Positions 1 through 64,000 of a DNA stretch of 64,000 nt are shown here, one piece after another. The stretch is from an uncultured virus (IMG/VR IMGVR_UViG_3300038423_000674) (lineage: Duplodnaviria; Heunggongvirae; Uroviricota; Caudoviricetes): IMG/VR virus record IMGVR_UViG_3300038423_000674; one strand, written 5' to 3'. The translations under genes were made by a program, and so were the position numbers. Each line of letters opens with the position of its first letter. Within the stretch, counting starts at the first letter, position 1. Below the pieces are notes generated by a model. That model had not been told where the DNA came from. It made no database searches and saw only the letters and a program-made list of their open reading frames with translations.

Positions 1-1
1 T

Positions 2-604
2 CCCCTTCCTGGCATACTGCTGCCAGACCTCGGTGTCGAGCTGGCGCACGGTCTTTTCCCGCCGCCTGGCCTCGTCGACGAACGCCTTCTCCAGTTCGAG
101 GTACCGCCGTCCCGTGGGCGTGGCCTTGGGGGCGTCGTACCCCTGGGACCGCAGCCACTTCAGGACATGGGTGTCCAGCGGCACCACGGAGGCGTCGGGC
201 CTGGAGTAGAGCAGGATCATCCTGGCGGTCTTGGGGCCGATGCCCGGCACTTGCTCCAGCGACTCGACCCACAGGGCGTCCAGGTCCAGCCCCACGGCGG
301 CGGGGAACGCCCTGCGCAGCAGGGAGTACTTGCCGAGCCGGTGCTTCCTGAGCCTCTGGAGCAGCTTGCCCTCGGACATCAGGTACCTGACCCGAGCGAA
401 CGGGGTGGAAAACGGGGGCACGGGCCGGTTCCCGCTTGCCCTCGGCACCGGCATGTCGGCCAGGAACGCGTCCAGCTTCGCCTCCGTCTGGTCGGCCCGC
501 TTCCCCGCCACGCATATGCCGAACAATATCCACCATTCGAGCTGCTGGCGGGTCATCCGCCCGGAGATGTCGAACGGGTCCACCGACGCGGGTGCCCGGC
601 TCAT
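2..604 (-). CDS. HhH-GPD DNA glycosylase, Ogg (8-oxoguanine glycosylase/AP lyase)-like; runs off the window edge
   Basis: Not in the ORF track; translated by hand from ATG 604, which overlaps the MTase stop (ATGA). Shows HhH motif LEQVPGIGPKTARMIL, PLDTHVLKWL, YLELEK and LDTEVW. Confidence 0.75.
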   Translation of the reverse strand, partial: MSRAPASVDPFDISGRMTRQQLEWWILFGICVAGKRADQTEAKLDAFLADMPVPRASGNRPVPPFSTPFARVRYLMSEGKLLQRLRKHRLGKYSLLRRAFPAAVGLDLDALWVESLEQVPGIGPKTARMILLYSRPDASVVPLDTHVLKWLRSQGYDAPKATPTGRRYLELEKAFVDEARRREKTVRQLDTEVWQQYARKG

Positions 605-3426
605 CCTTCGTCCTCCTTCGCGATGGCGTCGTACTCGCCCCTGAGCGCCGCCTCGCACCGCCGCCTGGCGATCTCCGAATACCGCGGGTCCATCTCCACC
701 CCCACCACCTCGTCCCATCCCGCCAGGAGCGCCCCCACGACCTCGCTCCCCGAGCCGCTGAAGGGGATCAGGAGCCTCCTCGGCGAGGCGCTCGCCGGAG
801 GCAGGAGGAGCGTGGCCAGCCACCTGCACAGGGCGACCGGCTTGACCGTGGGGTGGTCGTTGCGGACGCACTTCTCCTCCTTGCCGGTCTTGGGGTTGGC
901 GTGCTTCCGGCTGCCGAGCTCCCCGCACTTGTGGCAGGGGACGAGGCCGAGCAGCCCGACCTCCCTCTCCCTGCGGGTCGCCTTGGCCTGGTAGAAGAAC
1001 CTGGAGGCCCCCCCGGCGTCCCCGTAGCCCGGCAGGAGGCCGCCGTAGTGCTCCTCCTCCCCGTACCCGCCGCAGTACGCCTCCTCGTGCCCGCTGTGCC
1101 CCCCGGCGCTCCTGCCGAGGTCCCCCGTCTGGGCGTCGAGCATGCGGCACGGGCATCCCGGGTCGGTATGGACGACGGCCTTGCCCCTGTAGGCCTCGAA
1201 GGGCGGGCGTTCGTCCGACCTCCCGTAGATTCCCTTCCCCCCCATCCTCTGGCTCGGCTCCTCCCCGCTCACGTCGCCGCAGACGGGCGCGTCCACGAGC
1301 CCCGTCTCCCTGCAGATGCACCCCAGGACGAGATTGGCGGGGTACCTCCCCCTGGCGTCGCCGCCCCTGGGGCCCGGCCTGACGGAAAAGTCCGTCGATC
1401 CCTCCTCCGCGTAGCTCCTGTCCGCCGACGCCTCGCCCTCCCTGCCGCCTCCCCCCTGCGCCTCGCCGTCCGCGGCGACCCTCGCCCCGTCCACGTTCAG
1501 CGCCCCGCTGCCGAGCTCGGTCGCCAGCTCGGCGTAGTTCCTGTTCCCCATCGGGGCCTTGAAGCACAGGACGGGCTCCCATGCGGGCTTGAGGCTGCAC
1601 GTCTTGTGCCCGGACCACGGGGCGGACTCGGCGGAGGCCGGGGCGGTGATGGTGGCCCCGTTGTCGGACCGGTCGCTGGGCACCTTGCCCGCGTCGTCGT
1701 ACCCGGTGTTGTCGACCCTGTTGGGGCGTGCCCGGGACGCGTCGTACCCGACGACCCTGCGCTCGTCCTTGTTCCTCTTGTCGATGAGCTTGGAGACGTC
1801 CAGCGCCTTGGGCATCCCAGAATTGCCGGTTATAAAGACTTTCCCATTGCGCCTCACTACGAAAGCCCCAGTAGGAACGCTGACGCACCACATTTTCCCT
1901 ACATATTGAATGGAAGTGATCCTCGCCAAATCGGTTCTGGTTTTCCATACCTTTCGTACAACTTGTGGTCCCGGTTGCACGCAAACAGGCTGAAGTTCTT
2001 CATCCGGTTGTCCTGAGAATCGTGGCTCTCGTGATGGACGACTTCCTTCCTCGTCAAACACCTGCCGATTGCCTGAGCGACCATCAGGCGATGTTCCATA
2101 ACGTATCCGTCCTTCCCGGCCATCGCCACAAACCCCTTTGGGCAACGCACGTACTTTACCGGCTTGTAGTTCCCGTGGCTGTGGCGGTACGTGACCCCGC
2201 CCGTCCAAGCCGGGTTGCTTGGGCCCGTCATCTTGATGCGATAAGACTCCAGACTCTTTTCCGTCCACGCGGCCCTGCCCTTGTTGGCGTGCAATTTCCA
2301 CTCTTGACCGCGAAGCTTTCCATTGCATTTCCGCGAGCATGTCGGAATCCGAACTCGCTTCATCCAACAACGTGGTCTCCACTTCTCTCTCCCGCACACT
2401 TGGCAAGTTATCTTGATCATCCCCTGGCGGTCTTCGAGACGTTTTCGAGGTTTGGGAGCTTTGACGACGCATTTCGTCGAGCAAAAGACATTCCTTAGTG
2501 CTTGGTGGCGGTTGACCGTAGGAAAGGGAGTCGAGCAGCCCTTGCACATCTTCCAATACGGGAACACATACCTCCTTTTCCTCTGCGGCGCACTCTGCGA
2601 CTTGAAATAGCCTTCTTCCGCCTCGTTCAACAACGCAACGATGATTTCTGGAGACGATCTGGTCTGTATAATCTGATTGAATTCTGTAGGCGGTATCCGA
2701 GTAGTCATAAATATGCACGTTTTCTATTGGTTGCCACGAGAATTTCCCGGAATCAACCTCATAGCAAAGTGCGTGAGAACCTTTTATGGCTCTATGGTAA
2801 GGCTCCCATAGCCCGTTTACGAGAATCTCCGTATCCTCGCTTAAACAGCCATAGAGCCACATAATAGTGTCCCACATCTCGAACCCGGCATCCTCGATGC
2901 CGCACGCCAGCCGGTGCCACATGCGGGTGCCGCCGAAGAACAGCGATACCGCTCCCGGATGGAGCTCGGGCAGGAGGACCGCCGCCCACTGCTCGCACCA
3001 TTCCTGGTACTTCCTCCCGATGTCGCCCTGCCTGGCGAAGCTGGGCTTGTTGCCGTCCGCGAACCCCCCGAGGTTGCCGGGCGGCGGCCAGGGGGCGACC
3101 GTCCCGCCCTTGCGCGTGCCTATGGGCTTCCAGTCCGGCTGCTCGCAGCGGCACCTCTTCTTCCCGCGAAGTCTCCCGCCGCACGTCGCACACGTGCGGT
3201 TGGGAGCGTTGGCATTGGAGAAGGAGGGCCAGGGGATGTCGCGCTCGCCAATGCCCGGGGGGGTGAAGTTCGCCCCCTGCTCCCAGAATTTCTGCGGGGA
3301 ATCCCATTCCTTCCCCATGAACTCAAGGCCGTAGGGCGGGTCCGAGAGCACGGCGTGGAACTTTGGGCCATCATACGAGGCGGCCCAGTCGATGATGTCG
3401 GCGGTGACGATCTCGAACTTCGGCAT
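601..3426 (-). CDS. DNA N6-adenine/N4-cytosine methyltransferase (beta-class order) containing an intein
   Basis: Start MPKFEIVTAD. Motifs SDPPYGL, HRLACGIEDAGFE-WDTIMWLYG, LKPAWEP, RYPANL, HPTVKP, IPFSGSGS and GVEMDPRY. Confidence 0.9.
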   Translation of the reverse strand: MPKFEIVTADIIDWAASYDGPKFHAVLSDPPYGLEFMGKEWDSPQKFWEQGANFTPPGIGERDIPWPSFSNANAPNRTCATCGGRLRGKKRCRCEQPDWKPIGTRKGGTVAPWPPPGNLGGFADGNKPSFARQGDIGRKYQEWCEQWAAVLLPELHPGAVSLFFGGTRMWHRLACGIEDAGFEMWDTIMWLYGCLSEDTEILVNGLWEPYHRAIKGSHALCYEVDSGKFSWQPIENVHIYDYSDTAYRIQSDYTDQIVSRNHRCVVERGGRRLFQVAECAAEEKEVCVPVLEDVQGLLDSLSYGQPPPSTKECLLLDEMRRQSSQTSKTSRRPPGDDQDNLPSVREREVETTLLDEASSDSDMLAEMQWKASRSRVEIARQQGQGRVDGKESGVLSHQDDGPKQPGLDGRGHVPPQPRELQAGKVRALPKGVCGDGREGRIRYGTSPDGRSGNRQVFDEEGSRPSREPRFSGQPDEELQPVCVQPGPQVVRKVWKTRTDLARITSIQYVGKMWCVSVPTGAFVVRRNGKVFITGNSGMPKALDVSKLIDKRNKDERRVVGYDASRARPNRVDNTGYDDAGKVPSDRSDNGATITAPASAESAPWSGHKTCSLKPAWEPVLCFKAPMGNRNYAELATELGSGALNVDGARVAADGEAQGGGGREGEASADRSYAEEGSTDFSVRPGPRGGDARGRYPANLVLGCICRETGLVDAPVCGDVSGEEPSQRMGGKGIYGRSDERPPFEAYRGKAVVHTDPGCPCRMLDAQTGDLGRSAGGHSGHEEAYCGGYGEEEHYGGLLPGYGDAGGASRFFYQAKATRREREVGLLGLVPCHKCGELGSRKHANPKTGKEEKCVRNDHPTVKPVALCRWLATLLLPPASASPRRLLIPFSGSGSEVVGALLAGWDEVVGVEMDPRYSEIARRRCEAALRGEYDAIAKEDEG
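1822..2847 (-). mobile_element. Intein (342 aa) in the methyltransferase
   Basis: N-junction WLYG|CLSEDTEIL, block B VSRNHR, block F/G MWCVSVPTGAFVVRRNGKVFITGN|S. Excision restores WLYG-SGMPK. Visibly lower GC than the flanks. Confidence 0.9.
1899..2708 (-). CDS. HNH homing endonuclease encoded in the +1 frame inside the intein
   Basis: CxxC/CSxKC zinc motifs, GPSNPAWTGG, and HNH motif YVMEHRL...EVVHHESHDSQDNRMKN. Confidence 0.8.
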   Translation of the reverse strand: MTTRIPPTEFNQIIQTRSSPEIIVALLNEAEEGYFKSQSAPQRKRRYVFPYWKMCKGCSTPFPTVNRHQALRNVFCSTKCVVKAPKPRKRLEDRQGMIKITCQVCGREKWRPRCWMKRVRIPTCSRKCNGKLRGQEWKLHANKGRAAWTEKSLESYRIKMTGPSNPAWTGGVTYRHSHGNYKPVKYVRCPKGFVAMAGKDGYVMEHRLMVAQAIGRCLTRKEVVHHESHDSQDNRMKNFSLFACNRDHKLYERYGKPEPIWRGSLPFNM

Positions 3427-3603
3427 GTGAAAGGGCGGGCGTGGCCGGAATCCCGGTGGCGTGGCTTCGCTCTCTACGCGGTTGCTGGCATGCCCCGCTC
3501 GTCGCCCGGAAGCCGCTAGGACAGGCACGGTGCCCCGTTTTCTGTCTCGACGGCCATCGCGTTCTTCGTGCTCGCCGCATCGCGCCGCACGCCCGCCAGT
3601 CCT

Positions 3604-3876
3604 TCAATACTTACTTGCCGACCGTTTTTCCTCGGGGGCCGGTCGCTTTGTCTGGAAACCAAGCCGGGCCGTTATTGGCCTGACCTCGCTCCTCGCCCTG
3701 CGCCGGAGCAGGAGGTCCGCCCCCTCCCGGATCAGCGCGTACGGCTTCTTCCAGTCGTGGTTGTCCACGCCGTTCTTCTTCTCGTTGGCCCAGTCGGCCA
3801 GGACGGCGAGGTCGTGGTCGCTGAGGTCGTTCCCGTGCTCTTGCAGGTAGTCGAACAGGCTTCCGCTCATTTTCAT
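3604..3876 (-). CDS. hypothetical protein
   Basis: 90 aa ORF with GGAGG RBS, co-oriented with its neighbours. Confidence 0.6.
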   Translation of the reverse strand: MKMSGSLFDYLQEHGNDLSDHDLAVLADWANEKKNGVDNHDWKKPYALIREGADLLLRRRARSEVRPITARLGFQTKRPAPEEKRSASKY

Positions 3877-3915
3877 CCTCCGTTCATCCGGACTCTCCCG
3901 GTGGTCTGCGTGCTG

Positions 3916-4218
3916 CTACGCCCGGTCGGCGGCCCTCGCCTCCGGGAACTCCCTGTACGTCTCCTCCCGGCAAATCTGCTCCGCCTTGGCCCAGTACTCC
4001 CGCCTGGCCTCGTCGGCATCGGGGCCGTCCATCGGCCAGGAGCCCAGGCATCCGAGGACGAGCTTCCTCAGGAGGGGCAGGCCCTCCTTCGCCCAGCGCC
4101 TTTTCATGGCCTTTTCGCAGCGGAGGATTCGCGCCCGCCTTCCGGGGGACAGCCTCCTCCACCGTCCGGTTCCGGGTACGGCGTCCCACCACTTGCGGCT
4201 TTTCGCCTTCGCGACCAT
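3916..4218 (-). CDS. hypothetical protein
   Basis: Start MVAKAKSRKWW; tightly packed in the operon. Confidence 0.5.
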   Translation of the reverse strand: MVAKAKSRKWWDAVPGTGRWRRLSPGRRARILRCEKAMKRRWAKEGLPLLRKLVLGCLGSWPMDGPDADEARREYWAKAEQICREETYREFPEARAADRA

Positions 4219-4223
4219 AATGG

Positions 4224-4685
4224 CTAATACCCTTGCTGGTGCATGAGCTCCATGATCAGGTCGAGGGTGCGATGCCTGAGCCACCCGTACCACCATACGA
4301 TGAAGGCCGCGTTCTCCAGGGCGGCGGCGAGGATTCGCCAGGCGTCGAACCACAGTGGCAGGGAGGCGAGCAGGGCGGCGAGGGGCCGGTCCGCCCGGGC
4401 CCTCAGCGCCTCGTACAGGAGCCAGATGAACGGGGCGTAGAACAGGTACCCCTCCAGCTTCATGGCCACCCCCGCCCCCAGGACGAACTTGTGGGTCAGG
4501 GGGAGGCTCGCGAGCGGGTTGCCCTCCCGCCAGACGGGGACCAGGGCGCTGGCGGCATAGGACGACGCCAGGTCCAGGAAGTCGGCCGCCACGACGGCGA
4601 TGCACGCCAGCCACAGCGCCCGGAAGGGCCCGCCGATGCCGTCCCTGACGGCCCTCCATAGGAAGTCGAGCCTTCGAGTCGTCAT
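4224..4685 (-). CDS. multi-pass membrane protein (DUF5658-like D..S...EGNP motif)
   Basis: Start MTTRRLDF with ATGA overlap; several hydrophobic helices; LDLASS...REGNP. Confidence 0.6.
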   Translation of the reverse strand: MTTRRLDFLWRAVRDGIGGPFRALWLACIAVVAADFLDLASSYAASALVPVWREGNPLASLPLTHKFVLGAGVAMKLEGYLFYAPFIWLLYEALRARADRPLAALLASLPLWFDAWRILAAALENAAFIVWWYGWLRHRTLDLIMELMHQQGY

Positions 4686-5434
4686 CTGTTGGCCCTGCTC
4701 ACGAACACCTGGTCGAAGTCCGGGTTCTCTATCGGGACGACGAACTGCCCCAGGATGTCGGAATCCTGCCTGAATATGTGGCCTTCCTTCATCAGCTTGC
4801 GCTTGCTGTACCCGGACCCCACGGGATTGCTCTTGTCGATCAGCGAATGGACCCACGCCCCTATCGCCGCCTTCTTGTTCTCCCTCGACTCCATGAGCGT
4901 CCGGGCCGCCCGGCTCATCGCCCGGCGCACGTCCGGCCTGTGGAGGCCCAGCGTCTCCGAGACCTGCTGGAACGACCGGCACCTGGCGTACTCGGCGACC
5001 GCCCTCGACAGCCCCCCCTTGAGCGAGCCCTCCAGGCTCGCCTTCGCCAGGACCTCGGCGAGCGCCGCCTCCGTGGGCTCCCCGAAGATCAGGAAGGCCC
5101 CGATGACCCTGACGGCCATGCGTATGCGGAAGCTGCACACCGTCTGCGTGGACTTGAATATGCTGGCGAGCGTGGTCTGGGTCTTCCCCAGGATGTAGTA
5201 GCTCAGGAGCATGTCCCCGTCCTCCCGGCTCAGGTAGCGGAGCATCCTCAGGAAGCTGGGGAAGTTCTCCTGGATGTAGGTGAATACGTCGTCCTCCTGG
5301 AGGTCCTGCTGCGTCTCCAGGCTGATGGTCGTGGCCCCCTCCAGGGCGTCCTCCTCGTTGAGGAGCATGGCTCTGGCCGAGGTGACCGAATCCATATAAG
5401 GTGTTGATTCCAAAGCATTTACCCCCAATCCCAA
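4682..5434 (-). CDS. protein with two sigma70 region-4-like HTH repeats (start uncertain)
   Basis: LSREDGDMLLSYYILGKTQTTLASIFKSTQTVCSFRIRMA and RSFQQVSETLGLHRPDVRRAMSRA. Confidence 0.55.
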   Translation of the reverse strand: MGLGVNALESTPYMDSVTSARAMLLNEEDALEGATTISLETQQDLQEDDVFTYIQENFPSFLRMLRYLSREDGDMLLSYYILGKTQTTLASIFKSTQTVCSFRIRMAVRVIGAFLIFGEPTEAALAEVLAKASLEGSLKGGLSRAVAEYARCRSFQQVSETLGLHRPDVRRAMSRAARTLMESRENKKAAIGAWVHSLIDKSNPVGSGYSKRKLMKEGHIFRQDSDILGQFVVPIENPDFDQVFVSRANR

Positions 5435-5645
5435 GGAAATTACCCGACTTGACGACCTATCTGGTCGCCCAATTTATGAATCTCTGGCCATAAAAATCCT
5501 GGCCATAATGCCTGCCGCAGTGCCGGAACCTAAGGATTCAAGAGGGAATTTTCCATGTTTATCGAGAAATTTCGATGCCTTGGTATTGAGGTATTAAGGG
5601 GGAGTGTGTCCAAAAATCTCATGGTGTCCAATACTGCGGCCACGG

Positions 5646-5678
5646 AAAAACGAAAGGGCGGGGCATGTGCCCCGCCCT
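5646..5678 (-). terminator. rho-independent terminator
   Basis: GGGCGGGGC/GCCCCGCCC stem followed on the - strand by TTTCGTTTTT; lies just after the 5703 gene. Confidence 0.75.
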
Positions 5679-5702
5679 CCCACGTTCGCGCAATGCTTGG
5701 CC

Positions 5703-6470
5703 CTACGCCAAAGCCACCGCCACGATGCCCCCGACGTACTTGACGGGGTTCCCGAATCCCGAGGCCGCCACGGCGGCGGTCTGTACGGTCCCCTGCACGA
5801 CCCAGGACGAGCTTCCGGCGGGGAAGGACCCGGAGTCGAGCAGGGTCGCCGTGGAGGCCGGGACCAGGGCCGTGCTGTCCATTAGGATCGCCGCCTCCAG
5901 CAGGAACTCGTTGATCCCGGTCGGGGTGAGGGCCGCCACCAGGGGGGTCTCGTTGGAGGTGCCATGGGCATGCTTGTCCACGGATATCGAGGTCGGCTTG
6001 GCGATCTCGTACACCACCGCCTCGATTCCGCCATCGAACACCGGCCTCCCGTACTCTATCGGGGGCGCGAAGGGCGGGGACCCGGCGTTGCTGTTTCCGG
6101 GGTCCACGATGGTGACCTTCTGCGCTCCCACGGTGGCGGGGGCGGTGAAGACGTAGACGCTGGGAAAGTATCCCGAGACGTCAGGAGAGACGATAGGCGG
6201 GCTAAGTGGGGGACTGAAGGTGCCCGATTCCTGGGAAAGGTTGACGACCTTGTCCTGGAGGGTGAACGTATCGGTCTTGTCGTCGAAAACGTTCGGGGCT
6301 ATGGTTTCTGCGTCGAGGTAGAGCACGTTGAACGAATCCGGGGTCCTGTGGGCGAACACCAGGACGGCGAGAAAGCTGTTCGCCGCCACCGCGTTCGGCA
6401 GGATCACGTTCAGCGGGATTTCCGGGTAGATCGTGTAGTTCTTGGCTTTTTGCCTGATCGATAGTGCCAT
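5703..6470 (-). CDS. putative virion structural protein
   Basis: Beta-rich, T/S/V-rich composition; late-type motif and RBS upstream. Confidence 0.6.
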   Translation of the reverse strand: MALSIRQKAKNYTIYPEIPLNVILPNAVAANSFLAVLVFAHRTPDSFNVLYLDAETIAPNVFDDKTDTFTLQDKVVNLSQESGTFSPPLSPPIVSPDVSGYFPSVYVFTAPATVGAQKVTIVDPGNSNAGSPPFAPPIEYGRPVFDGGIEAVVYEIAKPTSISVDKHAHGTSNETPLVAALTPTGINEFLLEAAILMDSTALVPASTATLLDSGSFPAGSSSWVVQGTVQTAAVAASGFGNPVKYVGGIVAVALA

Positions 6471-6580
6471 GTCGTCCTCTCCTGTACCCCTGTTGGGCGG
6501 TCTCTGTAATAAGGACTAGGAAGTCAAGAAATCCTGTCTTTTGCTTCTTTAGTATAGGCAGCAGTTTTTGGAAACCCATC

Positions 6581-7354
6581 ATGACCTTCACGGTCTACAG
6601 AACGACCAACCTCGTCAACTCCCATTATTACATAGGGGTACATAAAACAAGCGACCCCGAAGACAGCTATCTAGGCTCCGGAAAGATTATAAACGCTGCC
6701 ATCAAAAAGTACGGAAAGGCAGCGTTTGTTAAGAGGGTCCTCTTTCAGTTTTCAGCCTCGACAGATGCCTACGCAAAGGAGATAGACCTCCTCAAAGAAG
6801 CACGTCAGGACCCACATTGCTACAACATCCACGAAGGTGGAAAGGGCGGGTTTGAATATATAAATGCAAGCGGAATGAACGGGACAGGGCGACAGCTCAT
6901 TAAAGACGGTCAAAAATATTGCCCGGCATGCGAAAAGTGGCTTCCCCTTGATGATTTTGGAAAATGCAAGTACACCCTAAGCGGCAAAAGAGGCAGATGC
7001 CATAAGTGTCTAAAAGAGCAAAACGCCCCACATATGCGTCGGTACATGCGTCGGTACCAAAGGGGAATCGACGATGCGGGACTCCTGGCCCTTGAGCAAA
7101 AGCAAGGAGGTTGCTGTGCCATCTGTCGCGATACCCTCTCATCCGAGAGTGACCAAGGTCGTCATATTGACCGTGATCGGGTGACGAGGGGAATTAGGGG
7201 CTTGCTTTGTCCAAAGTGCAAATGGGGGCTCATAAACTTCCGGGACAACCAGGTGCTCATACTTCAGGCCATCAACTATCTAAGGAACTTTGAGATAGAA
7301 CGTCGCGAGCGACGACAAAAAGAAGGAGGTCTTGCATGCTTGTCTCCTGCCTGA
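6581..7354 (+). CDS. homing endonuclease: Seg-like GIY-YIG fused to an endonuclease VII-like domain
   Basis: VYRTTNLVNSHYYIGVH...YLGSG at the N-terminus; QGGCCAIC...RGLLCPKC...FRDN...AINYL at the C-terminus; lower GC. Confidence 0.8.
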   Translation: MTFTVYRTTNLVNSHYYIGVHKTSDPEDSYLGSGKIINAAIKKYGKAAFVKRVLFQFSASTDAYAKEIDLLKEARQDPHCYNIHEGGKGGFEYINASGMNGTGRQLIKDGQKYCPACEKWLPLDDFGKCKYTLSGKRGRCHKCLKEQNAPHMRRYMRRYQRGIDDAGLLALEQKQGGCCAICRDTLSSESDQGRHIDRDRVTRGIRGLLCPKCKWGLINFRDNQVLILQAINYLRNFEIERRERRQKEGGLACLSPA

Positions 7355-7986
7355 CGCCGACCGCCGACCGGAGGGAGTTCTGGCCCCGGTGCATCCGGTG
7401 CTTCCAGTCCCAGGGCTGGCCCCGCATGGAATGGATAGTGGTGGACAACGGGGCCGACCCCATAAAGGACATGCTCCCCGAGGACCCGAGGATAAAGTAC
7501 GTGAGGGTGCCGGGCCCCCGGCTGCTCCACGGAAGGCTGATGAACCTGGCCATGGGGCACGCCGCGGGGGACGCGGCCATAGTATGGGACGACGACGACT
7601 GGTACGCCCCCGACAGGGTGGGGAAGCAGGCCTCCGTCCTTGAGAATCCAGCCCTGGACCTGGCGGGCACGGGGAGCCTGTACTACTACCTCCACGGGAC
7701 GCGGAGGGCGTTCCTCTACAGGAACCTGACCCCGAGGAGGTGGGTGGCGGCCCCCGCCTTCCGGCGCTCCCTATGGGAGGCCAACAAGTTCGAGGAGATG
7801 CGGCAGGGGGCCGATGCGGTATTCCTATCCAAGGTGCCGGAGCACCGGTGCCTGGACATGCACGACCTCGGGCTGCTCGTCTCGGCCATCCATCCCGGGA
7901 ACGCCGCCCCGAAGAGGGTGCCCAACGCATCGTTCGCCGAGGTGCCGTGGGAGACGATAGAGGGGATCACGAAGGGGACGCTATGA
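7336..7986 (+). CDS. glycosyltransferase family 2
   Basis: VSCLTPTADR, EWIVVDNG, WDDDDWY. Confidence 0.85.
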   Translation: MLVSCLTPTADRREFWPRCIRCFQSQGWPRMEWIVVDNGADPIKDMLPEDPRIKYVRVPGPRLLHGRLMNLAMGHAAGDAAIVWDDDDWYAPDRVGKQASVLENPALDLAGTGSLYYYLHGTRRAFLYRNLTPRRWVAAPAFRRSLWEANKFEEMRQGADAVFLSKVPEHRCLDMHDLGLLVSAIHPGNAAPKRVPNASFAEVPWETIEGITKGTL

Positions 7987-8005
7987 TTTGGCATGGAGGG
8001 ACGAC

Positions 8006-8971
8006 ATGAAGAAAGCGCTGGTATGCGGGGCAGGGGGCTTCATCGGGGGCCACCTGGTGAAGAGGCTCAAGCTGGAGGGGTACTGGGTCCGCGGGGTGGA
8101 CATCAAGGAGCACGAGTTTTGCCCGTCGGCGGCGGACGAGTTCCTGCTGCGGGACCTCAGGGACACGTCGTCCTGCTGGGCGGCGCTCAACGGCGGGTTC
8201 GACGAGGTTTACCAGCTTGCCGCCGACATGGGAGGGGCGCAGTACGTGTTCAGCGGGGACAACGACGCCGCCATCATGCACAACTCCGCGACCATCAACC
8301 TGAACATGCTGGAGGTCGGCCAGAAGCACTGCGTCGGGAGGTACTTCTACTCCAGCTCGGCCTGCATCTACCCGGCCCACAACCAGGTCGACCCGGACAA
8401 CCCCAACTGCGCCGAGGACTCCGCCTACCCGGCAGCGCCGGACAGCGAGTACGGGTGGGAGAAGCTGTTCAGCGAGAGGCTCTATGCGGCCTACCACAGG
8501 AACTACTACGTCCCCATCCACGTGGCCAGGTTCCACAACATCTTCGGCCCGGAGGGCACGTGGGAGGGGGGAAGGGAGAAAGCGCCGGCCGCCCTGTGCC
8601 GCAAGGTGGCGCAGGCCCCCGAGGGGGGCGAGATAGAAATCTTCGGCGACGGGAGGCAGACCCGGTCCTTCCTCTACATCGACGAGTGCGTGGAGGGCAT
8701 CAGGCGGCTGGTGCGGTCGGGCCTTCCGGGGCCCCTGAACATCGGCTCGGACGAGATGGTCACGATAGACGAGCTCGCCCGCATGGTCATGAAGGTCGCT
8801 GGCAAGGACCTGGGCATCCGCCACGTCCCCGGCCCGCTCGGGGTCAGGGGACGCAACTCCGACAACCGCCTGATCCACCAGAAGCTGGGGTGGGCCCCCT
8901 CGGCCCCCCTGATCGACGGCCTCGGGAAGACCTACGCATGGGTGACGGCGATGGCCAGGGCGAAAGGATAG
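8006..8971 (+). CDS. NAD-dependent epimerase, GDP-mannose 3,5-epimerase-like
   Basis: GAGGFIG, QLAADMGG, YSSSACIYP, YGWEK, GGREKAPAALCRK, GVRGRNSDN. Confidence 0.85.
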   Translation: MKKALVCGAGGFIGGHLVKRLKLEGYWVRGVDIKEHEFCPSAADEFLLRDLRDTSSCWAALNGGFDEVYQLAADMGGAQYVFSGDNDAAIMHNSATINLNMLEVGQKHCVGRYFYSSSACIYPAHNQVDPDNPNCAEDSAYPAAPDSEYGWEKLFSERLYAAYHRNYYVPIHVARFHNIFGPEGTWEGGREKAPAALCRKVAQAPEGGEIEIFGDGRQTRSFLYIDECVEGIRRLVRSGLPGPLNIGSDEMVTIDELARMVMKVAGKDLGIRHVPGPLGVRGRNSDNRLIHQKLGWAPSAPLIDGLGKTYAWVTAMARAKG

Positions 8972-8973
8972 GC

Positions 8974-9624
8974 ATGGGCCCGGGACGCACCCTCATAGCA
9001 ATCCTGAGCTGCCACAGGCACAGGCGATGGCAGGACGCCCAGAGGCAGACCTGGATACGAGACGTGCCCCCCTCCTCGGAATGGGACTGCCGGTTCTTCC
9101 TCGGGAACCCCCCGCCGGACCGCATCTGCGTGGACGAGGTCTTCCTCGACGTCCCGGACGACTATATGGGCCTGCTCCTGAAGACGAGGGGCATCGTGGG
9201 GTGGGCGCTGGGCCAGGGATTCGACCACGTGTACAAGGCGGACATCGACACCCTGGTCGTCCCGTCCAACCTCGCCAGCAGCGGGTTCGAGCAGCACGAC
9301 TACGTCGGGGGCGTGAACCGGGAATGCCCCCCCGTGATCTTCGCCAGCGGGGGATCGGGATACTGCCTGAGCAGGAGGGCGATGGAGCTGGTCGCGGCCG
9401 CCGAGCCGTGGCCGGGAGGGGGGCCGGAGGACGTTTTCGTGGCGGACACGCTGGCGAAGCACGGGATATCCCCGCACGACGACGCAAGGTACCAGTTCTA
9501 CCCGGGCTCCGTGCCCGCCAAGGACACCATCTCCTGCCATCTTTCATCGGTGGGTGGATGGAAAAGGGCGTACCTTCCGGAACAGATGTTCGATGCCTAC
9601 AAGGAGGCAAAATCCCTATGGTAG
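8974..9624 (+). CDS. glycosyltransferase, GT31/Fringe-like
   Basis: QRQTW, DDYMGLLLKT, KADIDT, ASGGSGYCLSR, EDVFV. Confidence 0.8.
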   Translation: MGPGRTLIAILSCHRHRRWQDAQRQTWIRDVPPSSEWDCRFFLGNPPPDRICVDEVFLDVPDDYMGLLLKTRGIVGWALGQGFDHVYKADIDTLVVPSNLASSGFEQHDYVGGVNRECPPVIFASGGSGYCLSRRAMELVAAAEPWPGGGPEDVFVADTLAKHGISPHDDARYQFYPGSVPAKDTISCHLSSVGGWKRAYLPEQMFDAYKEAKSLW

Positions 9625-10445
9625 TCCTGCTCAAGGGCGGCCTGGGCAACCAGATGTTCCAGTACGCTTTCGGAATATCGGTGTCCAAGGCCAGGGGCGA
9701 GGCGCTTTCCTTTACCCGGGACATCCCGGATTCCGACCTGAAAAGATGCTATGCGCTCGGGGTGTTCGACGTCCCGATAACCTTCGTTTCCGAGATGCCC
9801 GCTCCCATTTTTTACGAATGGAATCATACATATGCCTTCGATCCGGGAGTCTACGACAAGCAATGGGCATCCTTCGACGGGCAGTGGCAGACCGAGAAGT
9901 ACTTCGACGTGCCGCTGGTGAGGGATGCATTCTCGCTCCGCAGCCCGGAAAACCAACTGAGCGGGGCATCCCAGGCCGTGGCAAGGGAAATCCTCGGCTG
10001 CGAGGAAAGGAGCGCCTTCCTGCACGTCCGCAGGACCGACTACGTGGGCCAGGAAGAATACCACACCAACCTGGGCATGGACTACTACTCGGCCGCCATG
10101 TCGATAATAAAGGAGAGGGTGGGAAACGCCGAGTTCTTCGTGTTTTCGGACGACCCCGCATGGTGCAAGGAGGCGTTTCCCGGCCTCCGGGTAGTCGACC
10201 ACAACAAGCCGGGAGGAAGGCTGTTCGGGTCGGACGTGCCCGGCAAGGAGCACGAGGACATATGGCTGATGGGCCTCTGCAGCCATGGCGTGATCGCCAA
10301 CAGTTCCTTCTCGTGGTGGGGCGCGTGGTTGGGGGACACGAGGCCCGGAAGGACGTGCATCGCCCCCAGGCGATGGTTAGGCCCGGCCGCGGCGTTCCTT
10401 GATACCAAGGACATTGCTCCGGAAAGATGGATGAAGATAGGGTAG
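9618..10445 (+). CDS. alpha-1,2-fucosyltransferase (GT11)
   Basis: GGLGNQMFQYA, HVRRTDY, FVFSDD, IANSSFSWWGAWL. Confidence 0.9.
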   Translation: MVVLLKGGLGNQMFQYAFGISVSKARGEALSFTRDIPDSDLKRCYALGVFDVPITFVSEMPAPIFYEWNHTYAFDPGVYDKQWASFDGQWQTEKYFDVPLVRDAFSLRSPENQLSGASQAVAREILGCEERSAFLHVRRTDYVGQEEYHTNLGMDYYSAAMSIIKERVGNAEFFVFSDDPAWCKEAFPGLRVVDHNKPGGRLFGSDVPGKEHEDIWLMGLCSHGVIANSSFSWWGAWLGDTRPGRTCIAPRRWLGPAAAFLDTKDIAPERWMKIG

Positions 10446-10450
10446 GAAAG

Positions 10451-10618
10451 ATGGAAACCATGGCGGGCTTCTATTCGCAGTTCATGGGCCGCGATGACCT
10501 CGTGTTCGACATAAGGGCGAACATCGGCAACCGGACGAGGGTCGCCCCCAAGCGATGGCTGGCCGATGGCTCCCCGGAATCCCCGGACAGGATACCGGAA
10601 AGGTGGACGAGGGCATGA
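10451..10618 (+). pseudogene. chimeric remnant: FkbM-type methyltransferase N-terminus joined to a GT11 C-terminus
   Basis: DLVFDIRANIGNRT is followed directly by VAPKRW...DRIPERW, which resembles the end of the upstream GT11. Confidence 0.65.
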
Positions 10619-11217
10619 CGCCGCTTTGCGAGATTGCCGCCAAGTGGGGGACCGACAAGGTTCCCTCGATTTGCCACGGCTACACGCCCTACTACTACGA
10701 GATGTTCAAGGGGAGGAACGTCAAGAAGCTGCTGGAAATAGGCATCGGGTACCCCGAAACCATGTGCTACACGGTGGGGGAGAACTACAGGTCCGGGGCG
10801 AGCCTGTTCATGTGGCAGGAGTACTTCCCCGAGGCGGAGATATACGCCCTGGACATCCGCGAGGACATCCTCATCAACGAGGGGAGGATCAGGTCGTTCC
10901 AGTGCGATCAGGGAAGCGAGGAATCCCTGCGGTCGGCGGCGGCCAAGCTGGGCGGGGGGTTCGACATCGTGATAGACGACGGCTCCCACCTCCCCGAGCA
11001 CCAGGTGCTGTCGGCCGTCGTCCTCATCCCCCTGCTGCTCAAGCCCGACGGGCTCTACATCATCGAAGACGTATGGGCACCGGACAAGGTGGTTCCCAAC
11101 CTTCCCTACAGGCACGAGCTGGTGAGCTTCAACCTGGAAAAATACATCAGCGACCAGCTGATAGTGATAAGGGGAGAGACCATAGGAGGCGGACCCCCAT
11201 GTCAAGCATCTGGCTGA
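10615..11217 (+). CDS. SAM-dependent (sugar O-)methyltransferase
   Basis: GTDK...HGY, LLEIGI, SLFMWQEYFP, DIVIDDGSH. Confidence 0.85.
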   Translation: MTPLCEIAAKWGTDKVPSICHGYTPYYYEMFKGRNVKKLLEIGIGYPETMCYTVGENYRSGASLFMWQEYFPEAEIYALDIREDILINEGRIRSFQCDQGSEESLRSAAAKLGGGFDIVIDDGSHLPEHQVLSAVVLIPLLLKPDGLYIIEDVWAPDKVVPNLPYRHELVSFNLEKYISDQLIVIRGETIGGGPPCQASG

Positions 11218-11906
11218 ATTCGCTAAGGAGGAACGTCACCAGCCAAAGCGGGGAAGACGGCGTCCTGGAGGCCATTTTCGAAAGGGTCGGCGTCTCCAAC
11301 AAATGGTGCTGCGAACTCGGGGCGCTGGATGGGGTGACATGGTCCAATACCCATGCCCTGGTAGCCCAGCGCGGGTGGTCCGGAGTCCTCATCGAATGCC
11401 AGAAGCGGGAATTCGACCAGCTTGAGAAGAACATGTCGGCATTCAAGGCGACCCTAATCAACGCCCTCGTGACGCCCGGCAACTTCGAGGAAATCCTAAG
11501 GTCGACCGGACTGCCGAAAGACTTCGACCTGCTGTCCCTCGACGTGGACGGAGACGACTTCTTCCTCTGGGAGTCCCTGGAATCCTACCGTCCCCGGGTC
11601 ATGGTGATAGAGGTCTTTTCGGCCGTCCCCCCCGGAGAACGGATGATCCCGGAGAAAGGTCCAACGGGCGAGAAGGGCGACGACCGCAGGGGGGCCTCCA
11701 TCTCGTCCATGGTGGAGCTGGCAAAACGCAAGGGCTACGAGCTGGCCCTGCACACCGCAAGCCCAAGGCCGCCGGAGGTGGCCCCGTGCTGGGGAGGGGG
11801 CGGGAACGCCATATTCGTACTGCGGGAGCTTGGCGACAAGCTGGGCATCGACGTAAGCAACTGGCAGGAGCTTTTCGACCCGAGCTGGGTGTACAGGGGG
11901 ATATGA
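11199..11906 (+). CDS. FkbM-like methyltransferase
   Basis: SQSGEDGVL, ELGALDG..SNT, DLLSLDVDG.D. Confidence 0.8.
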   Translation: MSSIWLNSLRRNVTSQSGEDGVLEAIFERVGVSNKWCCELGALDGVTWSNTHALVAQRGWSGVLIECQKREFDQLEKNMSAFKATLINALVTPGNFEEILRSTGLPKDFDLLSLDVDGDDFFLWESLESYRPRVMVIEVFSAVPPGERMIPEKGPTGEKGDDRRGASISSMVELAKRKGYELALHTASPRPPEVAPCWGGGGNAIFVLRELGDKLGIDVSNWQELFDPSWVYRGI

Positions 11907-12859
11907 TGATACCGACGGACAGCGGGTTCCTGATTACCGGGGGATGCGGGTTCATCGGGACGAACCTCCTGCTGGAGCTGGTCAAAGGGGGGTTTTCGAG
12001 GATCGTGGTAGCGGACAAGCTATGCCGATGGCGGGCGGGGAAGCCCCCGGAGGGGGTCGAGTTCCTGAAACTGGACATCCTCTCGCCGGAGTTCGAGAGG
12101 GTCATGGGGACGGTCAAGCCGTCCATCGTGGTACACCTTGCGGCGCTCCACTACATCCCCTATTGCAACGAGCACCCCGAGGAGGCGTGGAGGACCAACG
12201 TGGACGGGACCCAGGCCGTCCTCGATGCCGCCGTAGCCAATGGGGCGGAGCGGTTCTTCCTTGCCTCCACGGCGGCGGTATACAAAAGCTCCCTGACGCC
12301 GCATGTAGAGACCGACAGCCTGGGGGCGATGGACACCTACGGCCTCTGCAAGATAAGGAACGAGCAGCAGGTGCAGGAGGCGGCCTCCCGGAGCGGATGC
12401 AGGTTTGCGGTCGGGCGCATCTTCAACGTGGTGGGGGCATACGAGACGAACCCGCACCTCATCCCCGAAATCCTGGAAAGGCTGAAGGTCTCAAGGCGGA
12501 TCGAGGTCGGGAACCTGGAGTCGAAGAGGGACTACGTACACGCCGGGGACGTGGCGAGGGGAATCGTCCGGATGGTCTCGGGAATAGGCGACTCCGTCGA
12601 TACCTGCAACCTGGGGACGGGGAGGGCGTGGAGCCCCGTCGAGGTGGTCAAGGTGCTTTCCGCCATCCTCGGGGAAAGCATCGAGTGCGTATCCTCCCCC
12701 CAGCACCAAAGGGCGGTAGACCGTCCCATGCTTGCGGCGGACAACTCCAGAATGCGGCACCGCTATGGATGGCAGCCGAGGGAAAGCCTCGAACAGGCAC
12801 TGAGGGACGCGCTGGCGCACCCCAGGGCAAAGGAAAAAGACCATGACAAAGCTATGTGA
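11903..12859 (+). CDS. NAD-dependent nucleotide-sugar epimerase/dehydratase
   Basis: ITGGCGFIG, HLAA, STAAVY, YGLCK, RDYVH. Confidence 0.85.
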   Translation: MMIPTDSGFLITGGCGFIGTNLLLELVKGGFSRIVVADKLCRWRAGKPPEGVEFLKLDILSPEFERVMGTVKPSIVVHLAALHYIPYCNEHPEEAWRTNVDGTQAVLDAAVANGAERFFLASTAAVYKSSLTPHVETDSLGAMDTYGLCKIRNEQQVQEAASRSGCRFAVGRIFNVVGAYETNPHLIPEILERLKVSRRIEVGNLESKRDYVHAGDVARGIVRMVSGIGDSVDTCNLGTGRAWSPVEVVKVLSAILGESIECVSSPQHQRAVDRPMLAADNSRMRHRYGWQPRESLEQALRDALAHPRAKEKDHDKAM

Positions 12860-13397
12860 GCTTGCTGGGAAGTACGGCACCGACAAAGGGCCGGATGGGC
12901 ACAACTATACCCCCTTTTACGCCGCGCTGCTCTCCCCAAGGCACGTCGGGCGGCTTCTGGAGATAGGCGTGTACAAGGGAGCCAGCCTAAGGATGTGGGC
13001 GGAGTACCTTCCCGATGCCGAGGTATTCGGCGTGGACATAGAACCGTCCTGCCTCTTTGATGAAGGGAGGATAAGGTGCTTTCGGGGCGACCAGTTGGAT
13101 TGTAAGAGCTTGGAGGCAGCGGCCAGAGCAATGGGTACAAACCTAGACGTAATCATTGATGATGGTGAGCACGAGCTGGAGCACCAGACCCTCGTCGCCC
13201 TCGCCCTCATCCCGTTCCTTTCCCCCAACGGGCTGTATGTGGTGGAAGACGTCCGCCCCAAAAACATGGAAAGGCTAAAGGCAGCCATTCCTTATGAGTC
13301 CTTCCTGGTCAAGTTTCCCCTGTCCAGGCACCCTGCCGGGAACGACGACAGTTGCCTTCTGGTGATTCAGGAGGAAGGGCTCCGTGGGAGGAGATAG
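12843..13397 (+). CDS. SAM-dependent methyltransferase, paralog of 10615..11217
   Basis: MTKLCELAGKYGTDK, LLEIGVYKGASL, DVIIDDGEH. Confidence 0.85.
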   Translation: MTKLCELAGKYGTDKGPDGHNYTPFYAALLSPRHVGRLLEIGVYKGASLRMWAEYLPDAEVFGVDIEPSCLFDEGRIRCFRGDQLDCKSLEAAARAMGTNLDVIIDDGEHELEHQTLVALALIPFLSPNGLYVVEDVRPKNMERLKAAIPYESFLVKFPLSRHPAGNDDSCLLVIQEEGLRGRR

Positions 13398-13425
13398 AGA
13401 GGATTACGGGAGGGACACTGCTGTA

Positions 13426-13980
13426 ATGACACCAAAAGAAAGGTATGACGCCAATCTTAATCACTGGACGGACATGTGGGACTACTCTCCTTGGCTCCTC
13501 GAACATGCCCGTGGCGACATATTGGAGATAGGCGTCCAGAATGGGGTTTCCACATCCGCCTTCCTCCTCGGGGTAGAGCGGAACGGCGGCCATCTGTACA
13601 GCGTGGACATAAACCCGAAATGCGGGGCATTGTCGATGTTCGAAGGGCATCCCGACTGGACCTTCATACTCTCCGACAGCAGGGAGAGGGAGGCGGTATC
13701 GGCGAAGCTCCCGCCCCTGCTGGATATCCTGTTCATAGACGGCAACCATAGCTACCCCTTCGTGAGCAGCGACCTGTGCTATTCGGATCGGGTCAGGCCG
13801 GGGGGCCTTGTCCTCATGCATGACGTTGCCCCCGAGGTATCCCCCGAAACGACCAGGGGCTACGGGTGGGAATGGGGGGACCCCAGAAGGGCATACGACG
13901 AGTTTGTGGCCAGGACGGGCTGGCAGGCGGAGATACTTCCGGGGAAGTTCGGCCTGGGGGTCATAAAGAGAAGCCTTTAA
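13426..13980 (+). CDS. class I SAM methyltransferase (Methyltransf_24-like)
   Basis: ILEIGVQNGVST, LFIDGNHSY, GGLVLMHD. Confidence 0.85.
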   Translation: MTPKERYDANLNHWTDMWDYSPWLLEHARGDILEIGVQNGVSTSAFLLGVERNGGHLYSVDINPKCGALSMFEGHPDWTFILSDSREREAVSAKLPPLLDILFIDGNHSYPFVSSDLCYSDRVRPGGLVLMHDVAPEVSPETTRGYGWEWGDPRRAYDEFVARTGWQAEILPGKFGLGVIKRSL

Positions 13981-13990
13981 GGAATGGATC

Positions 13991-15202
13991 ATGTGCAACG
14001 TCTCGTCCTGGGACTTGTTCGACACGCTCGTGGCGGGCAGGAACCCCAAAGTGGCCGCCGGGAACCAGGAAGGGCACTTTCCCATTGCCGAGAACATAGC
14101 GATGGTGCGCCCCGAAGACATCGTGGTCAGCGACTACTACGACCCGGCAAAGGCGGAAAGGCTGCTCAGGGAGGTGGCGGGGCTTCCCAACCGCCTCTTC
14201 GTGACGGAGGGGGGGAAGCGGGACGGCTCCATATGGAAGACGCTGCCTCCGGTAAGGCAGCACACGGGGGACAACCTCCTGTCCGACGTACAGTCGGCGG
14301 AAGGGGCGGGAATAAGAGCGATCAGGGCCACCCAGGCCGGGATGACCCCGATGGAGGCATGGCTGGGGGAGCATGTGGGTCTCGAAGGGCTGGCGAGGTG
14401 CTGCCGGGAGGGCAGGCTGACCATGTACAGCCCCGAATACCGCGGGCACGAGCTGCTCCAGTCCCAGCTCAACTTCCCGTTCCTGTTCGCGGCGAGCGTG
14501 CTCCTGCACAGGGATGCCGGGAATGCCACGGACCTTTTGATGTCCAGCCGGGACTGCTGCCTGTGGAGCAGCCTCATGGAAAGGTTCGGAAGGCTGGCGG
14601 GGGGAGGTTACCGGGTGCATTACTACCTTACCAGCCGGATAGCCAGGCAGAGGGCCTCCCCCGGCCACATAGCCTACACGGAAGCCATCATGGGGGACCG
14701 CCCGGTGATGGCCGACCTCGGCGGGTTCGGGAGAAGCCTGGCATACCTGGCAGAAAAAACCAGGCACCCCGATGCCCCGATACGCATCGTGGCAAGGTAC
14801 CCCGAGTCGGGAGCGTTGCAGCCCCTGGCCGGCAACGTCCGGTTCTTTGTAGGGGTGGAGGAAACGTCGTCCTCCCGGCACCCCGGCTACATGGAGGGGA
14901 TAAACAGCGCCTCCCATCCAAGGGTGCTGGACACGGACAGGGCGGGCAACCCCATCTACGAACCCACCGCAGAGCTTTGGGGTTCGCCCCACATCCTGAA
15001 TAGCCATAGGGCCTTCAATGCCATGCTGGACATCATGCCCAAGCACGACTTCTCGCCGGACCTGAAAAGGACGGAGGGGGCCCTCAAGGAGGCCATGATA
15101 CGCCTGCTTGCCAGCCTGGACGACCATTGGGGCCTGGTGGAGAAGCTTCAGGGCATCCATCGGAGGGAGTCCGCATTGAACGACGAAAACGTGGGCCTTT
15201 AG
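13991..15202 (+). CDS. HAD-like protein of the type found in polysaccharide loci
   Basis: SWDLFDTL, VSDYY, HTGDNLLSD, MSSRD. Confidence 0.7.
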   Translation: MCNVSSWDLFDTLVAGRNPKVAAGNQEGHFPIAENIAMVRPEDIVVSDYYDPAKAERLLREVAGLPNRLFVTEGGKRDGSIWKTLPPVRQHTGDNLLSDVQSAEGAGIRAIRATQAGMTPMEAWLGEHVGLEGLARCCREGRLTMYSPEYRGHELLQSQLNFPFLFAASVLLHRDAGNATDLLMSSRDCCLWSSLMERFGRLAGGGYRVHYYLTSRIARQRASPGHIAYTEAIMGDRPVMADLGGFGRSLAYLAEKTRHPDAPIRIVARYPESGALQPLAGNVRFFVGVEETSSSRHPGYMEGINSASHPRVLDTDRAGNPIYEPTAELWGSPHILNSHRAFNAMLDIMPKHDFSPDLKRTEGALKEAMIRLLASLDDHWGLVEKLQGIHRRESALNDENVGL

Positions 15203-15235
15203 GGATACGCCGAAACGTTCGGGGAGAATGGAACA

Positions 15236-15967
15236 ATGGAGGTAAGAAGGGCAATCGTGACGACCGCCCCGGTGGCCGACAGGCATCGTCCCGGGCATCT
15301 CTCGGACAGGCTAAGACGGTGGACGTCCGGCTTCCTCAGGAACGGGGGCGACGTGGCGCTGCTGGTCTACAAGGGGGGCGTCCCCATGGGCTGCCCGACA
15401 CCGGAAGACGCCCCCTATGCATCAAAGGTCTATGCCATGCAAGCGGCGGCGGACGCGGGCTTCACGTCAGTCCTCTGGGCGGACGCGTCGGTCGTGGCGG
15501 TCCGTCCGCTCCTGCCGATATGGGAGCTGATGGAGGGGACCGGATACTGGCTCGCCAGCGCCCCGTGGCTCAACGGCAGGCCTCTGTGGGTCGCCGGGGA
15601 ATGGATTAGCGATGCCGCCCTCCCCCTGCTCAACGTAACCCGCGAGGAATCGTTCGGGATACCGAAACTGGCCACCCACTCCCTGGGCCTGGACCTTGAG
15701 AAGGAGGTCGCCCGCAGCTTTTTGTCGCAGTGGATGGAGGCGGCCAACAACGGCTCCTTCTACGGCCCGTGGGACAATGCAGGCGGGGCAGCATCCTCCG
15801 ACCCGCGAGTGCTGGGGCACAGGCACGACTTGTCCGCGGCGTCGGTAATAGCGCACAGGCTGGGGATGGTCTACACCCTGAACAACTTCCTGACCTTCGG
15901 GTCGGACGCGCCCGAGACCATCCTGAGGGTGGACTATGGGCTGGAGGACAGATGGACGAGGCCATGA
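15236..15967 (+). CDS. putative glycosyltransferase (GT-A fold)
   Basis: PYASKVYA, VLWADAS, HRHDLS. Confidence 0.65.
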   Translation: MEVRRAIVTTAPVADRHRPGHLSDRLRRWTSGFLRNGGDVALLVYKGGVPMGCPTPEDAPYASKVYAMQAAADAGFTSVLWADASVVAVRPLLPIWELMEGTGYWLASAPWLNGRPLWVAGEWISDAALPLLNVTREESFGIPKLATHSLGLDLEKEVARSFLSQWMEAANNGSFYGPWDNAGGAASSDPRVLGHRHDLSAASVIAHRLGMVYTLNNFLTFGSDAPETILRVDYGLEDRWTRP

Positions 15968-16518
15968 TCGGGTTCCGGGACACCCCCGCAGACTGGGGCT
16001 ACCCCGTAAAGCACGCCGCCATCGTGGAGCATGCCAGAAGGTTCGGGCTCGACGCCCTTTTCGAGACCGGGACGTACCTGGGAATCACCGTCTCCGCCAT
16101 GCTGCCGCACTTTTCCGACATCTACTCGGTGGAGCTGGGGGCCGACCTCTACCGGAAGGCGCAGGAGACTTTCAAGGGAAACCCGAAGGTTCACCTTTTT
16201 TGGGGGGATAGCGGGGAGGTCCTGGGCGAGGTGCTTCCTTCCCTGGGCAAAAGGCTCCTGTTCTGGTTGGATGCCCACTGGTCCATGGGCATAACCGCTC
16301 GGGGAAAGGTCGACACCCCCATACTGGAGGAACTGAGGACCATATTCTCCTTTTGCCCGGACTGCGCCATCCTGATCGACGATGCCAGGGAGTTCAAGGG
16401 TGCGCCCACCCCGTACCCCTCGTTGCCGGACCTGAGGAGCTACGTCCTGGGCATGGCCCCCGGCTGGGAATTCGAGGCGAAGGACGACATAGTGAGGATT
16501 TACAGGGATCGAAAATGA
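15964..16518 (+). CDS. putative SAM methyltransferase
   Basis: FETGTYLG, YSVEL, GDSGEVL, FWLDAHWS, ILIDDAR. Confidence 0.75.
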   Translation: MIGFRDTPADWGYPVKHAAIVEHARRFGLDALFETGTYLGITVSAMLPHFSDIYSVELGADLYRKAQETFKGNPKVHLFWGDSGEVLGEVLPSLGKRLLFWLDAHWSMGITARGKVDTPILEELRTIFSFCPDCAILIDDAREFKGAPTPYPSLPDLRSYVLGMAPGWEFEAKDDIVRIYRDRK

Positions 16519-18284
16519 GAGAGGACAACCGCGTAATCCAGGGCTTCTGGCTCGGGCCCAGGCTCTCCACGATGGAGCGGACGGCCCTGAACTCCTTCCT
16601 CCGCCACGGGCACGAGTTCCACCTCTACGCCTACGACAGGGTGGAGGGGGTGCCGCCCGGGGTCGTCATGAAGGACGCCGCGGAGGTCCTCCCCCTCTCC
16701 TCCCTCCACCACAAGGACTTCTCCAAGCCCGCCATATTCTCGGACTTCTTCCGCTACAAGCTGCTCCTGGACAGGGGCGGGTGGTGGGTCGACACCGACA
16801 CCGTCTGCCTCCGCCCGTTCGACATGGCGCAGGACTACGTGTTCTCCAGCGAGGTCAAGGCCACGAGCGTCAAGGGGACGATGAAGTTCGTGGGGACGCA
16901 GGTCAACAACGGGATCATCAAGGTCCCGGCGGGAAGCTCGGCGATGGGCTATTGCTGGAAGAAGTGCCGGGAGATGGACGTGGCGAAGATCCCCTGGGCC
17001 GCCAGCGGCCCCGCCCTCGTCGAGAGCGCCGTGGACGCCCTCGGCCTCCGGCAGCACGTCCTGCCGCCGCAGGCGTTCTGCCCCGTCATGGCATGGGAGG
17101 TGAGGAAGCTGGTCATGGCGGGGGCGACGTTCGACCTCACCGACGAGTCCTACGCCGTCCACCTCTGGAACGAGATGTGGGGGAGGACGGGGATGGACAA
17201 GGACGGCGTCTTCCCCCCGGGGAGCCCCTACGAGCAGCTCAGGCAGCGCTACCTCGACAGGGAGGGGCGCAACGTCATGCAGTCGCTGTGGGTCGGGGCC
17301 CGCCTCACCACGATGGAGAGGCTGTCGATAGCCTCCTACCTCCACCACGGGGACGAGTTCCACCTCTACACGTACGGGCCGTGCAGGGACGTGCCCGAGG
17401 GCACGGCAGTCATGGACGCGAACGAGGTGGTGCCGGAGGCCGACATCGAGAAGTTCCAGAACCTGACGAACTTCTCGGATTGGTTCCGCTACCACCTGCT
17501 CCTCCAGAAGGGGGGCTGGTGGGTCGACACCGACACGGTGTGCGTGAGGCCGTTCGACGCCAAGGACGAGCATGTCTTCGTGAACCAGTACCCGGACAGC
17601 GGGCACAAGGACCAGATAAACGGGGACTGCATGAGGGCCCCGGCCGGCTCCCGCGTCATGGCATGGCTCATCGAGAAGTGCCGGGAGAAGGACTGGAAGA
17701 GGATCGAATGGTCCGACATCGGCCCGAACCTCCTGACGGAGGCGGTGCGGCACTTCGCCCTCCCGTCGCTGCCCTCGTACTTCTCGTTCAACCCCCCCGC
17801 CTACGCGTTCGTGGGCCCGCCCGTCCAGGTCCCGACGGGCAGCAGGGCCGTCCACCTCGTGAGGAACAACTGGTGCGGGAAGTGGGCGGGGGGGCGCAAC
17901 CTGGACAGGGACGCCTCCTACCCGAAGGACTGCCTCTACGAGCAGTTCAAGCGGAAGTATCTCCCCGTTCCCGGGACGGGCGTCAGGATTGGCGCGCCGT
18001 GGCTCCAGGGCGGCCCCAGGACCGCCCCGGGACGCCCCCCCGTGCCCACCCTGCCCCGTCCGATCGCGGGGCCGCCCTGGCCGCAGGGAAGGCCCGATCC
18101 CAACTGGCGGAAGAATTTGCTCGGGGCCAAGGTCAACCATGCCGTGGCCAGGGAGTTCAGGGTGGCGGCGATATGCCCGATGGGGTCGTCCTACCACATG
18201 GAGCTGCGCAGGATAATGCCGGACTACGTGGAGGAGAAGGTGGAGACGCCCGAGGGCACCAAGGTACTTTTCCTCGTGCGCTGA
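16515..18284 (+). CDS. tandem GT32 (OCH1-like, DXD) glycosyltransferase
   Basis: Two copies of Q..W.G.RL.TMER...S.L.HG.EFHLY...FSD.FRY.LL...GGWWVDTDTVC.RPFD; Pro-rich tail. Confidence 0.85.
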   Translation: MREDNRVIQGFWLGPRLSTMERTALNSFLRHGHEFHLYAYDRVEGVPPGVVMKDAAEVLPLSSLHHKDFSKPAIFSDFFRYKLLLDRGGWWVDTDTVCLRPFDMAQDYVFSSEVKATSVKGTMKFVGTQVNNGIIKVPAGSSAMGYCWKKCREMDVAKIPWAASGPALVESAVDALGLRQHVLPPQAFCPVMAWEVRKLVMAGATFDLTDESYAVHLWNEMWGRTGMDKDGVFPPGSPYEQLRQRYLDREGRNVMQSLWVGARLTTMERLSIASYLHHGDEFHLYTYGPCRDVPEGTAVMDANEVVPEADIEKFQNLTNFSDWFRYHLLLQKGGWWVDTDTVCVRPFDAKDEHVFVNQYPDSGHKDQINGDCMRAPAGSRVMAWLIEKCREKDWKRIEWSDIGPNLLTEAVRHFALPSLPSYFSFNPPAYAFVGPPVQVPTGSRAVHLVRNNWCGKWAGGRNLDRDASYPKDCLYEQFKRKYLPVPGTGVRIGAPWLQGGPRTAPGRPPVPTLPRPIAGPPWPQGRPDPNWRKNLLGAKVNHAVAREFRVAAICPMGSSYHMELRRIMPDYVEEKVETPEGTKVLFLVR

Positions 18285-18388
18285 CGCTCGGGGGCGACTC
18301 CCCTCCGGGAAAATCCCTTTTTCCATCAAAAAATCCAAAAAACGTGTATTATGGGACTGTTGTCGCCGAAATCCCAAAGGAGAGTGAC

Positions 18389-19036
18389 ATGAAAAGACAT
18401 TCCTATGCCCTACTGCTGTTCGTCGTGACGATCCTATTCTCCCTGTCCGCCGCCGCAGACACGGTCCGGGTGGGCTTCATCGGCCCAAACGGGGCCAACC
18501 AGGGAGGGTACTACACCGATCCCTACTACGGCACCATCAACGGAGGCCCGCAGATCGACATCTATTGCGACGACTTCCTGGACGAGGTTTCCCCTGGATG
18601 GGACGCCTACGTCTCGCCAATCACCGTGGACGGCCTCGTTGACGCGGAATTTCAGTGGGGCTCCCCCCATGCGACGTTCGACCTCTACAGCGAGCTGGCA
18701 TGGCTGGTCGAACAGCTCAACCTAAATCCGTCCCAGTCCAACGACATAACCTATGCGATCTGGGCCGATACCGACCCCAAATTGCAGGGAGGATTGGATG
18801 CTAATGCAGCGGCGTGGCTGATAGCGGCGAAAGAGCCGCAAATGCCATATTGGTCAGGCGAGTTTCCCGGTTTCGTCGTCCTGACGCCCGTCGACCTGGG
18901 CTCCAGCCAGGAGTTCCTTGCCGATCCCCCTGCCCCGGTGCCCGAGCCTTCTACCTTGATGCTCCTGGGGTCGGGCCTGTTCGGCATAGGAGCAGTGCTC
19001 TATGGGCTGACAAAAAGAAACATGCAAGGAAAGTAG
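18389..19036 (+). CDS. PEP-CTERM exosortase substrate protein
   Basis: Signal peptide MKRHSYALLL...; C-terminal VPEPSTLMLLGSGL, TM helix and basic tail. Confidence 0.85.
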   Translation: MKRHSYALLLFVVTILFSLSAAADTVRVGFIGPNGANQGGYYTDPYYGTINGGPQIDIYCDDFLDEVSPGWDAYVSPITVDGLVDAEFQWGSPHATFDLYSELAWLVEQLNLNPSQSNDITYAIWADTDPKLQGGLDANAAAWLIAAKEPQMPYWSGEFPGFVVLTPVDLGSSQEFLADPPAPVPEPSTLMLLGSGLFGIGAVLYGLTKRNMQGK

Positions 19037-19096
19037 GAAATGGTGTATTATAGGGCTGTCGGGAAGCTACGTCTAATTTAAGCGAGGAGACTGCTC

Positions 19097-19807
19097 ATAA
19101 GAAATGCAAGGATTTTCGCGCTGCTCATCGTGCTGTGTTTGGCCTTGGCGAGCGTAGTCAGTGCCTCTTCGATTGGTGCGAAACCGCTGCCCGGTCACGC
19201 CTCGCCTCCCGAGGTGTGCCTGTACTGCGGCAACTCTTTTTACTACGGCACCCACAACGTTGGGGTCATCAACCGTGACTATGCGGTTTCGAACTCGTTT
19301 TCCTTGGCCTTCCCGGGAACCGTGCTGGATATCGAGATTGCTTCTTGGGCGTACCTCGGCGACTCCATGACCTCGATTGGGTGGGGCATCGGCACCAGCC
19401 CCGGCAACGCCAACAAAGCCAGCGGTTTTTCCGCCACGACCGACTACTTTGAGTTCACCAACTATATCGGTTTCGACATCTATGTCAACGATTTCAGCAC
19501 GGGCCCGGTCGACCTGGATGCCGGAACATACTGGCTGACGCTCTACGACGCAACCACTAGCGTTCCCGGCGACCCCGCGCTCTGGGACATGAACAACGGC
19601 CCCTCGGCGGCGTGGTCGAGCGCGATCGGCTACGTCACGCCCGATGTCTGCCCATCCTTCTTCCCCGGTGGCGGCACCTGTTCCGATGCATTCGTGGTCC
19701 TCGGCAATCAGGGAGCCACGCCTGAACCGGGCAGCCTGCTGCTCCTTGGGTCGGGCCTGCTTGGGCTCGGCGGCGTGCTTTATCGGCAAGCAAAGAGAGA
19801 CGTCTAA
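19097..19807 (+). CDS. PEP-CTERM protein, apparent ATA start
   Basis: TPEPGSLLLLGSGLLGLGG..RQAKR; the signal peptide is complete only from ATA 19097. Confidence 0.8.
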   Translation: MRNARIFALLIVLCLALASVVSASSIGAKPLPGHASPPEVCLYCGNSFYYGTHNVGVINRDYAVSNSFSLAFPGTVLDIEIASWAYLGDSMTSIGWGIGTSPGNANKASGFSATTDYFEFTNYIGFDIYVNDFSTGPVDLDAGTYWLTLYDATTSVPGDPALWDMNNGPSAAWSSAIGYVTPDVCPSFFPGGGTCSDAFVVLGNQGATPEPGSLLLLGSGLLGLGGVLYRQAKRDV

Positions 19808-20001
19808 GGAAGGCAAGGAAGGTCGGCGGCGACCAAGTCCCGGCCTGGCCGCCGCCGCATTGTTGCCGCGTGCGGGGAACCCTGTCGTGGGTCTCCCCTG
19901 GTCCCGCGGCTGGAAGGGAAGCAAGAGCTCCCCTGTGTCAGGTCGGCCGGGACACCCTTCTGTTCAAGATATCGGTAGTCCGATAAGCCGCCGATGGCGT
20001 C

Positions 20002-21735
20002 CTATGGGAATGCCGTCGCCCAGGCGCTGATCCTGACGTTCATGGGGTTGGTGTTCTGGTTGTCCACGACGACGTCGATGCCGACCCCGGTCGGCACGTA
20101 CGTCCAGCTCTGTATCTGTATGGGGTTTATCGTGTTGGTCAGGTTGCCGCCCTCCCAGTCCTGGATCCTGGCCGCCCCTCCGGCATAGCCCGTTCCCTGG
20201 ATGCCGGGGCCCCCCAGCCGGAGGATGGCGACGTCCAGCGGGACGGTCAGCAGCACGTTCGAGTTCTGGTAGAAGGTGAGGACGCCGTCCATGGCCGCCA
20301 GCCTCAGGACGTCCCCGGGGCTAAGCACGACGGGGGGGCTCGCGGGGAGCGGGGTCGACGCGAGGATGGTCTGCGTTACCCCCGTGCGGTAGAAGATGTA
20401 GGCGGCGTCGTCGGTGGTGTCGACGTACGCCCCCAGGAACACGTCGTCATGGATGTGGAGCGCGGGGCCCATGATGCTGGCGTCGCCCACGGATGGGACC
20501 GCGAACTTGACCTGGGAGTACTGGTTGACGTTCCAAGGGACTCCCGCAAGGGCCTCGGCGTAGGCCATGCTGCAACAGGAGATGGTCGGGTCGAGCGATC
20601 CTACGCACGTCCCCCCGGCGTCGGAGGCGAACGTCCCGTACTGCACGGCCCAGTCCGCCAGCCCTCCCGTCAGCGGGTCGTCGTAGACCTGGTTCACAGG
20701 GACGGGTACGGGCTGCCCGGGGACGTGCGGCGGGTTGGCGATGAGGACTGAGTAGGCGTCGTCCAGGAACGGGGCGTCCCATGTGAGCCTGACGGTGGTC
20801 AGCCCGTTGGGCACCGTGGCTTCCGTGCGGGCGACCTTGATGGTCTGCATCGCGGGCCCGGTCGGCCCGGTCGGGCCGATGGGGCCATCGGAAGGACCGG
20901 TATAACCAGTATAGCCCGTCGGGCCGACGGGCCCGAGGGGGCTGAAGTTCACGACAAGCTGGTCGTTTTGGGACGGCAGGGTGCCCGACAGGTAGGACAC
21001 GGATATGTCGATGACGCCAGCCCCGAGGTAGACTACGCCCGTGGCCAGGAAGTTCAGGAAGCCGGGGACCAGGTTCGAATTTTCTTCGATCTCCACATAC
21101 CCGTTGTTCCACTGCAACAGGTAGAAAATCTGGTCGTTCGGGACGACGTCCCACTGGTACATGTAGAGGTGCGTCGCGAAGGCCGGGGAGGAGTTGTTCA
21201 GGCGCAATTCCCCTGCATTGTTCAGGCCCGCAGGGCCGGTGCCTGCGTCGAAGTAGTAGCGAAGCCCGCCCTTGTCGCCCTGCGACCCGACGAAGCCCGT
21301 TGGCCCAGTGAAGCCTGTGGGCCCGGTGGGTCCGGCGGAGCCTGGGAGTCCATCAGGACCAGTATAGCCGGTATATCCCGTGTAACCCGTCGGCCCCGTG
21401 GGACCGATGGGGCCGGTATAGCCGGTAGGGCCGGTATATCCTGTTGGACCGGTCGGGCCGGTATAGCCGGTGTAACCCGTAGGTCCTGTGTAGCCAGTCG
21501 GCCCGGTCGGGCCCTGGGCTCCCTCGGCGATTAGTCCCCACCAGGACGAGCCGGACGCGGGAACATTCCCCACGTTACCATTTTTCAGGGAAATCCAGGA
21601 GCCGTTGGCGTAGCTCACCGCATGGCCGAGGCTGTAGGCGACGGTGGGATTGTACGTCTTCACCCACGTGACGACGATGCCGTCGAGCGTGACGATGGAG
21701 CCGGACGAGGGGTCGATTATGCGGATGGTTCCCAT
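20002..21735 (-). CDS. collagen-like fibre/spike protein
   Basis: N-terminal CBM5/12-like repeat (YNPTVAY...[11 protein letters not shown]), two G-X-T triplet blocks, beta-rich C-terminal domain. Confidence 0.75.
21290..21520 (-). repeat. collagen-like 9-nt repeats encoding GPT/GYT (second, shorter block at about 20850-20940)
   Basis: [21 protein letters not shown]... read directly. Confidence 0.9.
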
Positions 21736-21807
21736 TCTACCCCTTGCTGCGGGGAGGGTTGTCTTTCCGGGCAACTTACCCAGACAAATGCGCCTTGACG
21801 CTTACCC

Positions 21808-22323
21808 TCAACGCCTGAACAACGCGATGATGCTTACCACCAGCGAGGCGACGCCGAAAAGGCCTACGATCACCATCATCAGCACCGTCAGGTTCGTCGA
21901 TGACCCCTTCTCCTTGGTGAGGTCGGAGGCGCTGGCGGCGGAACGGGACTCCCGCAAGCCCTCGACGTCCTTCTTGATCTGGTCCACCTTCTCCTCCATC
22001 GACTTGAACCGGGCGGCGGCCTCCTCGCGGGGAAGGAGGGTCGTCGCTTGGTCCCGGAGGGTTTCCCTGAATTCGTTCACCGAGTCGAAGCGCTTCTCCG
22101 TGGCGACCTCCGCCTTGACGACGGCATCCTTCGACGAGGCCAGGGCGAGCCCCGTCTTGGCGTCCATCGCCTCGAACCTTTCCTCGTAGCGCCTGTCGTT
22201 GCCCGTGATTTCCTTCTCGACGGCCTCGATCTTCGCCATCATCAGCTCCTGGAGGTCGTCGAGCTGGGACGTGACCTCCCGCAGGCCGGGCTCGTGCGTC
22301 CTTCCGTTGTTTCCGTTGGTCAT
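21808..22323 (-). CDS. coiled-coil protein with C-terminal membrane anchor
   Basis: Start MTNGNNGR; AVVKAEVATEKRFDSVNEFR; C-terminal TM helix. Confidence 0.7.
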   Translation of the reverse strand: MTNGNNGRTHEPGLREVTSQLDDLQELMMAKIEAVEKEITGNDRRYEERFEAMDAKTGLALASSKDAVVKAEVATEKRFDSVNEFRETLRDQATTLLPREEAAARFKSMEEKVDQIKKDVEGLRESRSAASASDLTKEKGSSTNLTVLMMVIVGLFGVASLVVSIIALFRR

Positions 22324-22370
22324 GGGTTCTTTTGCCTTTCGACTTGGGATTGACCGGGTCGTTGCGCCGC

Positions 22371-22814
22371 CTAAGTAATCTGTCCGAACAAATAGGCAAC
22401 GGTCTCGGTGCTCCCCCCTCCCGTCTTGACCACCCGTATGTAGTTCCAGACGAGGCAGGAAGGGCTCCACACGGCCTGCGTCCCATCGGCGCTGAACGCC
22501 ACGTCCGCCTCTTCCTCGACGTCTCCCGACACCGGCGGGGAGTAGCTTGCATGGACGGCCAGGTTTCCCGTGATCGGCACCCCCGAGATGCCCGAGGGTG
22601 CGTTGGGGACCAGGATGGGGGTGCTGTATCCCGACACGTAGTCGCTGGGCTGGTTGAGCAGGACGTTGGGGTTGTTCGAGACCTCGATCCAGGTGTCGGA
22701 GGCGGCCTCCAGCCCGACGATGTGGACGGACAATGCCGCGAAATTGTTGATGTCCCGCCACTTCCCGGAGAATTCCGCCTTCGAGTCGAAGATCACGTTG
22801 TTTGAAGTCTGCAT
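22371..22814 (-). CDS. putative virion protein
   Basis: 147 aa, beta-rich, ends YIRVVKTGG...YLFGQ. Confidence 0.6.
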   Translation of the reverse strand: MQTSNNVIFDSKAEFSGKWRDINNFAALSVHIVGLEAASDTWIEVSNNPNVLLNQPSDYVSGYSTPILVPNAPSGISGVPITGNLAVHASYSPPVSGDVEEEADVAFSADGTQAVWSPSCLVWNYIRVVKTGGGSTETVAYLFGQIT

Positions 22815-22827
22815 GTTGCCCTCTATC

Positions 22828-23050
22828 CTATGGAGGGGAAAGCAATGGAATCCCCTGTTCCTTCCAGTATTCGACCATGCTCGTCAGGCCCTTTGCTATC
22901 CCCCTCTTCACCTTGCTCTTGAGCAGCTTGGGGGGAACCTTTGGAGCACAAGTCCTCCAGGACCACCAGGGCCTCGTCACAAGCCTTGTCGATGCATGCC
23001 CCATTGTCTGTGCTTGCCGATGCCTTTACATCGGGATCATTTTCTACCAT
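22828..23050 (-). CDS. small hypothetical protein, probably frameshifted at a C6 run
   Basis: Genome-like codon usage continues in the +1 frame after 22930-22935. Confidence 0.35.
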
Positions 23051-23076
23051 CGAACTCGTTTCCTTCACGTCTCGCC

Positions 23077-23565
23077 CTACCCTTTCCCGTCGTCCTTTAT
23101 GGTGTCTATCAGGCGCTCCACCATTCGCTGAAACCCGTTCGTGATGAGGTTCTGCTGCGTGGCGACGACGGCGCTCTTCTCGGCGATGTCCTTCAGGATG
23201 TTGAACTGCGTGGTGCTCACCTCTTCCAGACGATTGAGGAGGCTCGCTATCTTCGCTTGATTCGCCGCAATGTCGAGCCCCACCTGGATGTGCCTTTCGA
23301 TGCTTTGCTTGAGCAACTCCACCTTCTCCGCAGCTTCCTTGGCACTCTTCGACAAATCCTGGATGGCCCGTGCCATGGCAACGTAGTCCTTGCCCGCCTG
23401 GATGACGGCGGCCTCGGCGTCCGTCGCCCGCTTCTCGGCCTTGGAGATGAATCCCCTGAGGTACCAGACAACTATGATGACTGCTGGCCATCCTATGGTA
23501 GGAAGCCACTTTAGCAGGAACTCGAAGGGTCCCGGCATGTCCGCGAACGCAAGGGGCAGCATCAT
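23077..23565 (-). CDS. N-terminal TM plus coiled-coil protein (holin-like)
   Basis: Single TM WLPTIGWPAVIIVVWYL followed by heptads; GGAAGGA RBS before ATG 23565. Confidence 0.55.
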   Translation of the reverse strand: MMLPLAFADMPGPFEFLLKWLPTIGWPAVIIVVWYLRGFISKAEKRATDAEAAVIQAGKDYVAMARAIQDLSKSAKEAAEKVELLKQSIERHIQVGLDIAANQAKIASLLNRLEEVSTTQFNILKDIAEKSAVVATQQNLITNGFQRMVERLIDTIKDDGKG

Positions 23566-23625
23566 GTTCAATCCTTCCAAGGAAAGTTGCACTCATATAT
23601 GGAACTCATAGCCTGAAATTGCCCC

Positions 23626-25641
23626 TCACCGCCTGCGGCGGCGGAACGGGTCCCTCACCACCACCGTGCCGGGGGTCATCATCAGCCCCCGCTGCAGCCT
23701 GTGCAGCCTCTCCAGCGTCTTGATCTCCGTCATGGCGAGGCTGTCGAGCGAGAGGAGGGGGGCGGCGGGCTTGGACATCTGCTCCTGGAGGGCGAGGCTG
23801 GCCCCGGCGGGGTCCTGGGCGAGCCCCCCCTCCTCCACGAGCCACTTCTGGGCGACGTACGCCACCTCCTGCACGGCGTCCGTCATGTCGTCCGTGGCCC
23901 CCTTCTCGGCCGGGGCCTGCACCCTGATCTGGTACTTCCCGACGAACTCCGCCTCCACAAGGCGGATCTCGTCCATGAACTTGGGGACGTACGGGAACCT
24001 GCACCTCCGGTTGTCCATGTAGCCCTTGAGGGCGAACGCCATCTGGGAATTGATGACGGTGGTGAGGTTGAGCAGCTCGATGTTGTATATCTGGTTGATC
24101 TCCAGGAGCTGGACGAGCGCCTGGCCGCCGTGCTGGTCGGTCGCCCCGCGGAAGCACGGCATCACCCTGTTGAGCGCCCGCAGCCACATCACGACGTCCT
24201 CCAGGGGGAGCGCCCGGTACCCCACGTACTTCACGACCCCCGGAATCTCCTCGACGCCCGGCCCGTCGAACCTCTCCCCCACCATCATGCGGTCGATGTA
24301 GTCGTAGACCAGCTCTATCGGGTTCTTGCCGCCCCGGTGCTCCAGGTGCCCGATGGCGACGCCCGTGGCGTTCTTCATCATGCCGAGGTCGACCCCCCAG
24401 AAGTAGTTGCGCCCGACGCACGACGGGACGAACCTCGTCAGGTTGAGCCTGGCGGTCTCGGGCCTCGGCACCGGCATCTCCCCCTCGGTGTACTGCACGT
24501 CCGTGCACGCCCGTATCTGCGCCTCCGTGACGTAGCTCTCGGAGGAGTCGAGGAACTGCCCCCCGTACTCCGCCTTGAACGTCATGGGGTTCTTCTCGTA
24601 CTCCCCGTGCAGGACCTTGGGGAGGACGAAGGGGTTCATCTCCGCCGTGCTGACCCTGAGGGTGAAGATGCCGCTGGCGTTCCCCTTGGTCATGGCCAGC
24701 TTGTGGAGGTCGTACATCTTGCCGACCTTCGTCCAGGGCGTCGAGATGGAGACGACCATGGAGTCCTGGTATTCCCTGTATTCCTCCGGCTGCAGCGCCC
24801 TCATCTGGTCGCCGCTTATCCACTCGCCGTTGGGCAGCTCGGCGTGGTGGAAGTTCAGGGTGCTGGGCGTGGCGGCGGCGTACACCTCGTCCGAGGACGA
24901 GCCCTTCTCCGACCGGAAGTGGGCGAACTCGTCGAGCGCCAGGAAGACGGACGACGGGCTGCGGACGCTGTTGGTGGTGCAGGGCAGGGACTCGCAGTTG
25001 ATCGTGGGGGTCACGTCCCTCTTGCCCCTGTCGGACTCCGTGACGAAGCCCAGCCAGGTCCCGCTGCTGGCCTTCAGGTAGGGGCTGAAGAACGGCGTGC
25101 GGTTCACGTCCTCGCGCAGCTTGTCGTACAGCCTTGTCGCCCCCGTGTCGTCCTGGGCCAGGAAGGTGAAGTCGATGGGGGAGCCGGGGACCAGCCCGAA
25201 GTAGTCCTGGGGGCTCTTGTGGTTGAGCAGGCAGTAGAGCTTGTAGGACGCGGTCGCCGACACCCACTGAGATTTTCCTCCCCGCCGGCCGGCGATGATG
25301 CACGCCTCGTTGTACCCCCGCTCGGGGATGTCCCTCCAGTCGCCCACGCTGCAGCGGCCCTCCTCGAAGAATATGTGGAGGGCCTCGACCTCCGTGACCG
25401 TCCTGATGAGCTTCTCGCGGAACACGTCGTAGAACGGCACCATCCCCATCTTGTAGTCCATGGGGATGCCGAAGACGCACTTGGTCAGGAGGCGCTGCAC
25501 GGGGAAGAGCTTGACGTTGAGCCCCTGCCGGGACTCGATGAAGTCTATGGCGTTGAGGATCTTGGGGGCGCTCTCGATGATGCCCTCGACCGCCTTCCCG
25601 AACACCGACTCCCGCTTGCTGAATCGCTCTCCCCTTGGCAT
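23626..25641 (-). CDS. terL: terminase large subunit
   Basis: Walker A IIAGRRGGKS, Walker B FLALDEFAHF, coupling motif ISTP, nuclease motifs WGVDLG and TDDMTDA. Confidence 0.9.
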   Translation of the reverse strand: MPRGERFSKRESVFGKAVEGIIESAPKILNAIDFIESRQGLNVKLFPVQRLLTKCVFGIPMDYKMGMVPFYDVFREKLIRTVTEVEALHIFFEEGRCSVGDWRDIPERGYNEACIIAGRRGGKSQWVSATASYKLYCLLNHKSPQDYFGLVPGSPIDFTFLAQDDTGATRLYDKLREDVNRTPFFSPYLKASSGTWLGFVTESDRGKRDVTPTINCESLPCTTNSVRSPSSVFLALDEFAHFRSEKGSSSDEVYAAATPSTLNFHHAELPNGEWISGDQMRALQPEEYREYQDSMVVSISTPWTKVGKMYDLHKLAMTKGNASGIFTLRVSTAEMNPFVLPKVLHGEYEKNPMTFKAEYGGQFLDSSESYVTEAQIRACTDVQYTEGEMPVPRPETARLNLTRFVPSCVGRNYFWGVDLGMMKNATGVAIGHLEHRGGKNPIELVYDYIDRMMVGERFDGPGVEEIPGVVKYVGYRALPLEDVVMWLRALNRVMPCFRGATDQHGGQALVQLLEINQIYNIELLNLTTVINSQMAFALKGYMDNRRCRFPYVPKFMDEIRLVEAEFVGKYQIRVQAPAEKGATDDMTDAVQEVAYVAQKWLVEEGGLAQDPAGASLALQEQMSKPAAPLLSLDSLAMTEIKTLERLHRLQRGLMMTPGTVVVRDPFRRRRR

Positions 25642-25669
25642 GGTTCTCCTGATAATGAAAGGGATAGCG

Positions 25670-25705
25670 GAATCCCTGGAAAAACGGGGCCATCGGAGGT
25701 ATAAT
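25670..25705 (+). promoter_or_regulatory. early-type promoter (variant copy)
   Basis: GAATCC starts 30 nt before TATAAT, the same spacing as in the other copies. Confidence 0.6.
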
Positions 25706-25721
25706 GCAGGCAGGAGGGCGC

Positions 25722-26024
25722 ATGGAGATCAGCGACGAAAAGCTGCAAGAGCTCATTGGCCAGTGGCACGAGGAGGGACGGGGGCAGTTCGAGGCATCCT
25801 ATCCCGGCCTGGACTACGACTCCCCTTCCTACCGGAAGCGGTTCGTCAGGAAGGCGAGGTACGTCTGCCTCGACGACGGGGACTCGGGGGCCTTCGTGGT
25901 GGACCAGACGGACGGGAACGTCTACCGGATCAAGTCGAAATACGGGGTCCCGAACCGCAAGAAGCTGGTCGGGAACATCGACGGCATCCGCGGAAGGCAG
26001 TTACACCGAAGTAGGTGGTGGTAG
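25722..26024 (+). CDS. hypothetical early protein
   Basis: AGGAGG RBS; AFVVDQTDGNVY. Confidence 0.7.
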   Translation: MEISDEKLQELIGQWHEEGRGQFEASYPGLDYDSPSYRKRFVRKARYVCLDDGDSGAFVVDQTDGNVYRIKSKYGVPNRKKLVGNIDGIRGRQLHRSRWW

Positions 26025-26630
26025 ATGGAAAGGGCGACGCATGTCGGGTCGTGCCAGTGCTGCGGCAGGGTGCAGAAGCTGCCGGGGGGCCTCCTCTCCA
26101 AGCACGGGTACAGCGTGGAGTGGGGCTTCTTCCAGGGCGTCTGCGTCGGGGCCGCGACCCTCCCATACGAGCAGTCCTGCGACCTCATCAAGGGATTCGT
26201 GGAGTCCGCCCGGAAGGGCAAGGCGGGCATAGAGGCGGACATCGACGCCCTGCTCCGCCCGGCCACGGAGCCCGTGGGCTGGTACCACGAGTACATACCC
26301 CGGCAGACGCGCGTCCGGGGAGGGTATTCCTGGCGCAGGGTAAGGCTCCTGCAGGAGGTCGTCCGCCTGCCCCACGGCGACGCGACGTTCCTGAAGTACG
26401 TCGGGCACGATGGCAAGGAAGAGCGGCTGCCGTACTACGGCACCGAGAGGGACCTGCTGGAGGTCGCCACGAGGATGAACGCCGACTACGTCGAAAACAA
26501 TCTCAGGCCCGCGATGAGGGAGCTGGAGCGCTACATCGTCTGGCAGCAACGGCGCATCGCCGACTGGAAGCCAAGGGAACTCCGGCCGGTCGAGGACCCG
26601 AAGGACGCCAGGGACGGGCGGTCGGGCTAG
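26025..26630 (+). CDS. hypothetical early protein with N-terminal Cys/His motif
   Basis: HVGSCQCCGR...HGY...GVC; abuts the previous gene. Confidence 0.7.
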   Translation: MERATHVGSCQCCGRVQKLPGGLLSKHGYSVEWGFFQGVCVGAATLPYEQSCDLIKGFVESARKGKAGIEADIDALLRPATEPVGWYHEYIPRQTRVRGGYSWRRVRLLQEVVRLPHGDATFLKYVGHDGKEERLPYYGTERDLLEVATRMNADYVENNLRPAMRELERYIVWQQRRIADWKPRELRPVEDPKDARDGRSG

Positions 26631-26829
26631 CGACCGCCCGGGTTGGCACGGCGGGTCCTGGCGTAGTCCACGAGCAGGAAGGCGGCGAACGTGAGGACGA
26701 CGAGGATGGCTGTCATGGGGCCTCCGAAGACATGCATGCAATCCAAGTGCCAAAGTTCTAGGGCCTGTTTTCAGCAAGTTGCAAAAGCACGAGGCTTTTT
26801 TAGATCATATCCTAATCATTCGGCGATGA

Positions 26830-27093
26830 ATGCCTAAGCAGGAGGACAACGTGGAGAACTTGGTGAAGAAGGTCGCAGACGGGATCATGGAGGAGATTGC
26901 GGAGAAGGCCAAGGCCAGGAAGGAGCGCCTGAGGGCGCTCAAGGCCGATGGCCCCTCCTGCTCCGTGCCGGGGCTGATGCACCCCATCCTCGGGACGACG
27001 GGGGACGTGGGATGCCATTCCATAGGGAGCGTGTGTCCGAGCTGCGGCATCTCGCTGAGCTCCCACGGCGATGCCGTCCCCAAGGAACCCTGA
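26830..27093 (+). CDS. hypothetical protein with Cys-rich C-terminus
   Basis: 87 aa; stop abuts the promoter repeat. Confidence 0.55.
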   Translation: MPKQEDNVENLVKKVADGIMEEIAEKAKARKERLRALKADGPSCSVPGLMHPILGTTGDVGCHSIGSVCPSCGISLSSHGDAVPKEP

Positions 27094-27094
27094 A

Positions 27095-27146
27095 GAATCC
27101 CCGGAAATTTCGTGTAGCCCGGTGTATACTATAGGCGGGAGGAAAC
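27095..27146 (+). promoter_or_regulatory. early-type promoter repeat plus RBS
   Basis: GAATCCCCGGAAATTTCGTGTAGCCCGGTGTATACTATAGGCGGGAGGAAAC; 41 bp are identical to 29976-30016. Confidence 0.8.
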
Positions 27147-27151
27147 GCAAA

Positions 27152-27715
27152 ATGGCAAAGGTATACGCACCACCCAAGGAAATCAGGGTCCCGGACTTCG
27201 ACCCCGAGAACTGGCAGAAGGCCGACAAAGAGTTCATCCAGAAGCTGAGGGACTACTGCCTTGCCAACGGCACGGGAGACCTCAGGGGCGAGGTCGTGTC
27301 GTTCCCCGTGGCGGACGGGGCGGCGTCCTACATGGTGTTCACGACCAAGCCCCTGGCCTTCATCCACATGCCGCTCGGCGACGCATGGCAGTTCCAGTAC
27401 GTCAACCGCCTGACCCTGGCGGACGTGAAGAAACAAGTCAAGCGCCGGAAGGCCCTGGACGAACTGTTCCGCGGGCCGCTCGACAAGGTCAAGGTGGGGG
27501 GACGCTACTTCCTGAGCACCCTCGGCGAAACGGAGGGGGCGTGGGTGGACGCGGAGAGCAAGTCGGACGAATACGTGACCGTGGTGGTGGTGGAGCCTGT
27601 GGGCGACCGGGCTGCCTACAAGCCCGGAGAAAAACACGAAGTCAACGCAAGCAACCTGTACGAAAAGAGGGAACATGCTTCCAGGGAATACAAGTCCAAG
27701 AAGGCCGGGGCCTAA
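27152..27715 (+). CDS. hypothetical early protein
   Basis: GGAGG RBS; FPVADGAASYMV. Confidence 0.75.
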   Translation: MAKVYAPPKEIRVPDFDPENWQKADKEFIQKLRDYCLANGTGDLRGEVVSFPVADGAASYMVFTTKPLAFIHMPLGDAWQFQYVNRLTLADVKKQVKRRKALDELFRGPLDKVKVGGRYFLSTLGETEGAWVDAESKSDEYVTVVVVEPVGDRAAYKPGEKHEVNASNLYEKREHASREYKSKKAGA

Positions 27716-28136
27716 GCTCCATCCGCTGTCGGTAAGGAATGTCCTGGTGAAGGCCGGGCTGCCGCAGACCAAGTACTACGCCTCCGGGCGGGTCCGCGGG
27801 TGGGGCCACAGCCACGAGGGCTTCAAGATCGTCGTGGAATACGGGAAGAGAAACATATGGAGGCAGTCGCGCAGCGACCGCCGCTACGGCAGGCCCGGCT
27901 ACCTCGCCCAGGTCAACGACACCTCGGCGGTCAAGGGAATCTCCGTCGAGTGGGTGTTCGGCGACTGGTTCAGGAGCGACCACGATGCGGAATGGCAGAG
28001 GCGGTTCGCCGAAATCGTGGCCGCCCTGGCCGCCGCTGGCTATACGGTGGAGGCAACAGAGGAGCCGCGATACCTGGGATTGAGGCATTTCATCCGCGTC
28101 GGCGTCCCCAGCGGGGATGCCCCGAAGAATCCCTAG
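27675..28136 (+). CDS. hypothetical early protein
   Basis: 153 aa; its TAG stop lies within the next promoter repeat. Confidence 0.6.
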   Translation: MLPGNTSPRRPGPKLHPLSVRNVLVKAGLPQTKYYASGRVRGWGHSHEGFKIVVEYGKRNIWRQSRSDRRYGRPGYLAQVNDTSAVKGISVEWVFGDWFRSDHDAEWQRRFAEIVAALAAAGYTVEATEEPRYLGLRHFIRVGVPSGDAPKNP

Positions 28137-28162
28137 AAATTTCGTGTATCCTCGTGTATAAT
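28127..28162 (+). promoter_or_regulatory. early-type promoter repeat
   Basis: GAATCCCTAGAAATTTCGTGTATCCTCGTGTATAAT. Confidence 0.8.
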
Positions 28163-28181
28163 GCATACGGGGACGGAATTC

Positions 28182-28565
28182 ATGGAAACCACGTTCAGCA
28201 CCGGAGCAGTGACGAGCCAGTCCCAGAGGTACACGGTGGGGCAGGTCGGGAGGCGCTCCATCGGGCGTCCCCATTGCGCCCTATGCGGGTGCGCCAGGGA
28301 GTTCGTCCGGGGAAGTGGGCTCTGCCAGCACCAGTGCTTCTGGTTCCTGACCGGATGGGTCGGGTACGACGCCACGAACGGCGATGTGGTCTTCACCGAC
28401 CACAGGGCACTCCCCCTGGCGAAGATGCACGGATGGGACCCCGCCACCCGCACCAAGTCCGCCAAGTCGTGGCCCAGAGTCGTGGCGGCGGCACAGAAAC
28501 TGGGGTGGAGCGGGGGCACGGACGCCCCGTCGCAGCCCACGTTCGTCGATGCGGAGGCATTGTGA
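28182..28565 (+). CDS. hypothetical protein with Cys cluster
   Basis: CALCG...LCQH; directly behind the promoter. Confidence 0.6.
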   Translation: METTFSTGAVTSQSQRYTVGQVGRRSIGRPHCALCGCAREFVRGSGLCQHQCFWFLTGWVGYDATNGDVVFTDHRALPLAKMHGWDPATRTKSAKSWPRVVAAAQKLGWSGGTDAPSQPTFVDAEAL

Positions 28566-28987
28566 GGGACTATCGAGAAAGACTCAAAAAAGTCATCCCG
28601 GCCTGTGAGGACGTTCCTCAAGCCAGGGGCAAGGTAGCGGAATTCCTGGTTGCCATAGACGGCAACGGAAAACTCATGCCTCCCGGAAGCAAGTATGATG
28701 TTCTGACGGAGGATGGAAGAAAGAGGGAGGTCAAAGGCGGAACATCCTCGCCGAACAGGCATACCGGAGCCTCGGCAGAATGGGACATACTCACCTTTGT
28801 TAGGACTGACATATTCGGACATCCGGAACTCGTGGCCGAAATCCCACGAGAGAAGCTAGTCCTTGCACACGCTCCCGCCATACAGACGCATCGAGACACC
28901 GTAAAAAATGGCGTCTCACTGATCAAGGAATTTGCCGACCCCGCTATGCTAAAACGGCTTCAACAGATTTATGCGGAGGCCCTCTGA
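28562..28987 (+). CDS. putative PD-(D/E)xK nuclease
   Basis: GTG start overlapping the upstream stop; GKVAE...YDVLTEDGRKREVKG; lower GC. Confidence 0.55.
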   Translation: MRDYRERLKKVIPACEDVPQARGKVAEFLVAIDGNGKLMPPGSKYDVLTEDGRKREVKGGTSSPNRHTGASAEWDILTFVRTDIFGHPELVAEIPREKLVLAHAPAIQTHRDTVKNGVSLIKEFADPAMLKRLQQIYAEAL

Positions 28988-29262
28988 TGGCGGAAAAGAA
29001 GAAAAGGCTGAAAAGGACCGCCCGCGGATTCGCCATCTACGGCAGGATCAACGATTTGGACGGGAGGCCGCTGAAGGTGGTGCGATCCAGCGCCATGGGG
29101 CCGAGGGCCATGAGGGTGTACGTCGACGGCTGCCTCATGGAAAACGACCAGCCGGTCCCCCTCAAGCCGAACCAGGAAATTCTGGCCGGGGCCCACCTCG
29201 ACGTGGGACAGGCCAGATGGCTCATGAACGCCCTTCGACGGTTCGTCGAGGGGGAAGAATAG
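28987..29262 (+). CDS. hypothetical early protein
   Basis: RTARGF...VVRSSA...AHLD; coupled start. Confidence 0.7.
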   Translation: MAEKKKRLKRTARGFAIYGRINDLDGRPLKVVRSSAMGPRAMRVYVDGCLMENDQPVPLKPNQEILAGAHLDVGQARWLMNALRRFVEGEE

Positions 29263-29294
29263 GCCCCGCCGCGGGATTTCGACAGGATGGACGA

Positions 29295-29690
29295 ATGGAC
29301 GAGGAACGGACCAAACCGAGGCTCATAAACACCTTCGACCAATGCAAGGCGGCCGGGGGCGACCGGATAGCCATCCTCTACAAGGCGGGCGACTACGGCA
29401 GGGGCGGCACCTCCGCCTGCGTGCTGGTGGCGCGCATCAAGGACGGCAGGGAGGTCGTGACCGACCCCAAGGCCCACTTCCTGGACTACGGGCGCAAGGC
29501 GTTCCCCGTCCACCGCTACCTCCAGGAGGGGCCCTTCCACCTGGCCAAGCGGGAGGCGATCCGGCAGGCCATGGAATGGGCCTGCCAGAAGTACGGCCCC
29601 AGGGAGTTCGCGAAGAACCGCATGCGGGACTACGTGGAGAAGGAAGTCAACGAGCGCTTCCCCATCCCCGAGCGCAAGAAGGAGCCATAA
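29295..29690 (+). CDS. hypothetical early protein
   Basis: Start MDEERTKP; genome-like codon usage. Confidence 0.65.
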   Translation: MDEERTKPRLINTFDQCKAAGGDRIAILYKAGDYGRGGTSACVLVARIKDGREVVTDPKAHFLDYGRKAFPVHRYLQEGPFHLAKREAIRQAMEWACQKYGPREFAKNRMRDYVEKEVNERFPIPERKKEP

Positions 29691-29691
29691 G

Positions 29692-29967
29692 ATGAAGAAA
29701 AACAAGAAGAAGGAACCCAAGCATCCAGTACAGCCGCTGGTCACCATGCCGAAGGGTACGGTCCGGTTCAAGGCGAACAAGATCGTGCAGTTCCTGTACG
29801 ACACCAGCAGGAACAAGATGAACGAGCTGGCCCTCATGCCGTTCAGCAACGAGGACAGGGAGCAGTTCGCCCAGCTCATCGGCTACTCGCTCGGCGGGTT
29901 CGGCGAGCTTCCCTACGTCAGCGACGAGACGTACCGGAGGGCGGCTCGGCAGCGGGTCCACGAATAA
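29692..29967 (+). CDS. hypothetical early protein
   Basis: RFKANKIV...QFAQLIGYSLGGFGELPYV. Confidence 0.7.
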   Translation: MKKNKKKEPKHPVQPLVTMPKGTVRFKANKIVQFLYDTSRNKMNELALMPFSNEDREQFAQLIGYSLGGFGELPYVSDETYRRAARQRVHE

Positions 29968-30016
29968 TCCCTAAGAATTTCGTGTAGCCCGGTGTATACT
30001 ATAGGCGGGAGGAAAC
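29966..30016 (+). promoter_or_regulatory. early-type promoter repeat plus RBS
   Basis: AATCCCTAAGAATTTCGTGTAGCCCGGTGTATACTATAGGCGGGAGGAAAC. Confidence 0.8.
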
Positions 30017-30019
30017 ACA

Positions 30020-30481
30020 ATGAACCTGGAATTGAAGAAGCTGGTCACGCACCGAGGGATGGAGGGGCAGGGCTACAACGCCGAGCTGTACGCCGATGGC
30101 AGGCACATGGGGCACGTGCTCGACGAGGGCTGCGGCGGGTCGCCATTCGTCTACTGGAAGAATCCTGCCGACAGGACGGCGGTGGAGGCCTACATCGGGA
30201 CCCTGCCGGTCGAGGTCTTCGACCCGAAGGCCGACCCCACGGGGGCCGAGCTGTGGCCGGACGGGATGAAGCAGAACCTTGAGACCGTCCTCGGCAAGCT
30301 GGTGGATCGGACCCCGTTCCAAAAGAGGATCAACCGCGACCTCAAGAAGTACGTATGCTTCCGGCTCCCCAAGGACGTGGAGCCCGACTACCGCATGATA
30401 AGAATTGCCCCGACGCCCGAAGCCATCGCAAGGGTGCGGGCCAAATACCCGCAGGCAGCCATCCTAAACGAGGTGAAATAG
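30020..30481 (+). CDS. hypothetical early protein
   Basis: Strong RBS; YNAELYADG...DEGCGG. Confidence 0.75.
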   Translation: MNLELKKLVTHRGMEGQGYNAELYADGRHMGHVLDEGCGGSPFVYWKNPADRTAVEAYIGTLPVEVFDPKADPTGAELWPDGMKQNLETVLGKLVDRTPFQKRINRDLKKYVCFRLPKDVEPDYRMIRIAPTPEAIARVRAKYPQAAILNEVK

Positions 30482-30482
30482 C

Positions 30483-30986
30483 ATGGGAACCTACCCAAAG
30501 GTAGTCCAGCTCGGCGTGGTGGAAAAGCCCCAGTTCGGCATGAGGCAACTGGTGGACTGGGAGGCCCTGGTCAGGACGGACACCGACATGCCCGACGGGC
30601 ATTCCGTGTTCGGAATATACCTCAAGAAGTTCCCGGACGGATGGAAGGCGCTGTGGATGTCGGCGGTCGAGGAAGGAAAGCCCGTCCCGTGGCGCGAGGA
30701 GGCGTACCCGACGCGGCTGGCGGCGGCGCAAGGGATCGTCGCCGAGGCCCATGAGGCGTTCGTGGCATGGGAGAAAAAGGAACGCAGGGAAGAGGAGAAA
30801 AAGAAGGACGAGAAAAGGCGGGCAGCCCAGCGCTGGCAGTCCGCCAAGCAGAGCCTGCTCAACCTCGTACGCCACCACAGGGAGAACGACGTGCCCGACT
30901 GCGGCGTGGAGCTGTGCCTGATCCGGGAGATTGCCGAGAAGGCGGGCCTGGAGTTCACCGAGGAAGAAAAGCCGCTATTCATATGA
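30483..30986 (+). CDS. hypothetical early protein
   Basis: 167 aa, GAGGTG RBS. Confidence 0.7.
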   Translation: MGTYPKVVQLGVVEKPQFGMRQLVDWEALVRTDTDMPDGHSVFGIYLKKFPDGWKALWMSAVEEGKPVPWREEAYPTRLAAAQGIVAEAHEAFVAWEKKERREEEKKKDEKRRAAQRWQSAKQSLLNLVRHHRENDVPDCGVELCLIREIAEKAGLEFTEEEKPLFI

Positions 30987-31348
30987 CGAACGGAGAAAAA
31001 GCCATGAGCGAAATCGACGTCACCTTAGTATTCGGGCAAAGCGCCCCGTATAAGGCGGGGCAGGACCTGAAGGACAAGCACTACAAGCCCCCGAAGGAGT
31101 TCGAGCACGCGAAGGACTACGTCGTGGCGAGAATCCCCAAGGGAGGTGCGGACGGTCACGCGGTCGAAATCGTCGAGTGCCGCTACCCCGCGGCTTTCTA
31201 CAAGATCGTCGCCAAGCCCGGGTGCAACAGCATGGGGAACGCGCAGCGCGGGTTCACCCTGACCACGGGCAGCGACGGCCTCACGGACAGGCTGGTATGG
31301 GTGATTGCCCTGCAAATCAGCAGGGGGATGCTGGAAGTGAAGGAATAG
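30983..31348 (+). CDS. hypothetical early protein
   Basis: ATGA overlap with the previous gene. Confidence 0.6.
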   Translation: MTNGEKAMSEIDVTLVFGQSAPYKAGQDLKDKHYKPPKEFEHAKDYVVARIPKGGADGHAVEIVECRYPAAFYKIVAKPGCNSMGNAQRGFTLTTGSDGLTDRLVWVIALQISRGMLEVKE

Positions 31349-31368
31349 CGAGTTCCGGGAGGACCACG

Positions 31369-31770
31369 ATGGCAGCAAAAGATATGCCCACGTCCGGGAA
31401 GTGGGAATGGAAAAGGTTCGACGAGGCCCAGGTCGTCGTCATCGCCAAGGCCGGGCCGAAGGACATGCCCCTCGTCGCCGTATGCACGGGGCCGGACAGG
31501 GAGGCGAACGCCAAGTTCCTATGCGCCGCCAAGGCCAGGCACGACCTGGAGCAGGCCTCCAGGAACGTACCTGCACTCACGAAGACGCATTTCTCCCTGG
31601 AGATGATGGACGACGAAGGAATGTGGTGGGGGATCGACCTGAAGGGATCCCCCCAGGAGCTGAAGCGGCTCAACAGGAAAGAGATTGCCAGATGCAGGAA
31701 GCTTTCCCGCCGCATGCGCATAGTGAGGGTGGAGGAATCCACGACGAGGACGGTCGTAGAGGAAATCTGA
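31369..31770 (+). CDS. hypothetical early protein
   Basis: GGAGG RBS; TSGKW...EANAKFLCAA. Confidence 0.65.
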   Translation: MAAKDMPTSGKWEWKRFDEAQVVVIAKAGPKDMPLVAVCTGPDREANAKFLCAAKARHDLEQASRNVPALTKTHFSLEMMDDEGMWWGIDLKGSPQELKRLNRKEIARCRKLSRRMRIVRVEESTTRTVVEEI

Positions 31771-31783
31771 ACGGGAGGACGAC

Positions 31784-32005
31784 ATGGTAACGGAAGGGGA
31801 ATGCCCCCACCAGGGGGTTGACAAGTACGTGACGACGCACGGCATGGCATGCAGGGAATGCTTGACCAAGGAGGACTTCGACGCCTACCCGGGATGGACG
31901 GACGAGCTCGGGAAAAAGCATGCGGGGATGAGGGAGCAACTGGAGACCAGCAGGGCCAGGACCGACCAGCTCGCCAGAAACCTGGGGAGAGCCAGCGCCG
32001 GATAG
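31784..32005 (+). CDS. hypothetical protein
   Basis: GGAGG RBS; CPH...CREC. Confidence 0.6.
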   Translation: MVTEGECPHQGVDKYVTTHGMACRECLTKEDFDAYPGWTDELGKKHAGMREQLETSRARTDQLARNLGRASAG

Positions 32006-32014
32006 GGACGGAAG

Positions 32015-32242
32015 ATGCGGGACTTCCTCGACAAGCTCGTCCAGGAAACGTGGTGGCTCATGGGCATGCCGCTGCGGGTGGCGATGGCGCTCATAATGTC
32101 GCTTGCGCTCATCGACAGCGCCGTCACGCTGTGCCTGACCTATGACAAGGAGGCCAAGGCCCTGATGGACGAGATATGGAGCCTCCTGTGGTACGTGTGG
32201 AAATGGGCCGTGGTGCTGCCAGAAGGGCTGAGGAATCCCTAG
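32015..32242 (+). CDS. small membrane protein
   Basis: Hydrophobic; its TAG stop lies within the next promoter repeat. Confidence 0.55.
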   Translation: MRDFLDKLVQETWWLMGMPLRVAMALIMSLALIDSAVTLCLTYDKEAKALMDEIWSLLWYVWKWAVVLPEGLRNP

Positions 32243-32268
32243 AAATTTGATGTATCCCGATGTATAAT
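32233..32268 (+). promoter_or_regulatory. early-type promoter repeat
   Basis: GAATCCCTAGAAATTTGATGTATCCCGATGTATAAT. Confidence 0.8.
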
Positions 32269-32288
32269 GATGATGGAAGGAAAAGGAC

Positions 32289-32522
32289 ATGAAACAGACG
32301 AGGGTATACGCGGGATTGCGGGCGGTAAGGGAATTCAGGAAGCGAGCCGAGGGCGACAGCTACGAGACGGTCCCCGATGGGAAGGAACTCCTGGTGTTCG
32401 ACGTCCTGGTCAGCCGGGACGACCTGAACTACATGGCTGCCAGGGCGGCGAGGAACAAGAACGGGAAGTGCAAGGCGGGCCCCGTGACGGTCATAATCAC
32501 CCATCGCGAGCGCACGTCCTGA
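32289..32522 (+). CDS. hypothetical early protein
   Basis: RAARNKNGKCKAGPV; directly behind the promoter. Confidence 0.7.
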   Translation: MKQTRVYAGLRAVREFRKRAEGDSYETVPDGKELLVFDVLVSRDDLNYMAARAARNKNGKCKAGPVTVIITHRERTS

Positions 32523-32550
32523 CGTGCGCCGCAGGCAAAGGAAAGGGACG

Positions 32551-32958
32551 ATGAAGATCAAGGACCTCAAGCCGGAACAAGTGGTATGGATGACGATGCG
32601 CCGCAGGATGGGCCACACCATGATGAAGTCCACCGACGTATTCTCGGTGAGGATCATCAAGGTGCACCTCGCGGAGCCCCCGGCGAGCGACTACGTCGTT
32701 GCCTCGTGGAACAACAACCGGCCGGAGAGGTTCTACGCCAACAACGTGAAGCACTGGCGCAAGGACAAGCCTGTGATGGTACGGACGACGCTCGGAAGCC
32801 AGCGTCGGGCCACCCGCCAGGAGATCAAGGAAATGAAAGAAAAAGAAGCCTTTCGGATTGCTGGGCAGACCACCGGATGGCTCGGAGCAATACATGATGC
32901 TGGGGATGAGAAAAAGGAGAGAGCAAATGCGACTCCAGAAGAAGCTAGTGCAGGATAG
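32551..32958 (+). CDS. hypothetical early protein
   Basis: MKIKDLKPEQVVW...ASWNNN. Confidence 0.65.
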   Translation: MKIKDLKPEQVVWMTMRRRMGHTMMKSTDVFSVRIIKVHLAEPPASDYVVASWNNNRPERFYANNVKHWRKDKPVMVRTTLGSQRRATRQEIKEMKEKEAFRIAGQTTGWLGAIHDAGDEKKERANATPEEASAG

Positions 32959-33292
32959 GATTGAATCAAAGCGCATTAGGCTGGACGGAACGTCGGAGAA
33001 CCCCATCATCAACTTCAAGAAGACTTACCTCGCCCACACGATTTTCGGGTGGAGCCTGGGTAAGTTTCACCGAGAGTGGTTTGGCCTGACGCTCGCATCT
33101 CCTTGCGATGTAGTAGTCTCCCATCAGCTTAACGACATCGACGACCTGTACGAGGTGGTTTTGCCGAAAATCAGGCGTCAGCCAACGCAAAACAGCATGG
33201 TCACGGCAAAGCGAAAGAAGGAAGGCGCATGCCTGAACTGTGGAAGCAAGGAGCACAAGGATCCGTGCCCCAGGGAAGAAGACGAATACTAA
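32927..33292 (+). CDS. hypothetical protein with C-terminal zinc-knuckle-like motif
   Basis: AGGAG RBS; CLNCGSKEHKDPC. Confidence 0.55.
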   Translation: MRLQKKLVQDRIESKRIRLDGTSENPIINFKKTYLAHTIFGWSLGKFHREWFGLTLASPCDVVVSHQLNDIDDLYEVVLPKIRRQPTQNSMVTAKRKKEGACLNCGSKEHKDPCPREEDEY

Positions 33293-33323
33293 GTGGAAAA
33301 AATCCTTAAATGGAGGAATGCCG

Positions 33324-33614
33324 ATGAAGAGGAAGCCAAAGTACGGACTCAAACAGGTCGTGGCGGAACTGACCTACGCGCCCGGCCCAAGCATGACGTT
33401 ACCCCCGAAGCGGGTCGACAGCGGGCACTTCTACAAGGTTTGTGGGGTAAGGGAACTGGTATTGCCGGAGAAGCTCACCTACGAATACGACCTCGGGTTC
33501 GGCACGTCATGGCTGCCGGAAGGCTGGATGCGCCCCCTCACCAAGCGGGAGTGCCACGGGAAGAAGAAGCGGAAAGCGCGCCGCACCACGAAGTTCGGGA
33601 AGCTTTGCTTCTAG
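33324..33614 (+). CDS. hypothetical protein
   Basis: GGAGG RBS; KPKYGLKQVV...WLPEGWMRPLTKRE. Confidence 0.6.
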   Translation: MKRKPKYGLKQVVAELTYAPGPSMTLPPKRVDSGHFYKVCGVRELVLPEKLTYEYDLGFGTSWLPEGWMRPLTKRECHGKKKRKARRTTKFGKLCF

Positions 33615-33624
33615 GCCTCAATGC

Positions 33625-34347
33625 CTAGTCCGGCACCTCGACCACGAGCACGTGGTCGGCGACGACCGTGACGTCCTCCCCGAGGTACCTCTTTCCCTTG
33701 ACCTCTATGGTATGCGGCCCGGCGGGCAGCCTGAACTCCTTCAGGTCCCCGGTCTGCCCGGCCAGCCCCCCGTCGATGTAGACGGGGTCGCCGTATGCCT
33801 TGTCCTCTATCCTGACCCAGCCGGTGCCCTCGCCCTGCCCGGGCGCGACGCCCACCTTCTGGTCGGGATGCAGCGTATCGCAGGCGTAGTAGTTCCCGTC
33901 CTCCACCACGATGTAGATTGGGTCGTCATATCCCCAGAAGTAAGGCCCGACCTCGTAGGGCCAGAAGGCGAACCCCCAGTAGAGCCCGCCGTACCAGAAC
34001 CACGGATGTCCCCAGCCATGCCCCCATCCGTGCCCCCATGGGCCGGGACGGACGCCATGCCAGGGGCGGAATGGGTGCGCCGGGCCGAACCGGGCGGCGT
34101 AGCGGGCCGGGGAAATGCCGCGGGCCTGGCCGCCGAGCCGGGCATAGTTGCGGGGCGGGGCATAATTACGGGAGGGGGCGTAATTGCGGGACGGGGCGGG
34201 GGCGGAACGCCCCCCGGACGAATAGTGGGTGCCCGACGAACGCGGGGCGGAAGCGGGCGCAGACGAGCCTCGCCCAGCGTTGCGCTGGGCGGGCAGGGGA
34301 ACGGCGGAAACGAGCAGCGCCGTCAGTACAGCTACGAATCTCTTCAT
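33625..34347 (-). CDS. secreted PEGA-domain protein with low-complexity repeats
   Basis: Signal peptide MKRFVAVLTALL; three RNYA repeats; GWGH repeats; VYIDGGLAG...LPAGPHTIEVK. Confidence 0.7.
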   Translation of the reverse strand: MKRFVAVLTALLVSAVPLPAQRNAGRGSSAPASAPRSSGTHYSSGGRSAPAPSRNYAPSRNYAPPRNYARLGGQARGISPARYAARFGPAHPFRPWHGVRPGPWGHGWGHGWGHPWFWYGGLYWGFAFWPYEVGPYFWGYDDPIYIVVEDGNYYACDTLHPDQKVGVAPGQGEGTGWVRIEDKAYGDPVYIDGGLAGQTGDLKEFRLPAGPHTIEVKGKRYLGEDVTVVADHVLVVEVPD

Positions 34348-34533
34348 GGGTTGCCTCCGTGCAATCTCGGTGGTTTGATGGTGCCCGGCCCCGTGGGGTT
34401 GCAAGGGGGCCGGGCGGATCGGCTATGATGTCCTGATGGCGGCCTCGCCCCGGTCGGTCACGAAGCCCATGAGCATTATTAAAACCTTCCATTTTTTCCT
34501 CAACATTGGGTATACTACTACCGGAAATCAAAA

Positions 34534-34983
34534 ATGATCAAACAACCGATTGTCTGTGTCCTCTGTGGAGGAACGCCCGCCTATTCCATCCCACATATGT
34601 GTCGAAGCAACCCCCCGGCCCCACTGTGCGCTGGGTGCTTCCATTCTGCGGCTCGCTGCGGATGCGGTAAAGAGCCAACGAGCATTGCTTGTTCCCCCGA
34701 TGGCTATGCTTTCTTCTGCGAAGAACATACCGAACGAGGCCGCCTTCTCTACGAATATGTAGAAAAGCATTACCGTGGCTACGAGTATGCATTCTATGCT
34801 TACGGGGGCTGGTGCAAGAACGTCAGGGCCGATGGCACGGTTTGCGGCAGGCCCGCCAAGCTTGCTCGCCCATGTGTGGACCCAGTGCCCGTCCTCTACT
34901 GCGATCTGTGCATGATCGCCTTCATAGAATCGGTTTCTCATGATCCTGAAGTAGTAGAATTCATAAATACCGCAAAATCATAA
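34534..34983 (+). CDS. Cys-rich hypothetical protein
   Basis: Multiple CxxC motifs; GGGTATACT promoter variant upstream; lower GC. Confidence 0.55.
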   Translation: MIKQPIVCVLCGGTPAYSIPHMCRSNPPAPLCAGCFHSAARCGCGKEPTSIACSPDGYAFFCEEHTERGRLLYEYVEKHYRGYEYAFYAYGGWCKNVRADGTVCGRPAKLARPCVDPVPVLYCDLCMIAFIESVSHDPEVVEFINTAKS

Positions 34984-35088
34984 ACTTATCCCATCCTTGA
35001 AATCCTCAAGAATCCCTCCGAGTGGGTTGTATACACGCCCGATGCTTCGGACTCGACCCCATGCTTCGCTTACTCGTGGGACGCCTAC

Positions 35089-35400
35089 ATGACGTTCGTC
35101 GAAAACGAAGAACCGAAAGCACGCGAGGAACGGAAGGCCGAAGAGACCGAAGCCCGTGGCGCACCCTATACCAGGGCTTGGGAAACTGAGCTAAGGAAGC
35201 TTGACGAAAAGAAACCGGGCGGGCTGCTCAACTTGGCGGGCAAGGTCACCGGAATCTTCTCCAGCCTTGAGGAATTTCAACAAACATGGCCTTCGGCACC
35301 AGAGGACTACATCAAGGTCGGAGGCACTTTCATCACCACGCACCTCTGCAACAAATACAAAAGACTGCTTCTTTCCCGGGTCGAGGACGGACTCAAATAG
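35089..35400 (+). CDS. hypothetical protein
   Basis: 103 aa ORF converging on the structural block. Confidence 0.45.
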   Translation: MTFVENEEPKAREERKAEETEARGAPYTRAWETELRKLDEKKPGGLLNLAGKVTGIFSSLEEFQQTWPSAPEDYIKVGGTFITTHLCNKYKRLLLSRVEDGLK

Positions 35401-35415
35401 AGCCTCGTTTCCGTA

Positions 35416-37326
35416 CTAGGCCTTGATGGCGGCCTCGCCCTGGGACTGGGGAATCTCCGCCTTTTCCACCCCTTTGGGCTCGGCCTTCTGGTCGCGGTCG
35501 GTCACGAAGCCCGCCGATCCGGTGGCTTCCTTGCCGATGATTTCCTTTATTTCATTGCCGTCGTCGCCTGCGGTGCCCTCGTGTCCATCCTCCCCTTCCT
35601 TTTTCTGGTACTCGGGCTCCTCTGCGGCCCCGCCTTCCGTCCCGGCCCCCTCCTCTGGGAGGCCCTCGTCCTCTCCGGGCTCCGGCAGCTCGACCCCCAG
35701 GTTGCTCGCCAGGTTCTCCACGCCGGCCGCTATCTCGTCCAGCGAGCGGTAGAGCTCGACGATGGCACCCGCTATCTTCTCCGGGTCCTCTTCGGCGAGG
35801 CGTCGGAACTCGGCGGCGTACTTCTTCCGAGAGGCGATGCGCTCCCTCAGTGAGGCGGACCTGGGCACCGCAAGGTCCAGGTTCTCCCTCAGATAGGACA
35901 GGGAACTCCCCATGACCTGGAGGGACTGGGAAAGCTCCCCGATGGCGTCCGCCACCTTCTTCGGCTCCTTTGCCGCCACCTCCCTCATCCGGCCGTACTC
36001 GCGGGCCCTTCTTTCCTTGGCCATCTCGGCGACCTTCTCCCTGAGCGCTTCCCTCGACGATTTCTTTGCCATGTTGTCCTCCGCCGCCTTTGCGGCTCCT
36101 ACTATGGGTTTGGTATTCGCTGGCCTTGGTTTTCCGCCGCCCGTCTTCAGCGTGTCCTGGCTTATGACCCTGCCCGAGGGATAGGCGACGGCCAGCATGT
36201 TGCCAATCGGGTCTGACCGGAGGTTCACCTCCCTGGCATAGAACCCCTCCGGCGTCTCGAATACTCCCACGGTGCGGTTCAGCTTCCTCGCCTGCGTCTT
36301 GGCCTCCCAGAGCGCCTCGGTGAAGGCGGGCGAGGTGGTGCTTGTGGCCCGCTTGTTCCTTGCGGATGCCGTCCTGGTCAGGTCGCAATGGCACGGGCTG
36401 CATACGCACTGGGACTCCGGGCGGTCGCAGGCGTCGCAGTAGGCGTCCTTGGCCTTCTTGGATGCCCAGGATACGAAGTTGGTGCCGCCCTTCCCGGCCT
36501 TGGACATCAATTCTTGCAGGACCTTGTCCTTTCCGAGCTCGGGGCTGTAGCGGACGGTGGAGCTTCCCCCGGGGTTCGGATGGTTGTCGGCCAGATGCCG
36601 GTGTGCCTCCCCCTCGGAACCGAATGGCCCGTATGCCCTGGCGTTCTCCCTCCAGTCCCACGCATCCTTGGAGGAGCCATAGTCTTCGAGGACGTAATAC
36701 CATTGCCCGGGCTGCCACTCCACGAACTCGCAGTTATGGCCCGTGGATGCCTTCTTCTCCGCTCCCGTCATGTGGTATGGCCCCCCTGGTATCTCCGGCT
36801 CTATCGTGTGCCTCAGCGGCCTTTTCGGCGTGCTTCCCGGCTCGTCGTCGTCGTCGTCGGGCTGGCTCGTGACCTCGCTGAGCATGCCCCACGGGTCGGC
36901 CTTGACGTCGGCCGCTGGATCGCCCTCGGGGTACAGCGACCGCCCTGCCGGGGGCGGGGTCGCCGCCCTCTTTCCGGGCGGGGCCACGATTCCCTTCCTG
37001 ATCATCTCCAGTTCCTCCTCTGGAGTAATACCCTGATCCTCTACCTCAATGGGCCGCCCACCGGGCTCCTCGTGCGTGATCCCGTGCTCCTTCGCCCATC
37101 CCGGGGTCGTCAGCTCCTCCTGCGTGGCGACGGTCAGGCCATATTCGCGCATCGCCTCGATGACTCGGTCGGTGTATTCCGCCTTGACCAGCTCCGAGCC
37201 CCCGTTCTCGCGCCTCCATTCGTCCAGGCCGAACATGTCGGCGAGCCACTCCCGGCCCCTCCTGCTTTCCGGGGTGAAGGACGTGAACGACTCGGTGCGG
37301 GAGACCATCATGTCCAGGATCGGCAT
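35416..37326 (-). CDS. multidomain head-associated protein with K-x-A-separated modules; internal start at 36072
   Basis: Small domains separated by KRA/KKA/KAA; C-terminal helical acidic region. Confidence 0.7.
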   Translation of the reverse strand: MPILDMMVSRTESFTSFTPESRRGREWLADMFGLDEWRRENGGSELVKAEYTDRVIEAMREYGLTVATQEELTTPGWAKEHGITHEEPGGRPIEVEDQGITPEEELEMIRKGIVAPPGKRAATPPPAGRSLYPEGDPAADVKADPWGMLSEVTSQPDDDDDEPGSTPKRPLRHTIEPEIPGGPYHMTGAEKKASTGHNCEFVEWQPGQWYYVLEDYGSSKDAWDWRENARAYGPFGSEGEAHRHLADNHPNPGGSSTVRYSPELGKDKVLQELMSKAGKGGTNFVSWASKKAKDAYCDACDRPESQCVCSPCHCDLTRTASARNKRATSTTSPAFTEALWEAKTQARKLNRTVGVFETPEGFYAREVNLRSDPIGNMLAVAYPSGRVISQDTLKTGGGKPRPANTKPIVGAAKAAEDNMAKKSSREALREKVAEMAKERRAREYGRMREVAAKEPKKVADAIGELSQSLQVMGSSLSYLRENLDLAVPRSASLRERIASRKKYAAEFRRLAEEDPEKIAGAIVELYRSLDEIAAGVENLASNLGVELPEPGEDEGLPEEGAGTEGGAAEEPEYQKKEGEDGHEGTAGDDGNEIKEIIGKEATGSAGFVTDRDQKAEPKGVEKAEIPQSQGEAAIKA

Positions 37327-37327
37327 G

Positions 37328-38809
37328 CTATCTCCCCACCCCGTCGTGGCCCGGGTTGTTGGCGTGGTGGTCCCGCATGCAGAGCATGCAGAAGTTCCCC
37401 TTGCACTCGGGGCACGCCTTGAGGTCCTCGCCGCCGCCGCAGCCGCGGCACTTGGGCGGCACCCACCGCCCTTTCTGGGCGGAGGTCTTGGGTTCGGAAG
37501 GCGGGACGGGAGGAGCTTCCGCGCCCTCCTCCTTCACCTTTGCCCTCTCCGCCCGGTCCCTCCCGGATTCCTCCAGCTTTTTCTGCCGCTTCTCCTCGCC
37601 GATTTTCACCAGGGTGCGGACGAGGAGGGGAAGGACGCTCTCCTGCCCGTGAAAATGCGTCCTGACGTACGTCTCCATTACGATGGGCAGGCCGAACAGA
37701 AGCTCCTTCATGGAAGGAAGCTCAATGACCCTGCCAAGCCCGTTGATTATGCCCAGTTCCTTGGCGTTGAGGCCATTGCGGGTGGCCTCGTCCCTGTAGC
37801 GCTTCACCAGCGCCTTCTGGGCGTCGTCCAGCACTTGGCCCCGTTCCGTGACCAGCCTCGGCTTGTCGACGGCAAGGCGGTTCTTGCTGCTGTCGTCCCT
37901 GTTCTGGAGGTACGTCCATCTCCTTTCGATGTCGTCCAGCTTGGGAACCATCCCGTGCGCCTGGGTCCCCTCGTGCAGGATGCTGAGGAGGCGCATGGTC
38001 TGCCTTACGACCGGGAGGCGTTCCCTCTTGAGGAGCCATTCCCTGAACCCGTTGGCGAACCTTCCGATGGTCACGTTCTTGGAGCGTCCGGTGTAGTCCC
38101 CCATCTCCACGGCCTCCTCGGCCTGCTCGAAGTCCCGGGTGCCGGTGGCATGCTCGGAAGTCTCGATGGGAGATGGGCCGTCTTCCGGAGTGACGGTCAG
38201 GAAATTGCTCTGGGAGAGCTCATCGGAGGGCTTCCCCCTGTCCTCCAGGTACCTGACGACCCGCCTCATCTCGCTGCCCCTGCTGTTGAAGTGGCTCTTG
38301 AGGACCTGGGTGACCTGCTTGACGAGCGGGAGCTTGTCGAAGCCGGGATGCTCTGGGGAGGCGGCGAAATTTTCCAGGACGTGCTTGAACTTGGACGGAC
38401 TGAGGAACTTCCGGCTCCCCAGCACCCTGATGACGATCTCCCGGATGGCGTCGTCTATGATGTCCTCGTTGAACGTCCCCGCCTTCGACCTCAGGGTCGT
38501 ATAGATGAAGCTCGCCCAGTTCATCTTGTCGTCGACGGGCAGGCCCGCCTCGCGTATGTATGTCTTCACATATTCGTCTATGTTCCTGTCGAACCCGAGG
38601 CGGAGCATGGACGCCAGGCGGACGAACTGGGGCGGCACGGGATCGAACCCCGTGGCGTCGACCGGCCCGCCGTCCAAATCCGCGAGCTTGAAGCTCAGCC
38701 CGTCCTTCGTGGCGACGCTGGACAGGACGAGGAACACCCGGCCGTCGGTCGATCCGACGATGCGCCCGGGGACGATGAGGCGGGATTCCGCCGTCTTGCG
38801 GGAAACCAT
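37328..38809 (-). CDS. hypothetical protein with C-terminal Zn finger
   Basis: CRGCG...CPECKGNFCMLCMRDHH. Confidence 0.7.
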   Translation of the reverse strand: MVSRKTAESRLIVPGRIVGSTDGRVFLVLSSVATKDGLSFKLADLDGGPVDATGFDPVPPQFVRLASMLRLGFDRNIDEYVKTYIREAGLPVDDKMNWASFIYTTLRSKAGTFNEDIIDDAIREIVIRVLGSRKFLSPSKFKHVLENFAASPEHPGFDKLPLVKQVTQVLKSHFNSRGSEMRRVVRYLEDRGKPSDELSQSNFLTVTPEDGPSPIETSEHATGTRDFEQAEEAVEMGDYTGRSKNVTIGRFANGFREWLLKRERLPVVRQTMRLLSILHEGTQAHGMVPKLDDIERRWTYLQNRDDSSKNRLAVDKPRLVTERGQVLDDAQKALVKRYRDEATRNGLNAKELGIINGLGRVIELPSMKELLFGLPIVMETYVRTHFHGQESVLPLLVRTLVKIGEEKRQKKLEESGRDRAERAKVKEEGAEAPPVPPSEPKTSAQKGRWVPPKCRGCGGGEDLKACPECKGNFCMLCMRDHHANNPGHDGVGR

Positions 38810-38824
38810 GTGGGCCCTCGCCAG

Positions 38825-39046
38825 CTAGTCCTTGACTTTGTCGTTGGGGTCGTGGGAGCCCCCGACGTTCTTGGACTCGCTCAGGACGGCCTCCATGGTC
38901 GACAGGTAGTCGCTGTGATCCTCGAACGCCTGGGGATCCTTGGGGCCTTCCTTGTCGGTCGCCAGCTTGACCCCGACCTTGGCCAGCTCCGACCCGTAGA
39001 GGGAGTTCATCGCCTCCGCGTCGACCTTTGCTATCTTCTTGGACAT
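38825..39046 (-). CDS. small late protein
   Basis: AGGAG RBS; start MSKKIAK; late-type motif upstream. Confidence 0.65.
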   Translation of the reverse strand: MSKKIAKVDAEAMNSLYGSELAKVGVKLATDKEGPKDPQAFEDHSDYLSTMEAVLSESKNVGGSHDPNDKVKD

Positions 39047-39139
39047 TTTGCTCTCCTGTTTCGGCTGCCGGGGCCTCGCGGGCCTGCGCAGCACGGGCAG
39101 TCTTGCCCTATAAAGGGATGCCGTAGACTGGTTTCCACC

Positions 39140-41215
39140 CTATGCCACCGTCACTTGCAGGCTTTGCGTGGCCACGGCGTTCCCCGACGAGTCGTAGGCG
39201 GCGCAATTCAGGGTTATCGTGTCGTGGAAGCCGGACGCCACCTCGTAGGTCCCGGACCCCGTGGTGAAAAGGTTGCCCGTATCCAGGGTGTCGATGCCGT
39301 TCGTGCCGGATATGCGGACCTTGGCCACGTTGACGCTGGTCCAGAGGACGTACACCGGCTGGAGCGGGCTGGCCATGGAGGGGACGGCGGAGAAGCTCGC
39401 CCATGGAGGGAGGTTTACGTCGCCCTCCTCGTCGTAGGACGCCATGACCGCAAAGCCCGGCAGGTCCAGCGGGAAGAGCCCGCTCGCCGTAAGGATGAGC
39501 TGCACGAGGCCGGAACTGCTTCCGGCATGGGTGCCGTCCCCGCCATAGACGGCGGCGAAGAGGTGGCTGTCCACCGCCCAGGGGTGCGCCATGTCCATGA
39601 CGAGCGCGACGACGCCGTCGATCAGGGGGAACGGCCCGAGGTCCCCCATTATGCTGTCGGAAACGTCCACGGTGCCGGCCGGCACGCCGGACGACGACGT
39701 GACGGCAAAGGTGAGGGTGACCTCGTCCCCGAAGAACTGGGGGTTGTAGTCGCTGCTTATGGCAAGGAACGTGGGGTACAGGCTGTCCACTTCCTGCACC
39801 ACGTTTCCCGAGCTTGTGGCGAACGCGCCGTCGCCGTTGTAGGCCGCGCCCATGGTATGGATGCCGATGGACAGGGCGCTCGTGCTGTAGGTTGCGACCC
39901 CGCCCACGAGGCTGAGGGTCTGCGGCGCGATGCTGCCGAGGCTGTCGGTCAGCGTCACCGTCCCGGTGGGGGGGCCGCCGCTACCGGCGACCGTCACGGT
40001 GAGGGTGACGCTGTGCCCGTCTAGGGACGGGGTTTGGCTGGTGCCGACCGTCGTGGTCGTGGGGGTCTTGGCGAGGTATTCCGCTATCCACGCCTGATAG
40101 CCCGTCTGCGTGTTCTCCCCCCCGTGGACCGGGGCGTCCCCGAAGGTCATCGTGAAGGGGGCCTGCCCATCGGTGGCGTGGGCGATCCCGACGCTGCACA
40201 GGAAGGAGCCGGGCACGGCCCTGTCGTAGACGTACCGCAGGGGCGAGTACCCGGTCCCGGAGAGGACAATCGTAGCGCCGTCGCCCGTCAGGGCGCAGAC
40301 GATCCGGACGTCGCTGGTGCCCTGGCTCGCCCCGGAGGCGTCCGTCGAGCCGTAGCTTCCCAGCTCGTACAGCACTTGGGCCGAGGCCGCGACGACGTTC
40401 GCTATCTCCAGGATCAGGATGTGGGTGGTCTGGACCTCGGGCTCCTCCCCCGTGTTGCGGATCGAGACCGTGTAGGCGGCCCCGTCCCCCGGCTGCACGG
40501 TGCGCCTGCCGAACCAGGCCCCCGTCGGGGTGTCGGTGGTGAAGGATTTGACGTTGCTGAACGGGGGCATCGACGCCTGGAGGCCGGTGAGGGTCGTGTA
40601 GCCATAGAGCGGCAACCCGCCGCTTCCGTCGCCCGCATACCTGCCCTCGACGATGAGCAGCAGGTCGTTGCCCGGCGTGGGGGCGGAGGGCAGGTTCAGC
40701 GTGGCGGTCAGGGTGAGGATGTTCCATCCGGTCTGAATCCCGCTGCCGCTAAAGGTCTGGATTACCCCGCCGCTCAACCCGCTGCCTGGGGTGTTGCCTA
40801 CTGTTACGATGGTCTGGCCGCCCGAAAATGCCGCCGATTTCGCGACTTGGTATCCATGGTTCGGGCCGCCGTCGATGGTGAAGGCCTCGCCGCCCTGTGC
40901 ATAGGCGTTGACGGAGGCGAGATAGTCGACGCAGTCGCCCGTTATGGTGAAGGTCTTGGCCCCCACGTCGACGGCGACGATGGGATAGTTGGGGACGCTG
41001 ATCGAAAGGCTTCCCGCGGAGTAGGCCGTCACGATGCCGTCCATGTAGATGCTGGAGTCGGCGGCAAGGCTCATCCGCACCCATTGGCCGGGCACGTAGG
41101 CGACGGAGCCCGAGGTCGTAAAGGTGAAGTTGCCCGCCCCCATCACGACGCCGGACGAGGAAGTGTCGGGAACTCCGAGCCTGTAGTATGCCTGTTGTAC
41201 GATGGATGCCAGCAT
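39140..41215 (-). CDS. virion protein with Ig-like (Big_3) domains
   Basis: Two repeats of the type SVTLTVTV...PTGTVT...Y.GDG...SSS. Confidence 0.75.
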   Translation of the reverse strand: MLASIVQQAYYRLGVPDTSSSGVVMGAGNFTFTTSGSVAYVPGQWVRMSLAADSSIYMDGIVTAYSAGSLSISVPNYPIVAVDVGAKTFTITGDCVDYLASVNAYAQGGEAFTIDGGPNHGYQVAKSAAFSGGQTIVTVGNTPGSGLSGGVIQTFSGSGIQTGWNILTLTATLNLPSAPTPGNDLLLIVEGRYAGDGSGGLPLYGYTTLTGLQASMPPFSNVKSFTTDTPTGAWFGRRTVQPGDGAAYTVSIRNTGEEPEVQTTHILILEIANVVAASAQVLYELGSYGSTDASGASQGTSDVRIVCALTGDGATIVLSGTGYSPLRYVYDRAVPGSFLCSVGIAHATDGQAPFTMTFGDAPVHGGENTQTGYQAWIAEYLAKTPTTTTVGTSQTPSLDGHSVTLTVTVAGSGGPPTGTVTLTDSLGSIAPQTLSLVGGVATYSTSALSIGIHTMGAAYNGDGAFATSSGNVVQEVDSLYPTFLAISSDYNPQFFGDEVTLTFAVTSSSGVPAGTVDVSDSIMGDLGPFPLIDGVVALVMDMAHPWAVDSHLFAAVYGGDGTHAGSSSGLVQLILTASGLFPLDLPGFAVMASYDEEGDVNLPPWASFSAVPSMASPLQPVYVLWTSVNVAKVRISGTNGIDTLDTGNLFTTGSGTYEVASGFHDTITLNCAAYDSSGNAVATQSLQVTVA

Positions 41216-41222
41216 ATCCCCC

Positions 41223-41513
41223 CTACCCTATCGCCACGCCATACTGGAACGGCGGGTCCGGCATGTGGTGGATGACCTGGATTACCCCCCGGAGGTTTAT
41301 CGGCCTGTCCGTGAACAGGAGGTACCGGTTGTTTATCCTGTCGAAGAACCAGGCGGAGACGGGGACGGGGAGCCCGTCCACGTACACCTCCAGGTCCACG
41401 GACGGGTCGAACGCCTCAGGCGGGCTCGTGGGGCGGACGAGCGGGCCCACCCAGTCCCCCAGGAGGAGCTGTATGCGGTTGGGGTACGGCCCGTTGGTCT
41501 GCACGGTTATCAT
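41223..41513 (-). CDS. small virion-associated protein
   Basis: 96 aa, tightly packed in the structural operon. Confidence 0.6.
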   Translation of the reverse strand: MITVQTNGPYPNRIQLLLGDWVGPLVRPTSPPEAFDPSVDLEVYVDGLPVPVSAWFFDRINNRYLLFTDRPINLRGVIQVIHHMPDPPFQYGVAIG

Positions 41514-41517
41514 CTAC

Positions 41518-43284
41518 TTAGTCCCCGTAGGCCTGGGCGGCGTGCCAGACCCCCTCGAATCCTTCCTCGGTGGTGGCGCTCTCCTTGCGGTCCTCGCCCC
41601 GCTCCCCCGACATCAGCGTCAGGGTGGAGTCCCTCACCTTCCCGCCCTCGAACCTCACCGTGAGGGAAATCTTCCCGTCGTGCCGGGAATAGATGGCATA
41701 GTCGTCGTGCCTGGCCTCTTCCTGGAACGAGCGGCGCTCCATGAGGTCGGCGACCTCCTGCGGGGTGCCCATGGCGTCCTTCCCCGACGAGGAGGCCCCC
41801 ACGATGCCTACCAGCGACGCCTCCAAGCTCGTACGCCTATTCTTGAGCCTTTCCCGTGCCCCGACCCCTGCCGGGGCCCGGGAGGACGCCTTTCGGGGGG
41901 CGTGGGCCTCCTGGTGCTCCTTGAACTTCCAGGGGAGGTTCGTCCTGAACCCGTCGTAGGGGCAGACGTAGCGGTATCCTGGCTTCTTGCCCTTCTGCAG
42001 CTTCCTTTCCTCCCGCCTGACCAGGTCGCGCAGGCTCGGCTGGGCCGGTGCGGCGGGTGCCGGAGGGGGGGCGGGAGGCCTTGCCGTGGCGGGCTCGTCC
42101 CTCTTGATGACCTTTGCCTCCTCCGGCCCGGCTGCCGGGGGCGCAGGCGCGGGTGCGGGGGTCGCCGGAGGGGGCGCGGGGGCCGGGGCTGGCGGGACAG
42201 GGGGGGCCTCCTCCTCCTGGAGGCGCTTGCCCTCCCTCTCGACCAGCTCGTCGATCATCGCCTTCTGCTTCTCCTCGTCCTTGGTCCTGACGATCTTCTC
42301 TATCTGCTTCTTCCTCCAGAGCTCCTCCTGCCTCTCCTTCAGGCGCTTGCCCTTCTCGGTCGGGGGCTTCTGCTCCATGCGCTCCCTCTGCTGGCGCACC
42401 TCGCGCTCCCTGACGATGTTGACGATGTTGTGTTGCACGGCCGGCAGGATGCGCTCGAACACCGCCTTGACGTGCTTACAGATGACGAAGTTGTTCCGCA
42501 GATCCAGCCTCTGCGTCGGGGCCTGGAGGAGGGGGCGCGGCTGCCCCTGGAGCCCGTCCCGCTGGTGGAGGTTCCACTGCGCCCCCCAGTAGAGGAAGGC
42601 GGGGCAACTGCACGAGCACCGGACGTCGAGGCGCTTGGCGTCCTGGGTCTTCTCGACCTGCGAGAGGTCGAACTGCACCTGCACGTCGTGCCCGGCGGGG
42701 TCGCTGTAGTTCTCATGACAGACGACCTTGTACTCCAAATAAAGGTCCTTGGGCCGGGACTTCTTGAGGGTGGGATTGCATCCCGCCCGCCGCTTGACCG
42801 AGAACGCGTTGGTTTGCCGGATGAGCTCGGGGAGGCTGATCGCCACCTTGGTGTAGGGCGGGCGGAGGACCAGGACCGGTATGGTGACCCATATCCTGGA
42901 GCCCATCTTACGAAAGTCCGGCCTTTCTACGACCCTGAATTTCTCCTTCAATTCCTCGACGTTCCCGCTTATGGCAAACGTGCCAAACTTGCTCAGGGTG
43001 TCTTCCCATGTCGGATTGTCGGGGGATTCCTCGGTCTCGTTGTAGGCCAGCCAGTCGGGTTCGAGTGTGACCGATCCGGCCCTTAGGTCGGAAAACTTGA
43101 TTTCGAGCACGATGGGCTCGGGCTTCCGCCCTTCGTGTTCGTCATGCCTTGCGGTTTCGAGCGCAAAATAAAGGGCCTCCTCGGAATTGGAGGTAAGGAA
43201 CAAGGTGCCTTCGGGGATATGCCGCTCCCAGGAACGTACGGAAGTGCCGTGGTACATGACTGTCGGCGGGCGGGAAAAGGCCAT
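41518..43284 (-). CDS. multidomain protein: ART-like N-domain, SWIM zinc finger, Pro/Ala linker, C2H2-like finger
   Basis: MYHGTS...LFLTS...LEI; VRCSCSCPAFLYWG...CKHV; YVCPYDGF...EHQEAH. Confidence 0.7.
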   Translation of the reverse strand: MAFSRPPTVMYHGTSVRSWERHIPEGTLFLTSNSEEALYFALETARHDEHEGRKPEPIVLEIKFSDLRAGSVTLEPDWLAYNETEESPDNPTWEDTLSKFGTFAISGNVEELKEKFRVVERPDFRKMGSRIWVTIPVLVLRPPYTKVAISLPELIRQTNAFSVKRRAGCNPTLKKSRPKDLYLEYKVVCHENYSDPAGHDVQVQFDLSQVEKTQDAKRLDVRCSCSCPAFLYWGAQWNLHQRDGLQGQPRPLLQAPTQRLDLRNNFVICKHVKAVFERILPAVQHNIVNIVREREVRQQRERMEQKPPTEKGKRLKERQEELWRKKQIEKIVRTKDEEKQKAMIDELVEREGKRLQEEEAPPVPPAPAPAPPPATPAPAPAPPAAGPEEAKVIKRDEPATARPPAPPPAPAAPAQPSLRDLVRREERKLQKGKKPGYRYVCPYDGFRTNLPWKFKEHQEAHAPRKASSRAPAGVGARERLKNRRTSLEASLVGIVGASSSGKDAMGTPQEVADLMERRSFQEEARHDDYAIYSRHDGKISLTVRFEGGKVRDSTLTLMSGERGEDRKESATTEEGFEGVWHAAQAYGD

Positions 43285-43296
43285 AGACTCCCTCAA

Positions 43297-43776
43297 TTAG
43301 GAGTCGGCTAGATGGCTTTGTTCCGGTTCATCGGCTCGTCCGGAGGACTGGGAGGGCGGCCCCTTGGGGGAACGGACGGGATCGTCTATCCTGGCCTGCC
43401 TCGGCTCCTCTTCCTTCTTCCGCTTCTTGCCTTCCTTGGGGGGCTCCTTGGCGGGAAGGTCGGCGGGGGGCTTCTCGTCCCTTGCCGCCACGGGAGGCTG
43501 GGGGACCACCCCCACGTAGGAAGGGAGATGGAGGGTCCGTTCGGGGACGTCCTTCGCCTTCTCGGGCTGCGGGGCCCTGACCTCCACGATGAACCCGCTC
43601 TTCACGAACGCCTCGACGGCCAGGGGATCCTGCTTGAGCACCTTGAGGAGCTGCCCGTTGCGGTAGACGGCGAGGGAGTTCCCGTGCTGGGCGTCGTACG
43701 ACAGCAGGTCGCCGGGCCGGACGTAGAACTTGGACTTCTCGAAATTGACGGTCGTGTTGACGAAGTAGGATTTCAC
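43297..43776 (-). CDS. late protein downstream of the capsid gene
   Basis: GTG start; late-type motif upstream; charged low-complexity tail. Confidence 0.6.
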   Translation of the reverse strand: MKSYFVNTTVNFEKSKFYVRPGDLLSYDAQHGNSLAVYRNGQLLKVLKQDPLAVEAFVKSGFIVEVRAPQPEKAKDVPERTLHLPSYVGVVPQPPVAARDEKPPADLPAKEPPKEGKKRKKEEEPRQARIDDPVRSPKGPPSQSSGRADEPEQSHLADS

Positions 43777-43847
43777 TCTTGCCCCCCATAGAAGGACGGG
43801 ATAGTGCCCGACGACTGCTAATACCCGAAATTGCGGTATTTGGGGGC

Positions 43848-44414
43848 ATGAACAGCTTCATGGTCGGGACGTCCGGGGACGCCGTGGGCGGCCTGCTCGA
43901 CCTGGTCGGGGCCCCCTCCCCCGTCGTGGACGTCACCTACGGCAACGGGACATTCTGGAAGGGCAGCTCCCGCAGGGTGCTGGGAGGGGACATAAACCCC
44001 TTGCGGGCCAAGGACTTCGTGGCCGACTTCCTGCGCCTGCCGTTCGCGGACGGAAGCATACCGACGGTGGTCTTCGACCCACCGTTCCACCCGGACGTGG
44101 GGACCGCCGAGGATGCCCGTTTCAGCACGATGGGACGGAACGACGCGGAGATGAAGGAGCGCTTCATCGCCGGGACCAAAGAGTGCTGGCGCGTCACGAA
44201 GGCATTCCTGCTGGTGAAGTGCCAGGGGTTCGTCCACAACCACAAGCCGCAATGGATGCCCCTGTGGGCCATCTCGGTATGCGGGGAGCCGTTCGAGTGG
44301 CTCATAGTGGGACGGGCGCAGAAGCGCATCAGCGGACGATGGGTGTCCAACAACTCCCTGCGGAGGAACCACGCGGACTACCTGCTTTTCAGCAGGAAGG
44401 GCAACCTCAGGTAG
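43848..44414 (+). CDS. small DNA adenine methyltransferase-like protein
   Basis: VDVTYGNGTFW, ADFLRLPFADGS, VVFDPPF. Confidence 0.7.
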   Translation: MNSFMVGTSGDAVGGLLDLVGAPSPVVDVTYGNGTFWKGSSRRVLGGDINPLRAKDFVADFLRLPFADGSIPTVVFDPPFHPDVGTAEDARFSTMGRNDAEMKERFIAGTKECWRVTKAFLLVKCQGFVHNHKPQWMPLWAISVCGEPFEWLIVGRAQKRISGRWVSNNSLRRNHADYLLFSRKGNLR

Positions 44415-44547
44415 GACCGGCGAATGTCCGGATAACCGTAACGAAAAGTTACATGTCGGCCTATCAGGCCATTTATCGGGCCAAATGTCCGGATAAGTGG
44501 GGAAAAAAGGCCGAAAGGGCCTATGCGGACATGCCTGCCCATGCAGA

Positions 44548-44584
44548 CAAAGAAATGCGAGGGCCCAAGGAGGGCCCTCGCATT
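44548..44584 (-). terminator. terminator after the major capsid gene
   Basis: 13-bp stem AATGCGAGGGCCC/GGGCCCTCGCATT followed by a T-rich stretch on the - strand. Confidence 0.75.
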
Positions 44585-44606
44585 GAGGCTTGCCAAGCGG
44601 CTAGTT

Positions 44607-45608
44607 CTAGTTCTCGCCGACGTTCTGGTTGGCGACGAACGCTTCGTACCTGCCGTTGATGGTCAGGCGCTGGACGCCTGACGGGTTGAAGACCAGGAAG
44701 CCGAGGTTCTCGAAGATCGAGAAGCCGATCTGGCGCAGGTCGGGACGGTCGGCGGACATGACGGTCAGCGGGATGCGCTCCGGGATGACGCCCAGGAACT
44801 CGGCGTCCGCCAGGATGTACACGCAGCCGTAACCGACCTTACGGGACTGGAGGAGCGTGGCCCCCCACAGATAGCCCATCACTCCTGTTTTGAGCAGTTT
44901 GCGCTGGGTTTCCCTGTCAATATTCTGCTGGGTCCATTTGAGCAGGTCGACGTAGTCCCTCGGGTTGAAGAAGCAGAACGCGACCGAGAGGTCGTGCCGT
45001 TGCACCTGCCCGAAGCCGTCCGCCATCGAGTTGAGGTCGATGGGGGCGTTGATGGCGATGTCGCCGTTGTAGATGGGGTCGAACGTGCCGCTTCCACTCC
45101 TCGCTTGGTTGTCCGCGGCCACTGCCGTGTTCGCGGAGGCTGCTACGGCGTCGAACAAGCCGAACACGTAGCCGTCCTCGGCGGCCCCAACCTCGGCCTT
45201 CGCCAGGTTAAGGGCACGGGCGACCAAATCGAACCGACGCTCCTTGATCTGGGAGATCGGGATCATCGGGTTGGAAACGATTTCGAAAGTGGGCACCGTG
45301 ACCCTCTTGGGCTTGGTGACCCTGACGATATCCCCGCCCTCCTCGCCCACGACGAAGGCTTCGACGAAGGACCCACCGGGGGTGGAGCCCACGGTCTGGG
45401 CCGCGGTGTCGAATTCCTTGTCGTAGATGGGCAGAGCGCCGTCCGGCAGCGTTTCGACCATGAGCGCCTTGCGTGCGATGCTCATGTAGTCACGCCGCCT
45501 GCGGAGAGACGGTCCGAGCGAGGCGGCCAGCTTCTGGCGGCCTCCTGCGGTCTTCAGCAACTGACCGATCATAGCGGTCTGCTGCTGTGTGCGGCTGAGG
45601 TTTGCCAT
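44607..45608 (-). CDS. major capsid protein (HK97 fold likely)
   Basis: 333 aa; follows protease, scaffold and decoration genes; followed by a terminator; DYMSIARKALMVE.LPDGALPIYDK, AEDGYVF. Confidence 0.8.
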   Translation of the reverse strand: MANLSRTQQQTAMIGQLLKTAGGRQKLAASLGPSLRRRRDYMSIARKALMVETLPDGALPIYDKEFDTAAQTVGSTPGGSFVEAFVVGEEGGDIVRVTKPKRVTVPTFEIVSNPMIPISQIKERRFDLVARALNLAKAEVGAAEDGYVFGLFDAVAASANTAVAADNQARSGSGTFDPIYNGDIAINAPIDLNSMADGFGQVQRHDLSVAFCFFNPRDYVDLLKWTQQNIDRETQRKLLKTGVMGYLWGATLLQSRKVGYGCVYILADAEFLGVIPERIPLTVMSADRPDLRQIGFSIFENLGFLVFNPSGVQRLTINGRYEAFVANQNVGEN

Positions 45609-45667
45609 GGTGATTCTCCTTGAACTTTCCTTTCAGGTGGTCCCCCCGAAGGAGGATTCCTTTTCCT

Positions 45668-46225
45668 CTACAGCAGAGAGGCTACGCCGAGCCAGGGCTC
45701 GGAGGTTGACGGAATGTGGGTGCAAATGCCCACGGGAAGCTTCCCGGCCTCGATGGCCGTAACTAGGGTGTTGGTGTTGAGCCGGGCGACCAGGGTGTAC
45801 TTCCCGATGATCGTGTTGGTCGTCCCGCCGCAGAACAGGAAGGCACCGAGCGAGCCGGTCCAGGTTGCGCCCGTGTCGTAGGCTTCGTTGTTGACGTTGC
45901 CCTGCCACAGGGCACGGACGACGGGGGCCTTCTTCGACCCTGCGGGGCCGATCGCGCCGGAGAATTCTCCGGGGCCGTTGAGCAGCGTCGCGAACGGGGC
46001 TTTGGATTCGCTGTCGCACGGATAGATGACGGACTCCGTGTTGGAAGCCTCACCATAGGCATCGTTGCCCCTGTCTCCAGGTGCTCCGATTGTCATGATT
46101 TTGCCCCCCAGGTACCCGGCCGCGGTGAGCGTGGCCTGGTCGGTCCCCGGGTCGCCGGTCAAGGTTACGTCCGGCACGCAGTTGACGCTGTCGTTTTGTC
46201 CGTAATATACCAATTTCAAGGACAT
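45668..46225 (-). CDS. capsid decoration/cement protein
   Basis: Immediately upstream of the MCP; ends PVGICTHIP..SEPWLGV. Confidence 0.65.
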   Translation of the reverse strand: MSLKLVYYGQNDSVNCVPDVTLTGDPGTDQATLTAAGYLGGKIMTIGAPGDRGNDAYGEASNTESVIYPCDSESKAPFATLLNGPGEFSGAIGPAGSKKAPVVRALWQGNVNNEAYDTGATWTGSLGAFLFCGGTTNTIIGKYTLVARLNTNTLVTAIEAGKLPVGICTHIPSTSEPWLGVASLL

Positions 46226-46495
46226 TGGACATCTCCAATTTCAGGAATGGTTGGATTGTGCCTTGGCCAGTCCTCAGTCCATGGAGGGACGGCGGGACTT
46301 TAGCCTCGGCACCCATTCAGTATATGGAGTCCGTAGTCGAAAAACCTTGTGGCCAGGGGATGCGGGGGGCATTTTGCCGAGGAAAGACGCCTGGAACGGC
46401 GGCTGGACGGGTCCTCGCGACGCCATAAAAGCGTATCCCCTCCGGGACCCTTGCGGCTCCCGGAAGGGAATTAAGGCACGCTCGCGAAGCGTACG

Positions 46496-48679
46496 CTATC
46501 CTTCGAAATCGTCGGCGAACAGGGCCGCGGCCACGTTGATGCGCGGCGGCTCCTTGTCGGAGGCGATGACCGGCTTGATTCTCTTCAGGGTCGGGGGCGC
46601 TGCCGGTGCGGCGGCCTTCTTCTCCCCCTCCTTGGCGGAAGCCTCCTTCGGGGGCTTCAGTTCGTTGGTCGCGTCCTGCGGGGTCCGCTTGGCCCCCTGC
46701 TCCTCGGGCTTCCCATCCGGTATCACCTCGGCCCAGAGGTCGTCCTCGTGGTCGCTGGAGGTATTGCGGGTCTCCTTGGGGGCCTCGTTCTGTTCGAAGT
46801 GCTTTGCCGCCTCCCCAGTGTAGCTGGGAACGACGCTGATCCCCGCCACTTCGGCGGCGGACTTGACCGTCATCAGGGCGGCCAATGGGTCGTCGTCCGA
46901 TCCCTGCCTGTTGAACATGTCGCTGATGGTGCCCATGCCGTCGCCGTCCTCCAGCGAGGCCTCCATCTCGGCGGCCGCGGACGGGGCGAAGAAGTCCGTC
47001 CCCCCGGGATCGCCTTCGTTGGCCAGGGCGGCGGCCTTCTCTCCCATCTCCTCGTCGTTGAAGATTTCCTCCAGCTTGAGCTCCTGGCCCTCGCCTTCGG
47101 GCAGTCCGGCCTCAAGCTCGTCGCCCTCGTTCTCGACGACGCCCTTGGGGACCTCCTCGCCTTCTTTTTCTTCCTTCTCGACGGCTTCCTCAAGCTGGTG
47201 GATTTCGTCCGCCAGCTCGTCGGCCTTCTCCCCGAGGTCCTTGATCTTCTCCTCCGTCACCATCTCGGCGGCGGGGGCTTCCGGCCCGGGCCCGGGAAGG
47301 CCTGCGTCGCCGGCCGGCGGCGCTTCGACCGGTGGGGCGGCCTCGGTTGGCGGGGCGGTACCTGCTGGCGGGGCGGCATCCTCCCCGTGGAGCCCTGCAT
47401 CGGGGTCGTCCGCCTTCTTGGCGTTGGCTTCCTTGGAGCACTTCGGGCACGGCTTGCCAGGCTTGCACTCGGCACATGCCGCCGCCTTCTTCCCGGAGGC
47501 GGACTTGCCTTCCGACAGGTCCACGGTGTCGCCGGGACGTTCCCCGGCCCCGGGGCGCTCCCCGGCCTTGGAGGCGTCGAGCTCCTTCGGCTCGCTGTGC
47601 GTCCCTCCCCCGCATCCGCGACCGTCGTTGTAGGTCGGCGTCTGGGGTCCGGCGTCCTTGCGGTCGTCGGCCGTCTTCTCGGCGGGGGCGGCGTTCTTCG
47701 CCTCGCCCCGGACCTCAGCCTTGACGGCGCTCTTTTCCTTCGCGAGGACTTCGGGCTTCTCAAGTAGGTCGTTCATCTCGACCTTGTGGACCTCCTTGAG
47801 CGTTTCCGCCACCTTGGTGTAGTGGGCGTTGATCGCCGTCTGGCGCAGGGCCGCCTTGAGCGCGCAGGTCTTGTTCTGGAGCAGCGACGCCGCGAACGTT
47901 TGCTGCGTTTCGGGCGGGGCCCCCGGCAGCATCGTCTTGGCGATGGTCCAGGCGCAGGCGACGCGGGTCTTGGCCTCCCGGGTGATCGCCTCCCTGCTGA
48001 CCTTCATCTCGGCGAGCTTTTCCTTCAGCGAAGACTTCTTTTCATTTGCCATGGCTCTTCCTCTCTGCTTCGTCCCCTTTTCGGGCGGACAATTTCCCTT
48101 CTTATCTTGAGTTTGGTAGTTGCTTTCCTTGCTGGCCTGCACCGGCTCCCCCGCTAGGGAGGCGGACGGTGCCCCTGCCGGGGCGGGCGGGGGCGCTTCA
48201 GACGGGGGCGCGGCCCCCGCCGATGGTTCGCTTGGCGATGCCCCTTCCGGGGGGGTTTCGGGAGGGACTCCCTCCCCCTCGGCCGGGGGCGCTTCCGGCA
48301 CGTCTGGCTTGGCTCCCGCAGGCGCGGGCGGCGTTTCGGGGACCAGGTTCCCGCCAGCCTCCACCAGGTCCGTGCCCTTGCCGGTGGCGATGTTCCCTAT
48401 CTCCTCGTCCAGTCCGTCCAGCTCGGACTTCAGCTCGTCCGACCAGTTCTGGCTCTCCTTGAACCTCTCCCACGCGGTGAGGAGGTCCACCTTCTCTTTC
48501 ATGGCCCGGATTTCCTGCTCGATCTCCCCCCGCTTCTCGGCGAGGTAGTCGAACGTCTTCTCCCCCTCCCCCTCGGGGAGGGACATGTCCAGGCTCTTGA
48601 TTTCGTTGTCCAGCTCGCCGAGCTCGGCGAGCTTGCGCCTGTAGGTTGCAATGATCGTATCGGCCTTTGGCTTTGCCAT
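46496..48679 (-). CDS. scaffold-like protein; internal start at 48052
   Basis: Acidic coiled-coil and Pro/Ala-rich; lies between protease and capsid genes; ends AAALFADDFEG. Confidence 0.7.
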   Translation of the reverse strand: MAKPKADTIIATYRRKLAELGELDNEIKSLDMSLPEGEGEKTFDYLAEKRGEIEQEIRAMKEKVDLLTAWERFKESQNWSDELKSELDGLDEEIGNIATGKGTDLVEAGGNLVPETPPAPAGAKPDVPEAPPAEGEGVPPETPPEGASPSEPSAGAAPPSEAPPPAPAGAPSASLAGEPVQASKESNYQTQDKKGNCPPEKGTKQRGRAMANEKKSSLKEKLAEMKVSREAITREAKTRVACAWTIAKTMLPGAPPETQQTFAASLLQNKTCALKAALRQTAINAHYTKVAETLKEVHKVEMNDLLEKPEVLAKEKSAVKAEVRGEAKNAAPAEKTADDRKDAGPQTPTYNDGRGCGGGTHSEPKELDASKAGERPGAGERPGDTVDLSEGKSASGKKAAACAECKPGKPCPKCSKEANAKKADDPDAGLHGEDAAPPAGTAPPTEAAPPVEAPPAGDAGLPGPGPEAPAAEMVTEEKIKDLGEKADELADEIHQLEEAVEKEEKEGEEVPKGVVENEGDELEAGLPEGEGQELKLEEIFNDEEMGEKAAALANEGDPGGTDFFAPSAAAEMEASLEDGDGMGTISDMFNRQGSDDDPLAALMTVKSAAEVAGISVVPSYTGEAAKHFEQNEAPKETRNTSSDHEDDLWAEVIPDGKPEEQGAKRTPQDATNELKPPKEASAKEGEKKAAAPAAPPTLKRIKPVIASDKEPPRINVAAALFADDFEG

Positions 48680-49581
48680 TACCTTAGGTTCCTTCCGTCG
48701 TCACTTGAGAGCAACAGCTCCCCCAAATAAGGACTTGAATAGTCGCCACTTTCCGAGGCCGCCTTGGAGAACGCCTCTTTTCCCGAGGCCTCGACCCTGC
48801 TCGTGAAGCGGGTGGCGGGGCCCAGCCACTCGTCCGCCACTATGGACCTCTGCATCGCCCCCGGGAACGCCGGGGTCTGCACCCAGCTGGCCTCCACGAA
48901 CTTCACCCCCCCTCCGGGGAGGGTCCTGTGCCCGCAGAGCTCCGCCACGCGGCGCGGCACCCCGTCGTCGTCCGGCAGGAACGTGCCCTTGTTGAACTGG
49001 AGGTGGTGGCAGTAGCTGCTCGCGTCCGTGACGTGCTGCCCGCAGAAGGAGCATATGACGAGGTCGGTGACGCACCCCATCGACAGGTACTTGACCTTCC
49101 TGCTCCTTATGTCGTCGGCAAGCTTGTGGTGCGAGAGGTCCGTCGCCACGAGGATGTCGACGAAGAAAACGTCGTCCCGGGGGTCCTGGGTGAGGTGTAT
49201 CTTGCGGAGGATGCTGTCGATGACGTGCCCCTTCGCATACTTGCTGTTCTGGAAGTGCTCGACGAAGTTGAATGCCCCCACGAAGCTCTTGTGGGACAGC
49301 TTGAGGACGGAATTCTCCCATGCATCGTCGTTGTTGTTAACGAGATGCGCCGACGCGGGGCGGATCAGGTAGTCGTTGGGCTCGGACTCGCAGGCCACCG
49401 AGCTCATAATGGTGCAATGGCTGAGCAGGTACTTGGTGTGGTCGGCCGCGGTCTTGCAGAAGGGATGCGCCCTGTCGACGGCGCACCCGCGGAAGGCGCG
49501 ATCCCCCCACATCCTCCCCCAGTCGCAGGAAGTCATCGTAGGCTCGAAAAGCACGGCCTGGGCTATCTTCTTGAACGACAT
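48679..49581 (-). CDS. prohead protease with Zn-finger insert
   Basis: NNNDDAW, NFVEH, YLSMGC, CSFCG..CHHL, FVEASWVQTPAFPGA. Confidence 0.75.
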   Translation of the reverse strand: MSFKKIAQAVLFEPTMTSCDWGRMWGDRAFRGCAVDRAHPFCKTAADHTKYLLSHCTIMSSVACESEPNDYLIRPASAHLVNNNDDAWENSVLKLSHKSFVGAFNFVEHFQNSKYAKGHVIDSILRKIHLTQDPRDDVFFVDILVATDLSHHKLADDIRSRKVKYLSMGCVTDLVICSFCGQHVTDASSYCHHLQFNKGTFLPDDDGVPRRVAELCGHRTLPGGGVKFVEASWVQTPAFPGAMQRSIVADEWLGPATRFTSRVEASGKEAFSKAASESGDYSSPYLGELLLSSDDGRNLR

Positions 49582-49618
49582 GGTTCCCTAATATAAGCTT
49601 GCGTAGCCGCCGTGATCC

Positions 49619-52600
49619 CTACTTGGCGAAGAATGCCCCGCAAGTCAGGCATTCCACTAGGTTTCCGCCCTCCACCTCCGGGTCGTCGACGGGCTTGGTC
49701 TTCTGGCCATGGCAGTTCGGGCACACCTCGTTGACCCCTTCCTCGGTCTGGACGGCGACCTTGCTTTTCTTTCGGTACTCGGGCCTCCAGCGGTAGCTGT
49801 CCAGGAGTTCCTCGGCTTGTTCCGGATTGAGCTTGTCCTCGAACTCGACCCCCTGAATCTCGATTTCCACGGTTTGCAGCCCTGGGTTGTTGCGCAAGGC
49901 CTCCTTGACCACTTCCCGAACTCTCGGGGAGTCTACTTGGATGTCGAAGGCGACGAAAGGCGGAGTGCAAATGACCCGGACCGCCGATTCGAAGCCTTCT
50001 TCAAGGTGGCTTTTGTCCACTGCTACGGGAACGAAGTCGCCTTCCGGGGTAAGCCACCCATTCTGATCGATGATGATGGGCCCGCAGCGCTTGGTCGGCC
50101 CCCCTCCCGCCTGCTTGGAGACCATATTGTCCCCGATGAACTTCCTCACGGACTGCGGCAGCCCGTCCAGGTCGCCCTTCTTGTCCATCTCCGCCACGAT
50201 GGTATGGTAGGCCCACGTGTTCCTGGGCCTTGCCTTGAGCGCCAGCCCCAGCTCGGCGAGCGCCTCCTCCTCGTTCCCCTCATGGGCGAGGGCCACCCCG
50301 AGCCTGAAGTGGGCGGGCCCGTGGTAGGGGTTGGAGCGGACGGAGGAGCGCAGCGCCTCCGTCGCATCGTTCTGCCTGCCCTCGTCCCACAGCCTGCATG
50401 CCTCGTCGTACTGCTTCTTCGCCCCGATGGGATCCCAGTCGGAGGCCTTCTTGGCCCCCCGTATCCTCATCTCCTGGAGGAACCTCCTGTCCTCGTCGGT
50501 GAGGTCCAGGTACGACGCCGGGTCGGCATGGGGATGGAAGGTCCGCATGTGGTCTTTCATATACAGCTTGCTTATTATCGCCCCGCATCCCGGCTCCTGG
50601 CACCGGTCGTGGGTGCCCCTCTCCACGAGGTCATTAAGCTCCCCACCCCCGGACGGCCCCGAGGCCTTCCCACAACTCTGGGCATGCCGCCGAATCTCAT
50701 CGTCCGTCCAATCCGTCTGGTTCTGCCAGCAAACGGGGCAATGCACCTGCGGTCCGGAAGGAGCCGGGAAATCCGTCTTTTCTATCGGCCTCCCGTACAG
50801 GGTGCCGAGGTCGGGTATCGGCCCCCTGTCGTCCTCGTCGTCCTCGTCGTCCTCCTCGGCGCTGCCCGCCCCCTTGCTCACCGGGATGGGAATCCTGTCC
50901 TCCTCGTCCACGAGCGACGGGTCGAGGTGCTTCCTGAGCTCGGTGCGGGGCGGCAGCAGGTCGGGTGACTCGTGGATTTCCACCTTCGACTCTAGGGCCG
51001 ACATCTTCTCCTGGAGCTGCCTGACTATCTCGCTGACCATGCTGTCCTGGTCGGCGACGTTCTGCGGAACGCCAGGCGGGGCATTGGGATCGACCGACAG
51101 GGACTGGCCTCGTTGGTAGGGCCGCCCCTGCCGCCCTTGCTGCTGCGTTTGCTGCTGTTCCTGCTGCACGGGCCCGGCTGGGTGCTGGGCACTCTGTTGG
51201 GCTGGCTGCTGGGCGGGCTGCTGGAACGAAGCGGGGTGGGTGGGCTGGTCGCCGGGCGCGGGCTGCCCCACGCCGTTCGCCGTCCCGCCGATGGGAGTGC
51301 CAGCGCCGTAGGACTTCGTGGTGGCCTGCTTGGGCTTTGGGGTGCCCACCATTGCCACCAGTTTAGATCCTTCTTGTAGGGGAACCGACTTGCTGCCTAC
51401 GGACCACCCAGCATTTTGCGACCGAATGTTCCTTGCCCCCTCGGGCGAAAAGAATATGTAGGCCGTCCCCAAGATGCCGGATGCCATCTTGGCAGCCTCC
51501 TCAATGACGTCGTCCGGGATGTCGTTCCACTCGCCGACGAACACCTTTCCTATGGCCTCGGCGGCCTGTCTACTATCCCATTCCGCCTTTTTGAGGAGGG
51601 CCGAGACGAACGGGCGCAAGCGCCTGCTCCTGGAGGGATGGCGCAGCTTGCGCAGGGCCTTTGCCTCGATCTGGCGTATCCGCTCCCTGTTAACCGCAAA
51701 CTCATTCCCTATTTCCTCAGGGGTGGCCCCGCCCCTTCCGTCCAGGTTGAACCGCCTTTCGATGACTTTCTGCTCGCGAGGGGTCAGCGTGCCCAGGACT
51801 CCTCTTATCGCCTCCCTGAGCTCCTCCCTGTCGAAGGCGACGCCGATGTCCTCGTCCAGGGGAACGATACCCCAATCCTCCGTTTCCTGGAAAGAAATGG
51901 TATCTACCTTTTCTTTCTTCCCCCCGCCCCATTTCGTCAGCCTTTCCCGTTCGGCATCGGTCAGGGAGGGGTCCCCGAAATGCTTCCCCGTCGACTTCTC
52001 CCATTCCAGGATCGCCCTGGTTATGGGGTAGTCCTTCATCCGCTTGCCGGGCAGGCGCTCGACCGGAATCCAGCGAGGGTCCATGCCCTTGCTTTTTATG
52101 TAGGCAACCAGGTCCGGGTCGGCGCTGGGCGGGGCGTCCCCGCCCCGTTCGGTGCCCTCCTCGCTCTCCTTGAAGAACGTGGCGGTCTCGGGGTCCGGCT
52201 CCTTGAGGAGCGGGCTGACGGGCGTCACCCTCTTGGTAAACTCCTCGACGGGCTCATGGGCGAAATCCCTGGCGTCCTCGGCAGCCATGCGGTCGAGGGC
52301 CAGCGCCGTCCTGCGGATGCTCCCCTTCCGTATCCTGCCGAAATGGGCAAGGACCTCGGCCGCCCTGTAGGACGGCTCCGAGGGCCGGGAGGCCGCCTTC
52401 GCCTTGAATCCCTTGCATTCGCAGCCGCGTCCTTCGCTCTTGCAGCCGAAGTCCCCCTTGTCCCAGTGCTCGTGCCACATGTGCCCGCAGACGCAGACGG
52501 AGGAGTCGGCGTGCTTGGCGGATCCGTGCTTGGTGCCCTCCACCTCCGTCCCCTTCTGGCCGAACGGCATGTCGTACTCCGGGTCGGCATGGTGCTGGTG

Positions 52601-52726
52601 AGCGGCGTACCCCGGGTCGTCTATGAGGTTTTCCTTGGTGACGAGGTCGATGCCCCCCACCCCTTCCCCGATTCCGGGAACTGGGAGCAAAGCGGACTTC
52701 TTGAGCAAGAGAGAGCTGGAAGCCAT
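49619..52726 (-). CDS. 1035-aa modular polyprotein (Zn fingers, RpoD-like sigma region 4, Gln-rich linker, TPR, Zn ribbon)
   Basis: [13 protein letters not shown]...[44 protein letters not shown]; several CxxC motifs. Confidence 0.75.
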
Positions 52727-52799
52727 ATTCGCCTTTCACATAAAGCATCGGATAGACACGGATTTCTGACGAAAAACCGGTATTGCATCCGATGAGCCC

Positions 52800-53168
52800 A
52801 TGAGCACACGGGACCTGACCAAGAAAAGCGCCATGCGGGCCGTCCAGGAAGCCCTGTCGGACGACCTGATGAGCCCGGAATGGCTGGAGAAAAGGAAGCC
52901 GGGCGACCACTTCACCTTCGGGCACTGCTATCTTGCCGCCGAAACCCTGTTCCACATATGGGGAAGGCAAAGGGGATACGTCCTGGTGGTCCTGAGCGGC
53001 CCGGGATGGACCCACTGGTTCCTGGCCAGGGACGACGGAAGTATAGCCGACCCCACGGCGGGGCAGTGGAAGGACGAGCGCATTCCCTACGAGAAGGGGA
53101 GGAGGACGGGGTTCCTCACCAAGCATCCGTCGAAGAGATACAAGATGCTCATGACCTCGACACAATAA
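52800..53168 (+). CDS. small papain/transglutaminase-like protein
   Basis: Putative Cys-His-Asp triad GHCYLAAE, THWFL, ADPTAGQ. Confidence 0.55.
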   Translation: MSTRDLTKKSAMRAVQEALSDDLMSPEWLEKRKPGDHFTFGHCYLAAETLFHIWGRQRGYVLVVLSGPGWTHWFLARDDGSIADPTAGQWKDERIPYEKGRRTGFLTKHPSKRYKMLMTSTQ

Positions 53169-53261
53169 GCTAAAAATGGTACAACAGAATAGGCTAAGAA
53201 TGGAACGACACAACAGGATGCGGGCCATGTGCCCGTCCCGTCCTTGACTAAAGGCCCGTCT

Positions 53262-53954
53262 CTACGAAATCGAGTACAGCAGGCTGCGCCCGGTGGCGTC
53301 GCCAGCGTTCATGCCGCTGTCCAGGAACTCGCCGTAGACCGTGCCGGACACGTCGAAGATGTCCGTCACCGACACGGTGACGTTCTCGTTCACGGCGGCG
53401 GTCTCGATGGCGTACCCCGTCGTATAGTTGCTGATCCAGCAACCCTCGTACACTGTGGCCACGGCGAACAGGCCCGGGTTGCCGAGGTTGTTGAGGCCGC
53501 CCTCGTTCGGGATGTCGGCCTTGGTAAGGTCGGGGGTCCCCCCGCCCGTCCCGGCCGCGTTGGCGGGATCCTCGGAGGCGAGCTGGCTGAACACGATCTC
53601 GGTCTTGATGTCGAAGGGCCACCTGTGGTGGCGGATGGAGCGTACGCCGCCGCTCACGCCCGCCTTGTAGCCCAGCACCTGCATGATGTTGGCCAGGTAG
53701 AGGCACGTGCGCTGGATGGTGATGCTCAGCGGCTCGGTGACGCCGGGCACCAGCTCGGCGATCTGATCGCCGTAGCCTAGCCCGCGGATGGCCTCGACCG
53801 TGCGCGTCTCGGAAATCTGGAAGGAGGACGTCACGCCCAGCTTCACGAACTTCCCGACGCCCACGACGTCGGTGAAAATCTTGAAGCGGGAGCTGATGAC
53901 GGCTTCCGTCTGGGGGCTCGCCCCCTGCTGATAGATGTAACCACCCTGCGCCAT
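53262..53954 (-). CDS. tail tube protein
   Basis: ETRTVEAIRGLG..IAELVPG, PFDIK, YEGCWIS; lies downstream of the sheath gene. Confidence 0.8.
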   Translation of the reverse strand: MAQGGYIYQQGASPQTEAVISSRFKIFTDVVGVGKFVKLGVTSSFQISETRTVEAIRGLGYGDQIAELVPGVTEPLSITIQRTCLYLANIMQVLGYKAGVSGGVRSIRHHRWPFDIKTEIVFSQLASEDPANAAGTGGGTPDLTKADIPNEGGLNNLGNPGLFAVATVYEGCWISNYTTGYAIETAAVNENVTVSVTDIFDVSGTVYGEFLDSGMNAGDATGRSLLYSIS

Positions 53955-54037
53955 TGTCTTCCTCCTGAAAGCCGACCTATACGGGCGGCATCCTACTCAA
54001 ATCCCTGAAAGTCCCTTTCCTTGCAATCGCCGCTACG

Positions 54038-55888
54038 TTACTCCGCCGCCGCGAGCGACAGGTCGTCGAGCAGCGACCCTTTCTTCTTCTTCCCCTTCTC
54101 CTTCTGCTTGACGGCGTCCTCTTCGGCCTGCTCCTGCATCTGCTGCTTGCCCAGGACCTTGGCGGCCTGCCCGAGCAGGTCGTACGCCCGGTAGATGGCC
54201 TCGACCGCCTCCCGGACGGGCCGGGAGTCGTTGGCTTCGGTCACTTCCTTGGCGTCGAGGTACATTTCCTTGAGCCGCTCGGCCAGCTTCTCCACCTGCT
54301 TGAGCGCCTTGGAGGCGCTGACCTCGTCGGCGGCGACGACGTTCTTGCCCGTCGCCGAGATGTTCCCCCCCTGTGCCTCGGGGCTGGTGAACAGGACGCT
54401 CCCGCAATCGGCGCAGCGGGTCAGTCCTTTGGACGTCTTCGTGTGAGCATCCTTGTGGCATTTCGTGCAGTACATCGTGTCCGCCGCGAACTTGGAGGGC
54501 AGCTCCGTGGCGGGGCGGTCCAGCTTCGCCGGGCCCTCGTCCTCCAGCCCGTGCGCCTCGGCGATCTCGGGCGTCCTGCCGCCGTCCTCCTTGACCTTCA
54601 GGGTGTCCTCGTTGTGGACGAACCAGGAACCGCCCTGGCCGGTGGCGAGCTTGAGGTAATGGTCGGCAAGCTCCTTGCGCATCGCCGCCTGGGCCTCCTT
54701 GAAGCTGCTCCCCTTGAACTTGTCCCCCTTGTTCTTCATGTACCATGCAAGCGCGAACGGGTTGTCGATGTCGGGGTCCTTCTTCATCTCCTTCACGGCG
54801 TGCTCCGCCCCCGGGGGGGCCACGGCGACCTTCCCGGTCGCCTCCTTCTCTGCCGATGCCATGTTGAGGCCTCCGAATACCTTCCTGTCCACCCCATCAT
54901 CCCCAAGGGGGTCGTCCCCGCGCTCCTCCGAGAGTATGTCCTCGTCCCGCGAGACTTGGCCCGGCACGCCGTGCTCCTCGGCCATCTCCTCCGCCGTCCG
55001 CCTGGCGGCCTCAAGGATTCCCTCGAAGGGCACCGCCGTGGGGTCGTTGGACGGCAGAGAGGCCATGGAATCCTGCGGGTGGTTCCCGGCGTTGTACTCG
55101 TCGACTATCTCTCCCCCCGCCATGATGAACACCGTGTAGCCGTTCGGAGAGGCGTCGTATACGACGTGCGTGACCTTCTTGCCCGGGACCGCGCCGATCG
55201 CGGCGGCCTTCGGGGCGGGCTCGGGGGCGGCCTCCACGGGGCGTCCCTTGAGCTCCTTGGCGGCCTGCTCGACGAGCGCCAGGGCGGCCTTGTCGTTGAG
55301 TTCCACGTCGGCCAGGGCCTTGACTACCTTGCTGAGCGCATCGCTGGACATCTGGTGGACGTCCACCGATCCGTCGGGCCCGGCTGCTGGCACTGGAGGA
55401 GGAGGGGGAGGCGGCGTCGCTGCAGGGGCTGCGCCCGGTGCTGCGGGCTGCGCAGTCTTTTTCGTCGCCAAGCGAGGGACTTCCGCCTTCTCCGGGGCCT
55501 TGGCTTTGTCTTCCTTGTCCCTGTCGGTGACCCACGGGTCGCTGCCGGAGGACGCCGCCACGGCCTGCGGGGCCTTGGGCGGCATTTCCGTCTGCTTCAC
55601 GGTGGTGCGGAACTGCCCGGCAAGCTGGCCGATCCAGTTCACGTATTTCTTGGCGGTCTGGGCATACCGGGGGCTTGCGGCGTCGTCCAGGGACCTTTCC
55701 GCGTCCGTGCCCAGTGCAAGGATGTCGGAAAGCCATGCGGTGGCGGCATGGAGCTGCTCCAAACGGGCGTCGTTGGTCGACTGGAGGATGGGCTCCAGCT
55801 TGTAGGCTTCCTGGACGGCCTGCCTGAGCGTGTCGAGGCTGACCAGCAGCTTTGCCTTCTTGCGACGGGCTATCAGGTTGGATTTCAT
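54038..55888 (-). CDS. multidomain head-associated protein with K-x-A-separated modules
   Basis: KTA, KAA, KEA, KVA, KLA and KFA linkers; DNPFALAW module; Zn ribbon CTKC..CADC. Confidence 0.7.
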   Translation of the reverse strand: MKSNLIARRKKAKLLVSLDTLRQAVQEAYKLEPILQSTNDARLEQLHAATAWLSDILALGTDAERSLDDAASPRYAQTAKKYVNWIGQLAGQFRTTVKQTEMPPKAPQAVAASSGSDPWVTDRDKEDKAKAPEKAEVPRLATKKTAQPAAPGAAPAATPPPPPPPVPAAGPDGSVDVHQMSSDALSKVVKALADVELNDKAALALVEQAAKELKGRPVEAAPEPAPKAAAIGAVPGKKVTHVVYDASPNGYTVFIMAGGEIVDEYNAGNHPQDSMASLPSNDPTAVPFEGILEAARRTAEEMAEEHGVPGQVSRDEDILSEERGDDPLGDDGVDRKVFGGLNMASAEKEATGKVAVAPPGAEHAVKEMKKDPDIDNPFALAWYMKNKGDKFKGSSFKEAQAAMRKELADHYLKLATGQGGSWFVHNEDTLKVKEDGGRTPEIAEAHGLEDEGPAKLDRPATELPSKFAADTMYCTKCHKDAHTKTSKGLTRCADCGSVLFTSPEAQGGNISATGKNVVAADEVSASKALKQVEKLAERLKEMYLDAKEVTEANDSRPVREAVEAIYRAYDLLGQAAKVLGKQQMQEQAEEDAVKQKEKGKKKKGSLLDDLSLAAAE

Positions 55889-55897
55889 CCTTCTCTC

Positions 55898-56344
55898 CTA
55901 AATGGTCGCCGGAGACAGGACCGGGACCAACGACTGGTTCCTTAGCGCCGTCATGGCGGCCCTGATCGCCGAGATCATGGCGTTGTACCACACTATCGCC
56001 GCCTGGCTCGGGTTCGGCGTTATGCAGTCGAGCGGCCCCTGCGTCGGCGCGGGCTGGTTCGGATTCCCGGGGGGTGGCTGCGGGAGGGCCAGCATGAACC
56101 TCACTTGGCTCCCCGACATTTCCGTCGTTATCCCGACGTAGTCCTGGTTGGACGGGAAGGTGAAGGTGAAGGACGGGTTGGACGGGTCGGTGAAGGTCCC
56201 GTTCCCCACGAGGGAAATCTGCGGGTCACCCAGCCCGGCGATCTTGGCCTTGTCCGAGGCATCGGCCGGGTCTCCCACGAACAGGGCCTGGAGGCTTATC
56301 ATGATGACCCCGCTGGCCTGTGTAACTACAGGATTCACTTGCAT
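55898..56344 (-). CDS. virion protein downstream of the sheath gene
   Basis: 148 aa ORF in the structural operon. Confidence 0.6.
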   Translation of the reverse strand: MQVNPVVTQASGVIMISLQALFVGDPADASDKAKIAGLGDPQISLVGNGTFTDPSNPSFTFTFPSNQDYVGITTEMSGSQVRFMLALPQPPPGNPNQPAPTQGPLDCITPNPSQAAIVWYNAMISAIRAAMTALRNQSLVPVLSPATI

Positions 56345-56358
56345 TCCCTCACCTTTTC

Positions 56359-56390
56359 GAGGGGGAAAAGGTAGGTGCCTTTTCCCCCTC
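56359..56390. terminator. 13-bp perfect hairpin after the sheath gene
   Basis: GAGGGGGAAAAGG-taggtg-CCTTTTCCCCCTC; T-tract only on the + strand side. Confidence 0.6.
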
Positions 56391-56396
56391 TTTTCC

Positions 56397-59300
56397 TTAC
56401 AGGCTCGTCGTGACCGTGAAGGTCACGCTGATGTAGAGCAACGAGAACATGGGCTTGAACGTCACCGTGACGTCCACCGTGGTCGGGTCGTCCGGGTCCT
56501 CGACCACGTTCAGGGCCTTGTACCCGGAGATGATCTGGTTGTTGATGAGCGAGTTCAGCCGGGAGTAGCAGACGACGCTGATGTCCGTGGTCAGCCCGTC
56601 CACCAGCTTGCGCCCGATGAACTGCTTGAGGTCGGCCCTGAACAACTGGCAGACGTAGTCCGTGACCGTCGTGCAGGTCGGCTCGGACGTGATGGGGTTG
56701 CTCGGGTCCGTGCTCTTGTAGTGCCGGACGAAGAGCGCCCCGTTGTTGTTGGTCAGGCAGACCAGGCCGTCGGCCGCCATCAGGTTCATGGTCGTGTCGT
56801 CGTACTGGACGAGCAGCCTGGAGAACCCGACGAGGGATTGTTCGGTCAGCGTCGTGGCCACGTCGTTCGACGGGTTGAGGTTGAGGCCCGCCAGCGCCGC
56901 CGCCATGAACTCGCCCGACACGGAGTACTCGATGCCGACCCCGGTCTGGGAGTCGGTGAGCACCACCGCCGCGGCGGGCATCCCGATGGCGATCATGCGG
57001 GCGTTCTTGACTGCCCGGGCGTTGGCACGCGCCGTGCTGGCGTCGGTGTAGAGGCTGTACCCCACGAAGCCGATGGCCTCGCCCTTGTTCCTGACGCCCG
57101 CCTGCGTGATGAGGAACCTGCTGAGGAACTGATGGACCGACGTGCTCGTGCTCAGGGGCACGACGACGGCCGCCTTCTGCGTGCTTCCCGGCAGCGCCAC
57201 GGCAAGGCTTTGTATGGCGGAGATGAAGTCCGCGTCCGAGGCCGTGTTGAACCCGGCCTGCTTCGGCACCTGGATGACCCCGAACTGCTGGGCCCCGTTC
57301 TGCGTGAGGAGCTGGATTCCCAGGGACACCCGGTTGACCGTGCTGGGCTGCCCGTAGACGGCGTAGGCGTCCTCCGGTGTGTCGTAGAGCTTGATGGTCA
57401 TGTCGGAGGCGGCCTTGGCGACCGTGAACGACACGTAGTAGAACTCACCCACCAGCGGCTCGTTCCCCGACTTGTTGAAGGTGTCGATTATGGCGGTGTC
57501 CCCGACGTTGGCCCCGAAGTTCGTGGCCACCTTGGTCGTGAGGCCCGGGATGGCGACGAGGTTGTTCGGCTCCGCGTTGCCGTAGGGGAAGTATGCCGAC
57601 CCGGTGTGGCGGACGGCCTCGCTGCTGATGACGAAGGTCAGCGTGTCCCCCGGACGGAAGGCGTACTGCGGGGAGGGAAGCGTGGTGTAGCCGTAGCCGA
57701 GCGCCTCCTGCGGGTCGACGATGGTGAACTTGAGCGCCGTGCTGGCGTCGATGTAGGTCTGCCCGAGGTACCCCGTGCCCGCGGAGCCCTTGGGGGCCGC
57801 CGAGGACGTGACCAGGTAGCGGTCGGCGTACGGCTCGGTGACGGCGTCCTGCCCGTCCGACAGGTTCAGGGGGGCGGCCGTCTGCACCAGGACGGATCCC
57901 GTGTTGCCGGGCGCGAGCGATGCGAGTATGCTGATTCCCGACACGGTCACGGGGAACTGCGCCGCCGCGGCGGCCTGGGTGATGGACCCCCTTATCGTCA
58001 CCTTGCTCCCGTTGACGAGGGGTGCCCCGCTTCCCGTGGTGTCGAAGGCGACCTGGACGGAATTCCCGGCCGCCCCGGGGGACGATGCCGTGAAGACGAT
58101 CCCCTGGGCGGTCAGCGTCGCCTGCGTGGCGGGGATGCTGATGTTGGACAGGCCGTCGTCCTGGAAGGCCAGCGTCACGACCTCGTCAATCGACCCGGGC
58201 TCGGCCCAGAGGTCGGAGAAGGCGCTCGGCCATACGATGCCGGTGGTGTTGAAGTTGGTGTCGGTGACTATGTTGGTCCCGTTGGTCGCCACGGGCAGGA
58301 CGCGCCCGATCTCGTCCTTGATGGAATAGGTGCCCTGCCCCGGGATGCCGGGGCTCTTGACCGCCACGGTGTAGCTGTGGTCGTTCAGGGTGTTGCGCCA
58401 GTAGGTGGCGTACACGCCCTGCCCCGCCGTCGGCGGGACGTACAGGGAGAACGCCCCCGTGCTCCCCGAGAGGGAGACGACCCTTACCGCCCCTGCGGTG
58501 AGGGCCGACACCGGGTCGGCCCCGACGTACACGGCGATCCTGCTGGGGTCGTCGGTCGGGCGGGACAGCCCGCTGCCGTCGACCGGCACGTCCGGAAGGA
58601 CGAAGGCCAGGTTGCTGCCGTTGACCGAGCCGTGGCACGGGCGGAGGTAGACCTTCTCGTCCACCAGCGCGGTGGTGATCTGCGCCGGGCCGAACGGGGT
58701 GTAGCCGGTCGTGGAGGTGCCGACCTCCGTGGTGGTGCTGGCCCCCCAGTTGATCGTCCCGTTGCCGTTGGCGTCGGTGCCGAGGACGAAGTCGGTGTCC
58801 TCGATGAAGTCGCTGCGGTCCGGCCCCAGCCCGACTTCCGTGATGCTGGCCACGTTGCTGGCCGGCAGCAGGTCGTAGGTGTTCTGGTAGGTGTTGGTGT
58901 AGTAGGTGGCGGCAAGCGTGGAGCCGTACGTCACCGGGTTGAGCAAAGTCACCAGCCCGTGGACGCCGTCGACCGCCCGGACCTTGGCACTTGCCCCATT
59001 GACGAGCACGGCGACCTTGGTCGGGTCGGTGGTGACGACGCCCCCGTTGCTGCCGTCCACGATGGGGACGTGCTTGACCTTGAAGACCATGTTGCTGTTC
59101 GGGCCCGCGCCGCCCGAGAAGTGCGTCGCCGTCATGGTGCTGAGCGGGAAGGCGGTGGGCGGGGAGGTGGTGACGGGGGCCGGGACGGTCGCCGTCAGGT
59201 AGCCCGCATCCAGGGTCGGTATCCCGGCCTGGACGAGGCTGTAGAGGTCCTCGATGTCCCGGACGCTGCCGTCGGTCTTGCGGATGTCAATGGAGATGGA

Positions 59301-59945
59301 GTCGGTCCCCGCCCCGCTCACGGCCAGGGCGTCGGACACGCCGGTCCCCGGGGGCGAGTTCAGGTAGTCGTCCGTCAGGGCCAGGGTGATCTCGTTGCCC
59401 ACGGCCCCCGGCAGGGTGGTGCCGAGGATGGTGCTGACGGCATGGGTCGAGTCCCATACCTTGAGGGACGAGAAGGCCGGGACCTGTGCCGACAGGTCCT
59501 CGTTGGGGACGAGCGTGTCGGTCCTCTTGAAGTAGTAGGTGATCTCGACGTTCTGGCCGGGCGTGACGAGCTCCTGCGTGGTGAAGGCCCCCGTCTCCCC
59601 GTCAAGGGAGATGACGGTGGCGGGTATCCCCTCCACCACGACCTGCACCTTGGACGAGTCGTCCGTCACCGTGCCGGACCCGTCCCCCGTGACCACGGGG
59701 AAGTAGGTGGCCTTGAACTGGTTGGTGATGGACTTCACCTGGTCGGAGATGTTCTCGTTCACGACCTGGTCGTCCGCCACGGGCGAGGAGCCGCGATGTA
59801 GCTCGACGTTGTCCTGGGCGAAGAACTCCTGCCCTTCCCCGATGATGACGGGGATGCGGGCGCTGCCGAAGAGGGGCTGCCCCCCTCCGCTGATGACGAC
59901 GCTCGTGTAGACTCCAGGCGGGGCATACGATCCGAATAGTGCCAT
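56397..59945 (-). CDS. contractile tail sheath protein
   Basis: N-terminal YAPPGVY; C-terminal KQFIGRK...VDVTVTFKPMFSLLYISVTFTV; 1182 aa with inserted domains. Confidence 0.9.
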   Translation of the reverse strand: MALFGSYAPPGVYTSVVISGGGQPLFGSARIPVIIGEGQEFFAQDNVELHRGSSPVADDQVVNENISDQVKSITNQFKATYFPVVTGDGSGTVTDDSSKVQVVVEGIPATVISLDGETGAFTTQELVTPGQNVEITYYFKRTDTLVPNEDLSAQVPAFSSLKVWDSTHAVSTILGTTLPGAVGNEITLALTDDYLNSPPGTGVSDALAVSGAGTDSISIDIRKTDGSVRDIEDLYSLVQAGIPTLDAGYLTATVPAPVTTSPPTAFPLSTMTATHFSGGAGPNSNMVFKVKHVPIVDGSNGGVVTTDPTKVAVLVNGASAKVRAVDGVHGLVTLLNPVTYGSTLAATYYTNTYQNTYDLLPASNVASITEVGLGPDRSDFIEDTDFVLGTDANGNGTINWGASTTTEVGTSTTGYTPFGPAQITTALVDEKVYLRPCHGSVNGSNLAFVLPDVPVDGSGLSRPTDDPSRIAVYVGADPVSALTAGAVRVVSLSGSTGAFSLYVPPTAGQGVYATYWRNTLNDHSYTVAVKSPGIPGQGTYSIKDEIGRVLPVATNGTNIVTDTNFNTTGIVWPSAFSDLWAEPGSIDEVVTLAFQDDGLSNISIPATQATLTAQGIVFTASSPGAAGNSVQVAFDTTGSGAPLVNGSKVTIRGSITQAAAAAQFPVTVSGISILASLAPGNTGSVLVQTAAPLNLSDGQDAVTEPYADRYLVTSSAAPKGSAGTGYLGQTYIDASTALKFTIVDPQEALGYGYTTLPSPQYAFRPGDTLTFVISSEAVRHTGSAYFPYGNAEPNNLVAIPGLTTKVATNFGANVGDTAIIDTFNKSGNEPLVGEFYYVSFTVAKAASDMTIKLYDTPEDAYAVYGQPSTVNRVSLGIQLLTQNGAQQFGVIQVPKQAGFNTASDADFISAIQSLAVALPGSTQKAAVVVPLSTSTSVHQFLSRFLITQAGVRNKGEAIGFVGYSLYTDASTARANARAVKNARMIAIGMPAAAVVLTDSQTGVGIEYSVSGEFMAAALAGLNLNPSNDVATTLTEQSLVGFSRLLVQYDDTTMNLMAADGLVCLTNNNGALFVRHYKSTDPSNPITSEPTCTTVTDYVCQLFRADLKQFIGRKLVDGLTTDISVVCYSRLNSLINNQIISGYKALNVVEDPDDPTTVDVTVTFKPMFSLLYISVTFTVTTSL

Positions 59946-60055
59946 GACGTTTCTCCTTAAGTTTCGACTATCAAGCCGCCGAACGGGCTCCTGCTAAAAC
60001 CCTGCTTTCACCAAATAGAAGCGAAAGTCTGTTTTCTTCCGCTATGCCTATGCAT

Positions 60056-60445
60056 TCAAGCCTTCTCCTGCGCAAAATCGGGGATTTCCACGGCACGTAC
60101 GGACGCTCCCTCGATGGGCTCGTAGTCGGATTTTCCCGTCCCGGTCGCCCGGAGCGCCCTGACCACCTTCTGGTCTCCGTAGAGTTCCCGGCGGACCCTT
60201 TCCCGGGCCTTCTGCCTGTCGTGGATACCCTCCCACCTCTTCTCCGCGTCCTTCCCCACCACCACGTCGAAGGATGGGTTCGTCATGTTGGCCGTGCCGA
60301 CTGCGGGAGCGCCCGACACTTGGTAGGTGCACCTCCCGCCGCATTTCGCCGGGCAGGGCCGGTCCCCGAAGGTCGCGGTCGCCATCGGCATGCGCACCTC
60401 CAGGTCTATCCCGCACTTGGAACACTTGAAGTCGTAGCTTTTCAT
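60056..60445 (-). CDS. FmdB-like zinc ribbon protein
   Basis: YDFKCSKCG...CPAKCG. Confidence 0.75.
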   Translation of the reverse strand: MKSYDFKCSKCGIDLEVRMPMATATFGDRPCPAKCGGRCTYQVSGAPAVGTANMTNPSFDVVVGKDAEKRWEGIHDRQKARERVRRELYGDQKVVRALRATGTGKSDYEPIEGASVRAVEIPDFAQEKA

Positions 60446-60582
60446 GGTGCCTCTCGTCCCGCCGCCAGGGCGGGAAACGCCTTCCGCCGCAGGGGTTACC
60501 CCGCTATAGAATATGGGGCATAGTTAATTTTCGGGACCGGCTTGCCAAAGGACTATCCGTTTCCTTAGGCAGGGGAGAGAGA

Positions 60583-61506
60583 ATGCAGACCGTAACTCAG
60601 GGGAAAGCCCTCGGGCCGGGCGACCTCAGCATCCTGGTGAGGGACTCGAACGGGGCGCTGATAGACCCCGCCATCATAGCCTACACCATATTCCAGGTCT
60701 CGGACAGGGTGCCGACGTTCGGCCAGCGGGCCTACGACTTCGACCTGGAGCAGCCGACCCACATGGCGGCCGCCACGGACACCAGCCTCGCCCTCGTGAC
60801 CCAGCCCAAGCTGGTCCCCGCGCGGAGCTCGCAGGGAGCCTACTTCGTGAACCTGACCGTGCCCACGATCTGGAAGGGCGTGTTCCGCCTGGTATGGTAC
60901 CTCGTGCAATACCACGGGCAGCCGGAGAGCCGGGTGTACGAGGACTTCGTCGTGCAGACCGTGGACCCGGCGAGCGCCTCGTTCGAGGCGGCCTCGGCGA
61001 TAATCGCCCCCCGCCCCGCCACCACGAACAAGTACGCCCCCGCCATCATGTACGTGAGGGAGCTGCTGAGCGACACCAACCCGGACAGGAACTACCATTT
61101 CAGGCCGCCCACGCCGGGCAAGGTCGTGGCGGGCTACACCAGCCGGGTGGGGTACATATGGCTCGACCCCACCATACTGAGGATGCTGGACATAGCGATA
61201 GCCAAGCTGAACACCTGGAACCCCAAGAACCTGACCAGCTACACCCTGGATTCCGTGCCCGCCGACTGGGGGAAGTGCGCGGCGGTGGGGGCGGCGGCGT
61301 CGTGCCTGAGCGCCGAGGGGGCGAGGTGGGCGGCGGACGAGTTCAGCTACAGCCTGAACGGCGTCAGCCTGGACATCAACAAGTCGTCATTGTATTTGTC
61401 GCTGGGCGAGAGCTACAAGGCGGAGTTCGCGGAGTGGGCACCGCTCATCACGGCCAACAGGCCGTTCAGCGCGGGCTTGAGACAGCAAAGGTGGCTTTTG
61501 GGCTAA
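60583..61506 (+). CDS. putative neck/head-tail connector protein
   Basis: DEFSYSLNGVSLDINKS; late-type motif upstream. Confidence 0.6.
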   Translation: MQTVTQGKALGPGDLSILVRDSNGALIDPAIIAYTIFQVSDRVPTFGQRAYDFDLEQPTHMAAATDTSLALVTQPKLVPARSSQGAYFVNLTVPTIWKGVFRLVWYLVQYHGQPESRVYEDFVVQTVDPASASFEAASAIIAPRPATTNKYAPAIMYVRELLSDTNPDRNYHFRPPTPGKVVAGYTSRVGYIWLDPTILRMLDIAIAKLNTWNPKNLTSYTLDSVPADWGKCAAVGAAASCLSAEGARWAADEFSYSLNGVSLDINKSSLYLSLGESYKAEFAEWAPLITANRPFSAGLRQQRWLLG

Positions 61507-61653
61507 GTGCTTTATTTTCAACAACTTTCAATGTCCCTACCCGGTTGAAGCACCTCTCGCACCGTTCGGTCGGCATCCCCTGCGGTCTCGGGGGAGGGGC
61601 GTTCGGCTGGCGTCCGGCAAGCATCTCGACGCAGTTCCGGCAGAGCATCTGGC

Positions 61654-61887
61654 CTACTTTCTGTTCCCAAAATCCTTCTTGTCGTTCCACCCGTACCTCA
61701 TCATGCTCTCGCTCATGTGCCAGCAGCCGAACTGAGAGCACCATTCCTCCAGCTCGGACTTTATCTCCTCGTCGCTCCAGTCCTTGGGGACCGAGACGAA
61801 CTCGCTGCGATCCGTGCCCCGGCTGCTGCGTATCCAGAACTCCAGCTTCCTCTTCCCGCCAGTCGGCGGGCAATAGTGCATCGGCAT
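61654..61887 (-). CDS. hypothetical early protein
   Basis: GGAGG RBS; 77 aa. Confidence 0.6.
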   Translation of the reverse strand: MPMHYCPPTGGKRKLEFWIRSSRGTDRSEFVSVPKDWSDEEIKSELEEWCSQFGCWHMSESMMRYGWNDKKDFGNRK

Positions 61888-61897
61888 GTCTTCCTCC

Positions 61898-62239
61898 CTA
61901 CCAGTCCTTCTCCCTGTAGACGTCGCGGTCGTCGAGGGGACGCCAGAAGACCGTCCCGGGCTTGGCCATCGCCGCTTCGATGTCGTCGGCGTTTGACGTC
62001 TCGCTGGAATAGTCCTTCAGGCAATGGGCGCTGATGCCGGTGATGCGGGAGAACTCGGCCCTGGACTTGACCGCCGCCATGATCATGACTTGCTTCCCAT
62101 TGCGGAAGTCGTCGGTGCATAGCACCTTCCTCCCGATGCAGTAGGGGCAGGGGACGGGCCTCGTCAGGGGGCCGTAGGGGATGCCCGTGGCACCCTCGTA
62201 CCTTCCCTTTCCATCGCATTCCGTGCAGGGCTTCTTCAT
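61898..62239 (-). CDS. hypothetical protein with DnaJ-type Zn motif
   Basis: CTECDGKG...CPYCIG. Confidence 0.65.
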   Translation of the reverse strand: MKKPCTECDGKGRYEGATGIPYGPLTRPVPCPYCIGRKVLCTDDFRNGKQVMIMAAVKSRAEFSRITGISAHCLKDYSSETSNADDIEAAMAKPGTVFWRPLDDRDVYREKDW

Positions 62240-62258
62240 GCCCGTCCCTCGTTCTTGT

Positions 62259-62498
62259 CTAGTCTAGGAGCTCCGACAGCTTCTCGTACGTCCAGTAGAC
62301 TTCCGAGTAGCCGTTCGAATGCCCGTCGTCCCACGCGATCTCGAACAGCCGGTCCTTCTTCGGGTGTAATTTCAGCCCGAACTTCTTCTCCAGGTCCGTC
62401 TTGAACAGCATCCTGAGGCGGTAGTCCTCGGCCCGGTAGGCGTCCCGGGAAACGTTCTTGTATTCAAGCTTGTTTTCGTACTTCTTGAGGTCCATCAT
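62259..62498 (-). CDS. hypothetical early protein
   Basis: AWDDGHSNGYSEV; directly behind a promoter repeat. Confidence 0.7.
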   Translation of the reverse strand: MMDLKKYENKLEYKNVSRDAYRAEDYRLRMLFKTDLEKKFGLKLHPKKDRLFEIAWDDGHSNGYSEVYWTYEKLSELLD

Positions 62499-62520
62499 CG
62501 GGCGTCACCTTTCCTTTCCA

Positions 62521-62562
62521 CCTATAGAATACACGATGCTACACGAAATTTTCGGGGAATTC
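62521..62562 (-). promoter_or_regulatory. early-type promoter repeat
   Basis: Reverse complement GAATTCCCCGAAAATTTCGTGTAGCATCGTGTATTCTATAGG. Confidence 0.8.
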
Positions 62563-63580
62563 ATTGTACTGTTGAAGGTGATGATGACAGATTTAGGGTA
62601 GCTTTGTTCCGGAAGCACTCAGTCATCTTAAACCACTCTTCATGTGTAAAAGCATTCCCCTTACCATCGTTGCATTTCCAACAACATACCACCAAGTTAA
62701 AGGCTTCATACCCCACATTGTTGTCCATCCGGTCAAGATTATAACGAGGAGAACTGCCGATGTTCAGGTTGTACATCTTCCACTCTACAGACGAATGGCA
62801 ATAATGGCAATGATCCTGCTTGGTGAACTCCAAAAATTCCTCATAGGTAAGTGTAAAGCTCCGTCTTCGTTTTCTCCTCTGATTCGCTTGCAAATTGCTG
62901 CTTTTGAACCAGTTATACATCGCCTCAAATGGGCGTAAACGTTGCTCTACTTTTTCCCTTTTGCGCCCACAGGCCTCACACATGGCGGGAGGGTCATTGA
63001 GAACCTTGGTCAGCTTAATATCTTTTACGAGACCACAGCACAGATACTGGCAACTGACCTGGGTTTGCCCCTTTTTATTTGGCGACGCCAGCGACAGTAC
63101 TTTTACGCCGTCATAAGTCTTTCCTATGGCCTCAGCCGCCTCCAACGCCGACTTTGCCAAAATTTGTGCCTTGTGGGCCACCGTTCCACGAACATCTCCA
63201 CACAAAGGGCAACCTTGACCATGACTTCGATGATTGTGATATAACTGAAAATAGTCTGGATGCTCGTTCTTTTTGAGAGGGCAATGAAACCAGTAACTGA
63301 CAGCATTACCCTTCCATACCTGCCCTTTAACCATATCAGGACAACGGCGTTCGGCTTCCTCGATTGTAAGTCTTTTCACATTTCCCCTCTTTATGTTCCC
63401 GCATACTGGACAACCCTTACCCTGTTGATGAACATAATAAGCTTGCTGGTAATCGGGGTGCCTGCTATCAGGGACAAGGCAGCGAAACCAATATTTGGCT
63501 GCTGCATTCTTCCATACTTGTCCCTTGATAATTTCTGGGTAACGACACTCAACTTCTTTGATGGTCAACCTTATTGGCAT
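62561..63580 (-). CDS. HNH-type homing endonuclease with two N-terminal Zn-ribbon repeats
   Basis: Two KGQVWK...WF.C...HPDY.Q...GCP.CG repeats; CHYC...LDRMDNNVGY...N.VVCCWKCN; AT-rich. Confidence 0.75.
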   Translation of the reverse strand: MPIRLTIKEVECRYPEIIKGQVWKNAAAKYWFRCLVPDSRHPDYQQAYYVHQQGKGCPVCGNIKRGNVKRLTIEEAERRCPDMVKGQVWKGNAVSYWFHCPLKKNEHPDYFQLYHNHRSHGQGCPLCGDVRGTVAHKAQILAKSALEAAEAIGKTYDGVKVLSLASPNKKGQTQVSCQYLCCGLVKDIKLTKVLNDPPAMCEACGRKREKVEQRLRPFEAMYNWFKSSNLQANQRRKRRRSFTLTYEEFLEFTKQDHCHYCHSSVEWKMYNLNIGSSPRYNLDRMDNNVGYEAFNLVVCCWKCNDGKGNAFTHEEWFKMTECFRNKATLNLSSSPSTVQ

Positions 63581-63608
63581 ATGCCCCTTTAACTCTAAAG
63601 CCTTCCCA

Positions 63609-63649
63609 CCTATAGTATACACCGGGATACACAAAACCTTCAAGGATTC
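63609..63649 (-). promoter_or_regulatory. early-type promoter repeat
   Basis: Reverse complement GAATCCTTGAAGGTTTTGTGTATCCCGGTGTATACTATAGG. Confidence 0.8.
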
Positions 63650-63680
63650 TTCTACCGTTTCCCTAAGCAGGAGAGCAAGG

Positions 63681-64000
63681 ATGGTGACGGAGCTGCTCGT
63701 CCTCAATTCGAGCTACGTCGGGAGCCGAGACCTCTGGTGGGTCGACGACCCCGAGGCCACGCAGGGCTACCACGTCTATCGGGCCCACGACTACCCGGCG
63801 AACTGGCGGAAGCTCAACCCCGGCGCATGGAAGGGGCATTTCTGGAGGGACCAGGCGGCCCTGGAGGAAGTCCAATACCAGGTCCAGGACTCGGACTGGG
63901 TGGACAGGGGGAAACTGGGCAAGTGGGGGTTCAGGCTTCCGGACGCCCCCTATTCCGACGTCGTGGCGGCGAGGCCCGTCCTGGCCACCAGCCCCGACGA
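63681..64000 (+). CDS. putative virion protein, 5' part only
   Basis: Not in the ORF track; MVTELLVLNSSYVGSRDLWW...GYHVYRA; AGGAG RBS and late-type motif upstream. Confidence 0.6.
   Translation, partial: MVTELLVLNSSYVGSRDLWWVDDPEATQGYHVYRAHDYPANWRKLNPGAWKGHFWRDQAALEEVQYQVQDSDWVDRGKLGKWGFRLPDAPYSDVVAARPVLATSPD

Follow-up and report, generated by a model that had tools for sequence, protein, structure and literature searches.

Phage T4 encodes the prohead protease gp21, the scaffold gp22 and the internal proteins IPI-III and Alt, and the cleavage signal is Leu/Ile-x-Glu. Similarly, the prohead proteases of phiKZ (gp175) and SPN3US (gp245) cut after Glu. The polyvalent proteins of phages and conjugative elements, reportedly described by Iyer et al. 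in 2017, are said to be very large and to string unrelated domains together; reportedly, they accompany the DNA on delivery and are then processed into parts, and they are said usually to carry their own peptidase as well as enzymatic anti-defence domains. In the passages of PMC10052503 on SPN3US, cleavage takes off N-terminal propeptides of head proteins, and several copies of the motif can lie inside one propeptide. In the passages of PMC4498786 on assemblin, herpesvirus proteases cut after Ala with Ser or Thr next; the pseudorabies virus sites given there are YLQA-T and VQA-S, and the cut at VQA-S removes a C-terminal capsid-binding tail.

We analysed a stretch of 64,000 nucleotides (IMG/VR record IMGVR_UViG_3300038423_000674; here, the window) from a high-GC jumbo phage that is akin to Tunturiibacter phage Tunturi_5 and, distantly, to Bacillus phage G; the clade of soil jumbo phages that has these two cultured phages among its members is large. 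The original prediction held that several head proteins in the window are strings of small domains bounded by Lys-x-Ala (K-x-A), and that the prohead protease cuts after this motif. All the sites it listed were found in the open reading frames given for them; one, RRTA, is actually R-x-A. We estimate with a probability of roughly 0.6 that the prohead protease of this clade recognizes K-x-A as its signal, here and there tolerating R-x-A, and would cut after Ala, and that the mosaic proteins are cassette polyproteins. That Lys-x-Ala tells the capsid protease where to cut is the most likely explanation. The proteins concerned are:

35416..37326, minus strand: second mosaic protein, 636 aa, 12 K-x-A
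44607..45608, minus strand: major capsid protein (MCP; PHROG 2522, E 1.9e-41), whose N-terminal arm contains K-T-A (aa 19-21) and K-L-A (aa 26-28)
46496..48679, minus strand: scaffold-like protein, 727 aa, 18 K-x-A, its start overlapping the protease stop
48679..49581, minus strand: prohead (capsid maturation) protease of 300 aa, matching PHROG 18299 ('head maturation protease') at E 6.6e-15
49619..52726, minus strand: mosaic protein and candidate cassette polyprotein, 1035 aa, 11 K-x-A, directly upstream of the protease
54038..55888, minus strand: 616-aa protein, possibly of the same set, 11 K-x-A, conserved by position in homologs

For each protein, the expected number of K-x-A was obtained from its own composition by 2000 shuffles, and shuffles within 30-residue blocks served as a second null. 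K-x-A was enriched over composition, as predicted, in four of the five named proteins, i.e. 35416..37326 (12 vs 4.4 expected, z 4.0; block shuffle p 0.004), the protease (6 vs 1.4, z 4.05; p 0.001), the scaffold (18 vs 10.3, z 2.7; p 0.011) and 49619..52726 (11 vs 5.4, z 2.6; p 0.009), but not in 54038..55888 (11 vs 9.2; p 0.46). The five proteins together contain 58 K-x-A vs 30.9 expected (Poisson p 8e-6) and the four without 54038..55888 contain 47 vs 21.6, i.e. ~2-fold (p 1.5e-6), while the other 43 genes of the window have no excess (52 vs 46.5, p 0.23). Compared with every other residue pair at spacing 0, 1 or 2, K-x-A was the strongest outlier (z 4.89). Within the first 32 residues, the motif occurs in 8/17 genes in 35416-55888 vs 4/31 in the rest of the window; the N-terminal sites of the genes at 37328 and 38825 are one occurrence each. 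By eye, such an N-terminal K-x-A is conserved in ~19/28 members of the 54038 family, and several 49619-like proteins have one as well.

The relatives comprised about 38 metagenomic phages, excluding the window's own phage, and expectations were again drawn from each protein's own composition. K-x-A was in excess in homologs of the protease (209 vs 72 expected), the scaffold (605 vs 325), 49619..52726 (127 vs 73) and 54038..55888 (236 vs 187), counts that are not independent because sites are inherited among relatives. There was no excess in homologs of the sheath (46 vs 42), the 148-aa protein (5 vs 8) or 41518 (39 vs 46), and homologs of the 230-aa protein had no K-x-A at all (0 vs 16). Thus, the enrichment in relatives is found in the protease, scaffold and mosaic proteins and is absent from sheath/tail proteins. 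In the more distant Erwinia Alexandravirus (32% identity in the protease core), K-x-A was not enriched. The sites show subsite-like preferences: P2 is depleted of Gly and Pro, and P1' is depleted of Pro in scaffolds and of Lys/Arg in mosaic proteins, with Ser and Ala favoured there.

The only family-profile match of the window protease was PHROG 18299. Foldseek, a PDB sequence profile search and Pfam (Peptidase_S78, S77/U9, S21 and U35) gave no family, in Pfam at E up to 10, and 1/26 proteases of relatives matched Peptidase_S78_2 (E 0.056). Confidence in the AlphaFold models is low (mean pLDDT 60 for the protease and 50 for the other model), and the fold comparison gave moderate Z values: for the model core (residues 43-262), the best 3 of 48,161 chains were T4 gp21 (5jbl; Z 6.9, rmsd 3.9, 128 aligned), the VZV protease (Z 5.7) and the HCMV protease (Z 4.6), with the next unrelated chain at Z 4.4 and the KSHV protease at rank 19. 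Sequence similarity to herpesvirus proteases was not detectable. H109 and S167, which are invariant in 26/26 aligned sequences and match the His and Ser of phage G gp19, could form the active site. In total, the model places the protease in the fold class of assemblin and the T4 gp21 prohead serine protease, and the protein would be expected to cleave head proteins.

In the protease, K-x-A ends at residues 7, 45, 116, 155, 270 and 275. By aligned position, the motif is kept at 7 in 37/38 clusters, at 45 in 30/37 and at 275 in 33/38, and all three sites lie in stretches of the model with pLDDT under 50; hence, K-x-A is close to invariant at both disordered ends. The conserved site 116 lies inside the catalytic domain. 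In phage G gp19, which contains 8 K-x-A vs 2.4 expected (p<0.001), the sites at the ends are likewise conserved. The same holds across a protease family of over 1500 cluster representatives, in which the motif is conserved at the disordered ends and just past the protease domain. In a sample of 150 representatives with mutual identity of at most 50%, the first 12 residues contain K-x-A in 86 and [KR]-x-A in 113 (chance 0.10 and 0.17, respectively), and 107/150 have a protease domain with a C-terminal extension. Of the 130 representatives with a domain-end motif, 58 show K-x-A-[ST] at a distance of 20-90 residues past the domain end, compared with 8.6 for shuffled segments (never more than 15 across 200 shuffles), and 40 have exactly K-A-A-S. 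Moreover, the genes for the protease, scaffold, 185-aa protein and MCP follow one another in this order in the 81 loci examined (Tunturi_5, whose annotation agrees, and 80 IMG/VR loci) wherever the contig extends that far. The restriction of the enrichment to head-assembly and mosaic proteins and the conserved protease ends strongly support, by comparison among relatives, the prediction that K-x-A is a signal for the protease, while the cutting itself is what we infer from them.

In scaffold homologs, K-x-A is present in 28/28 aligned sequences at reference positions 18, 337 and 423, at the last of these with a flank identity of only 0.25. By eye, most of the 37 listed homologs have K-x-A ~25-50 residues ahead of the C-terminus, followed by a conserved tail; some sites in this region lie within Lys/Ala/Pro-rich runs. 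The two MCP sites are both present in 31/31 clusters; however, they are uninformative because the entire first 40 residues are invariant in these clusters. The MCP of phage G has no K-x-A.

Three modules are recognizable in 49619..52726:

51584..51838, minus strand: sigma-70 region 4 module (aa 297-381), ending ~7 residues ahead of K-K-A (aa 379-381)
50108..50443, minus strand: TPR module (aa 762-873; Pfam TPR_16/TPR_19), bounded by K-K-A (759-761) and K-Q-A (871-873)
49622..49753, minus strand: C-terminal Zn-ribbon module (aa 992-1035; pLDDT 75-92), preceded by S-K-V-A

The sigma module matched Pfam Sigma70_r4 (E 1.6e-15, aa 310-363) and positions 555-629 of 631 of the NCBIfam RpoD profile (E 4.6e-28, aa 300-374). 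In the AlphaFold model, the TPR module is the one confident domain (760-871, pLDDT 83-97). The predicted agreement between sites and domain boundaries was borne out in part: the K-x-A ending at 761 and 873 flank the TPR domain, and the one at 991 lies just ahead of the Zn ribbon (998-1035), whereas site 943 lies inside a predicted helix; in all, 10/11 sites are in low-confidence or boundary stretches, a count that is not significant alone because 66% of the protein is of low confidence. Homology blocks end within 6 residues of K-x-A at 20/53 endpoints vs 7.5 expected, and junction K-x-A are conserved at 29/53 module starts and 15/26 module ends against a background of 6.8%. The clearest cases of a kept K-x-A with unrelated flanks are ahead of the Zn ribbon, where it lies directly upstream in 13/16 homolog clusters with a match extending to the start of the module while sequences farther upstream are mutually unrelated, and after the TPR domain, where it is kept in 6/6 homolog clusters despite differing sequence beyond it. 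By contrast, the K-x-A upstream of the TPR module is kept in 0/6.

In 35416..37326, the N-terminal part and the helical C-terminal part are conserved, and the cassettes between them vary. As predicted, modules swap at K-x-A: the homologs P0002-P0011 differ in their combination of cassettes at one K-x-A-bounded place. One cassette and a motif common to this protein and 54038..55888 are located as follows:

36451..36747, minus strand: cassette A (aa 194-292), between K-K-A (191-193) and K-K-A/K-D-A (290-295)
55451..55534, minus strand: W-V-T-D-R-D ... P-E-K-A-E-V-P motif followed by K-T-A, common to the C-terminus of 35416..37326
35446..35508, minus strand: second copy of the motif, F-V-T-D-R-D ... 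E-K-A-E-I-P, preceded by K-E-A

The search for standalone module homologs succeeded for cassette A, of which five free-standing homologs of 90-117 aa were found (P0012-P0016, E 5.5e-24 to 1.3e-11). They start with Met-Ser-Thr/Gln aligned to the residue directly after the window K-K-A, so that a cut after Ala would yield the same N-terminus as the Met-trimmed free protein. P0004, P0005 and P0007 lack cassette A and have the next cassette directly after K-x-A. In 54038-like proteins, junction K-x-A are kept at 36/88 module starts and 41/52 module ends, while the one ahead of residues 537-616 is kept in 0/26. The V-T-D-R-D motif occurs only twice in the six frames of the window, is conserved in homologs, and is repeated in some of them with K-x-A ahead of every copy. 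Judged from sequence, the sigma-70 region 4, TPR and Zn modules, the free cassette A and the varying cassette sets correspond to a polyvalent-type architecture, i.e. one large protein with several unrelated, independently occurring domains. Pfam, PHROG and NCBIfam scans of the three mosaic proteins gave no embedded peptidase or anti-defence enzyme domains.

Altogether, these observations suggest the following mechanism. The protease would be built into the procapsid along with the scaffold and the mosaic proteins, and it would remove its own N-terminal leader and its own C-terminal tail of ~25 residues. The scaffold would be chopped at many sites, one cut detaching the conserved C-terminal tail. 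Subsequently, 49619..52726 and 35416..37326, and probably also 54038..55888, would be cut at their junctions, which would release small folded modules, i.e. Zn fingers, the sigma-70 region 4 domain, the TPR domain and the cassette A protein. Further modules would be acquired by in-frame insertion of whole small genes between two sites, a part of the original prediction for which the homologs of 35416..37326 and the free-standing cassette A argue strongly. If K-x-A is a cut signal, modules could enter the head as one chain and then be freed.

As to the fate of the fragments, it is possible, though less likely than not, that captured genes are plug-in cargo, docked by shared motifs, freed by the assemblin-like protease and injected as a cocktail of small factors for host takeover, with free sigma-70 region 4 perhaps serving as a decoy for host RNA polymerase; cutting after Ala would then be an old lineage trait held in common with herpesvirus proteases and no coincidence. 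It is possible, if rather doubtful, that the fragments are instead disposable assembly material, acting as additional scaffold or as filler and then leaving the head. The site density is highest in the scaffold, 66% of 49619..52726 is predicted to be disordered, no module has a known effector activity, and scaffolds are degraded by known prohead proteases (T4, HK97). Filler, however, would not readily account for the retention of folded modules with plausible host targets (sigma-70 region 4, TPR, Zn fingers), for the capture of whole free-standing genes intact, or for the annotation of the Tunturi_5 counterpart of 54038..55888 as a 'DNA ejection protein'.

We consider it improbable that K-x-A is a conserved short motif for something other than cleavage, such as scaffold/capsid docking, lysine modification, or contact of Lys/Ala-rich tails with DNA. 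The Lys/Ala/Pro-rich runs near the scaffold C-terminus would fit such a role, and the V-T-D-R-D ... E-K-A-E-V-P motif indicates that these proteins do use short linear motifs. Yet isolated sites are found outside Lys/Ala-rich contexts, at junctions where the flanks are unrelated; sites lie on either side of the protease domain, like the self-processing sites of herpesvirus proteases; and the free-standing cassette starts exactly past the Ala. Moreover, the reversed pattern A-x-K is not enriched: its seen/expected ratio is ~1.0-1.2 across protease, scaffold and mosaic families. This counts against simple Lys/Ala richness as the cause of the K-x-A excess.

That the enrichment is a functionless by-product of composition, helix propensity and shared ancestry is very unlikely. 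The motif is short, Ala is common through high GC, inheritance swells the homolog counts, and a maximum z as high as that of K-x-A arose in 0.6% of 1000 whole-protein shuffles but in 6.1% of block shuffles (family-wise p 0.061 in the window alone). On the other hand, the expectations already incorporate each protein's own composition, no excess is seen in tail proteins from these genomes, the 230-aa family is devoid of the motif, and K-x-A is kept at a flank identity of 0.25, between unrelated flanks, and in representatives at most 50% identical to one another. Least credible of all is a T4-like Leu/Ile-x-Glu signal with K-x-A incidental: T4 gp21 is the closest fold and L-x-E ranks second among enriched spaced pairs of the five window proteins (42 vs 21.2), but in relatives its excess is confined to the helical scaffold (248 vs 189) and absent from homologs of the protease (45 vs 47; 0.95), 49619..52726 (80 vs 76; 1.05) and 54038..55888 (77 vs 89; 0.87), and no L-x-E was seen at the junctions inspected.

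With K-x-A read as the cut signal, the locus compares with known systems as follows. As in T4, a head-maturation serine protease of the same predicted fold class is encoded beside the scaffold and capsid genes, the scaffold, the protease and putative internal proteins all carry a recurring signal of three residues, and short N-terminal leaders may be removed. It differs from T4 in that the signal is Lys-x-Ala instead of Leu/Ile-x-Glu, the protease has no Pfam membership, and the putative substrates include proteins of 600-2500 aa composed of several swappable modules, where T4 has single small internal proteins. Like phiKZ and SPN3US, this is a jumbo phage with repeated protease motifs in many putative head proteins; in the SPN3US passages, trimming precedes ejection and the motifs belong to N-terminal propeptides, whereas here they lie between folded modules along the whole chain. 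Multi-module substrates of herpesviruses are, to our knowledge, not known. With assemblin, as far as the passages on its sites extend, the locus has in common the fold class, one site just past the protease domain and another in the scaffold, tens of residues away from its C-terminus, as well as Ala at the presumptive P1 and Ser/Thr at P1' past the protease domain; here, however, Lys at P3 is the marked residue, and protease and scaffold are separate genes. Like polyvalent proteins, the mosaic proteins are very large and string unrelated domains together, but their modules are small binding-type domains and the protease acting on them would be a separate capsid-maturation enzyme. A literature search found no printed description of a Lys-x-Ala cut-site code in phage heads. 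In total, we conclude that this type of system is already known and that the K-x-A signal would be a new specificity.

The window (64 kb, 63% G+C) carries its structural genes on the minus strand at approximately 35.4-60 kb. Tunturiibacter phage Tunturi_5 (309 kb; host Tunturiibacter psychrotolerans X4BP1; MCP 69% and protease 60% identical) is the nearest relative in culture; Bacillus phage G (MCP 34% identical) and an uncultured 485-kb phage (LR745208) are remoter. The features of this region are:

35416-37326, minus strand: mosaic protein of 636 aa
35446-35508, minus strand: copy of a W/F-V-T-D-R-D motif at the C-terminus of that protein
37328-38809, minus strand: 493-aa protein with K-T-A at residues 5-7 and a C-terminal Cys/His-rich cluster resembling a zinc finger
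43779-44414, plus strand: DNA methyltransferase gene (PHROG 24333, E 3.8e-19) inside the head module, on the strand opposite to the head genes
44607-45608, minus strand: major head protein (PHROG scan, E 1.9e-41)
46496-48679, minus strand: scaffold of 727 aa
48679-49581, minus strand: head maturation protease of 300 aa (PHROG scan, E 6.6e-15)
49619-52726, minus strand: mosaic protein of 1035 aa, within which Pfam identifies sigma-70 region 4 and TPR repeats
52800-53168, plus strand: small PHROG 12251 gene inside the head module, likewise opposite to the head genes
53262-53954, minus strand: 230-aa protein, between the gene at 54038-55888 and a variable region
54038-55888, minus strand: protein of 616 aa
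55451-55534, minus strand: second copy of the W/F-V-T-D-R-D motif, in the 616-aa protein
56397-59945, minus strand: tail sheath (PHROG scan)

A cluster at 7336-16000 (plus strand), in the window's left third, comprises nucleotide-sugar epimerases, a glycosyltransferase and methyltransferases. A collagen-like tail fibre is encoded at 20002-21774 (minus strand), and 23626-25641 (minus strand) is a weak match to the terminase large subunit.

We counted K-x-A (Lys, any residue, Ala), after the Ala of which the prohead protease was proposed to cut, against expectations derived from each protein's own composition. All sites named in the original prediction are present, one of them, R-R-T-A, being the Arg variant. 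The predicted enrichment was found in four of the five named proteins, i.e. 35416-37326 (12 seen vs 4.4 expected), the protease (6 vs 1.4), the scaffold (18 vs 10.3) and 49619-52726 (11 vs 5.4), which pooled contain 47 vs 21.6 expected (p 1.5e-6), and not in 54038-55888 (11 vs 9.2, not significant). The remaining 43 genes of the window, which served as controls together with the tail genes of relatives, have no K-x-A excess (52 vs 46.5). The product of 23077-23592 contains 5 K-x-A vs 1.7 expected (p 0.017); this was treated as chance, and the protein resembles a membrane-anchored coiled-coil protein beside the terminase. K-x-A is the strongest outlier (z 4.89) among all residue pairs with a spacing of 0, 1 or 2; L-x-E ranks second among the spaced pairs. 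Because a maximum z of at least 4.89 is reached in 0.6% of whole-protein shuffles and in 6.1% of 30-residue block shuffles, the K-x-A signal from the window taken alone is real but modest. The sites near the N-terminus of the MCP, also put forward as support, are uninformative because the entire arm is invariant.

Scanning IMG/VR with the protease yielded 80 loci with conserved gene order, three of which represent the window's own phage, and their proteases fell into 38 clusters at 92% identity. A related-locus search with 35416-37326 returned the window's own phage alone, and its homologs were taken from a protein search; a homolog of 37328-38809 (minus strand) was absent from the related loci.

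K-x-A in homolog families, seen vs expected, leaving out the window's own phage
Protease: 209 vs 72
Scaffold: 605 vs 325
49619-like: 127 vs 73
54038-like: 236 vs 187
Sheath: 46 vs 42
148-aa protein: 5 vs 8
230-aa protein: 0 in 31 homologs vs 16
41518-like: 39 vs 46

For the reversed pattern A-x-K, seen/expected is 1.0-1.2 in the families of the protease, the scaffold and the mosaic proteins. R-x-A is mildly enriched (1.15-1.59) and, in two relatives, substitutes for K-x-A at one junction. L-x-E is ruled out as the true cut signal because in relatives it is enriched in the scaffold only. That the 230-aa family lacks K-x-A completely could mean that the motif is selected against in a protein which the protease can reach. 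Since homologs inherit their sites, these counts are not independent, and the positional evidence weighs more. The Erwinia Alexandravirus relative (32% identity) shows no K-x-A enrichment; thus, the rule is not valid for every match of the protease family. On comparison of sequences, the evidence from relatives makes the K-x-A signal convincing.

In the protease alignment, K-x-A ends at position 7 in 37/38 clusters, at position 45, just before the catalytic domain's conserved start, in 30/37, and at position 275, approximately 25 residues ahead of the basic C-terminus, in 33/38. The low-confidence AlphaFold model of the window's protease has a folded core (residues 45-262) and pLDDT below 50 at residues 1-16, 28-46 and 265-300. 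The pattern is kept in phage G gp19 (8 K-x-A vs 2.4 expected, p<0.001), and the adjoining gp20 and gp21 have a K-x-A site near the N-terminus. Searching 1.84 billion cluster representatives with a profile identified 1575 members of the family (E up to 0.001). Among the best 150 of these, the first 12 residues contain K-x-A in 86 and [KR]-x-A in 113 (chance 0.10 and 0.17), and 107 are 351-700 aa long, i.e. they consist of the protease and a C-terminal, often acidic, extension. The domain-end motif is present in 130 of the same 150; 58 of these have K-x-A-[ST] 20-90 residues downstream vs 8.6 in shuffled segments, and 40 have exactly K-A-A-S downstream of the protease domain. Scaffold reference positions 18, 337 and 423 have K-x-A in 28/28 aligned homologs, with a flank identity of just 0.25 at position 423.

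Upstream of the protease, relatives carry a gene whose product length ranges from about 110 to 2567 aa; in Tunturi_5, an unrelated 170-aa gene occupies this place. The protein 49619-52726 matches its relatives in patches, and 20/53 block endpoints lie at most 6 residues from K-x-A vs 7.5 expected. We split proteins at their K-x-A sites and searched the pieces one by one. Against a K-x-A background of 6.8%, the subject had K-x-A at the matching junction at 29/53 module starts and 15/26 module ends for 49619-52726, and at 36/88 and 41/52, respectively, for 54038-55888. The C-terminal Zn ribbon of 49619-52726 is directly preceded by Ser-Lys-x-Ala in 13/16 clusters, with unrelated sequence farther upstream. 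In 6/6 clusters, Lys-x-Ala comes after the TPR domain of this protein, and the sequence beyond it differs. On the upstream side of the TPR domain, K-x-A is conserved in 0/6 clusters, and one site in 54038-55888 is conserved in 0/26. In the AlphaFold model of 49619-52726 (mean pLDDT 50), the TPR domain, the Zn ribbon and one Zn finger fold confidently and sigma region 4 weakly. The anticipated overlap of sites with domain boundaries is seen at both edges of the TPR domain in this low-confidence model; the placement of 10/11 sites at boundaries or in stretches of low confidence does not reach significance, as 66% of the protein is of low confidence. No free-standing homologs of aa 874-991 were found, this module being met only inside a 1385-aa protein of a related IMG/VR locus (L028). 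Across scaffolds and mosaic proteins, P2 is depleted in Gly and Pro and P4 prefers Ser, Thr or Arg; at P1', Pro is scarce in scaffolds and Lys/Arg in mosaic proteins, and Ser and Ala are abundant.

The lone sigma-70 region 4 domain of the 1035-aa protein (51584-51838, minus strand) aligns with positions 555-629 of the 631-position RpoD profile (E 4.6e-28), the match stopping nearly at the profile end and approximately 7 residues ahead of K-K-A; it also matches MzaA, a sigma factor belonging to an anti-phage system.

Homologs of 35416-37326 share their N-terminal part and a helical C-terminal part. Downstream of a conserved stretch with K-x-A at its end, they carry differing combinations drawn from at least three cassettes. 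Cassette A (aa 194-292, after K-K-A) is absent from three homologs, in which the next cassette directly follows K-x-A. As predicted beforehand, cassette A has free-standing matches that start at the junction: in five proteins of 90-117 aa (E 5.5e-24 to 1.3e-11), the starting Met aligns with the junction Ala, which places residue 2 opposite the residue that follows K-K-A and favours a cut after Ala. The window's six frames contain just two copies of the motif [W/F]-V-T-D-R-D ... P/V-E-K-A-E-[V/I]-P, a possible signal for docking or targeting; in homologs of both proteins that contain it, the motif is conserved, at times repeated, adjoining K-x-A.

In total, the comparisons support well that K-x-A is a cleavage signal and that substrates have a cassette architecture. 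The original observation is confirmed; delivery of the modules as cargo is an inference. If true, a Lys-x-Ala rule would make sequence sufficient to predict head-internal and injected proteins across a large group of giant soil phages, most of them uncultured, and would account for the gain and swapping of small injected factors in these phages. As two relatives, Tunturi_5 and phage G, can be cultured, the rule is directly testable; for phage G, two virion data sets are already published.

To our knowledge, cleavage rules are known for few prohead proteases, i.e. those of T4, the phiKZ group, HK97 and herpesviruses. Our literature search, outside which lies a possibly relevant mass spectrometry study of phage G virions (PMC7316594), found no K-x-A or after-Ala rule for a phage protease.

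Pfam and NCBIfam scans assigned no protease family, Foldseek against the PDB with the protease model gave nothing at E up to 0.001, and the alignment profile gave only a chance match among PDB sequences (E 0.64). A structural scan of 48,161 chains ranked T4 gp21 first (Z 6.9), the VZV protease second (Z 5.7) and the HCMV protease third (Z 4.6). H109 and S167 are invariant, as are Cys177, Cys180, Cys191 and His193 (aa 177-193), C-terminal to Ser167; this cluster looks like a candidate zinc-binding insertion, of a kind that we do not know from other prohead proteases.

Herpesvirus proteases cleave after Ala; for pseudorabies virus, the sites are listed as YLQA-T and VQA-S, the latter cut taking off the capsid-protein-binding C-terminal tail (PMC4498786). 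In a parallel arrangement, this phage family has K-A-A-S after the protease domain, and a scaffold K-x-A approximately 25-50 residues from the C-terminus followed by a conserved tail. The protease with C-terminal extension in loci of the L002/L018 type and in most (107) of the best 150 family representatives (P0017-P0166) resembles the herpesvirus protease-scaffold fusion; unlike in that fusion, the window's protease and scaffold are separate genes with overlapping stop and start. If the reading is true, phage and herpesvirus proteases would be joined by specificity besides fold. The kind of system is already known; the protease specificity and the substrate architecture proposed for it are new.
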